A stretch of DNA of 64,000 nt from Hydrolagus colliei (taxonomy: Eukaryota), in NCBI GenBank assembly GCA_035084275.1, contig CM068744.1, positions 2,604,001 through 2,668,000 of the forward strand, read 5' to 3'. The position numbers and the translations under genes are program-made. Below the pieces are notes generated by a model. It was given only the letters and a program-made list of their open reading frames with translations, did not search any database and was not told where the DNA came from. This document shows, piece by piece, positions 1 through 64,000 of the stretch; within the stretch, counting starts at the first letter, position 1; each line of letters opens with the position of its first letter.

Positions 1-73
1 CACATCTAGTGAAGATTATTGTAGGTTGTGGCAATAATTCCAAATGGCTCTGTGAACAATGTCTGTGAGAATG

Positions 74-409
74 ATAATAATAATAATAATCCTTGCATTT
101 TGATATAGCGCTTTTCACATCTTATCGACGTCTCAAAGCGCTTCATAGAATGTACTGTAAAATGAATTGACTGTATATTTGTGGGCGAAACACGGCAGCC
201 AATTGCGCACAGACAGCAGTGTCCCACAAACAGTTATGGATTGAAATGACCAATTTTATTTTATTATTGTGGTTTTTTTTTAAGGGATTATTATTAGACG
301 TGTGGAGTAAGGAAACTAACCCAAGGTTTACCCCTGATCTGCCTGGATTCGAACACAGGTCTCACGCTTGTAAGGCAAGTGCTCTAACCACTGAGCCACA
401 GGAGCTCCA
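74..409 (-). mobile_element. tRNA-derived SINE (young family, Deu-like core, L2-like tail)
   Basis: Head with A box (TGGCTCAGTGG) and B box (GTTCGAATCC), core ttggctgccgtgtttcgcccacaaat, tail gaagcgctttgagacg...atcaaaatgcaagga(tta)n. Confidence 0.85.
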
Positions 410-1657
410 CAACCAGAAGAAATGTGTGCAGGGCAATCTGATCTGTGTTGCATCCAATCCATATTTGTTTTGATATTAAGAGTACATTAGAGCAGAAGTG
501 GTGAGCTACATGTATTTATACATTGTGAAAAATCCAGTTATAATATGGTAATAACAGGCTTATCATCATATCATGGGCATCGCAAACATTTTTTATATTC
601 ATGTATCACAAGTTTATATTTTCACACTCATTTTCACCTTTTGTTTAAAAATCCATATGTGTTCTTTGCTCTTAACAGGTGTGGAGACAGTTTAGTGAAG
701 GCTAGTCTTCTTACCTTTAATGTTACTACCACAGGCACAGAGAATGTGCCATATCACCAAAGTGTAACCAACCCTAGCATTGGGGCTCTGTAAAAGTTTC
801 ACCACTGTTTCAGCCCCCATGATGAAACAATTGTGGCAAAATCATATACTCTGAGTTAGAAGCATAGCTTTCCTTGCTTGCACATTGGTGGACTACAACC
901 TTACAAATTACAAAATTCAATAGGAGATTCAGACAGCAATAGTATGGGTTCTGTCAGCTGTAACTTGTGCCTGGATGAAACCTGCTTTCTGTTCATAATC
1001 TTGTTGCTTTGAACATTGTCTTTTGTACTATGTAAACAATGATATCGTGGTTCATCTTTGTTTATGTGATTTCTAATAGCTAATAACACCCAGGCCTGAA
1101 CACTTCCAGAAATATAGAAATGAAGCTCTGATGAATCATGGCCACCAACACTAGCAGAATCGTCTTGGTTCGAAATCCAGCTACAAATGTGGGTCACATG
1201 AACTACTCCCTCGTTCTGTTCTAGTAGACATGACCCACTGGAGAGTAGGAAAGCCATTGGCAGAGATGCTGGTCGCGTCCCTCCCATGTTATTATCCCAT
1301 CTTCATCTGGCACTGCCGATAACACAATGCTCCATTGCTTCCCAAAGAAAATCAGCTTGTGAAAACGGCTAACAATATCATGTTTATTGTCCCACTCCAT
1401 GAAGAATTCCTCATTTCCTCAAGTCAGATCTGCAAATGTCACTCATTTTAGTATTCGCCAACACAATAATGCATGCAATGATCTTGCTTTGACCGAAACC
1501 CTGTTCACACCTTTTCATGACTTTACATGGGTAACATGACTATAATTTCATTGCTTTATCAACTAACTCTTCATGGAAAGTGTCTTGTCTGCTGCTTAAC
1601 TCTTGCCACCAGGTGACTATTAGCTGTAAAATTTCATTCAAATTCGGAGTATATAAT

Positions 1658-2050
1658 GGATCAGTTGGTAGAACACTTGCCTTTGAATCGAAAGGTTGAG
1701 GGTTTAAGCCACCAAATAGGAATTTGAACTCACATAGGCTAGACAGACTCTTCAGTCAAGTGCTGAGAGTGTGCTGTATTGTTGAAGGCCCTTCTTTGAA
1801 CTGAGAGATGTGTCTGCCTGTCCAGGTGAACATTGAAAATCCCATAGTAATATTTTGAAAAGAAAAGGGCATTTCTACCAGTGCCCTGGCCAATTGGACA
1901 GAACAAATATCATTTATTTCATGGCTTTGGGACATTGCTAGAGGAAAATTAATTGCTGTGTTTTCCTACAAATATACACTAATTACACCTTACAGAAGCC
2001 AAAATATTGAGTCTTTTCAACATGATAATACATATGCAAAGATAATTATA
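1658..2050 (+). mobile_element. old DeuSINE-like element
   Basis: tRNA-like head tcagttggtagaacacttgcctttgaatcgaaaggttg, followed by a Deu-like domain (caggtgaacattgaaaatcccatag...gtgccctggccaa). Confidence 0.65.
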
Positions 2051-2117
2051 CTACTGTCCAAATTAATTTCATGAATGGTGATAATGGAGCTGTCTCCTCA
2101 ATATTTATAAACTTGTG

Positions 2118-2560
2118 TATCGGTTGATTCAGTGGAAGCACTATTACCTCTGTGTCAGAAGTTTGTGGGTTCAAGCCCCACATTGGAACTTGGAATCATA
2201 TAATTTAAGTCTGTGGGAAGCAGTTCAGGAACCAGTTCGGGAACTTTGTTGCATTGTTGGAGGTACTTTCCTTCAGATAAAGAGGTTGGACGGTCTGTTC
2301 AGGTGGATATTAAATATACCATGGCACTATTTGAAAATAGAAGGGAGTTTCTCCCAGTGTCCAAGCCAACAATCAGCTAAATAAAATTGTCCAGTCACTC
2401 CATGGCAGTTTGTGGGTCATTGGTTGCACAACTGGTTGCCGCACTTCGCTCACAAGCTACACAGTCGATCCACTTTACATAGTTAATCCTATGAAGTATT
2501 TTGAGATGTCTCAAGGTGCTGTACCAAAATGTAAGGATTATTTTTGTTATTATTATTTGT
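2118..2560 (+). mobile_element. old DeuSINE-like element
   Basis: Head cctctgtgtcagaagtttgtgggttcaagcccc; Deu-like caggtggatattaaatataccatggcactatttgaa; L2-like tail. Confidence 0.7.
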
Positions 2561-3298
2561 GATTTTACATGAGCTATTGCTGATTCTTGAAAGGAACTGA
2601 GAATCTGAAGAGAAAGCAACGTGTCATCTGTTGGAAAATGTAACATTATCAGTTGGTTGAAAATCTGATCTTATTTCAGAGACATGTAATGCATCCAAAA
2701 ATGTGCACCTTTGGAGGTGGAAATAATTCATAGAATAATTGATTGGAGTCCAGCCCTGTCACAGTGTAGTGCTTCAACACACTATTCTGCATGAAGGGTA
2801 TTGTATAAACACAAGTTGTTGTTGAGAATAAAATACTAGCAAAATCAATATTTAAAAAAATGTTATTGTTGTAAAAATATTTTTGAATGAAACATTTCCA
2901 TTGAATTAATGTTTTATCTACAGATTTATAAATATATGTAATATTCAATACTTCAGATTCATCAGATGTACAAAAACCAAACCATCATAAAAACAAAGGC
3001 GCTACACAAAATACAAGGATTATTATTATTACCAATGGTGAAAATAAAATTAGTTTTACATTTTGGATAAATTTTAGGCTTGAAGCACATTTTTAATGGA
3101 AAAACAATGATGTGAAATCTGGTGCCAATCAGAAGTTCATGAACAGATAATACTTGCTTGTTTGCTTTTTCCATTAAAAGTTACAGGCAAAGAGAAATGA
3201 TTCATAATAAAACACCACGCTACAAAATCATCTAGTTAAATCCCTTTAATTCTCCTTGATGTATACAACAAGCATCCTTAGGCAGTTTCAAAAGAAAT

Positions 3299-3601
3299 TT
3301 AATGCTTCTTGTATGCTGTAATGGATCCCGATTGAGTTGTTGAATGAAGTGATTGATCATCAAAGAAAATATGAGGGCGAATTTTATCTATGATCAGTAG
3401 TTTTGGTGTACCGTAAAGAACAAAGGCTTCATCCACCTCAAGGCCCCAGCCGCGAATTATCTTCAAAGCTTTTGCTCCATTAGTCCCACCGCATTTTGCC
3501 ATGATCAAGTATATTCGGATTGGGCAATCCGTACGTTCATTTTTGGCAAAGAACTTTTTCTGGAGTTTGCCGAGAGCTTCCAAAAATCCTACGAGAGGGG
3601 C
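3299..3601 (-). CDS. Gene B cN-I-like terminal exon (homolog of exon 6, diverged, shortened)
   Basis: acag|[100 protein letters not shown]. Phase 0 matches the donor at 28684. Linkage to gene B is inferred. Confidence 0.88.
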   Translation of the reverse strand, partial: APLVGFLEALGKLQKKFFAKNERTDCPIRIYLIMAKCGGTNGAKALKIIRGWGLEVDEAFVLYGTPKLLIIDKIRPHIFFDDQSLHSTTQSGSITAYKKH

Positions 3602-3819
3602 CTGTTTGTGAAACAGGATGCATTACAACTTCAGAAACAACTGGCGTTCAATACAGTACTTCCAAAACCTAAAATCACAGACTTAAGTTAATTTCTGCTA
3701 ATTTCATACTCTGTCACTTTAGGTAACCAGCACAATAGTTAGGTTAAAGGGACCTGAGTCTAATTTCCCCTTCATCTTTTGTGTGTTGTGCTTGCCTTCT
3801 TTTAGGTGACACATACAAA

Positions 3820-4010
3820 TAATCCTTGCATTTGATATAGCGCCTTATCACATCTTCTAGACTTCTCAAAGCACTTCACAGAATATACTGTAAAGTGAAT
3901 TGACTGCATATTTTGTGGGCGAAAGGCAGCAGACAATTGCGCAGCAGACAGTGTCCCACAAACAGCCGTGGATGGACTGACCACATTTGTTTCTTTGAGG
4001 GATTATTAAC
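3820..4010 (-). mobile_element. SINE 3' fragment
   Basis: Same core and tail as the element at 74-409. Confidence 0.75.
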
Positions 4011-5689
4011 TCTGGACCCATTGCTCAAATACTTCCCCAGCCAGAATTCCCAAGCTGTTTCTTGGCCACAGTGCTAATCTGCCATCAGTGCTTAGTATTT
4101 GCACAATAATTGCAGGGTTGTCATATCTTCCCATACTTCCTCTATTCTTTATGCATCTCAACTCCAATCAGCATCTCTCCTGACTGATCTGGAGAGATGG
4201 CCATGGAAGGATTATCAAATGAATGGTGTAGAAAGGCTTCTTTCCTTTACAGTGTGTTTCCAATCACCCATTGCTCCCAAGGCACCCACTTTCCTGCAGA
4301 AAATACAGAATGATACGAGAACCATAAGCATTCAACATTCCCACCTTTTGAACTCCCACTTGTGTTAGAGAATGGTTGATGAGTTGATAAATTATACGTT
4401 TGGAATCTCAAGCAATTCACTAGATAACTGGGCTGGTGAGATTTGGAGGCATTTATTTTAATATAAAAGTTTAAACATAATATAAAGAGGTGACAACAAA
4501 CCTACTCTTTTGAAACTTACTGCAAACAGAAGCAGTTCTTATTGTATAGTATAGTTATCAATGCCCTACATACTTTTGGAGCAACTAAGTTCCAAAAATG
4601 ACCTGGAAAAACAAAACTTTTTCAAAATTTGTTAACTGAACCAAATCTTAACTGAACCAATTAAAGAACCCAAATCTGTATTTTTAAAAAATCTTTACTC
4701 ACTCTCAAAGCTCACTGGTAGATCAGCGCATTTCAACAGCTTTTTTATTTTAATCTGAACATAGGATTTCTCTAACAGTACGAAAGAAACTCTGCCAACA
4801 GTATTCCTTCCATTCAGTGACGGAGAAACAAATGTGGGAAAGTACAGCTTTGAAAAGTGAAACTGATATAATGAGGACAATTCTTATTCATAAGGATTCT
4901 AAATGCTCCAATGGCAATGTAACATAATAGAAATTGACAAGTAAACTTAAAAGAAAAAAATCACAAAACATTTCAGTGAAGAGAACATCATATTGACAGA
5001 TTCCCAGCATCTGTAGTATTTTGTGCTTTGATCATATTGACAAATATTGACAGATCAGAGTCAGTAGCTCTCAAACGTAGACAAATTCCTCAAACTACTA
5101 ACCATGAACAGGAATTAGAAACAGAGATAAGAAGAAACATAATTAGGTTACTCACTAATAAGTGCTTTGGTTGTTTGTGTTGGTTGTAAGATATAGAGTG
5201 TAATGGAAAAGTTACATTGCTGCAGAAAAAGCAATCCACCACCACCCACGCCACCTCCCATATTTTGACAATTACCTTAGCTCTAATATTGCTAAATCAA
5301 TTTGTTTTTCCAAAGGCATCTAAGTTAAAGCACTGGATTGAGTGTCCACTAGTTTGTTTGAGTAATGAGAACGTGCCATCAATACAATTCTCTAATGAGC
5401 CAAGATAGACTACATTTATAGGTACAGTATAACTTGGGCAAAGCTTGAACTGTGTATCAGCCAATAGCTAAACAACAAAATTATATTTATAGAGCGCCTT
5501 TCACATTGGGACGACATCCCAAGGCGCTAAAGCATCGGTACTCTTGATTAGATATTGTTCTGATTGCAAGATTGACACCATTGACAGAGTATTCTAGAGG
5601 CAGAGTTTACTATCTTGCTATATGGCAGGTATAATAAAGAATGTTATTTATATCCTATCGTAAGCAATTCTAAGGGTATTATTATAAAG

Positions 5690-6186
5690 ATTGGGTTGTA
5701 TTGGGACCTGTCACCATTTGGGGCCCGTCATATCCAGGGAGTTCATTATTCTTTAAATGCCTTCCTTGGTGGTCTCCCCAGCTCCACAATAAACAAAATA
5801 CAACTAATTCAGAACTCCAGCAAATCCGCACAAAACTGCATATACTCATCACACCAGTCCACTGGCTCCCAATTACTGAACAGATCGATTTCAAAATCCT
5901 CTCACTCATTTCAAATCATTTCATGCCCTCTCACCTTCCTACCTATCCTCTTTCCCTCAATCCTTCCACCTTGTCCACTCCCTCTCCATTTAAAAAATCC
6001 CACCTAAAGACCTTCCTTTTTTGCAAGGGTTTGGGGAAAGAGCGGGGAAGTGGGAATAATTGGATAGCTCTAATTGACCTTCTTCTGTGTTTTACGTGTG
6101 ATTCTAAATGGTCCCTGTAATCAAGCTCTCTGAGACACCGTCCGGCGTGGAGGGCGCAATACAAATCCAAGTTATTGTCATTGTAG
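5690..6186 (+). mobile_element. L2-clade LINE 3' fragment
   Basis: Translated remnants ...INKIQLIQNS and HITPVHWLPITEQIDFKILSL, ...LKTFLF, plus L2-type tail. Confidence 0.75.
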
Positions 6187-6919
6187 TCAATGGAAGAATT
6201 GACTATTAGTCAAATCATTCTCCCTCCCTTCCTCTATTTCTTTTGTCAAAATAAAATCTGTGGTTCTTCTCACATCACAGCTAAAATGAATGCACGTATT
6301 CATCCTCCTCAGTACGTCTTCACTTGTTGTATACACCAATTCATCAATCGTTGACTTATAGAAGGCTGGTCTCCAAACAAGGCTAGCATCTGCAAGCAGT
6401 GACAATATTTCAAGATGAAGGAGTCCTATCACTGATGATCAGCAGTGAATTCACGCGGAATATTAGCCTGAAATCCAGGTTTGATAATTTGTCTAAGGTT
6501 CTGATATTTTTGATGTTCTGATTAGTCTGTAGTCTAATGTGCAGTCTGTGGATTATCTTCTGGCGGTGGACTTCCAGGACTTTTTATTAACAAATAGCAA
6601 TATTCAATGTCCAGTTCAAGTAACAATCAGAAACCAGCACCCTCCTTCACAATCATACAGCTGCTCAGCAACTTCTAAATAAAATTTTAACTAAAAAGAA
6701 TGTCAGATGAAGTAAGACAGCAGTAGAATTATATACTGTAATAGTAAGCAATGAGGGAAACAACTATTTCACCTGCACTAGTAGTATGGTATCATAAAGA
6801 TCAGATGCTTAAATTGCCATTCATTAATGTTAGCAAAATTGTAGATGATAACAGTTTATATGGACTAAGATTAGTATCATTCAAGCTCAACATGCGAACT
6901 CTCTTTGCTACATTCGCAA

Positions 6920-8100
6920 AAACAACTACCACAAAATTACACTTGTACAGCACCTTTCATGGCAAGAGGACGAAGGATAGTCATTGTCTCAGACTGGAGC
7001 TGGGGACATGGAGGGTGGAGGGAAAGGGGGGGGATTTGGGGTAACCGATGGGACCATCGAGGTTCTTGAGGCGGGACTTGAAGGAGGCTAGGGAGGGGGT
7101 GAGGCGGAGGGACTGCAGGATGGAGTTCCAGAGTTTGGGGACAGAGTGGCTAAAGGCTCACCCACTAATGTTGGGGCGGGTGGGGTGGGGGATGTGGAGC
7201 AGGGCAAAGCTGCTGAGCGGAGGGTGGACAGGTTGGCGTTAGGAAGTCAAAAAGGTAGAGTGGGGCAAGGCCACGGAGAGCTTTGAATGTGAGGACCAAT
7301 GGAATCGGGGGAGGATGGGGGAGATGGGGTCACAAAGCTTTGTGTGGTAGAGGACACGAGCCGCAGAGTTCTGGATTATCTGCATCTGTGGAGGGAGGAA
7401 TTGAGAAGGTCGACATGCAGGGTATTGCCGTAGCCGAGCCTGGACATAATGAAGGCATGGATGAGAGTTTCAGCGGCCTGAGAGGTGAGGAAGTAGTGGC
7501 TGAGTTGGGCAATATCACAGAGGTGAGGGAAAGCAAAGCAGATCATGGCTTGGATATAAGGGAGAAAGGACTGTTGAGGATTGAACAAGACACCTACATT
7601 CCTGACTGGCTTCATGAGGTTGAATGCGCAATCATGGAGGTTGATGCTGCAAGTGCTTGATACCTGAAGGCACAGGCGCAAACCAATCAGAAATACCTCA
7701 GTCTTGTTGACGATCAACTGTAGAAAGTTAGCTCTCATCCAGGATTTGATGTCTGACAGGTAGTCTGTCAGGACACCAGTGGTCCTGGAGTCGAGGGTAG
7801 AGGCAGAAAGATAGAGTTGGGTGTCATCCGCATACATATGAAAGTTGACCCCATGTCTGCGGATGATGTCACCAAGGGGGAGCATGTAGATGTTAAATAC
7901 TAGCGGGCCAAGGACAGAGCCCTGGGGGTCACCACGGGTGACAGTGCGGGGGCTGGAAGAGAAGCCGTTGGTGGTGACAAAGTGGAGATGGTGGAAAGGT
8001 AGGAGTCGAACCAGGCGAGGGCAGGTCAGTCAAGATTGAGCTGGGAGGAGAGGCAGTGTAGGTTGGAGTGGTGGACAGTGTTGAAAGCAGCAGAGAGGTA
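6920..8100 (-). mobile_element. L2-clade LINE, reverse transcriptase 3' part (degenerate)
   Basis: ORF 7376-7885 [26 protein letters not shown]...[15 protein letters not shown] contains the RT YADD motif; 3' tail near 6920. Confidence 0.9.
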
Positions 8101-8999
8101 ATGCCCCCACTTACTTCCCTCCATCCTCCCCCCCTCCCCCCTACCCTCCCATCCTCCATCCAGGAGGGCAGTTACCAGTTGGTTATTTGATATCTGACAA
8201 GTGTGGGTTTAAGTCCTCTCTAGGTGAATGGAGGTAATAATAATAATCCTTTCATTTGATATGGCGCTTTTCATGTGTTCAAGACGTATTAAAGTGCTTC
8301 ACAGAATATACTTTAAAGTGAATTAACTGTACATTTGTAGGAGAAAACGGGGCAGCCAATTGGGCACAGCGGTGTCCCATAAACAGTCGATAACAGGAAC
8401 CAGTGAGTTTCCTGGTGGGCAACACATCTCAGCATGAAATGCAATTTGTTTTTGGTGAGGGGGTCAACTAGGTGTCCAACACACGAGGAAACCCATCGCC
8501 AGGCTTAAGAGTATCCAAGCCAAGCTGAGATTTCCATGCAATCCACCCACACATGGAAATCCCAGAGACAGATTGTGCCAATGGAATGCACACTCTCCCC
8601 CAGAAAGACACATTCTGCTTACCTAATTTTGGAAAGTATTAGATGCATGTTGGCAAGAGCCAACACTTGGGGAACCCAGAGTGTGTTTTGGGGTTACTGT
8701 TGGTGTCTAACCACCTAAACCCTCATAGCTTCCCATTGATATTGCTGGCCAGTAAGCTTTCTGCTGTTTAGTCCATAATTGCACAACAATAACAACTTAC
8801 ATTGTGGACCACCCTATCCATTCAGGCTTTGGCTTTCAGAGTTAACAGGAGCTGAGTGGGAGGATAGTCACTGGTTGGTTATTTAACATCCATCAAGCAC
8901 AGGGTTTGAGCCCTCAGGAGGTGATGGTGGGTACCAGGAACTCCCTGTGAGCTTCCTGATGGAGAACACATCTCTGCATCAAATGAGCAAGAGCATTAC

Positions 9000-9510
9000 C
9001 ACCATCTTTCTGTCCACAGCTCAGGCACATGTCCCTTCCACCAATTGCAGATGAAAAGCTTAAGCAGCAGCCGTTTGCCTTTCCGCAGGCCAATCAAGGT
9101 GGGTTCTAGGCACTGGACGTACACACATTTGTTCACTCAGACTCTAGGTAGAGCCTTCCAGCAGTTGTCACCCCAAGTCTCAGAGTTTCCTCATCAGTTA
9201 TCTGGTGGGCATACCTTCAATGTGGTGGATGGACCTTTACACGACAGATGGTGACGTGTCAGCCACTTTGATGTTCTTGAGCCTATTGTCGTGTACCAGA
9301 CTTCCTCAGCACCAGCGAGAGGGGCCTTGGCAAATAGACGCGCACACTGTGAAGCCGATTCCATCTCCAGGATTCTCAGCGATAGGTCAGTGTAGGCCAG
9401 TGTCCTCCCTTCCTGCAGCCACTTCCCGTGTTTGCCGCAAATTCCACCTTATTGCTTGACGCTGGACTTTGCAAATGGGCCAGTGGAAGCCTCTCCACTG
9501 CCAGGTGCAA
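9000..9510 (-). mobile_element. possible RTE/RTEX-like LINE C-terminal remnant
   Basis: Minus-strand remnant ..WRWNRLHSV...AQEHQS..HVTICRV resembles the W..LNRLR..C..C.HI..C tail of RTEX-type ORF2; heavily decayed. Confidence 0.35.
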
Positions 9511-10715
9511 CAACAAAATTATTTTCTTCCACGTAACTTTTGCAATTGTATCCATGTAATGCAATCCATATATTGCAACACACAATCTCTTTTCTAATGA
9601 AAACATGTTGAGTCCCACAAGTCTCTCTCAAGAGGGGCCAAATTGATTTGCATCGCATGCATTTATACTCTTAACATTATATATTCAATATTCTGGTAAA
9701 GCTATTTCCTCAAGGCAATCGTGGCAGCTGGGTTCCAGAACAAAATGTTTCATGCTTGAATGTCTCACACATGATTTACACTGGGATTTTCATGGCAATT
9801 TGGCTAGTTTTTTGTGCCAATTTGGCATGAATTTCATGGTGAATCAGCACAAAAAGCATTGTATAAACTATACATTAATCTTTTCTATAAGCCTCATGTT
9901 CAAACACTTAAGTAGATTATTGCCAGTGATTTGTCCTTGTGAACTCACTTGCTGGTATCCTGAATGAATTCCAGTGGATATAAAGCACATTATTTCTTGT
10001 ATATCCATTGCAATTATGTATAATGACTTATGGGCTCCTTTAATTAACATAATAGTAGGTTGTAAAATGTTCTAGAGGGCTTCCCCGATGTCTCTAGTAC
10101 TAACAATCCAAATGGTCTACAATTTAAATGTAAGGAGCCATAAACATTTCATATCCTAGGATAGCTTAATCTTCCCACTCTTTATTTCTTCAAACCCTTT
10201 CTCCCTCATAGCCATAATCTTAGCTCTCTGCGGTTTATCTGCATCTTTCGATCTCTCACACAGCTCTCATCAAACTTGTATGAAGTCTGTTCATTTTACT
10301 CTCCAGTAACTTAGTCACTGGCTACACAATAATGTTTCTAGACTTAATTCTAGACAGCAATGTCAACCTCTCTTATTTTCAACAAATAAACAGATTTCAA
10401 AACTTTTATCATCATTCGTCTTATTAAAAATCTCTTCCATGATCTATCCACATTCTCAACGTACTCTTTCTTGTCAACTCAGTAGCGTGTATTGCCATTC
10501 GACCAAGTTCTGTCACTTCTGTCATTGTTCCTTGATTAAGACTCTGGCACATGGCTGGTGTACTTTACCAATAGCGTCTGTCTGTCTGCAATCAGGGCTT
10601 GTTGTTTATCGACAAAAGGTTGATCCTCGGTGTTGGAGAATGATCTCTACTGGTGGAGGAATGAGCTATAAGCAATATTCAGACGTATATTGAATATTAT
10701 ATTCAATAATCTGAC

Positions 10716-10785
10716 TCTTTCAAGTCAGAACTCTCTGAATATTATATTCAATATAATATAAGTCAGAGAGTTCTGACTTGAAAGA
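10716..10785. repeat. near-perfect inverted repeat / hairpin
   Basis: 23-bp perfect arms tctttcaagtcagaactctctga (10716-10738) / tcagagagttctgacttgaaaga (10763-10785), with a self-complementary AT-rich spacer. Confidence 0.9.
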
Positions 10786-11554
10786 TGCCTCCATAGGGAT
10801 TATATAGAGGTATACAAGATTTAAAATTGAAAATATGAACCTGGAACAATACATTTTATGCATCGTAGAACACAAGGTTTAGAATTGCAAAGGGCAAATT
10901 CAGGAAAGATATCAGTAAACATTTCTTTACTTCTGGGTATCTGTCCAGAATCTGTCACTTGGATGAAGCTAGGATGTTGGATTTATTCAAAAATATTAAA
11001 GGATGTTCTTCATCTGAACCAACCTTGTGGTATGAATTTGGATTTCTCTGTTTCCTGCTGTTGTTGAGCATTTCGTTTGTGTCCATCACATTTCCTCCAA
11101 GACACAATGCTAAGCCATCACAATTTTGACATGTATTTTGGGAGCAAGGTCCCATCAAAGCCTTAATGTGAATAAACAGGTACTCTCTCTGGTGGGTTCT
11201 CTATCATCCATTTGAACAGGTAGACCGCATTTCAGTTTAAACATCTGATCTGAATTATAGAACTTCTGTCAGTAAGCACTCTCCCAGAGCTGAACATTGC
11301 ATCAGCCTAGAGTTGTTTCAACATGGGAATTGAACCACCATCAATTGGTGCCAACTGAGCAAACTTTGACACATTATATGTGGTCTTGGAAAGTGAGTTA
11401 AATCCTTACATATCAAGTTTAAACTGGCTGATTCTTAGAATTCTCAGCTCCATTAATAAGTTAATACTGAAGTTGATGGCCAAGTTGTCAGTCAAATATC
11501 AGAAATTGGTGACATAGAAAAATTGAGTATCAAGAAATCAGATCAGTTGAGTCT

Positions 11555-11930
11555 AGGAGCGTATTGGTTAGAGCAATCACTTCATAAGCAAGAGAACCCA
11601 GGTTAAATTCCTGGCCGGGGCAAAACCTTATCCAAGTTTCCTCACTCTATCACTCTATTCTGCTAGGTAGACGTGCCTCTGTCTACCTAGCAGTAAGTAC
11701 TAACCTAGTTGATTGGCAGCTTTCTTTTCCAGGGATAATAGTACTTAAAAAAAAACTTGATCACTCAATCCACAATGTTTCATGGGATGCTGCTGTGCAC
11801 ATTTGGCTGCTGCTTTATACCCACAGAATAGTCAATTCACTTCACAATATATTCAGTCGAGCGCTTTGAGATGTCTCAACAACGTGATCAGTTGCTATAT
11901 CAAATACAATCATTATTAATATTATTATTA
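11555..11930 (+). mobile_element. tRNA-derived SINE
   Basis: Head ggttagagcaatcacttcataagcaagagaacccagg, core and tail ...gctatatcaaatacaatcattatta. Confidence 0.75.
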
Positions 11931-13500
11931 GATACATATGCACATAATAAATAGGAGCAGGTGTAGGCTTTTCGACCCCTCGAGCCTGCTCTGCCATTTA
12001 ATAAGATCATGGCTGATCTTCTAACCTAATTCGATTTACCAGCCCTATATACATTAATGAGACAAAAATGTACCTACCCATTAGTTCAAAAGGGAGTGGG
12101 CTGTGGGACGGTGTATCTGTTGCATGGGTGCATGGGTTCAGCACAAGACACATCTCTTCCAAACAATAGGAGAATTGTTCTTATACTCTTTTTGGCCCAA
12201 TGTGAAGGAGTGAGAAAACTGCTTGTTTTTTGGGGAATATGGCAGTCTGATACTGTCTCACACATCGGCCCAGAAGTCTGGAAACGGATGTTAATTTGAA
12301 GCTGTCCTTTCTTTTACTTGAGGCGGATGTTCAAGAAGGTGATTAGCATTGCCAAATTGTCAAGGTTTTCAATCAATAATATATCTGGCTTTCTTCAAAT
12401 TTGCATAAAATAAATGGTACGTATTCTGATTTCTGATCCAAATGTGATAAATCCCGAGGTGATGCATTTCTGACAGGGACTACCGAGAATGGAAACTGGA
12501 GACTCTTGCGCAACCAGAAGCTCATAAAGGCTGAGGTTTGCATCAGTAGAAGGTACCATAGATAAAGGATTGAAACACAATATTCACAAGCAGTTAGAAG
12601 TCTCAACTGTTGCAACAGTTTCTGATTTGTGAATATCACATTTTCCTCCCCAATGGGTACAAATGGGAAGAACCTTCTGCAATCAATACAAAGGTGAAAC
12701 CCTGTATAAAAACACTCATGCTGTAAGAACTTTGACCATCTTTCCCAATAAAATGGATTGTTTGCCTGAAGGGCAGGAAAAAGTAGAATACCGTCAGAAA
12801 TTGCTTCTCAAAAAACATAAAAAATATGATGTGACAAGAACAAATAGCTTGATAAAAGAATTATGAACACATGGTCATATTTCATATTGTTATATTCCAG
12901 GCCAGATCTAATTTCTAAATAAAAACAGAATATTTTAGTTAAATTTTAGTTTAGTGTAATCTATAATGGTCTACATTGCAGAATTTCATGGCCACCAAAA
13001 ACATACTTTTTCATTTGTAGGGCACAGTAGCTGTTTGTGGTCAAATACATTTTACAAACTCTTAATTGTCTAAAATATACAGTAAATTTGCCTATAGTCC
13101 TGTATTGAGGGAATTTTGATGGGAAAGTTTGCGTTCGCCCTAACCTAATAACCTAATAGCTTTGGTTTCTTTTTATTTTGGATTTAGAATATTACCTTTA
13201 TTACCTGGCAGTTCCTACTCCTCATGTTACAGCTTTACTCTGTGAGTGACATTGGGTTAATGTCTACAGGCTAGTCAGAGCTCAAACTGTTCCTGACCAT
13301 TTCACGGAGACAATTGTAGAGAGTCAAAATCTAAACAACAGCAACAACAATAACAACTTACATTTATTTATATAGCGCCCTCCACACTCAGCTGAGTCTA
13401 AAAGCAGTTGATAATGGTGGAGCCTGAGGCCGAGCCAGGAGGAGAGGGAAGGTGACAGTGAACACAGTCAAAGGAAAAGGTCTTCAGGTGCAACCTGAAG

Positions 13501-13809
13501 ATAATAATAATCCTTGCATTTGATACAGCGTTTTTCACCTCTTCTAGACGTCTCAAAGCGTTTCACAGAATATACTGTAAAGTGAATTCACTGTATATTT
13601 GTGGGCGAAACTCGGCAGCCAATTACGCACAGCAGCGTCCCCCACAAACAGCCGTGAATTGAGTGACAAAATTATTTTTTTTGAGGGATTACTATTAGGT
13701 GCGTGGAGTAAGGAAACTTGCCAAGGTTTCGCCCTGACCTGCCTAGAATCGAACCCAGTACTCTCGCTTGTAAGGCGAGTGCTCTAACCACTGAGCTACA
13801 AGACTCCAC
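13501..13809 (-). mobile_element. tRNA-derived SINE (near full length)
   Basis: Reverse complement gtggagtcttgTAGCTCAGTGGttagagcactcgccttacaagcgagagtactgGGTTCGATTCtag, plus core and (tta)n tail. Confidence 0.88.
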
Positions 13810-14319
13810 GAGCTACAGGACTCCAAGATGGGAAAAACAGAAAGCTGGAAACCCACAAGAAGGAAGAATGAACAGCTGAAAAAGAAAAAAAGTTCATCTT
13901 TCGGATAATTGAGAATTCTGGAAGAGTCATAGCATAAACATCAACCCATTGTTCTCTTTCATACTTTAAATGAATCGTTATCCATCTCCAGCCTCTATGT
14001 TTTAATTTTAGACATTTTGCACTCTCAGTTTTGTTTTGTTGATTTTCTGCATGAAGTCACAGTTTTAACAAACAAAAACACCAACATCTCACATTGCTCA
14101 AGTGAATTCTGAAGTTAAAAGAAAGCCATCTTATGAAAGCCATCACAATTGAGCAAATAACTAGTTTATACTGCATGGTATGAATTACTATTGAAATGAG
14201 TAGAATAACTTTGGTAGTGTATAACAAACATAAGTCTTGTTCAATAGTAATTTCACATCTTTTTAATAATTTTTCAAAAATAATTATTGACAGACCAAAA
14301 CCTTTGTTGATTGTCAGCT

Positions 14320-14685
14320 GCCATCTTGGTTCAGTTGGTAGCTCTCCTCTTCTTCTGCGTCTGAAATGATAGGTTCACGCTCCATGTGGGAACTTTACAG
14401 TCCAGGCTTCTCCAGTACAACCACTGAGGGATTTCTTGAAAGTTCTGTGTGACATTCTGTGCTTTTGTGCAGGTTTGATAAATCAGGGGGTTGATTGTGC
14501 TGAGGTCGTTGTTGAAGGTCCCATAACGCTATTTGAAAAGGGAGGTTTCTTCTGATATTCTGTGAGGCAAAGCACCAATCAAACCAACCATTCACTTCAT
14601 GACTGTTTGTGGGACCTTGCTGTGTGCAAAATAGCTGCTGCATTTGCATAGTTGCCTGTGAAGGTGCTTTGCGACATTTTGATGT
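14320..14685 (+). mobile_element. old DeuSINE-like element
   Basis: ggttcagttggtagctct head; gactgtttgtgggaccttgctgtgtgcaaaatagctgctgcattt Deu-like core. Confidence 0.65.
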
Positions 14686-15020
14686 TAGGTTTGCTACACC
14701 CTATGCAAGAATTGTTATATTCCATTACACTTTTTATTATTGTTGGAAGAAGTGAATCCATTAACCAAGTTTTTGTTTCTTTCCAAACACTCACAGGAAA
14801 CCATTTCTCTATATCCTTGGTCACAATATACAATTGTGTCAATATTGAGTTCGCTTACATCCCAAGACGATGTGATAAACATTTGTGTTGATAGATTGGA
14901 TTTAAGTGAACTGGGACAATTCCTAATGAATGTAGATGCACATTATTAACCTCAACATATCAGTTTGTATTCCTACCCAAGGAGCCAATGGGGAAACGGT
15001 GGTTTGGAAGATTGAAACAT

Positions 15021-15388
15021 TGTGGAGTCCTGTAGCTCGGTGGTTAGAGCATTTGTCTTGCAAGTGGGACACCTGGGTTTGGTTTCCAGTGGGTAAAATG
15101 TTGGGCAAGTTAGCTTACTCCACACAGCTCGGTTTGCCTGGCAGTAAGAAGGAACCCAGTTGCTAGTTGATTGGCAGATAACTTTTCTGGGGGTAATAAT
15201 TCTTTCAAAAAAAAAAAATTGGTCACTTCAATCCATAACTGTTTGTGGGGCACTGCTGTACCCAATTGGCTCCTGCGTTTCACCCACAAAATATACAGTC
15301 AATTTACTTTAGAGTATATTCTGTGAAGCGTTTTGAGACATCTCGTAGATGTGATAACATGCTATATCAAATTCAAGGATTATTGTTA
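15021..15388 (+). mobile_element. tRNA-derived SINE
   Basis: gtggagtcctgtagctcggtggttagagc head through ...gctatatcaaattcaaggattatt tail. Confidence 0.85.
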
Positions 15389-15859
15389 CCCCTTTAGTTC
15401 AGAAAAAGGTGCGTGCTGGAATTGGGACTTGGACATGGTTTTTTTCAGCCAGTATTGAGGAATATGTCTATTTTAATATCTGGTGGTAAACATCACAAAA
15501 CAACAACAAAATTACACTTGTATAGTGCCTTTCACGTCAGGAGGATGTCCCAAGGTGCTGGCAAAATAATTGTTTATGTTTAAATATTCACAGTACAGTT
15601 TAATGATTTGTTAAAATTAATGTTGTTAACACAAGGACAGGTTCTAGATTAGGTGTGTATATTTTGGTTGTTGCGTTTATTTTCTGGGTGAGTTAATCAG
15701 AACATAAAGGAAAATAATAGAAATAATCTCAATGAAGTGATGAGGCACCATAGATGCAAAGATTATTATTATTCTTGTTATTAGAGTTATGAGTATGGGT
15801 GACTATGGCTGGAAAAGGTAGCTTATTGGTCAGAATTGGTCTGCTCCTTTCCAATATCT

Positions 15860-16605
15860 ATAAGCTCCCACTTTGCGACATCATCTGTATGTATGCAGGC
15901 ATCAAATATGTCTGTCAAACATCAAGTCCTGGATAATAGCTACCTTTGTACATTAACAAAACTAAGTCCCTCCTGATTAGCTCCTGGCAGCACCACCACA
16001 TGGCAGCATCACCATCCAGGGATGCACACTCCACAATAGGTAGTCGAGAGGCTCAAACACACATTCATAATATCCAGGCTCGACTTTGCAAGTTCATCGC
16101 TTGTCGGCTTCCCCAGCTATTCCCACCAGCTCTGCAGTGTCCTCTCCCACACCAGGCTCCACAACCCTATCACCCCTATTCTCACCTGACTCCATTGAAT
16201 TCACACTTCACAGAGAATACAGTTCAAGATCCTGGTCCTTACCTTCAAAGCCCTCCAAGGCCTTGCTCCCCTCTACCACTGCAACCTCCTAGTATCCTAC
16301 CAATCTGCTGCTCTCTCTGCTGAGCAGACTCCGTCCTGCTTCAAATCCTCACCTTGTCAGGCAGGCCTTCTGCCACCTGCCCCCACTGTCTGGAACTCCA
16401 TTCCGCAGATCCTCTCCCTCAGCCCCTCCCTTACATCTCAAAACCCTCCTCTTCAACCGTACTCAGTCACCCTCCATCCACCCTGGCCTCTGCACCCCCA
16501 CTGATGCCCACGCTAGTTCGTGTCTGAAACACTGATTGTCCAGTACCTTTGGGACGTCCTTCCGATGTGAAAAACGCTATAAAAATGTAATTTTGTTGTT
16601 GTTGT
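15860..16605 (+). mobile_element. L2-clade LINE 3' fragment
   Basis: INKTKSLLI remnant, ttcaagatcctggtccttaccttcaaagccctccaaggccttgctccc, and L2 tail ending in (gtt)n. Confidence 0.75.
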
Positions 16606-17444
16606 ATTTATCGCTGATATATTTATTTCAGGTTTGGGTATGAAAACTACAAATAGGTCTGCAGGCCCGTGTTAAGGAGACAGATGAGTTTCTCTTTGGT
16701 TTGCTCTTGAGGCTCTTTCACGCTGTCCAGCATGAAAGGTGCTATGTAAAAACAAGTTGTTGTTGATATTATTTAAATGACACTTTGTCTTGATGGTTTC
16801 ATTTCCCTCCTCTTCCAGCATCACCATCTCTCTCATCCTCATCAAGATTGTCTTATTAATCCTTGCATTGGATATCTCACAGTGTTTCACAGCTTTCGGC
16901 AAGGTGTGTATTGATAGGCAAACATTCTTCCCTAGCCAAAGGTAGGCCAGTCCTATCAAATTTGCTATGTCCTCGCTGGCTCAGGCTGACAGCTGCTCTG
17001 AGCTGCCAAATGCCAGTACAACACTTGACTGTCCAATGCCTTGGGACATCCTTCCAATGTGAAAGGCTCTACATCAATGTAATTAATTGTTGTTGGCAGG
17101 GGAGATTCTAACATAAATATCCCAGCAGGGTTTGTGCAGAAAATACAGTTGGCAAGGATCCTCCATCTGTTAATAAGATATACAAGACAGATTAATTTGA
17201 TTTTTATCATGTGCATCTTCTCATTGAATGTAAGATAATCACAGTGTATTAAAGGGGAAATCGGTTGGCAATGTTCTACAGTTCTCTGTTACATTGATGT
17301 TCTCAACAAATGTCCTAATTTTACAACAATCAACTGAAATTGTTAATCCATTGTATTCATCAAATTAAATTCCCCATCTACCCTTTGGTGTGATTTCTAT
17401 CTTAGACGGTGTCTTTGTTGTTTTTAAAAAAGAATAGATACAGA

Positions 17445-17705
17445 ACTCAGTTAGACTATTGTGTCTAGTTTTGGTTACCCCACTTTAGAAAAGACATTAA
17501 GATGATATACTGCAGAGAAGATTTACTAAGATTATACTTGGGATGGGTGGTTTGGCCTATCAGGGGCGACTGGAAGAACTGGGACTTTTAACCATGGAAC
17601 CAAGGTTGATAGAGATCTTTAATATTGTGATATCAATAGAGTCAATAGAGAGACATTATTTCCACTGGCCAGTGAGTCAGTGATTAGAAGGCATCAATTT
17701 AAGAT
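17445..17705 (+). mobile_element. CR1 LINE fragment
   Basis: Remnant of the QFWSP..RKDI..QRRFT..I..RL..LGLF CR1 ORF2 C-terminus. Confidence 0.65.
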
Positions 17706-18709
17706 AATAATAATACTAGTGATCCTTGCATTTGATATCGTGCTCTTCACGTCTTCTAGATGTCTCAAAGCGCTTCACAAAGGATTCTAAAGGATTATTC
17801 TTAAAGAACCAGAAACAGACACAATGAGCCAAATGAAGTTCTTCAGTGCCCTTTACAGAAGAGGTCTGTGCATCCATTAGATTGGAGAGTTTGTAGATTG
17901 CTTTACCTATGCTATGCACTAAAACATTAAGATGTTTTAGTGGTAACTGACCTGTTGGTTGACCACTTCATTGCAGGTCCTGGTTACATCCTGCTCCATC
18001 ACAAGCTAGAGATAGAAATCGTCCAGTACTTGGCTGTTCGGGAGTAGCTAGACCCCCATTTCACTTTATCTCTGCCTAGAGGCAACACTTTGTGTTCATG
18101 CCCAGTTTATCATTGGCTTTGTGATCTGTAAAGTGACATTAATTTAGAGTCCATCACCTCCCATATCCTCCTCCTAACTACTGGAAGTGATGATGCAACT
18201 TGCGTGTCTAAAAAAACAATTCACAATATCATACAGAAGCTAATCCATCAGGAAGTCAGCTCTTGCCTCAGTGAATACGGAATCACACCTCATGCCCGGA
18301 TGTAACATTGCTCCTGGTGCAGTCATTTTATGCTTGTGAAACACGTTTCTTTCCTGAGCATTGAAATACCTCCGCAGACATTAATGTGCTTGGAACTCTA
18401 AATGCTTTGATTACTTGAAAGCGAACGGCCCACAGACGTGCTGCAGGAAAGAATGATGTAGTGTGTCGGAGTAGAAATAGTTTTACTTGTAAGAGTCAAA
18501 ACAGTTAGAAAAATCACTAATAAAGTTACAATAACAGTTATGTAATATTACAGTTTTCCTCAAAGAGCCCAAACTTTCCAAATAAACTTTTAATATTGGA
18601 TGTTAAACAGCAGTAACTGCACTAGATAACAATGGCCTATACAACCTATGTAACAAAATTACATTTGTATTGCACCTTTCAGGTCGAGAGGACATCCCAA
18701 GGCACTGAA

Positions 18710-19620
18710 ACAACAACAACTTGCATTTATATAGTGCCCTCCACACCAGGTAACATCTCAGAGTGTTTAACAGAGATGGAGCCGGAATGGGATGAGGGAA
18801 GAAGGTTGAAGAGAAAGGTTTACAGGCAGGACTTGAAAAGGGGGAGAGAAGGGGCAAGGCAGAGGAATTGAGGGATAGTGTTCCAGAGTTTTGTGGCTGA
18901 AAGCATGATTTTTGATTGTGTGGTGGAGGGTGGAAGGAATGAGCAGGAGGCTGGAGCTAGTCGAGTAGAGACTCAGGTTAGTGGATTGGGGAGTGAGGAG
19001 GTCAGAGAGGTAGCAAGGTGCAAGATTGTGAGTGGATTTGAACATAAGTGTCAGGATCTTGAAGAGAATCCGTTCGGTGATGGGCAGCCAGTGGAGCCTG
19101 GCCAGAACTCCCAAGTGTGGGGTGACAAATGCACGCACAAAGTTTTCAACTGTATTCGGGATAAGGTACATTCAGAGGTGGGCAATGTGGCAGAGGTGGA
19201 AGAAGGTGGTCCTGGTCAGGCCCTAGGTGTGGGGAAGGAAGGACAACTGGGGGTCAAATGGTTCGATGAGTCTGAGGAAGAGCCCAAGGTGGTTGAAGAA
19301 TTTAGAACCACAGGAATGAAGACATTGATGGGAGCCAAGGAGTATGGCTTCCAGCTTGTCTATATTAGAATGTCCCAGTTACTACTTTCAGCACCAGTAG
19401 ACGTTCTACTGGTCGTTCACATCCTCCCGATGTGAAAAGCGCTCTATCAATGTAATTTTGTGTGTTGCTGTTGTTCAGCTACAGGAAGATTACATTCATC
19501 CAGGCCTTGATGTCCACCAGACAAGCTGATAGAACATGGCAGACTTGGAGTTCGGACTGGAGGACGCAAAATAGATTTGTGTGTTATCCGCATACATGTG
19601 GAAGTTTACCCAGTGTGACT
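18710..19620 (-). mobile_element. L2-clade LINE 3' fragment
   Basis: ORF 18767-19171 LARLHWLPITERILFKILTLMFKSTHNLAPCYLSDLL; tatccgcatacatgtggaag (MYAD) at about 19590. Confidence 0.85.
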
Positions 19621-20760
19621 AGTTGACTATAGGATACTAAACTGTGATTAGCAACTCCCTTTATTTCTGTCCCTCCATCTTCCCGACAACAATATTTAGC
19701 CCTGCCAACCCTGACAACCTCATAGAATTACTTAGATCTTCAGCCTAAATGGAACATACTAATGTTTATACTCCATACGAGTCTCCGTCCCTTCTATTCC
19801 CCTCTCCACAATCTTATATTCCCTGCTCAATCATGGATAAAGTGTTAAAACTGTGCAAATATATAGATGATGTGTGCAAGAATAATTTAAGATAAAGTAA
19901 GCAAATGTGCACAAATATTATGTAACTTTTACGCTACCAAGTTTCCAAAAAAATCAAAAACACTACAAATTATTCATTTATAGCTTCCTAATAAAATCAT
20001 TCCATAAATTTTCTTCAGGCTGTAAAACACTGTATACAATATCAGATACCAATTCATTATTCATTGAAGAAAATACTCCAAAAAATAATTATTCAACCCT
20101 TGTAGAGCTAACTCTAATTAAGACTGAAATCCCATTGGGTCTTGAATGGATGTTTTAACATGAAAAATCTGTCCAGAGCTTTCACTTCAGACCACCCATC
20201 TACTAAAAATAATAAATACTGTAAAATGTGGCATATTTGAGAATATAAATCTGTATTAAAGTTATGAGGTGGCTTGGAAATATATCCCTAACCAAAATGG
20301 CTGTTTGTTCAACCATGGAACAAAAGCAAAGTACAGAAGTCTCAATGGAAAATAACCAAATATACAAGAAATGTGCCATTCTTTTCATATATAACTCTAA
20401 GTGTTGATGTCGTTGACCTCCATTAATAGTCAAAGGAAAAATACTTTCGGGTGTCACGAGGGATATCACTATTTTTGAAGAAATATTTAATTCTGTCCGG
20501 TATTCAACAACAACTTGAATTTTTATAGTGTCCGATTGCCCAGGACAGTGTCTCAGAGCACTGCAAGGTTGCAAACTAGAAAGTGTTCAGGTGAAATCCA
20601 CCTAAACCAGAAAGGGCAGAAATTGAAGCTACTGCAAAGTGACTTACTCATAATGTGAGTCACTTTTCTTTTCTTCTCCTGAAACAAACTTTCAGGAAAA
20701 TAACTTTTCTTTTCCTGAAGTAATAAAAGACCACAAAGTTGTTGGTGCTCCACGCTGTCA

Positions 20761-21145
20761 ACAACAACAAAATTCCATTGTTAGAGCGCCTTTCATGCTG
20801 GGAGGACGTCCCAAGGCTGAACAGTTAGGTCAGGACCGAGTGAGTGGGGGGGGGGGGGGCGGGGGGGGGGCGGGGGGGGGGGGGGGGGGGCGAGGTAGGG
20901 GGAAGGAGAGTACGAGAGGGGGGAGAGGTAGGAAGGGAGCAGAAGGCATGGTTGAAGAGGAAGGTCTTGAGACCGGCCCTAAAGGAGGAAAGGGAGGAAG
21001 CGAGGTGAAGGGATTGCGGGATGGAGATCCAGAGTGTGGAGGCAGAGAGGCTGAAAGCCCAGCCACCAATGGTAGGGTGGTTTGGATGGAGGACATGGAA
21101 AGGCCAGAGCCCGCTGAGCGGAGGGGACGGGCAGGCGGATAGGGA
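20761..21145 (-). mobile_element. L2-clade LINE 3' end
   Basis: Tail agcgcctttcatgctgggaggacgtcccaagg with G-rich 3'UTR and GLKTFLF remnant. Confidence 0.8.
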
Positions 21146-24100
21146 GACTGCGGGTCGGAGAGATAGGTGTTAAGTAACAGTATCTAGTTAACACTGGTAG
21201 TGAATCTCTTTCTGGCATCTTGTTTGGATTTTGCACTCTTGGTTGGATGCCCAGATGACATTTTTGTCTGCAGCTCCAACAATGTATGAAGGCTAGACAG
21301 CCCGTCCGTGAGGCTAGCTGGTAATGGCAAGTGTATCTTTGCTGCCACCAGGATAACAGTGATAAATGCATTATCCTGGTGGGTGAGCAAAGCCTAACTA
21401 ACAGATACAGCTTAAAGAATAAATCTTAAATTGGGGGACTCTGATTCGTTTAATACAATCATAAGGTCAAAACCAAATGCATAGTCAATCTGTGCGGTTA
21501 AGGCAGCATGGAGTGAAGATAGCATTAGGACAGATATAAGAACTCCAGTAGTATGATATTTTTGGGTTAGCTATGTGAAAGATATACAAGCGTACAGATG
21601 TGCTTAACCAAACACAAACCAAACTATCACCATAGAAAAGTACAGTAGAGAAGAATGTTAATAATAATACTCCTACATTTGGTGTTGTGCCTTGACATCG
21701 GGAGGACATCTCAACATTGTAAGTGTAGTGACTGGGTGTATTTGGGTAAAAGCGTCAATCAATTTGTGTACAACAAAATAAATAACCATAAAATAAATAA
21801 CCAATTTAGCAGGTGAAATTCCCTTCTCTTTTAAAATAGTATCATGGGATCTTTAAAGTCCATTTTAAGACACAGAGGGAACCTTGGGTTCAACATTTCA
21901 TCTGAAGGTTGGCCCCTCAGCAATGCATTAGGATGGCAGCTAACAGGGCTGATATTGGCTTTGAATCTTCTAACTCAGTGGGTTGAGGTCATTTGCCATA
22001 ATTATTCCTTTTTAGATATCTGCTAAGCTTTCTACATACGCATGACATTTCCATTTATCTAAAATGCAGTGAATGCATAACCTCTCCCACAGGAAAACGC
22101 CTGCAAACCTAATCACCCAGGCACAGATTGGCTGTGCTGCTGCAGTGTAACGAGCTTCACCACACACCTGCCATTGCCTGGCCAGCTTCCTGCTGCTTGT
22201 TGCTTTAGCAGTACCCTACCAGTTAGGGCTTTGGCTTCCAGGGTTAAAAAGAATTGATGAGATGAGACCCTGCGGTAAGCAGTGAAGCTCTTTGAGAAAC
22301 GCAGGTATAATATTGGGCTAATGCATTACGGGTCCAATTTGAAGCTACTGTCTAAAAATAACAGTGGGAAGACAACAAGCAATAAGAATGATGACTTTGA
22401 AATATTATATATGGATGTTGTCCTGATGTGGTTAGATGACCACTACAACAACAGCAAAATGACACTTGCACAGCGGCTTTCATGTCAGGAAGACATCCCA
22501 AGGCACTGGACAGGCATTGTTTCAGAGCCGAGCTGGGGTCGGGGACGGGGAGGGTGGAGGGAAAGGGGGGGATTTCGAGAGAACGATGGGACTGTCGAAG
22601 AGGAGGGTCTAAAGGCGGGACTTGAAGGAGGCCAGGGAGGGGGCATGGAGCAGGCCGGAGCCTGCTGAGTGTAGGGGGTGATCAGGTTGGTAGGGGGTTA
22701 GGAGGTCGTAGACGTAGGTTGGGGTGAAGCTGTGGAGGGCTTTGAATATCAGTAAATTTATAGAGGGGGAAATGTTAGATTAGCAACCCTACAAGCTTAT
22801 TTGTGTATCTGCTATGAATTTGAACTCAGAGTCACGGCTGATATTCAATTGGAAGTTGTGAATTATCAGAGGACCATCTTTTGGATGACACAGTCAGCCC
22901 TTCATCCCATTTGTTTTCAGCCTTCCAGAATACGCACATTACTGTCTTCCCAAAGCAGCATTGAGTTGTTGGTTTAAATGAATCTAGTGTCCTGACATCA
23001 ACCACCCTTCCTGATAACATATTCCAAAATGAAAGATAGCGACCACCAACAAGGACAAAACCATACATGTGTACAGTAACCTTGATGTAGGGCAGAGTCT
23101 TGGAGTGCTTAACAATGGCAGAGCGCAACGCCGAGTTGGGTGGAAGCAGAAGGTGAACGTAAGCAAGGTTGAAGAGGATGTGATTTAAAAGAGGGGAAGC
23201 AGGGGGAAAGACAGAGGGATTGAGGGAGAGAGTTACAAAGCTTTCAGCCATTACGCCCCAAAGCTTTCGTCTTAATCATGATTGCATTCTAAGCTAATCA
23301 TGCCTTGCTTCAGCATGTGTTACAAATGTACTTCAGCTAAATTTCCTTGGAATCAATCAGAAATCCTAGCAAAGAACACTGAGCAATATGTCACCGACTT
23401 AACACCAGGGATGATAACTGTAGCTTTCATGACAAATAAAGAAATTTAAGGGTAATTTGATGGAGGAATTTGCAGTAATGACAAGCTAAATAGTGATTGA
23501 CACTTCCCTCTGATGAAGGGATCAAAAATAATGGGGCCATAATTAGAGAAATTAGATCAGAAAATAATTTTTCCCACAGAGCAGGTAAACATGTGAATGA
23601 ACAGCCCCTGAAGGCCTTAAAGCCATTGGGACGTTTGAAAGGGTGGTGAACATTTAGGAAGGAAAAGGCATGAAGAAATAGGAAAATAGGAGAAATATAA
23701 ATCTGATTATATCTGATGTAATCCAATCAACTGTTAGAATAGATTAGGCTTGATGGGTTAAATGGCCTCCTCCCATTCTAATGTCTTTGCTCTTTTTTTC
23801 CAACCTCAATCCTAAATCTTACAATGTGTTTGTTTGTTCCAACAATGGGTTCTTACGATCTCTGACTCCAATCTTCCTTTTGCCAAATGCTCTGCAACAA
23901 ATCCCATTCTGAATGATTGGCAACATTGGGATGGGGATCATTGAATCCTTTGCTATTTTTCTTTGGTCCAACTGTTGCTATCATTCTGATCTCTGTCTCT
24001 GTATATGAAGTGACTGATGTCAATTCAACTGGCAGTGCACTGTCTCATATTTCACTCTCTTATTTTCAAATCTGGCACTGCATCTCTGCTTGATTCTATC

Positions 24101-27100
24101 CCTAGATTTGCTGTGTCTGGTACAAATTCTGTCCATCTCACTTTGCATCTGAAGTATGTGTGCAAAGGCCAACTTTATATCTGCTCTTAATTTCTGTAAC
24201 TTTAAACATAATGTTTGCTCAACTAAGTTCCAATTATACTCCACATATCCTGCCCTGAACAGGCACACTGCATTATAATCAAAACTCATCGCGCAATCTT
24301 GCACTCAAACTCATTGATTACTGAAAACGTCAAATCACTGGAACTGTCATGGACTTAAACATGTCATCATTCAAGGCCCGAACATACTTTTAGCCTTAAG
24401 ATCATTGCCTTGAAATGTAATATCATGGAGATCTTCTGTAGCAAAGTAGAAAAGAAGCAAAGGATTTTTTTTTTTTTTAGGTAAGCTTGAATCCTATGAA
24501 CCAGCGTGAACAATTGCATATTTCATGGACCAAAATGTAGTGACCGTTCTGGGTGGTTTCAGCCCAACCATTGTACCAAAGGTAATACTTCCAAAGGGGT
24601 CTTTAGCTGTCAACTCTTTTAATTGTGTTGATCATAAACCAGATAGTAATTATCACTGTTGAGTTTTCATCAATAATGTTTCATCAAACATTGGATAAAT
24701 ACAAACATTGGATAAGTAACATTGGATAAATACAAATTTACAAATGTTGCACCATCTCCACAAACATAATTAAATTAGTTCTGTACTTCTTTGCTACATT
24801 ACAATATTCTACCATCATATGCCAATAGTTAAGCATCCCCTTACATCCATACCCCTGGGAAGGGAAAGTAAAAAGGCAAGTAAAGGCACCAAGATTGAGT
24901 TCTGCAAAGAGGGGAGAGGAAACCAAAGACCTGGAACAGCCTGGTTGCATCTGCCAGTTATACCTTAGGCTGTGCTAGTAGCTGTCAATCAAAATCTGTT
25001 GGACAGTTCTTTCTCTAGGCCAACTGGCTCTAAATCTGATACCAATAAGAATTGAAACGGCCTCATCCTGCTTTGGTCTGTGTAACAGTTTTATGTGGAT
25101 TGGGTGTGCCTCCTTCCAAAGGATGCTCGGGTTAATGGACAAGTATTTAAACAGATTATATTTAACACACCTTTCAGTCATACTGAAAGTTTTTGGCATT
25201 TGCAAATTCAAGGTTTACTTGCGTGCAGTTGCTCAGCCTTAAAAGTATTTTCAAACCATTTATAGTTTTCACAATGCTCCTTGGTTTATGCTTTTGGGTC
25301 TGTGTGTATAAACACAAGAATATTTTTTTCTATAGCTTCCCTTCCCAGATTAGACAACCACTCACAAACTGTTCCCCAATCAATCTAATCCAGTAAGCAA
25401 GATATATCATATACATTGTGTATTATCAATGCAGTGAAATTCACGTAAGTTGAATCAGTCAGAACCATAACATTTAATATGACTTACACAAATTATGAGT
25501 TTCAGTCAAACATCGATCTGTAGGAATTTTTACTATTATCACATAACAGTAAATAACTACCTTGTTTCTCGTACTTGTTTCAACCGATCACACTGTGCTG
25601 TACTGAACATGCGGTATTTCATCACTGTAGCCAGTACATTCAACAACAACAACAACCACAAAATTACGCTTGTATACCGCCTGTCATGTCAGGAGGACGT
25701 CCCAAGGAGCTGGTCACATGCAGTGACTGGAGAAAATTTCCTTTCCCGTACGTGTTTCAAATGGAATGCATGGATACTTCAATCCTTTGTTAAGTGTGCT
25801 TAGGGAAATGGCTCAAGACTTAATTTCCCGTGATTCACACACACTAGCTGTACACGCAGTAATGGATCAAAATATTGCACATGCGTACTTCACTGCAGTG
25901 ATGGGCTAAGACTTCATTCATAATAATAAAATCACCCTTGCATTTGATATAGCACTTTTAACATTTTCTAGATGTCATAAAGTGCTTCACAGAATATACT
26001 GTAAAGTGAATTGACTGTATACATGTGGGAACATATGTGACTGCATATATGTGCGCACTGCATTTCCATGCAACGTTTGCAACAAGTGTAGGAAGCAGCA
26101 CTAAGTGAAGTAGTGGTGCTACAAACTGAGAGTTAATTTACATAGGAGTGAGGATTAAGACCAAGAAACAGTTACGATCTAGCAATTTATCCGATTTATA
26201 AAATACGACTCGTGCAAAGAAATCAAACTGTTTTTCAGTAGGAAATTGTGGAGGGTGAAACGTGGGCCAAGTTCCCTTACTCCAGATGCCTCTGTGGTCA
26301 ATATATTTGTAAAAAAGTGGAAAATAAGTTTGATTAGACTATTTATATTAAATTCTTATTTCTGTAGCTATGCTATAAAAATTGTATCGCACAGACCAGA
26401 TAATATGTAATTATGCAGCTCAGTGATTATGCAGACACTTTTACTTTACATATAAAGCTTAGATAGTTTACAGTGTTTTATGTAAGGCACACATCTGCAC
26501 AAGTTATTAGGATCGATTCAGCCTGCCATGTTCAGTATTTTACTATTTGAATTCTGGAATATGTGCTCATTACACAGATTACAAAAGAACATAAGAACAT
26601 AACATGAGAACATCAGAACATATTCTTAGATGAATTGCAATTCACGTATCCACTTTATACAGTGGTTTATTAAAATTCATTCTCTCTGAGTCCATGTGGT
26701 GAATGGTTCCAGATCAGTAATTGTTGTTCACCCCCATCAGATTTATCAAATGTCTGTGTAGCATCACAAATGTTGTCAAATTACAAGAAGCAGGGCTTCT
26801 CCAGGTTAATTATGAAGTGAAATTGTGACCAACGTAGGGCCCAGTCACCCCCTCAGCCAGAGCTGTTTCCTTCTCGTCTCTTCAATTCTAGTCAACCATT
26901 TGCACCTAAACTAAAAATCCCTCTTGACTACACCAGAGTAGCCTGTGATGATCGTTGTGCCTTCATTATTAACAAGTTGGACTTATATAGCAGCATTCAC
27001 ACAGAAGCACTAATGGATTTAGCAGTGGGAGCAGTGGATACCAATATGTGGGCAGGCTTCAAAGTGACCAAAGACATGGTTCTAAAGATAGATCTCTAGA

Positions 27101-28683
27101 AGGTTTTAAAAAGATGAGACATTAAACTACAATTTTCAGGCTTATATCCTATTCCAAAAAAATATAAACCGGATCCTTACCGAGTTTCTTTCCATTTCTT
27201 TGGTGATTTTCAGGTGTATTCCATCGAGGAGAGACACAAACAAATTGTCCCCAGGAATCACTGATACAGTATCTTCATTGGTTCTCATCATAGTCCATGG
27301 AAGATGAGGCCGGACAGGAGAGATGTCTCATGTTTTCAATGATGGAGCATCCTTGTGTCCAGTTCTTGCCTCAAAAACAATCAACTTACCAGGGTGCAAG
27401 AATGTATTCAATACACAAGTAACCATTGAAAATTAATAGCTGCTTTATTTTGGTTCCAAAAGCTTTGAAAAATGCAACCAAATCCAGAGGCTTGAATTTG
27501 GTCATGGTCTTTTCCAAAATTCTCCACAACCTGAACTTTTAAGACAACGGTCTTCAGGTTAAGACCATGACAAATTTCAGGCCTCATGCACTTTGAGAAC
27601 TCCGGTGCTCCCACTTCATATCACAATTGGGAAATGCAGACACTGTCTTTAAAACACTGCCCCCCACCCGCCCCATGGGCACATTGCTGTCAAGTGTATG
27701 TGTGAGAGTCAGAGCAATAAAACTAAGGGTTGCTTCAAACAAATGCATACGAAAAAGTAACACGAGACACACATTTGCATGCATCATACCAAGAGACACA
27801 TGTAGCAGGACTCAGCAAGAAGGGGTCTCAATTATTTTATGGAATGTATTGGGTTTCGTGAATGAGTTTGAAATGAGTAAAGAGCAAAGATTGTTCTGTA
27901 AACCCAATGAAAGACAAGGTTGTATAGTTGAGGCAAGTAAGGTTTGGTAGAAATGGAGCATATTGAAAAGGTAGAGGAAATGAACATCAAGCAGAGCATA
28001 GAACAGAAAAAAGTGGGAGAAAAGAAAGGAAATCTGAGAAAGAAAAGTTAATGCCAGTTGCCTGATTTTGCTTAGTAGAGTTGCACAAATGAAGTTTAGT
28101 TTTTTTAAATGAACTATTCAAGTTGAACAGCTTCCAAGAAGTATAGGAAAACACGTCATTGACTTCCTCCATATAATTCAACCTGGAAAAAGCATTACAT
28201 AGACTCAGTGGTTGCTGCTCTCACTACAAACAAATATTGCAATCAGTCCATCCATTAAGGACAGTTATGAATGCAATAACGAATCATATACACATTGAAA
28301 CTGAGTCAAATGTAAATTATTGAGGACTGAGAGAATACCAACAAGAACCACAGAATAAAGACTATTCTCACATAACTATGTTCTTGCATTGAGAAGCTGG
28401 GAGATTGCTTTCCCTGTATACAGATTAGCGAATCATGCCACAATTCCAATATGTAATGCTGATCGTATGGCTTATCTCCAAGTACAGATTATTCTGATAG
28501 ATTGTCAATCACTAAAACTGTTCAGAGTGAAAATCACGATGAACATCCAACCAATACAGAAAATATGGGATCACACATGTTTCAAACTTATCACACATAA
28601 TACACCACAGGAAACCAGCATTGCTACTTACGTAAAATAGTCGAATATTGCAAAAGAAAACTTGAATGGAGAATGAAGCATAC

Positions 28684-28877
28684 CTGTGATGGCTTAGATT
28701 CCTGTTTGCTTTCATATTTTTCTAAGTCGAAGGACATGTCTAATCCATGATTTCTCCCATATTTCTCGACATTTTCTTCATGGTGCACAAAAGAATCGCC
28801 ATCGAATGCCACCCTCAGCTGTTGCTCTGAAAGGTTGGAGTCTTTGTCCAGGTGGTTGGTACAAGCCGCTGCAACTC
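28684..28877 (-). CDS. Gene B cN-I-like exon (homolog of exon 5, diverged, +9 bp)
   Basis: tttcag|(G)[64 protein letters not shown]|gtatg, 194 bp, frame preserved. Confidence 0.9.
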
Positions 28878-29129
28878 CTGAAACCACAGAAAGTTGTGGG
28901 TTTAAATAAATGAATTGCGGTTCCCGCACATCGGTTATCACACAATCGGTTTGGGTGAAGAAGGCCCCTTGAACTCATCATTCCAGAACACACACTTTAC
29001 CATATTCCCATTGCAACATCAAGTTGATTTTCAAATAAATCCAGTGTCCTGACCTCAACCACCCGCCCGGGTAACCTGACTCAATTAAAGGGTCAGTCCA
29101 AGGCCTGGATGAACACCAACTTCCTGCAA

Positions 29130-29475
29130 CTAATAATAATAATAATCCTTGCGTTTGGTATAGCGCTTTCACATTTTCTGGACACCTCAAAGCCCTTCAC
29201 AGAATATACCGTAAAGTGAATTGACCATATATTTGTAGGTGACTTGGGACGTCCTCCCGACATGAAATGCGCTCTATAAATGTAATTTAGTTGTTGGTGT
29301 AGGCAAAACGCACAAGCCAATTGTGCAAAGCAGTGTCCCACAAATTGTGGATTGAGTGACCAAATTATTATGGTGTTTTTGTGAGATTATTATTAGGTGT
29401 GTGGAGGAAGAAAACTTGCCCAAGGAATCGAACGTGCAAGGTGAGTGCTCTAACCACTGAACTACAGGACTACAG
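29130..29475 (-). mobile_element. SINE with an inserted L2 tail in the opposite orientation
   Basis: SINE tail and core interrupted at about 29240-29298 by cttgggacgtcctcccgacatgaaatgcgctctataaatgtaatttagttgttg. Confidence 0.75.
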
Positions 29476-30104
29476 GAATGTTGATCAGATAGAACCTATA
29501 CTCCTTGGCTCCCCATCAACAACTTCCCATCTGCAGTTCCAACCTCCTTACCATCCCTGTTCTACCCTCAGATTTACTGAACCTGTGCTGAACTGGTTTT
29601 GGCCCACAGCTATACTTCCTGCTCCACCTCCATTCCCTAATGAGAACCACATTACTCCACCTCCCTCTGCCGCAGAGCGGAGTCCTGTAGCTCAGTGGTT
29701 GGAGCTCTCGCTAGTGAGAAACCTGGGTTTCATTATTCATTTTGGATTATATAATTTCTTGGATTTCGATTACAAAGGTAAGTAAAGGAGGCATTGACTC
29801 AACAATATAGGGGAGGTTTCACAATAAACTGTATGATTCAAAGAACACCAAGGAAAAGCAAAGTAGAGGACAGCAAAATTATACATAACAAGATATCTAT
29901 GCACCAAAAGGGAAAGTTATAAATGATATGTACTAATCACTTATAGAGACAAAAAACTGTTTGTTATAATATAGAAACCAATATGTCAAAATTAGGAGGG
30001 TAATGTAAATTACATTGCAATGATGAGAAAGCTACTGAATTACAGGAAGAAACTTCCATTGGACAAATCACTGTTTCATTCAGCAATGCCTCAACAGCAT
30101 CAGA

Positions 30105-30410
30105 ACAACAACAACATCAACAGATTGCCTCTCACGTCGGGAGGACGTCCCAAAGCGCTGAACAGTCAGTTAAGGACCTGAGTGGGGGGGGGTTGGGGGA
30201 GGGTAGGGGGAAGGGGAAGGAGAGTAGGAGAGGGGGAAGAGTTAATGGGGCAGCCGAAGGCGCGGTCGAAGAGGAAGGTCTTGAGATCGGCCTTGAAGGA
30301 GGAAAGGGAGGAAGCGAAGGGGAGGGGCTGCGGGATGGAGTTCCACAGTGTGGGAGCAGAGAGGCTGAAAGCCCGGCTGCCGGTGGTTGGGGGGTTAGGG
30401 CGGTGGACTA
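30105..30410 (-). mobile_element. L2-clade LINE 3' end (young)
   Basis: GSRAFSLSAPTLWNSIPQPL..ASSLSSFKADLKTFLFDRAF. Confidence 0.88.
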
Positions 30411-30920
30411 ACAGAAGATAATTGGTCGTGGGAACCAGATCTGGAGAAGCTTTGGTATGTTTTTTTACAGCAACAAAAAATTCTACGACAAAAACAATAA
30501 TAACTTGCATTTATATAGCGCTTAACAGTGACCACGAGCACAGTCAAAGAGGTCTTCAGGTGTGATCTGAAAACGGGGAAGGAGGGGGCCAAGGCAGAAT
30601 GCTTGAGAGAGAGTATTCCTATTAACTCATGTATGAACCTGTATGTTTCTGGTTATAAGGGCAAAATAAGTATAAGTGGATTGTAAATTGTTGGCAACCG
30701 CTGATGTATAGAAAGTAGACAACAGAACACGAGTTACACTCAGCTGGTGCCATTAAAAATGATCAGTGTAACAGAAAGTGTCCACATAGCTGATCCTTCT
30801 GAAAGAATTATTGATAATTGGTGTGGATCTACACGGTAGTGCTGCCAATATTGAAATCTGTCAGTCTGTGATATATATACAAATGTTATTTCTGTGATCT
30901 ATTAGTTTCTTTGCCCTTAC

Positions 30921-31043
30921 CTTCGCCTAGTGCTTTTGCAACTTTTAAAGGATCTGATGACAGGTACAGGTTGGTATGATATGCTTTTAAATAATTGACA
31001 GGATTTGTTCCTCCTGTCATACAGAATCTTTCAATTGTCAAAC
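30921..31043 (-). CDS. Gene B cN-I-like exon (homolog of exon 4)
   Basis: ttttag|(G)[40 protein letters not shown]|gtaagg, 123 bp. Confidence 0.93.
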
Positions 31044-31844
31044 CTAAAACACAAATGGAAATAACAATTTAAAGTTTACGCTTGTTTGTCTCATCAACTG
31101 GTGTTAAGATAAGTGAAATATTGTATAAGAAGTGGAATTCAGTATTGGACAACAAACTTTACAATATATATGTCTAATTACTTTTTTATTTGGAGTCAAA
31201 AAGCTAAATTCAGTGATTTATATGTTGAAGAAATAATATTGAAGAATAATATTGGTAATAGTAACAAAATGAGTCAGTGAGATAATTCCTCACACAGACA
31301 AAGTTTTATGAGATGCAAGTCCTTTGCATTTAGATGGCGAGAGCACAGGCAGCTCATGAGATATTGTTGAATACTTTATCAGAACCTTAAATGGGGAATG
31401 GTAAGACCACTTGCTAAAAAAATTTAACAACAAAATTACATTTGGATAGCGCTTTTCACGTCAGGAGGACATCGAATTTTAAACTCAGAAAGTTATCTTA
31501 AATAAGAAATAAAATACAGCATTGGGTGAACTGGAGCTGACTAGTCATTTACAGATCACGCTTCGGGACGTGAAAGGCGCGATATAAATGTAAGCTTTGA
31601 TTGATTGATAAGAAAGAGCTTCAACAAGAAACTGAGGATCGGGTTCAGATAAAATACAGAGAGAGAGATAAAATAATTGAAACTAGAGGGATAAACATAC
31701 CAATATTGTATTGCTCTCACCTATATCGTACAAACCGTGGAAACTAAATAACAGATTGCAGTCCTGTTATAGTTATATAGTTTCATTAACATGTTTGCAA
31801 TGGTTATTAATGTTGGTAAAAATAAATGTTTTGGGTGAATATAC

Positions 31845-31974
31845 CATAATGATTGATGCTGTTTATCAATCTGACTCCTACTTGGGCATGGTTATTGGTC
31901 ATCAGAACAATGTCAAACAACTCTTCACTACCAGGATAAAGTTCATGTAGTCGAGAATTAACGGCTTCCATTGC
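31845..31974 (-). CDS. Gene B cN-I-like exon (homolog of exon 3)
   Basis: ttccag|[44 protein letters not shown]|gtat, 130 bp; 36/43 aa identical to gene A. Confidence 0.94.
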
Positions 31975-32119
31975 CTGGAAGGAAAGCATACGTTGCATTT
32001 CTATTAGACAATTATAATTAATTCAGGCCTTTGTATCTTAAGATATGTACAAAGCCATCCAACCCCACCGCCCCCCAACAAAAAAAAACAATTGCACAAT
32101 GAACTGAAGAATAATAAAT

Positions 32120-32460
32120 TATAATAATAATCAGTGTATTTGATATAGTGCCTTATAAAGTGTTCTAGATGTACCAAAGCTCTTCATGGGATAGACTGTG
32201 AAGTGAATTGACTGTATGTTTTTGTGGGTGAAACACAAGGCAGTGTCCCAAGGACAGTCATGGATTAAGTGATCAAATTATTCTTATTTATTTTTAAGGG
32301 ATTATTACCCCTGGAAAAGCAAACCACCAATTGACTAAAACTAGGATCCTCTAGGTAACAGAGGCATGAGGAGTAAAGAAATTAGGCCAACATTTCACAC
32401 AGCCCAGGAATTGAACCCAACTCTCTCATTTTCGAGGCAAGTGATCTAACCACTGAGCAA
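32120..32460 (-). mobile_element. tRNA-derived SINE
   Basis: Tail, core and head (gaacccaactctctcattttcgaggcaagtgatctaaccactgagc). Confidence 0.75.
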
Positions 32461-32892
32461 CAAAAATTATGCAAAAATACATTTCCTTGCATTCAGCGCT
32501 AACGCAAAGCACTTCTAAGGTAATTACTGTAGTATCAATCATAGTGACCATGTACAGTATTTTTAGGCAAAATAAATGATGTCTGTTTGTCTAGGTTTGT
32601 GTCTGTGACTGAATATCTTTCCTTAATATCGTAGAGCCAGAAACTCGAGACTCAACATTGGCCGGGAAAAAAAGCACAGATTTGAACATTGTAGTTTTGC
32701 ACATGTATGTATCTTGCACGAAAATAAATGAGAGGAAGTTTTATTTGAACCGATCCTAAAATCAATAGTTGTTTAAAAACAAATCCTGATGTGGAAGCGA
32801 TAATTCAGAAGTTGTGTGTGTGGCCTCTGTGTAACAGGTAAAAACCAACCTAGATGACAGAGGAAACAGTGAGGCTGAATGCTGACCCCTAC

Positions 32893-33060
32893 CTTGAGCA
32901 AAGGGAACCCATGTCCCTTCTTGAGTGGCTCATTTTCGTGATCCTGCTGGTATTTCACATAACACTCCAAGCCTTCCGCCTCGAAGATCGCCCTCTCATC
33001 GGTCATGTTGAAGAGCGTCCGTGAGGACACAGCCACGGTGATGGCATGCTGAGCTTTGGG
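32893..33060 (-). CDS. Gene B cN-I-like exon (homolog of gene A exon 2)
   Basis: ttttcag|PKAQHAITVAVSSRTLFNMTDERAIFEAEGLECYVKYQQDHENEPLKKGHGFPLLK|gtagg, 168 bp. Confidence 0.93.
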
Positions 33061-33200
33061 CTGAAAACAACCATTTAGTCTCCTCTCTCACTCAAATTGA
33101 CAGGCGCTATGCACAAACTTACCTGTCCTGTAAATTTCTGGATCACCTTATAGACGCACAGGCATTTTGGTGGAAAATGACAACACACAGATGTACTCAC

Positions 33201-33362
33201 AACTCTGTTTTTCTTCTTGGCTGAGGATGGTCTTTCTGGAAGTGGATTGTGACACAAATCCTGGTCATCCATAGTGTAGAGCCCACAATCGCTCATCTCA
33301 GCTGCTTTGCACTCCTTCCCGGCGACTTGGCGTTGAACGGCTGGCAATTTATTGCAATGGAC
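33201..33362 (-). CDS. Gene B putative N-terminal exon
   Basis: tctttgcag| acceptor, 162 bp open: VHCNKLPAVQRQVAGKECKAAEMSDCGLYTMDDQDLCHNPLPERPSSAKKKNRV, |gtgagt donor, phase 0-0. Ends in a basic patch like the cN-I exon-1 end and lies 140 bp upstream of the conserved exon. Confidence 0.7.
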
Positions 33363-34171
33363 CTGCAAAGAACAGGACTGTGTTGGGAGGGGGTTTGGGG
33401 AGATGTTACTGTGAGGGGTTTGGGGGTATTTTGCTGCCCACCCCTCCCCCCCCCCACCACCCCCCTTTCCTCCTACCCTGCTCCTCCAAGATGTTACCCG
33501 GGGGTAGTGTCACAAAGACCTACAGGTTGGTCATAGGTCAGTCCTGGGGTGTGAAAGACAATATTATCCCACTGCAAACACCAGAGCGAATAAAGATCCT
33601 TTCCTCTAGCCTGCTATCAGGGCGATACCAGGTTATTGGGTCCTCCCACTATTACATTAGTGTTCTGATACTCCAGTTTGTTGTTTTAGACCCACTTATA
33701 ATAATGATATAATAATAATCATTTGACATAGCGACTTGTCACTATGTCACTTCAAAGGATATATTTAAGGTGCAGTGACTGCATTTTGTGGGCAAAATAC
33801 AAGGGAGTTGTGAAGGACAAAAGGAGTTTGAGCAGTGTTGAAAAGAAAGGCAATCAGGAACAAAGCAGAGTTGAGGAATGAATGCTGGAATGTGAGACTG
33901 ATGTTCACTTTAGAGGAGAGAATGAATATTAGATTTGAACATACATTATTTGCAGAGGCATTGAACATCTTGGGTAGGGGGAGAATGAGATTTGAAGGAG
34001 AGATTTCCAAACAGAGTAATAATTTGGGACATAGAATTCAGAAAATGTTCATAGCACAGAAGTGTTGTGTCAGTGTTGGTGATATCTCTATCCCAATACC
34101 CTCGAAAACTTGTAATGATATTTTTCCTCAAGCTGTTGCCTAATTTTTTTTAATTAAGTGCTGTTTTAGAC

Positions 34172-34470
34172 TCAACAACAAACAACAAAACTTACATTTA
34201 TATAGCGCCTTTCACGTCGAGAGGACATCCCAAGGCGCTGTACAGTCAGGTAGGACAAGAGCAGGGCGGGAAGGATCAGGGCAGGATAAAGCATAGTAAG
34301 AAAAGTAACTGTATTAGTGGGCGAAACATGGCAGCCAAATTGCGCACAGCAGTGTCCCACAATCAGTCATGGAAGTGGGACTAGGGGCAAAAGGGGGTAA
34401 AGAAGCAAAAGGGGAGGGGTCGAGGCAGGGGGAAAAAAGGCAGGAAAGTCGACTGTATATTTGTGGACTC
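34172..34470 (-). mobile_element. composite SINE-like element (Deu-type core + different L2 tail)
   Basis: Same architecture as 54591-54830. Confidence 0.6.
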
Positions 34471-34674
34471 AGTTTCATTTGACAACAAAAACCCTCCCAA
34501 GCTACCCCCTTCACTTTTCAGTCAAAGTGTCAAGGTAATATTACTGAAGTTTGTGCAATATCTGATCAAGACCTCTAGCTCCCTCTTCCACCACTTCCAT
34601 CCACGCTCCCCACCTCCATATCTTCCAGTTTTATCCACTTTAACTTATTTTTCTATTGCTCAGGGCCTGGGTTA

Positions 34675-35070
34675 GGGTGCAAAGGAGATTTACCCAAATA
34701 ATACCGGGAATGAAGGACTTCAATTATGGGAGGCTGGGATTGTTCTCTTCAGAGCAGAGATGGTTAAGGGGAGATTCAATAGAGGTCCAAATTATGAGGG
34801 GGTTTTAGTAAATAAAGAGAAACTGTTTATTCTGTGTTGGTAACCAGAGGACACAGATTTTGGATAATTGGCAAAAGAACCAGAGGAGAGAAAATGATAT
34901 TTTGTTTTACCCAATATAGGCAATATTGATAGTACAATCTTAATGGGGGTGCAGGAACAGAGGACTGGTGGGTGGGGGGTTCAGTAAATCTTTGAAGGTG
35001 GCAGAAGTGGGACTGGTTGGATAGCTCCTTCAAAGAACCGGTACAGGGATAATGGGCTGAATGGTTCCAT
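34675..35070 (+). mobile_element. CR1 LINE 3' fragment
   Basis: ggctgggattgttctcttcagagcagagatggttaaggggagattcaatagaggtc (LGLFS.EQR.LRGD.IEV). Confidence 0.75.
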
Positions 35071-35477
35071 AATACAGTGACTTTATGTTGGGAGAACGTC
35101 TGCAAAGCTATTCCCAGGATTTACTGTAAAGTGTAGTGACTGTATTATGTTAGGAGTTAATTTTAGCACAGCAAATATTCCTCAAGGAGACATGAAATGA
35201 GTAATCGATTTTATCTCGGGAATTGCTAGTCGGGACACCGGGAAAAATTCCCTTTTCTCTTTGAATAGTACAATAGACGTCTCAAGGCCCATCATACCAA
35301 ATCCAAGGATTATTATTAGAAAGTTTTTAATGTCCAATTGAGCAGGCTGCTAGCGCAGTGGTTTAATATCTCATATGAGCAGTGGCACCTGGGACAATTT
35401 TTTATAATTTTAAATCTATTGTAGCCCTCCCCCCTAACCTAAAGTTATCAAAAACGTCAAATGAATCAGTTACTTAC

Positions 35478-35522
35478 CTCACTATTGGCCTTGAGATGAT
35501 GCTGGCGCATATTAGCTTCCAT
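35478..35522 (-). CDS. Gene B (divergent cN-I paralog), putative first coding exon
   Basis: aaacATGG Kozak context, MEANMRQHHLKANSE, strong GAG|gtaagt donor, phase 0 compatible with the next exon. No homology support. Confidence 0.5.
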
Positions 35523-37227
35523 GTTTACCCAACAAAATAATCCCTAATATGTTGACAGGATACGCTTCTTTGAGTTTAAGACAAGAATTATTTGTTGTTA
35601 CTTTATTCAAGATCATTATCCCTTTTCTGAATGAGTAGTTAAACTGAAGTCTTCATGAGGCTTGTGACTCAGACAGACATGAAAATTTCTGTGCCGCTAT
35701 TTCAATTAAGGTTAGAGATTCTCCGATTGCCCTGGCTCACAACACTCCTTCATCCAAATTCATCCACAAGACCTCAGAGTAATTAGTTACTCATCTTATT
35801 GTTGCTTGAGAGACATTGCTGGTGAAAATAACATGCCACGTGTCCTTACACGGCAGCATTCACTTAATTCCAAGCAGTTCTTGTTTTGCGAAACACTTCA
35901 AGACGTTCTTCCGTGTGCAGATGTAAAATGGTTTTGAAGTATCTGCTTATCTCCTTATCCTATCCTTCTGTTTGGGGACTCGACAGACAGTGTCCACTCC
36001 TGCTGTGTACCTTACTGTGTAATTGTTTGTTTTACAATATCTACTCTACTGGCAACTTCCTTGTGATGTCATAAAGAAACTCAGTGATCTTTACTCTTTG
36101 TTTTATCAGTGACTGTCCTCCTCAGAGGGGAGATGACCAGGGTGTCGTTGGGGCTGAAGTAAACACTCCAGACACTGTTGAAATATCTTATTAACACACG
36201 ATGATGATAATAATAGTCTTTGCCTTTGATATAGCGTTTAATCACATCTGCGACACGTCTCAAAGAGCTTCGGAGAATATATTGTCAAGTGAATTGACTG
36301 TATATTTTGTGGGCAAACCGCGGCAGCCAATTGGTTGTCCGGTGAAGATAACTTTAACCATTGTTTCCACTCTTCCTACTCTCTCTATCAGTCAAACAGT
36401 TGGCCATTAACTCAGTGTCGACACAGTGACTGACGCTGGCCACCTGAGTAACTTGTCTGGTTTAAGTGAAACCAGTCCTCAGTTGAAGGAAGAAAAGGAG
36501 TCAATTGGTTTCTAAAGATGAGGAAAGCCAAGGAGAAAGCTTGACAGGGAAAAATGAGATGTCGCAGCCATATAAAATTTATTGAAGACTGTTTGAATTT
36601 TAGTTTGCAGTGGTGTCTTAACACCCAGGTTTTCGAACAGCAAGTCACTAACAGTGGCTCCTGCCAATACTTGACATGAGTCACATCAACCAGTGATCTG
36701 TTTCCAATTGTATTGGTGCCTAGTTCCCATGCATCAGCGTGAGGTATATCTAGCTCCCAGCAGGAACCATTGTTGCAAAATGATTATATTTCCCTTCGTC
36801 CACCCCATCCCATGCAAAAAAAGAATCTTGTGATAGCGAAAGATGAACAAAACAGGCAACAAACTCCATGTATGCTGAATGATATTGACCAGATGTTCGT
36901 CTTGCAAGCAATGATCAGATAATACACATTCCACTTGACTAGACTGACTCTATTTCTTAGTACGCCAAAGTGTACACCTTGGCAAATTGTAGAAATCCGT
37001 CTTCATTTTGTAGTTGTTTTCCTGTGGGTTTAAAGAGCAGAAAACTAGCTTCAAAGATAAAAGAATTGAGCTCCATCGTAACATGGGAGCTTGGATCCAT
37101 AAAATCCCAACGTGAGGTAGCCAGTGTTGCTGTGAGTTTGCTCCCTGTAAGCTCGTTACTTCTTGCTAAATAACTTCCTGGTCACTAGATTGCCTCAGAC
37201 ATCACTTGCTGCGGTTTGTTTTTAAGA

Positions 37228-37625
37228 TTCATAGAACTTTACGGCACAAAAGGAGGCCATTCGGCCATCTAATCTGTGCCGGCTCTTTGAAAAGAGCGAT
37301 TCAATCCCACTGCCCTGCCCGCTCCCCATAGCCTAATAGACCTGTTCTCCCTAAATAAAGATCTAATTCCCTTTTAAAAGTTGTTATCGAATCAGCCTCC
37401 ACCACCTTTTCAGGCAATGCATTCCAGATTCGAACAACTCGCTGAGTGAAAACATTTCTCCTCAGCTCCCCTCTACTGCGCCTTGAAACTATTTTAAATC
37501 TGTGACCACGAGTCACAGATTCACCCACGAGTGGAAATAGTTTTTCTCTATTTGCCCTGTCGAAACCCCTCATGATCTTATAAACCTCTATTAGGTCTCC
37601 CCTCAATCTTCTCTGCTCCAGAGAG
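37228..37625 (-). mobile_element. CR1 LINE 3' end (young)
   Basis: RLRGDLIEVYKIMRGFDRANREKLFPLVGESVTRGHRFKI...RNVFTQRVVRIWNALPEKVVEADSITTFKRELD, plus 3' tail ggccgaatggcctccttttgtgccgtaaagttctatg. Confidence 0.92.
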
Positions 37626-37924
37626 AGTTTTGCACAACCTGATAATCAGGAAGTGGGCCTTGTTTTTATATATAGTACCTTTTTTGGTCAGCAGGGTGTC
37701 TGACACACACAGAATCCCACCCACACACTTAAGAGTAACCAAATCAAGCTGGTAATTCCATGCAGCTCACCAACACATGGAAATGGAATGACCACTCTCT
37801 CCTGGAGAGCTGCTTACCTAATTGCAAAATATATGGTGTAGGTTGGCAAGAGCCAAGGCTTGGGGATCTGTGATGTGTTGGGGGAACTGCTGGAGTCCAA
37901 CCTGCAAAAAACACATATCTTGCC

Positions 37925-38443
37925 TTTGACTGCCTGCCTGTCCAACATTGAGTCCTGGACGAGGGAGAACTTTCTCCAGCTGAACATCAGCAAGACTGAG
38001 GCCCACCCAGCGACTCTCACATTGGAAGGACATCTCAAGATGTTTGTGCTACAACAGCATCATTCTGCACCCTTCAAGGCCTCCCACGGTCTTGGCCCAC
38101 ACTACCACTGCAACCTCCTAACACCTTACCAACCTGTGCATTCTCTCTGCTCAGTGGGCTCCAGCCTGCTCCACCTCCCCACAATCCACCCACCCCACGA
38201 TCGGTGGGAGAGCCTTCAGCTATTCTTACAACATTTGAAATTCCATCCCGCAATCCCTCCACCTCGCCCCTTCCCCGGCCTCCTTCAAATCCTGCCTCAA
38301 GACCCTCCTCTTCGACCATACCATCGGTCACCCACCTTCCCTCCATGATCCTGACCCCAAATTGGGTCAGAACTAGTGACTGTCCAGCGCCTTGGGTCAT
38401 CCGCCCAACGTGAAAGGCGCTGTACAAATGTAATTTTGTTGTT
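37925..38443 (+). mobile_element. L2-clade LINE 3' fragment (internally deleted)
   Basis: CLSNIESWTRENFLQLNISKTEA...FKASHGLGP, plus L2 tail. Confidence 0.85.
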
Positions 38444-39739
38444 CACGGAGGATAGTGCCACAGAATGCTTACACAATTCATATAAGATTGAAACAATTCA
38501 ACAGCATCAGAAGAATAAGCTTGGATGCAAAGCGACAGAAAAACTGCTGAATCACGATGTTCCACAAGCCAGCTTTATTGAATTAGAAAAACATGAATTT
38601 ATAAAATAATCTGAGAAATCAGTTCCAGTAAACAGACCATGCAAAATAAATGTAAGTAGCTGCTAACCAATAGCAGTGTTTATATCTGTAAACCACAACA
38701 GTTCACAACATATTATATATCTTCTGAAAACCCATTCCACAAGTATTAAAACCAAGTGTTCCATCGAAACATGCTTCCAACAGGATTTAATTAAATGTCG
38801 CAAAGAAAGTGCTATAATGATACAGTACAGTAGATATAAATCATCTACACATACACAAATTCTCTAAAAGGGCAAAGATATTGAACAAAGGTGCACAAAA
38901 ACTCAACGTATACTGTATCATACTTGATTTTAAATACAGTGTATTCCACCCAGTTATAAATAATCATTTGAAGGAGACGTGTTATAATTGTTATTTAAGT
39001 TCATTCCATCTATAATTTATCGGGTGGGAGGGTAAGTGACAGTGGCGGTTGAGAGATCTTCTAGTCTCTACAAAATATCATCACTAGTAATTTGGGTTAA
39101 AACTGTTCAAAACCATTTTGTAGAGCCCGACATCTCACACCGGGGTAGAGAGAAATATTTTCACTCCCATCAGTCTGAGTTGGGGGTAAACCTCAGTCCA
39201 ATAAGTTGAAAGAACAATGTGCTACAATATTGCAGTCCCTATCAGATTGTTCTTTAAAAAATACTAATTTATTTGAAAAGGTTAAATATCTACATTCGTC
39301 AAAACAGGCTTTAGAAATCTGCCACTCTGAGTATCCTCAGAATAACACTGACTTTCATAAGCAACTGTTTAAAAAGGTAAAAATTGTGGTCACTGAAGTG
39401 AACAACAGTAAAATGTTAAAATGAGTTTCAAGGAATTTGCTTTAGTTACTAAATAATCCCAAGTATTAAGAAATGATTTAAAAAAGAATGAAAGCACAGC
39501 AATTAGGCATACAAATCCCCCAAGACTGTTCACTCGCAAATGATGACAATAATAGAATCAGTTAGAAAGTTTTTCGGTTTAAAGCTTTCCGCAAATGCCT
39601 CGTGGGATAACACCAGACCACACATTTGAAATGATTGGTGGTTAGAATGTGTGCAAAATAAGATGGTCTCAGCTGGGGCTAAACCAGCCTGGACATTCCC
39701 AAAATAGCATTCCCACTTCAGGGGAATCCTCCTGATTAA

Positions 39740-39742
<3 letters not shown>

Positions 39743-39771
<29 letters not shown>
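39743..39771. repeat. (TG)n microsatellite
   Basis: Seen directly in the sequence. Confidence 0.95.
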
Positions 39772-39773
<2 letters not shown>

Positions 39774-40506
39774 ACATTAAACAAGGATAGGACTGAGCCC
39801 AAATGTGATGCTAGTAATCGTTAAATAAATTCTGACACACTATCATAATGCAATGAATGACCACTTGCTGAAGCAACTATAAGATCCAAGTGTGCACTGA
39901 ACCTCAGCAAGAGCTCTAGCTTCCTCAGAAGGCAAAGGGAAAACTAGCGATGTGTGTATATATTTTAAAAAATTGTATATATAACTAAACATAATTGCAA
40001 TACTGTATGGATGTATCACACTTTGATTCTTTAGTTTCACACTGACCCAAACTTTACCATAGACCAGAAAAAAAAAGTTCTAAAACACCTATAAAATAAT
40101 CCTCGCCTGAAACCAATCATTGTGAACCATCTATCGGAGTGAGTCGCATGTGTGCACATCTCTTGACAAACAAATTCGACACACGATTAGAATTCAATTC
40201 TAAAGTGTCGTTTACTTCTTTGTAAAACTAAATGAACTCATTTTGAGAACCAAGTTGTTAAGATGATGGCATCATGGACAGAAAGGAGAACATGGAATTT
40301 CAACACAGATAAAGTAGTTATGTAAATCTGGAATAATTACTTGCTCTTTTCCTGTACTTAAGATTGCACACAACAACAACTTGCGATTATGTAGTGCCTG
40401 GTAGCATCTCAGAGCGCTTACTTAGTTGAGGCGTACTGACTCTTTCCACTATAATGTGCCTCCATAAATGAATATGTCTGTGATATGTATAGAATTATGT
40501 ATTATA

Positions 40507-40814
40507 CAGTGAAATCCTGTTAATTGAACACTCAGTCTGACAGCGAAAACTGTCAGATAAACCAAACCTTTCACAGAACCGGAAAAAACGTAAGAAGAGA
40601 CTCAGCTGAAGCGAGAATGTCCAGCCACACCGGAAATGCTCTCTTCCACCTCTCAGACACAAATAATTCATATATCCGGTATTCAGTTAATTGATCTACA
40701 TTCTTAAACTAGGTGTGCAAACGATTTGGACATAATTTCTTTCATGATTTTAAAATTGTATTCAATAAACCAGACTATTCAATTATCAAATAATCAATTA
40801 ATCAAATTTCACTG
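40507..40814. mobile_element. Tc1/mariner (pogo/Tigger-like) MITE
   Basis: TA|CAGTGAAATcctgTTAATTGA ... TCAATTAAtcaaATTTCACTG|TA: terminal inverted repeats with TA target duplication. Confidence 0.8.
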
Positions 40815-40846
40815 TATAGATTCAAACATAACATGAACCTTTAGAG

Positions 40847-41210
40847 TAGGTTCTGTTGATATGGAAATTTTCCGATATCGATATATCGGTTGGCCCATAT
40901 CGTTATATACCGATATATCTATATCGTGGGTATTTTTGTCCTGCGCATGCGCGCGTATTCAGGGGTGCGCACGCATTCCGGTGTGCGTGCCACGCGCATT
41001 CGGATATCGACAAGGTAAGTTGAAAAAGTTTGCATTATACTGATATAACCGATATAACTGATATATCGCTGGACATGATATACCAATATTTGCAATATAC
41101 AATTTTTTTAATATATCAAATTTTTGGATATAGCAATATATTTGAATTTCCAATATCGGCATATCGATATGGAAAATTATACCGATATATCAATATATCA
41201 CCGGACACTA
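40847..41210 (+). mobile_element. hAT-like MITE copy 1
   Basis: TIRs TAGGTTCTGTTGATAT / ATATCACCGGACACTA, with many internal CGATAT repeats. Confidence 0.75.
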
Positions 41211-41232
41211 GAGTTACACACAGTATACACAC

Positions 41233-41608
41233 TAGTGTCCGGCGATATATCGGTTATATCGATATAATTTTTCATATCGATATGCCGATATTGGAATTTA
41301 AAATATATCGGTATATCGAAAAATTCAGAATCAAAAATAATATCGGTATATCGTAAATATCGGTATATCATGTCCGGCGATATATCGATATTTTGGTATT
41401 ATGGGTATAATGCAAACTTTTTGAACTTACCTTGTTGCTGGCATTGCAAACCTCCTGGGCCTAGAGCACGGAACGCACACGCACCCCCCCCGAATGCGCG
41501 CGCACATGCGCAGTATAAAAAACCCCGGAAATATCGATATATCGGTATACATCGTTATGAGCCCACTGATGTATCCATTTCGGAACATTTTCATATCGAC
41601 GGACCCTA
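41233..41608 (-). mobile_element. hAT-like MITE copy 2 (inverted relative to copy 1)
   Basis: TIRs TAGTGTCCGGCGATAT / ATATCGACGGACCCTA; 8-bp flanks atacacac/agacacac (7/8 match), consistent with a hAT TSD. Confidence 0.8.
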
Positions 41609-43635
41609 AGACACACATATACTCAATTTGCCTTTAACACTATGGGCTCCAACCAATGGCTTAGACTTTAGAAATATGAACATATTTTGCTGGTGTAAAC
41701 ATCTAAATATTGCACTGCGTAACATGCACTGTACAACACGCCAATATGAATTATATTCTGTTATATTGTCAGGTAAAAAGAAAATCTCTGCAATATAATA
41801 TCTAAAAAAAGTCTTTGTTTAAATATGTAGAAATATACCTTAACCTATAATATTTGTAAAACGTTACAAAGAGTACTATCCGGGAGTTCTGTGAATTTAT
41901 CACCAAACCCTAAGTTGTGCAACTCTACCCTGAACATATAGTCACTGTTTGTCAAGCATTGCTCTGGCAGAAGATTTCTGCATTTTAGGTACATCTTGCA
42001 ATCCAATTTCAAGAAGGAGATGAGAAAAAAATCAGTTAGACATTTTGTAAAAATCTGACACAACATTTCTATTGATAGTAAATTAACAGGGAACCGTGAA
42101 GAATGGCACTACAGAGTACCTAATTACGGTTTCCAAAGTTATGAATGGCTTTTTTAAGATAAATAGAGAAAAAATAAATTCAATGATCGGTGAGCTGGTG
42201 AAAAGATGACATTAATTTAGGATTATGAGCAGAAGTAAAAAAAAAAGTAACAGTTTGTTAGAACGTGGACATTTTACTTTAATGGCTATTGCAGCAAAGT
42301 CTGTAACGTTAGAAAGAGAATTGAGGGATTGCTTGAAAAAAATATTGAAGGTAGCTACTGAAGGTAGCTACTGGCACAATGGGCCAAATTGCCTCCTTTT
42401 GTGCTGTAAATATTCTGTGATCAGAACACATTTGACCACATCTAGAGAATATTAACTGGTACAGTATATTATTCAGACTCAAACATTACTTAACCATAAG
42501 TGCACTATAGCTTATAATTTGTAAAGTTACTTTCCCCTACCTGGTAAACTTAGTAAACTTGGTAAACTTGGTAAACAGTCAATACATTCCTTGCTTTCCC
42601 TTTCTAAGTGAAGTTCCTAATTTTAATGGTATTTCCTATCATTAAGTCAATATTGTGACATTCCTAAAAATATTCAGTTCCTTAATAGTTTAATACACTG
42701 TTCTACAAGTTACTCCTTTGTGTACACAATGTCAACAGTTAGTACATGTGCCAACAAGGGAAGCATAATTTAATAGCGTATTAATACAGTTACCAATAAG
42801 TTTTCAAATAGGTTGATATTGTTTGTAAACCAGCTAGTGATCTGTACATTTAAAAGTGATTTTTTTGGTCTGGAGAAAATTTCCAGCTTTTTAATCACCA
42901 TGAATTGTTTTGTGTTGTGACTTGCATCAAGGGGACATAATACCAATTTTTTTTTAATTGACCTATGAACTTCTGACTGATTTTACTGCCTAACTGAATT
43001 GAGTTTCAACAGGTGCCAAATGGAATGAAAAGGATTAAGAAATTGGGGTATATTCTACATAGAGCCTTGGTATTATTGAAAGGTTTTATTCTACTCTAAC
43101 CACCAGAGGCCTAGCATTTCACAAGCCTTGGTCTTAAAACTATTGTATTAAAAATAAGATTTAAGGACAATTTGGAAAAACATTTAAATTCTGTCTAAAT
43201 CTGGAATTTGTTCAGTTCAACAGTGATTATTTCCTTGGAATTTGGCTAGGTTAAATTGAGAACGTTTTAATGAAAATCACAGTCCTCAGAAAATAATGTG
43301 AAAAGAACTGGCATATATTGTGAACTGCTTATAACTGAGGCAAATTATGAAACACGAAACAAGGCAACGGGAGGATTTTTGGTGGCCACCAAAATCTAAA
43401 TTATGCAAAGTACTTGTTTACCCCCAAACTAAATAACATAAAAGAGAAATAATCTGAGAATGGGATTTCGAAGCGGGCAAAGGAGGAATTAAGCGTGCAA
43501 ACATGAGCTGTGCAAAAGAAACCCTCAGTTTTAAAGATGAAGCCTTTATCCTATATTCAGTTGAACAATAGCGATAAACATCTTGAAGGTGTGATACGTG
43601 TGGTGTGTTTGGTACTCAGTGTAGCATGTTTACTT

Positions 43636-43998
43636 CTATTTAGTCGGAGGGTCAGCTATGGGAGTGCTCTTGTTATATTTCTGCCCAATACCGTACGGAA
43701 CGTGTGCTGCGACGGTCCCCAGCTCCTGAGCTCCTGTAATGTGAAACATCTGGTCGTCAAAGAAAATGTGAGGCCGGATTTTTTCTAAGAGTGGGCCTTT
43801 CGGGGCTCCAGCGAGGAAGAGCGCTTCGTCAATCTCCAGCCCCCAGCTCCGCAGGGTCTTCAATACCCGAGCTCCAGAACTAGCGGCACTCCTCGCTGTG
43901 ACAAGATAGGTCCGGATAGGACAATCCATACGTAAATCTTTGGCGTAGAACTTCCGCTGAAGTTTCCCAAGCGCTTCTAGAAAGCCTTTCAGTGGCCC
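43636..43998 (-). CDS. NT5C1B: Gene A cN-I terminal coding exon 6 (HAD motifs II-IV)
   Basis: ag|[120 protein letters not shown]. The six exons sum to 1101 bp = 366 aa + stop. Confidence 0.96.
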
Positions 43999-44567
43999 CT
44001 ATTGGTGAAAAAAGAGAGCCAGTTATATCAGAAGTTGCTGCGGAGTTGCCTTTAAATGTGAGTTATCTTCAAACTCTCGCACAACTCGGCACAGACTCGA
44101 TGGGCCAAATGGCCTACTTTTGTGCCGTAGGATTCTATGGCTCCCATTGCTTGCGTCTCTCTGGCTAGCTTAAAACTGAACTGCACAATTCAGAAAGAGC
44201 AAGGTTGAGGTCTGGGCTGAACCCAATCTAGGCAGCAGCATAACATCAGGGAAGATCAGACAGGCCTCTGAGTCTGCAACTGTATACTGTGACCCCTGCT
44301 GTAAAGTGTGATTCTCTTATTCCACCCCCACCCACCCACACAAACGCAAACACACACATGAACACACTCTCACACTCACTCACACACACGAACACACACA
44401 CAGTGTGAGCAGTGAACACTAATATTATTCTGCTATTTTGAACACAAAATATACAGTCAATTCACGTGACAGTGTATTCTGTGAAGCACTTTGAGACATC
44501 TCAATGATGTGATAAGGCGCTGTATCAGATGTCGATGATTGTTTGTATTAAACGTCACGGTCAGTAC

Positions 44568-44752
44568 CTGTGCAAGTGGCTTGTTTTCGTACTTCTGCTC
44601 ATGTTCGAAAAAGGTATCCAAGCCATGAAGTTTCACAATCTGCTCAGACTCGTCAGAGAAGAGCACAGCATCGCCATCGAACGCCACCCTCAGCTGTTCA
44701 TCTGAAAGCTCCTGGTCTTTCTTGGTCTGGAACATGGTCGCTGCCGCGATTT
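44568..44752 (-). CDS. NT5C1B: Gene A cN-I coding exon 5 (HAD motif I, DGD)
   Basis: ag|(E)[61 protein letters not shown]|gt, 185 bp. Confidence 0.96.
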
Positions 44753-46364
44753 CTGAGATCACAGAAATCAGAGGATTCGTGTCAGTGCGAAATAGCGCGA
44801 TAACGCGAGGCCTGACTGCGAGCGCAAACCACTAGGGTGGTACCAACCCGCTGGCAGTCTAATGGGTGTTAAATTGTGAACCAGATTGATTGATCTGTGT
44901 ATCTGGAGGACGTTGGCACAGAGTGGAACGTTAAGCAGGTTTGGTAGATACAGTGAATCTCAAGACTCTCCTCTTCCACGGACCCATCGGCAACTCCCAA
45001 TCCTCCCCTTCCCCCCCGTCCCCAGCTCAGGTCTGAAGCAATGACTGTCCGGTGTCTTGGTACATCCTCCTGACATGAAAGGCGCTATAACCCTACACAA
45101 GTGTCATTTTTTTTATTGTTGTTGTTATGTTGCCACCTCCAACCTCACCTTGAGGATTTATTTGAAGCTCTACCTTTTCTGCAGTCCTGTAGCTTAGTGG
45201 TTAGAGCACTCACTTCTCAAGCGAGAGACCTGGGATTGATTCCCGACGGGGAGAAACGTTGTGCAAGTTTCCTCACTCAACACACCTCTATCATTAAAAT
45301 GTTTTAATAAACATATACTACCGTTGCTGAACCAACTGAGGTTGAAAATGCTTTTCACCAAACGTGCAAAACACTGAACTCCAAAGTGTTATCCATTCCA
45401 GATACAATGGAACAACTGACGATGAAGCTCGCGATTCAACTTTGCCCCACACTCAGTCTGCCCTGTGTCAGCTGGGTCATAACCTTTAAGATGTCTCGAA
45501 GACATGATAAGGCGCGATATCAAGTGCAAGGATTATTATTTTTAAAAAACATTCCTTTTAAAGTATGCAAACAAAGCACCATCTATTGCATGTTTAAGTT
45601 GAACTTCCCCTAATTTGTAAGATTTTCATTTCAAAGAGTCCCATTTACACCAACCGACCGAGCGCACGGCCTTTTCTTACAGGAAATGGTCGAGTGAGAA
45701 ACGAAAAATGATAGTTCCTGCCTCTAAATTGCATTCACGAGTAATGGTGCGAGTTGTGTGTGCATATCTCCGTATGTCTTTATTTTACACTCGGGAGGAA
45801 GGCCGCTTAGTGGCTTCATAAAGGGTACTCCCCACCAACCCAACCCATTGCTTGACTTTAGTGTGCCTGTGATGCAGCCTTGGACATATTTCTGGGTGAG
45901 GAGGTTAGAAGGGTGAAATAAAAACTCTCACATCTGTTTTTATGAAGGTTTCAATAATAGTTAATAATCCTTGCATTTGATACACCAAGTTTATTCAGTG
46001 AGGGTGGCCCCAAAATGTTTCACAGGAGTTACTGAAAAGCGTAGTAATTGGTAGATTTCGTAGGCCAACATGACAGCCAATTTGTGTACAGCACTGTCCC
46101 ACACAGCCACAGAGTAAATGACACATTTCATTCAGAGGAATGTTGGCCAGGACACTTGGGAGAAATTCCCTTCTCGTTTTGAATAGTGGTATGGGATCTC
46201 TGGATGTCAGTGTTGTTAAGGTCAGTACAGATATCTACACTAGAGACTGGACTCAGTTTTTGTGTAATAGATGCCATTTAACCACAAACTCGGCTGTACT
46301 GCATGTGCAGGGCAACGCAAATGGCAAATGGGCTTCACTCAGAGATCCCCCATGTTGTACGTCT

Positions 46365-46775
46365 TGTCTCTGTGAGTTTGTGATTGTCTGTGTGTGTCCC
46401 TCTCTATGTTCCCGTGTCTCTCTGTATGTATGTATGTATGTATGTATGTGTCTCTATGTATCTGAGTGCCTCTCTCCATGTGTTTGTATCTATGTGAGTG
46501 TCTCTCTCCTCTCTGTTTGTGAGTGTCTCAATGTGAGTGTGTTTCTCTCCTCTGTATATGTTTGTGTGTATTTTTGAGTGTCTATGTGAGTGTCTCTCTC
46601 TCTCCTGTATGTGTGCGCGTTTATAAGTGGGAATGTGTAAGTGTCTCTCTCATTTGCCTGTCTGTGTGTGTGCTTCTCCCTCTCTCTTTGTGTCTACGTG
46701 TTTGTCAGTGTGTCTCTCTTTCTGAGAACATGCGTCTCTCTGTGTCAGTGACTATGTCTCTCTCTGCGTGTGTTT
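46365..46775. repeat. degenerate TG/TC-rich low-complexity tract including (TATG)n
   Basis: Seen directly in the sequence. Confidence 0.85.
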
Positions 46776-49099
46776 CTGGACCACCCAGTTTTGGTTGAAA
46801 AAATAATTAATTTTTTTACAATAATCTAATATGTAGTATTTTCTCGTGTTTATTTTTTAATCAATAAAGTGAAAAACTATAGGCCAATAAAACATACTTC
46901 AACAGCACCAATCAACCAATTCCCTGCAATTTTCAGCAAAATCCATCAAACATTTCCCCGTATTTTTCTGCAACATTTTCAAATCTCTTTGCAGTTTTGG
47001 GGGCAAGTATTTTCACACTTTTCTATCGATACAGTTTTACAGTCACAGTTTGATATAATCCCCACATGAACTAATTAACCTCTGTACAACAGATAGATCC
47101 AGTTTCACTCACACTCTGGTTGTTTCACTTTTGTTACATGGCAGGGACAGATTCTGAAGGATTCCCTCAGGAAAGACCACGGCCTCCCCAGTTCTAAACC
47201 GCTAACAAAAGTATTTAGCAAAGGATACTGACAGCCTGATGTACAAGCAACCAAAGATGCTCTAAAGTTAACAGCACTATTCAGGAAAATATTACTGGGG
47301 TTCCACAGCTGTAAAAAAAACTAAATGCATGGCTGCCACCTTGTCAAAGCTCATCTACAGCTTGAAACCTCGTCTCATGACTCAGTGTGATGTACATGGA
47401 TTTCCCTGCAAAAATAATACATTTATACAGCATTGCAAGATTTGTTCCTGGTAGAGGAATACCATTAAGGCCATTGCTCTCCCAGGATGCTTTTCAAAGT
47501 CTTCTGCAAAAGGGATCACCGATCACTAAAGTGGGTCTGACTCGGCAGCTGAAACTCAAGAAACTGTGAATCCTGAGTTTTATCTGAATCACAGGATTCA
47601 CACAATCCACAGATCCGAGTTTTTCAGGGTTTGAGTGGCTTTTGCATTTTGAATAACAACTAATAAGAAATTCTGAAATTGCCCTATTCAAGGCCAGCGA
47701 ACAGTGTAGATAAACAGTATTTCACAGTAACATAGCACCGCACTGACAGACACCCTTCCTTTGTAGAGTGCGTAATCATTTCCTGTGTAAGTGCCATGTC
47801 GACAGCCTACACTAACCGCTTCCACTCACTGCAGTTACTTTACAATCATTCACGTTGAGGATAATTCCTGTCTAGTCACTCTTATTTCTGTGTTGCACTT
47901 ATTTGAAACTACTTGATATCCTGTAATTTACCTGAGCATAAATTAAAAGCATTTGTTTTGGCAACAATTGGCTCCTGAATCTATTTTTCGCCTAACTTTT
48001 TCCGTTCTCCCTGCTGTATGTTTTTTTGTTCCCTCTGCATCTGCTCCTTTAATGTACTTCCTCGCCCTTCCTGCTTTGAACTGTGAACAAACAATACAAT
48101 GTAATAATCCTGGCTTTAACCAGAGCTACAGTATTCCACAAAAGAATCAATCACCTGCCTTTGTCTGCTTCACAATGAAGTCATTCCTCCGTGACTCAGC
48201 AAGTACAGCCTTCTCGATGTATCGCTTCAAAGTAATTATCTCCATGAAATACTCAATTTGCAAAGTAAAGATCAGGTTTATCCCATGTTTATTACTGCAA
48301 TACACTACGCAGCTGCTGCAAATACAGCACAGATGAATACCTGGGCAGAGTTTGATTCTGGATGGGGTGAAACCTTAGATACATTTCAATACAAACACAC
48401 CTATGTTTACCTAGCAGTATGTTGTTAGTCGATTGATGGACTGCTTTTCTGAGGATTATTGTTTTTTTTAATGTGATCGCTCAATCCACCACTTTTTGTA
48501 GGCTACAGCTTTGCGCAATTAGTTGGACCCTTTCGCCCACAAAATATACAGTCACTACACATTCAGTTAATTATGTGAAGTGCTTTGAGACAGATTGGAG
48601 ACATGATAAGGCACCATATCAAATGCAAGGGTTATTATTATTTTCCACCGTTCATTGACCATTTCGATGCCTGGATGATGGGGTTCAACTATAATGCATG
48701 GGATGGGTTGAGGCTTTCAAAATAACGAATAGAATTGATAAGCCAAATAGGGAATGCCTGAAGCCTTTGGTGGAGGGAATCGAAAACAAGTCTGTCAGGA
48801 AGGCAAGTGCCCCTATTACCATCTGTGTCCTTAGCAACTTAGTCCTGCTGCCCCAAATAGTCAACCATCTGGGTGATTTGGAGAGAAGGATTAAGAGGGA
48901 ATGGGGGGTGGGGTGGGGGGGGGAAGATCTGAGATCACAGCACTGAGTGAGAGAGGATTCCACACATCAACACAGGACTGTTCGTAAGGCAGCCACACAC
49001 GAACAAAAGGTCATCATTTCTATTCTTGTGCTACTGAACAAGACGGTTTATTGCCTCTTAACAAACCGTCGGACACTGGGTTCAGTGGTCATTCCTTAC

Positions 49100-49222
49100 C
49101 TGCCTCTATTGCTTCTTGTACTTTCTCAGAATCGGCAGAAAGGTAGAGATTGGTGAGATAGGCTGTCAGATATCCAATAGGGCTATTTCCACCCGTCATA
49201 CAGAACCTTTCAATCGATAGAC
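49100..49222 (-). CDS. NT5C1B: Gene A cN-I coding exon 4
   Basis: ag|(G)[40 protein letters not shown]|gtaagg, 123 bp, phase 1-1. Confidence 0.95.
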
Positions 49223-50131
49223 CTGGTGAAAAAGAGGTAAACAGAAGAATGAGTCAACACTGTCAGCCAATGCTAAGCATAGTTTGTTAAAGCACGTGTA
49301 TAATCTTGTATATGTAAAACCGGCCTTTGTACTAAATTAACAGTGAAGCAGTGGGACTCAATTTATTAGTCTATCTAATTTGTCATTTTTTAAAAAAAAA
49401 TCCTGAGAGAATCAAGAATTTACAAACTGATTTGAATACTCTACAGTTCTGTTCACAGCAAAAAGTGTGAACATCACTAATTTGCATACAGCAAAATGCC
49501 AGTATCCAAACAAGATAGCAAGGTTTAATTAACACTTCTGTCCTCCTGCAATTCTTACATTTAGGCTCATGCATTTTGAGGCTGGAAAATTGCTGATTAC
49601 TACAGTAATAATGCTGCTCAGATCTCAAGGGCATATCATTGATGTAATATTAATATGCATTGGAATCATTCTAAATAAAGAGTACTTTTTTGCTCTGCTC
49701 CCCCCCTTTCCTTATTCTCTCCACCTTTCCTGTATTAAAATTATTCAGAATGATTAATGATAGATTAACGATACCTTATTCAAAATGACTTTTGTTATTT
49801 GTTGCTAACATTCATTTGACATTACTTCTTTTCTTATTTGCTTTTACAATTTGAATGTTTTTTCACTGAATTGGCCTCCACTCCTCCAAAATTCTCACTG
49901 TATATTCATGTTGCACAGTCACTGAGTAACATAGGAAAACAGAAATACAAGGACATTCACAGGAACAAAAAATTTACCACCTAATGTTATTTTAAGGTTC
50001 AATGCAGACGTTGACAAGTTCGAAGAGCTATGTTTACATCATTTGGGTTTCACACCAGCTGAAATGTAATTTAAGCTGTATCTCAAATGTCACTTATCGA
50101 GTTGATAAAAGAATCTATGCGGCTGTTTGTA

Positions 50132-50414
50132 TGTGGATTCCTGTAGCTCAGTGGTTAGAGCGTGCATCTCGCAAGCAAGAGACCTGGGTTTGATTCCTGG
50201 TAGGGAAGAAGCTTGGGCAAGTTTCCTTACTCTACAAGGCTGATAGTAGTCCCTCAATCCCAGACTGTTTGCGGGACACCGATGTGCGTAATTGGCTGCC
50301 GCGTTTCACCCACAAATATACGGTCAATTCCCTTTATAGTATATTCTGTGAAGAGCTTTGAGACGTCTGGAAGACGTAAAAACACTATATCAAATACAAG
50401 GATTATTATTATTA
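50132..50414 (+). mobile_element. tRNA-derived SINE
   Basis: tggattcctgtagctcagtggttagagcg head, core, and ...caaatacaaggattattattatt tail. Confidence 0.85.
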
Positions 50415-50841
50415 ATGTATGGACAGTAAAAAGCTGACGATACAGCTCACGGAACTCTGCACCAACAATTATATCTGATTAACAGAACTGTGCTCCACTT
50501 TGCCCAAGTTCAGAGCAGGTTCTGCTGTGTTGATGAGTGTAGCCAGTCCTGGTTCCTGGTTATCAAGCTGCACTGTAACTTGCGAATGATGGGATACAAT
50601 AGGTTCATTTTCATATTACGCACTTTGAAAACATTGTTTGGATTGTCAAACTATTTTAAAATGGTAATAACAATAATTTTTGTTTTATACAAAATCTTTC
50701 GCTTTATTTTGTGTTATTCTTCATTTACAAAGCACAAAAGACGGATTATTATTGTATTATTTGTTAACAAAATATTCCAAAATAAGTTTGGTGTCAAATG
50801 TTTCAATTCTCTCTCCTGTCTAAGAATACAGTTAATATTTA

Positions 50842-51533
50842 CAGTAGAAGCCCATTTATCCATTTATCTGCGACTTGATGAACCAGCACTTCCGTATAAC
50901 CGGCTCGCCCAAAAAAGTCCCCATTCGATAAACCAGAACTTATCTGGAACAATAGAGGTGGGGCATTTGTAAATGCATAAATAATAACAGAATATTGTAT
51001 TGGTACTTATTGTTAAAACTACTCTCTTGCACTTCTCACCTTTGCTGCTGGATGCTGCGCTTGAAGCCATGATGCTGCAGTTGAGGTTTATAGTCCAGCG
51101 ATTCTTTTTAAAATGGAGGACACCAAGCGGGTGAAAAAATGGAGTTCGACTTTAAAGCCTTACTAGCGGCAAGCCGATAATCCTAGCCGATAACCCACAT
51201 TGTCACGCAGGTACGGTATTTCGGCTTGCCGCTAGTAAAGTCGCGCTGCCATTTTTTTCACCCGCATGGCGTCCTCCATTTAAAAAAGAATCGCTGGACT
51301 GTAAACCTCAACCAGTAAAAGTGAGAAGCGCAAGAGAGTAGTTTTAACAATAAGTACCAATACAATATTCTGTTATTATCTGTTATTATTTAGTCTGGTG
51401 TGTATGGTGTGTGTTAAAAGAACTTCCATTTTTTTGTGGTGGGTTTTTGGCCGCGGGCCACCCGAATATCTGGTAGACGCTTTAACCGGCATTGGCCAGG
51501 ACCCGTGGGGGCCAGATACACAGAGTTTTACTG
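50842..51533. mobile_element. pogo/Tigger-like non-autonomous DNA element with internal palindrome
   Basis: TA|CAGTAGAAGCCC..TTATC left end and GATACACAGAGTTTTACTG right end; long internal inverted repeat 50979-51379. Confidence 0.7.
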
Positions 51534-51745
51534 TTAGCTCAGTGATTAGAGCACTCGCCTTACAAGCATGAGACCTGTGTTCAAATCCAGGCGGGTCAGG
51601 GCAAAGCCTTGGGTAAGTTTCCTTACTCCACACACACGCCTAATAATAATCCATCCATTAAAAACCACAATAATAAATTTGGTCATTTCAATCCACGCAA
51701 TTGGATGCCGCGTTTCGCCCACGAATATACAGTCAATTCACAATT
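51534..51745 (+). mobile_element. tRNA-derived SINE (partial)
   Basis: tagctcagtgattagagcactcgccttacaagcatgagacctgtgttcaaatcc. Confidence 0.8.
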
Positions 51746-52270
51746 CGCGGAGTGGGTGAGTTACGTAAAATAGCCCAGTGTTTGCTGAGTAAAGGAAGAG
51801 GGCTTGTCAGTGTGATTCAAGGAGGTGACAAAGGTGGCTAAAGGGCTGATGGATCTGAACTTAGTTGGTTGGAAGATAGGAAGCTAACAGAGCTGGGGTA
51901 AGTGGATGGACTAAGGGACTCTGGTGCCACAGATCACACAGTTCTGTCTTTGGGCAGCAGAGTTTTGAATGTAGCCTGTGCGTGGAAGAAATAAATAGTT
52001 AAGGCCTCACTCAGTTCTCTGGGGGAAAAAAGTCATGAGGACGTCCCAAGGCGATGAACAATCAGGTCGGGACTCGAGCAGGGGCGGGGTGTGGAGTAGG
52101 GGGAAGGAGGGTAGGAGAGGAGGAATGACTATGACAAGCTGTACAGCAAAGGGACTAGTATTCCTGTGACTGTAGAAAAAACAGTGCTGTTAGAAAAGTG
52201 CAGTTTGTAGACAAGTTTGAGGAATGATATACAAGTTATCAAAAAAAGTCAAGTTGCTCTGTGAACCTAC

Positions 52271-52400
52271 CATAGTGATTAATGCTGTTGATCAGTCTTA
52301 CTCCTACTTGGGCGTGATTATTGGTCATCAGAACAATGTCAAATATCTCATCACTGTCAGGGTAAAGTTCACGCAGTCGCTCATTAACGTTTTCCAGTGC
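52271..52400 (-). CDS. NT5C1B: Gene A cN-I coding exon 3
   Basis: ag|[44 protein letters not shown]|gtagg, 130 bp. Confidence 0.95.
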
Positions 52401-53206
52401 CTAGAGGGAATGAAATCGTTAAGGGCTAACGGAAGATATTTTCTGAGATCAACATATAATTTGAACGATCGTTCGAAGAAAGAAGCGCAGATATTGCATT
52501 TTGGAGACCTGCATTGATGCTCTCTCTCCTCACCTCGTGGAACCAGTCCAGAACCTCGATATCTTGTTTGACTCAACAATCCCACAAGCCCTACAATCTG
52601 GACTTTCACTCACTCAGCTTTCTCTCTCTGATGCAACATTGCTTGCCTCTGAAACCATCTTTCCCTCTAGGCTGCCAGGAAAGCCTCATCCAACACCTTC
52701 ATCATGTCCAGGTTCAATTATTCCAATGCTCTGCTCAACAGATTCACTACACAAACTCAGACGATACAGAACTTGCAGGGCATGTTCTATTCCGCAGCGG
52801 AATCCATAAGCCTATTACNNNNNNNNNNNNNNNNNNNNNNNNNNNNNNNNNNNNNNNNNNNNNNNNNNNNNNNNNNNNNNNNNNNNNNNNNNNNNNNNNN
52901 NNNNNNNNNNNNNNNNNNNNNNNNNNNNNNNNNNNNNNNNNNNNNNNNNNNNNNNNNCTCATATTTCATGGTTATTTTCATCAAAGGCAGTGTCTGCTCT
53001 TGCAAACAAACAGCATCCCATGTGCAACCATGAGGTGAGTGACACGTTATTGCATATCACACAGAACTAGATCAGATGATATAGACTGACATGTGATGAA
53101 ACGTGTCTGGAAATGAAAATGGCCCTTTTCCTTGTCCTTACAAATTCTCCAGATTTAGAATCTGCATCTATCTTTGGCCTCCAGTAATTTACTTTCTATA
53201 TTTTAC

Positions 53207-53207
<1 letters not shown>

Positions 53208-53242
<35 letters not shown>

Positions 53243-53270
53243 GGTTAGTTGGTCAGTTGGTTAGTTGGTT
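53208..53270. repeat. (GTTA)n/(GTTG)n tetranucleotide repeat
   Basis: Seen directly in the sequence. Confidence 0.95.

Positions 53271-64000: not shown

Follow-up and report, generated by a model that had tools for sequence, protein, structure and literature searches.

In the chimaera Hydrolagus colliei, a canonical cN-I gene (gene A) is accompanied by a remodelled paralogue (gene B) that is best explained, at a probability of roughly 0.45, as an intact and conserved duplicate of NT5C1B, with a likewise conserved HAD-like domain at its N-terminus that is predicted to be joined by splicing to any one of three last exons, 6a, 6b or 6c, giving proteins that are likely inactive and would act as modulating members of cN-I oligomers. 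The exon structure of gene B, its orthology, the three exon copies with their elasmobranch counterparts and the pattern of residue loss are shown by the sequences. The window, the whole stretch of 64,000 nt that was analysed, spans positions 2,604,001-2,668,000 of the forward strand of CM068744.1 (GCA_035084275.1), and a sequence-only reading had drawn attention to positions 3299..35522 within it. Enzymes of the cN-I type carry out the Mg-dependent, ADP-activated hydrolysis of AMP and dNMPs.

Locus, exon structure and ancestry of gene B

The gene order is gene A, then gene B, then RDH14. Gene A (43636..56304, minus strand) is a canonical NT5C1B-type cN-I with every motif intact, its exons lying at 56304-56173, ~55524-55357 (the 5' edge of which is hidden under N), 52400-52271, 49222-49100, 44752-44568 and 43998-43636. 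The RDH14 exon, recognized by a PF00106 match, lies outside the window to the left (G000:C3:2579601-2580209, contig coordinates), 14 kb past exon 6c, and is 81% identical over 203 aa to a named marsupial RDH14; an atlas search with this SDR exon returned generic names only. We take RDH14 to be a marker neighbor of NT5C1B, and the fused marsupial gene model P0481 echoes the NT5C1B-RDH14 linkage. In the comparison with NT5C1A and NT5C1B that the sequence-only reading had proposed, here a quick tree, the gene B clade (SH-aLRT 100, 8 rows tested) is sister to gene A (84) and falls inside the NT5C1B clade (95). This placement and the RDH14 linkage assign gene B to the NT5C1B lineage, as a duplicate in tandem with gene A. 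The pairing with a canonical cN-I is upheld, gene A being the NT5C1B orthologue by both the tree and the downstream RDH14.

The seven-exon model of gene B, on the minus strand, is a single 374-aa open reading frame with no internal stop, GT..AG at every intron and five conserved introns phased 0,0,1,1,0 as in gene A, which confirms the earlier description. The accompanying proposal of a protein of about 374 aa probably does not hold. The upstream exon of that model (35478..35522, minus strand) adds 15 codons in frame with the rest and ends in a GTAAGT donor, and the first 38 aa of the model have no match in orthologue N-termini. A tblastn search with shark and Callorhinchus milii N-termini (61-83% identity) places the conserved start at the Met at 33296, from which gene B has six coding exons; its protein is thus likely to have 337 aa, and the exon at 35522 may be untranslated, possibly 5' untranslated sequence.

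The start codon at 33296 falls in the exon 33201..33362 (minus strand, as are all exons of gene B; acceptor at 33362, donor GTGAGT, phase 0). Coding exon 2 (32893..33060), in which an N-terminal degenerate HAD domain begins, matches PF06189 with E 1.2e-16, and coding exons 3 (31845..31974) and 4 (30921..31043) are 84% (36/43) and 63% (26/41) identical to gene A. Exon 5 (28684..28877; PF06189 E 8.7e-06), which is common to all three predicted isoforms, keeps DGD, followed by SF for AV, and its cap segment (FSDESE) is degenerate. Between exon 5 and exon 6a lies the 25-kb intron 5 (3602..28683, minus strand), in which a search for a further cN-I exon or for the 11-aa micro-exon of rays gave 127 candidates, the best with a score of 11 and none convincing. 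The terminal exon 6a (3299..3601) encodes 100 aa, matches PF06189 with E 1.1e-20 and has ATTAAA 48 nt past its stop. Exons 2 and 6a exceed the curated cut-off of the cN-I family PF06189 and exon 5 falls just below it; the gene B orthologues listed also carry PF06189.

Such orthologues are found, among the matches listed, in C. milii and in 22 shark and ray species, and none is found in bony vertebrates among the matches listed (120/136, 120/540, 120/500 and 150/390). Databases label these proteins "cytosolic 5'-nucleotidase 1A-like," a name that masks both their NT5C1B origin and their loss of catalytic residues.

Three copies of the last exon

The sequence-only reading was right about the seven exons in the window, but its view stops at exon 6a. 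Two more copies of the last exon, candidate alternative ends of gene B, are present outside the window, 4.2 and 9.0 kb from its left edge, and the window stretch 1..3298 (minus strand) leads out towards them. Exon 6b (G000:C3:2599462-2599782; L031:5462-5782; minus strand) encodes 106 aa and exon 6c (G000:C3:2594704-2595021; L031:704-1021; minus strand) 105 aa. As checked in the chimaera genome, all three copies have the same acceptor, each has its own stop, and 6b and 6c are followed by ATTAAA 51 and 50 nt past it; the three poly(A) hexamers are not independent, because the copies share ancestry. A 15-nt acceptor word occurs three times in 134 kb, once ahead of each copy, and the same 134 kb holds no fourth exon-6 copy of gene B. 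With their homology, acceptor phase, stops, poly(A) signals and counterparts in other species, the copies have the properties of tandem-duplicated terminal exons. Since each combines the same acceptor with its own stop and poly(A) hexamer, 6a, 6b and 6c would be used in a mutually exclusive manner.

Counterparts elsewhere are specific to each copy. Exon 6b shares 66% identity with repeat two of the Hemitrygon (stingray) model P0229, exon 6c groups with the RefSeq isoforms P0136, P0219, P0139 and P0234, and an exon-6 tree separates clades of 6a (18 rows, 95), 6b (2 rows, 95) and 6c (5 rows, 97), each with chimaera and elasmobranch members; this is a quick tree of 120 columns with long branches, from which P0133 was left out. 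In S. canicula (X1/X2), Leucoraja (X1/X2) and Narcine (X3/X4 and X1/X2), pairs of RefSeq isoforms have exons 1-5 in common and differ in the last exon alone, so that gene models give 6a and 6c isoforms in catshark, skate and electric ray, those of 6c being automatic models. Exon 6b is seen in two models only (P0001 and P0229), both of which run 6a into 6b; it is never joined straight onto exon 5. Logan contigs of 963-1150 bases read through exon joints and encode 248-314 aa of the 6a form of the skate type, suggesting that they derive from spliced transcripts. For window positions 28400-35700 no RNA dataset is listed as a match, the one match being DNA cover, possibly from the source sample; of the variants listed for that sample, exon 5 and exon 6b each hold one, synonymous in both cases, too few to be of use.

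Two trivial origins of 6b and 6c were considered and rejected. Assembly or haplotype artefacts do not account for copies that are about 70% identical in DNA, have counterparts elsewhere and are each spanned by single DNA contigs from run X1. Nor are they the ends of separate genes, there being no exon 2-5 match between them.

Conservation and catalytic residues

Comparison of the chimaera with elasmobranchs (six species) illustrates how unevenly gene B has diverged. In exons 2, 3, 4 and 5a, identities are 76/88/85/74% for gene B and 75/92/85/73% for gene A, whereas in the cap they are 39% versus 86% and in the exon-6 core 65% versus 92%; among elasmobranchs the gene B cap is 56% identical. The asymmetry reported earlier is thus confined to the catalytic half. 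Gene B also has its own conserved N-terminal peptide, unlike that of gene A. Because its chondrichthyan orthologues are intact and its exons 2-5a are conserved as in gene A, the sequences support selection on gene B rather than decay of a pseudogene, as the retained frame had been taken to mean. That gene B is a slowly decaying duplicate, with 6b and 6c as unused relics, is highly improbable. The long branches of 6b and 6c, and the lack of a model joining exon 5 directly to 6b, would fit decay, but the frames are open in chimaera and elasmobranch lineages whose separation dates back some 400 million years, the N-terminal half is conserved as in gene A, and chimaera 6b retains its identity to the stingray copy.

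Within the catalytic half, all residue features described for this chimaera were found as stated: DGD, GTPK and FFDDQ are kept, AVLFSDESE is changed relative to gene A, a later segment reads IMAKCGGTN and the AAHVPYG tail of exon 6a is missing. For the wider comparison, counts refer to canonical rows with a letter at the site, to 23 rows of 6a, to five rows of 6c and to the H. colliei copy of 6b. Both Asp of motif I (DGD) are invariant in 29/29 B-type rows. At motif I position 5, Val is present in 283/284 canonical rows and in 0/28 gene B rows, all 28 of which have Phe or Leu (Phe in the window), so that gene B departs from the pattern DXDX[T/V][L/V/I] given in PMC13156797. The motif II Thr, present in 289/289 canonical rows, is absent from 6a (0/23) and from H. 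colliei 6b, and is kept in 4/5 rows of 6c, that is, in all four elasmobranch rows, with Ala in H. colliei. According to PMC3946280, which deals with residue roles in HAD nucleotidases, the Ser/Thr of motif II is preceded by three hydrophobic residues; no such Ser/Thr is found in 6a or in H. colliei 6b or 6c. The TAR Arg (289/289 canonical) is similarly distributed, with 1/23 in 6a, 4/5 in 6c and none in H. colliei 6b.

The GAPK Lys, likely that of motif III, is present in 288/288 canonical rows, 3/23 rows of 6a, 5/5 of 6c and H. colliei 6b, and is retained in all three H. colliei copies. The predicted model puts it at the start of a helix ahead of the motif IV strand, which we take to be the usual position of the HAD motif III Lys, making this a candidate assignment. 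PMC13156797 gives the motif III of cN-I as K(X)7DD, which names another lysine, one that is kept in 21/23 rows of 6a and 0/5 of 6c. In motif IV the first Asp is present in 23/23 rows of 6a, and the second, found in 289/289 canonical rows, remains in 7/23 (16 have Glu), in 0/5 of 6c and not in H. colliei 6b; H. colliei 6a has FFDD and Leucoraja 6c lacks both Asp. The basic residue of motif S, [R/K]GF[W/L] in PMC13156797, is absent from 6a (0/23) and present in 4/5 rows of 6c. Full retention of the motif I Asp residues, and of the first motif IV Asp in 6a, would not normally be seen at a wholly inactive site and counts against the pseudoenzyme reading. So do the Thr, Arg and Lys kept in most or all 6c rows, the K(X)7DD lysine of 6a, and the GTPK and FFDD of chimaera 6a.

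Each end of gene B therefore lacks a different set: in the chimaera, 6a is without the Thr of motif II and the Lys of motif S, 6b has lost that Thr together with the two Asp of motif IV but retains the GAPK Lys, and 6c, which also retains the GAPK Lys and ends in T-R-V, has lost the second Asp of motif IV. Because the cap and motif I position 5 are lost throughout, with motif II, III or IV lost in addition according to the end, phosphatase activity would appear to be lost. The pseudoenzyme reading offered earlier is strengthened. The GTPK Lys and the second Asp of FFDDQ, which the sequence-only reading counted as retained, hold for chimaera 6a but not for most orthologues, so that the idea of a new specificity is weakened for exon 6a. 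In a broader form, in which one or more isoforms, 6c being the likeliest, act as HAD phosphatases or phosphotransferases on a different, perhaps larger substrate, with an opened cap and the ends as specificity modules, it is quite unlikely. The invariant DGD, the motif II Thr, Arg, GSPK Lys and motif S Lys of most elasmobranch 6c rows, and small HAD phosphatases as the closest solved folds speak for it. The complete loss of the second motif IV Asp from 6c, of both in Leucoraja, and the Ala at motif II in the H. colliei copy speak against it, as does a cap that has not been re-fixed in a new state; the replaced catalytic residues, too, differ between species, like relaxed sites.

Fold, possible roles and known systems

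The N-terminal half of cN-I can be aligned with its C-terminal half by hhalign (probability 97.6), and models of gene B residues 28-174 (Z 11.7, rmsd 2.7, 120 aligned) and gene A residues 203-350 (Z 11.8, rmsd 2.9, 122 aligned) both resemble the phosphatase fold of T4 Pnkp, which together with MDP-1 is the closest solved fold. Thus, cN-I and gene B are predicted to consist of two tandem HAD folds. The gene B model has a mean pLDDT of 79, mostly above 85 in the core and below 50 in the cap (209-227), and, with the HAD match and the conservation, suggests a kept fold in a sequence under selection. Sequence searches for a cN-I structure in the PDB gave 0 matches, Foldseek with either model gave none at E <= 0.001, and passages of PMC10383617 and PMC6769685 added nothing on cN-I structure. 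A complex predicted for sawshark A (44-357) and B (48-336), run without alignments, scored 0.52, and one unrelated control 0.68.

NT5C1A is active as a homotetramer, according to PMC11938158. In the preferred explanation, gene B as an inactive regulator of cN-I oligomers, the most speculative steps are that the N-terminal domain carries oligomer or ADP contacts, that gene B subunits take the place of active ones in the tetramer of gene A so that AMP breakdown is lowered or re-localised, and that the three ends are tissue- or partner-specific versions. A stronger form, rather unlikely in our view, would make gene B a dedicated cN-I regulator of cartilaginous fishes, with a docking domain and three differently crippled half-domains kept for some 400 million years, each its own brake or address on AMP breakdown. 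If so, each end would set a different control on AMP breakdown, and hence on adenosine and AMPK signalling, and the gene would provide a natural map of which cN-I half holds oligomer and effector function.

It is also possible, if somewhat doubtful, that gene B is a pseudoenzyme with no dependence on gene A, which would assemble into oligomers of its own and serve as a scaffold or sensor binding nucleotides or metal, its three ends setting different partners or locations. The same residue losses and N-domain conservation, the invariant DGD and an N-terminal peptide of its own agree with this, as does the T-x-V end that 6c has in H. colliei and in 3/4 elasmobranch species examined, which we take to resemble a class I PDZ-binding motif. 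However, the T-x-V end is missing from Leucoraja 6c, and the identity of exons 3-4 to gene A favors cross-assembly if the two are co-expressed.

Gene B holds the non-catalytic HAD repeat as tightly as the enzyme does while its catalytic repeat is dismantled in three ways; with the two repeats separated by natural selection, the role of the N-terminal one becomes directly testable. This is of relevance to human NT5C1A/B, proposed as a drug target through oligomer disruption (PMC11938158). Searches of one literature collection found nothing on chondrichthyan cN-I or on pseudoenzymes of the cN-I family.

Among known systems, NT5C1B itself (PF06189; gene A) is like gene B in family, number and phases of coding exons, predicted tandem HAD folds, RDH14 locus and DGD. 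Gene B differs in its changed cap and motif I position 5 in all rows, its losses in motifs II, III and IV according to the end, its three candidate alternative last exons, its own N-terminal peptide and the absence of the AHVPYG strand. Degenerate cN-I-like proteins annotated 1A-like or 1B also occur in teleosts (P0393, Arapaima; P0466, Electrophorus; P0431, Muraenolepis), likewise without catalytic motifs, but motif I is gone from them too and they fall outside the gene B clade (long branches), and therefore probably arose independently. Medaka Nt5c1aa, a cN-I paralogue reported to show no measurable degradation of IMP although a second paralogue is active (PMC13156797), offers a parallel to the apparent inactivity that sequence suggests for gene B. 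It arose in teleosts by duplication of NT5C1A and has a single change in motif S, with motifs I and III intact, whereas gene B descends from NT5C1B, is remodelled much more extensively and carries alternative ends.

A quite different protein may serve as a model of how gene B works. In the human UGT1A_i2 isoforms, use of the alternative exon 5b gives inactive forms that hetero-oligomerise with the active enzyme and suppress it (PMC5075577), and by analogy an alternative last exon could turn gene B into an inactive partner. The fold of UGT1A_i2 is unrelated, its inactive form is another product of the one gene, made with a short exon, and its binding is demonstrated in that source, whereas gene B is a separate paralogue with putative partner binding, its three ends being duplicated catalytic half-domains.

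Gene structure and origin of the paralogue

The sequence-only reading had described gene B, the remodelled cN-I paralogue on the minus strand, as seven exons forming one 374-aa frame free of stops, with GT-AG introns in the same phases as gene A, its canonical NT5C1B-type neighbour (its first coding exon located by the present analysis at 56304-56173). All of this is borne out, as are the motif changes quoted for gene B and the identity of 36 of 43 exon 3 residues between the two genes. Gene B exons match Callorhinchus milii proteins at 80-98% identity, which marks the animal as a chimaera. Most orthologue models open with the N-terminal peptide MSD-x-x-[LI]Y, which aligns with the gene B Met at 33296; from this residue the protein has 337 aa and six coding exons. 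Because the 38 residues upstream have no counterpart in shark proteins, they may be untranslated; an acceptor-like site directly 5' of the ATG is also present in gene A. Intron 5 and the space between the genes hold LINE reverse transcriptase-like fragments (window 7379-8029, minus strand; 18770-19432; 37842-38345), recognised by the YADDTQLY motif.

Orthologues of gene B occur in C. milii and at least 22 shark and ray species, where named as "cytosolic 5'-nucleotidase 1A-like". A quick tree built from 43 proteins unites the eight gene B rows, on a long stem, in a single clade (SH-aLRT 100). Its sister is gene A (84), both falling within the NT5C1B clade (95); the cN-I gene on contig C30 joins NT5C1A. 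At 14 kb past 6c, one of the last-exon copies of gene B, is an exon of RDH14, 81% identical to the marsupial protein. With no bony-vertebrate gene B among the matches listed, the orthologue range, tree and RDH14 linkage suggest that gene B arose in chondrichthyans by tandem duplication of NT5C1B. The nt5c1a/nt5c1b split has been placed at the base of vertebrates (PMC2660306).

Matches to cN-I (PF06189) fall at five places in the 1.0-Gb genome: the gene A/B locus (the window is G000:C3:2604001-2668000) and contigs C30, C24, C523 and C498. The third, divergent gene (G000:C24:10200232-10203289, L036) has intact-looking motifs (DGDCV, LLTSR, GAPK, FFDD) and lies outside both the NT5C1A and NT5C1B clades. 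Two fast-evolving copies on small contigs (G000:C523:79470-87149 and G000:C498:125553-133225, L038-L041) have intact-looking motifs and a truncated tail; as they are near-identical and the C523 copy groups with gene A (87), they may be two haplotypes, or else copies of a single duplicate specific to chimaeras. A second set of teleost cN-I-like proteins, from Arapaima, Electrophorus, Muraenolepis and a Cirrhinus cluster member (P0393, P0466, P0431, P0451, P0462, P0470), is without motifs I and IV. Three were placed in the tree, on long branches that make their placement unsure, none with gene B and nearest to the C24-type gene, so that cN-I pseudoenzymes may have arisen twice. Some mammalian NT5C1B-type proteins (P0336 from Sarcophilus, P0328, P0332) are altered around the cap and motif IV (e.g. 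FFNDD, FFDDH), which may indicate that catalysis has been relaxed in this group.

Three candidate alternative ends

Besides the terminal exon 6a (3299-3601), two extra last-exon copies, 6b and 6c, lie 4.2 and 9.0 kb beyond the left edge of the window, each spanned by single DNA contigs of sequencing run X1. The three are about 70% alike in DNA, all phase 0, with their own stops after 100, 106 and 105 codons, and nothing between them matches exons 2-5. An identical 15-base acceptor word precedes each copy and occurs nowhere else in 134 kb. ATTAAA follows the stops by 48, 51 and 50 bases; by chance, 1.7% of randomly placed 11-base windows would include a hexamer start, a figure for a window set post hoc and for copies of common ancestry.

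Isoform support for these ends comes from models and contigs of other species. RefSeq isoform pairs sharing exons 1-5 and differing in the last exon are found in Scyliorhinus canicula, Narcine and Leucoraja, and a 6c-type isoform in S. torazame. Three Logan contigs (963-1150 bases) code for skate-type 6a proteins and run across exon joints, suggesting that they come from spliced transcripts. Exon 5 joined directly to 6b was not found among these models and contigs. Database models P0001 (C. milii) and P0229 (Hemitrygon, its second repeat 66% identical to 6b) run 6a on into 6b; they are probably prediction artefacts, though they may reflect a chained product. A quick tree of exon 6 (61 rows, 120 columns, long branches flagged) places chimaera and elasmobranch copies together as 6a, 6b and 6c, with support of 95, 95 and 97. 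The three ends are old.

The 6c C-terminus (L031:704-718) reads T-x-V in H. colliei and three elasmobranch species (P0136, P0219, P0139) and not in Leucoraja; it resembles a class I PDZ-binding motif. In rays and skates (P0221, P0223, P0225, P0228, P0229, P0131, P0134), exon 5 and the last exon can be separated by an insert of 11 aa; no counterpart of it was found in gene B intron 5 (window 3602-28683). P0135 is without exon 4.

Losses of catalytic residues and the conserved repeat

In HAD nucleotidases, phosphate is held by Ser/Thr and Lys, and Mg by aspartates (PMC3946280). The positions scored are 99-100% fixed among canonical proteins (289 rows, compared with 23 6a rows, five 6c rows and the 6b of this locus). 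All gene B rows retain the motif I Asp-x-Asp, with Phe or Leu at position 5 and an altered FSDESE segment. Among 6a rows the motif II Thr survives in 0/23, the next Arg in 1/23, the motif S Lys in 0/23, the GAPK Lys in 3/23 and the second motif IV Asp in 7/23. In 6c, Thr is present in 4/5 rows, Arg in 4/5, Lys in 5/5 and the second motif IV Asp in 0/5; 6b keeps Lys, with Thr, Arg and both motif IV Asp gone. A caveat is that the cN-I motif III in the literature, K(X)7DD (PMC13156797), designates a lysine other than the GAPK one, and most 6a rows retain it. The GAPK lysine, as placed by the predicted model, presumably occupies the usual motif III position.

The three gene B ends differ in the catalytic residues they have lost, and the protein is probably inactive on nucleotides. 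The main facts against full inactivity are the invariant DGD and the residues retained in elasmobranch 6c, and an isoform active on a new substrate is conceivable but unlikely: loss of catalysis fits better, because no predicted isoform has the canonical cap or a full set of the residues that hold phosphate and metal, and the replacements vary by species.

Conservation was compared between the chimaera and six elasmobranchs. In exons 2, 3, 4 and 5a, identity is 76, 88, 85 and 74% for gene B versus 75, 92, 85 and 73% for gene A; in the cap it is 39% versus 86%, and in the exon-6 core 65% versus 92%. Cap residues 209-227 of gene B are of low confidence in the AlphaFold model. The two halves of cN-I align with one another in hhalign (probability 97.6 over 126 columns). 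AlphaFold models of sawshark gene A and C. milii gene B each contain two predicted HAD folds, and in these models gene A 203-350 and gene B 28-174 match the T4 Pnkp phosphatase with Z of 11.8 and 11.7. The PDB search yielded no solved member of the family. Motif I aspartates are absent from the N-terminal repeat even in the active enzyme, and cN-I, in gene B (window 32893-33060 versus 28684-28877) as in the whole family, seems to have arisen when a small HAD domain was duplicated internally, leaving a non-catalytic N-terminal copy. On these identities, the region of gene B under full constraint is that non-catalytic repeat; that gene B is simply a decaying duplicate is highly improbable.

Proposed role and known parallels

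Both pseudoenzymes and duplicated alternative last exons have precedents. What is new is a cN-I paralogue, maintained across cartilaginous fishes, whose three catalytic ends are each impaired in another way; no paper on gene B or its ends was found in the literature searched, mostly outside subscription journals. The simplest role for such a protein would be to enter cN-I oligomers, provided that the two proteins are co-expressed and bind, and there to damp or redirect them. This role as a regulator of cN-I oligomers is the leading reading, at a probability of roughly 0.45; an independent scaffold or sensor is rather less probable. NT5C1A is stated to work as a homotetramer (PMC11938158), and an inactive cN-I paralogue is on record in medaka (PMC13156797). 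Inactive UGT1A_i2 isoforms enter and damp or redirect UGT1A oligomers (PMC5075577), and the regulatory role suggested for gene B would likewise have an inactive form joining an active oligomer.
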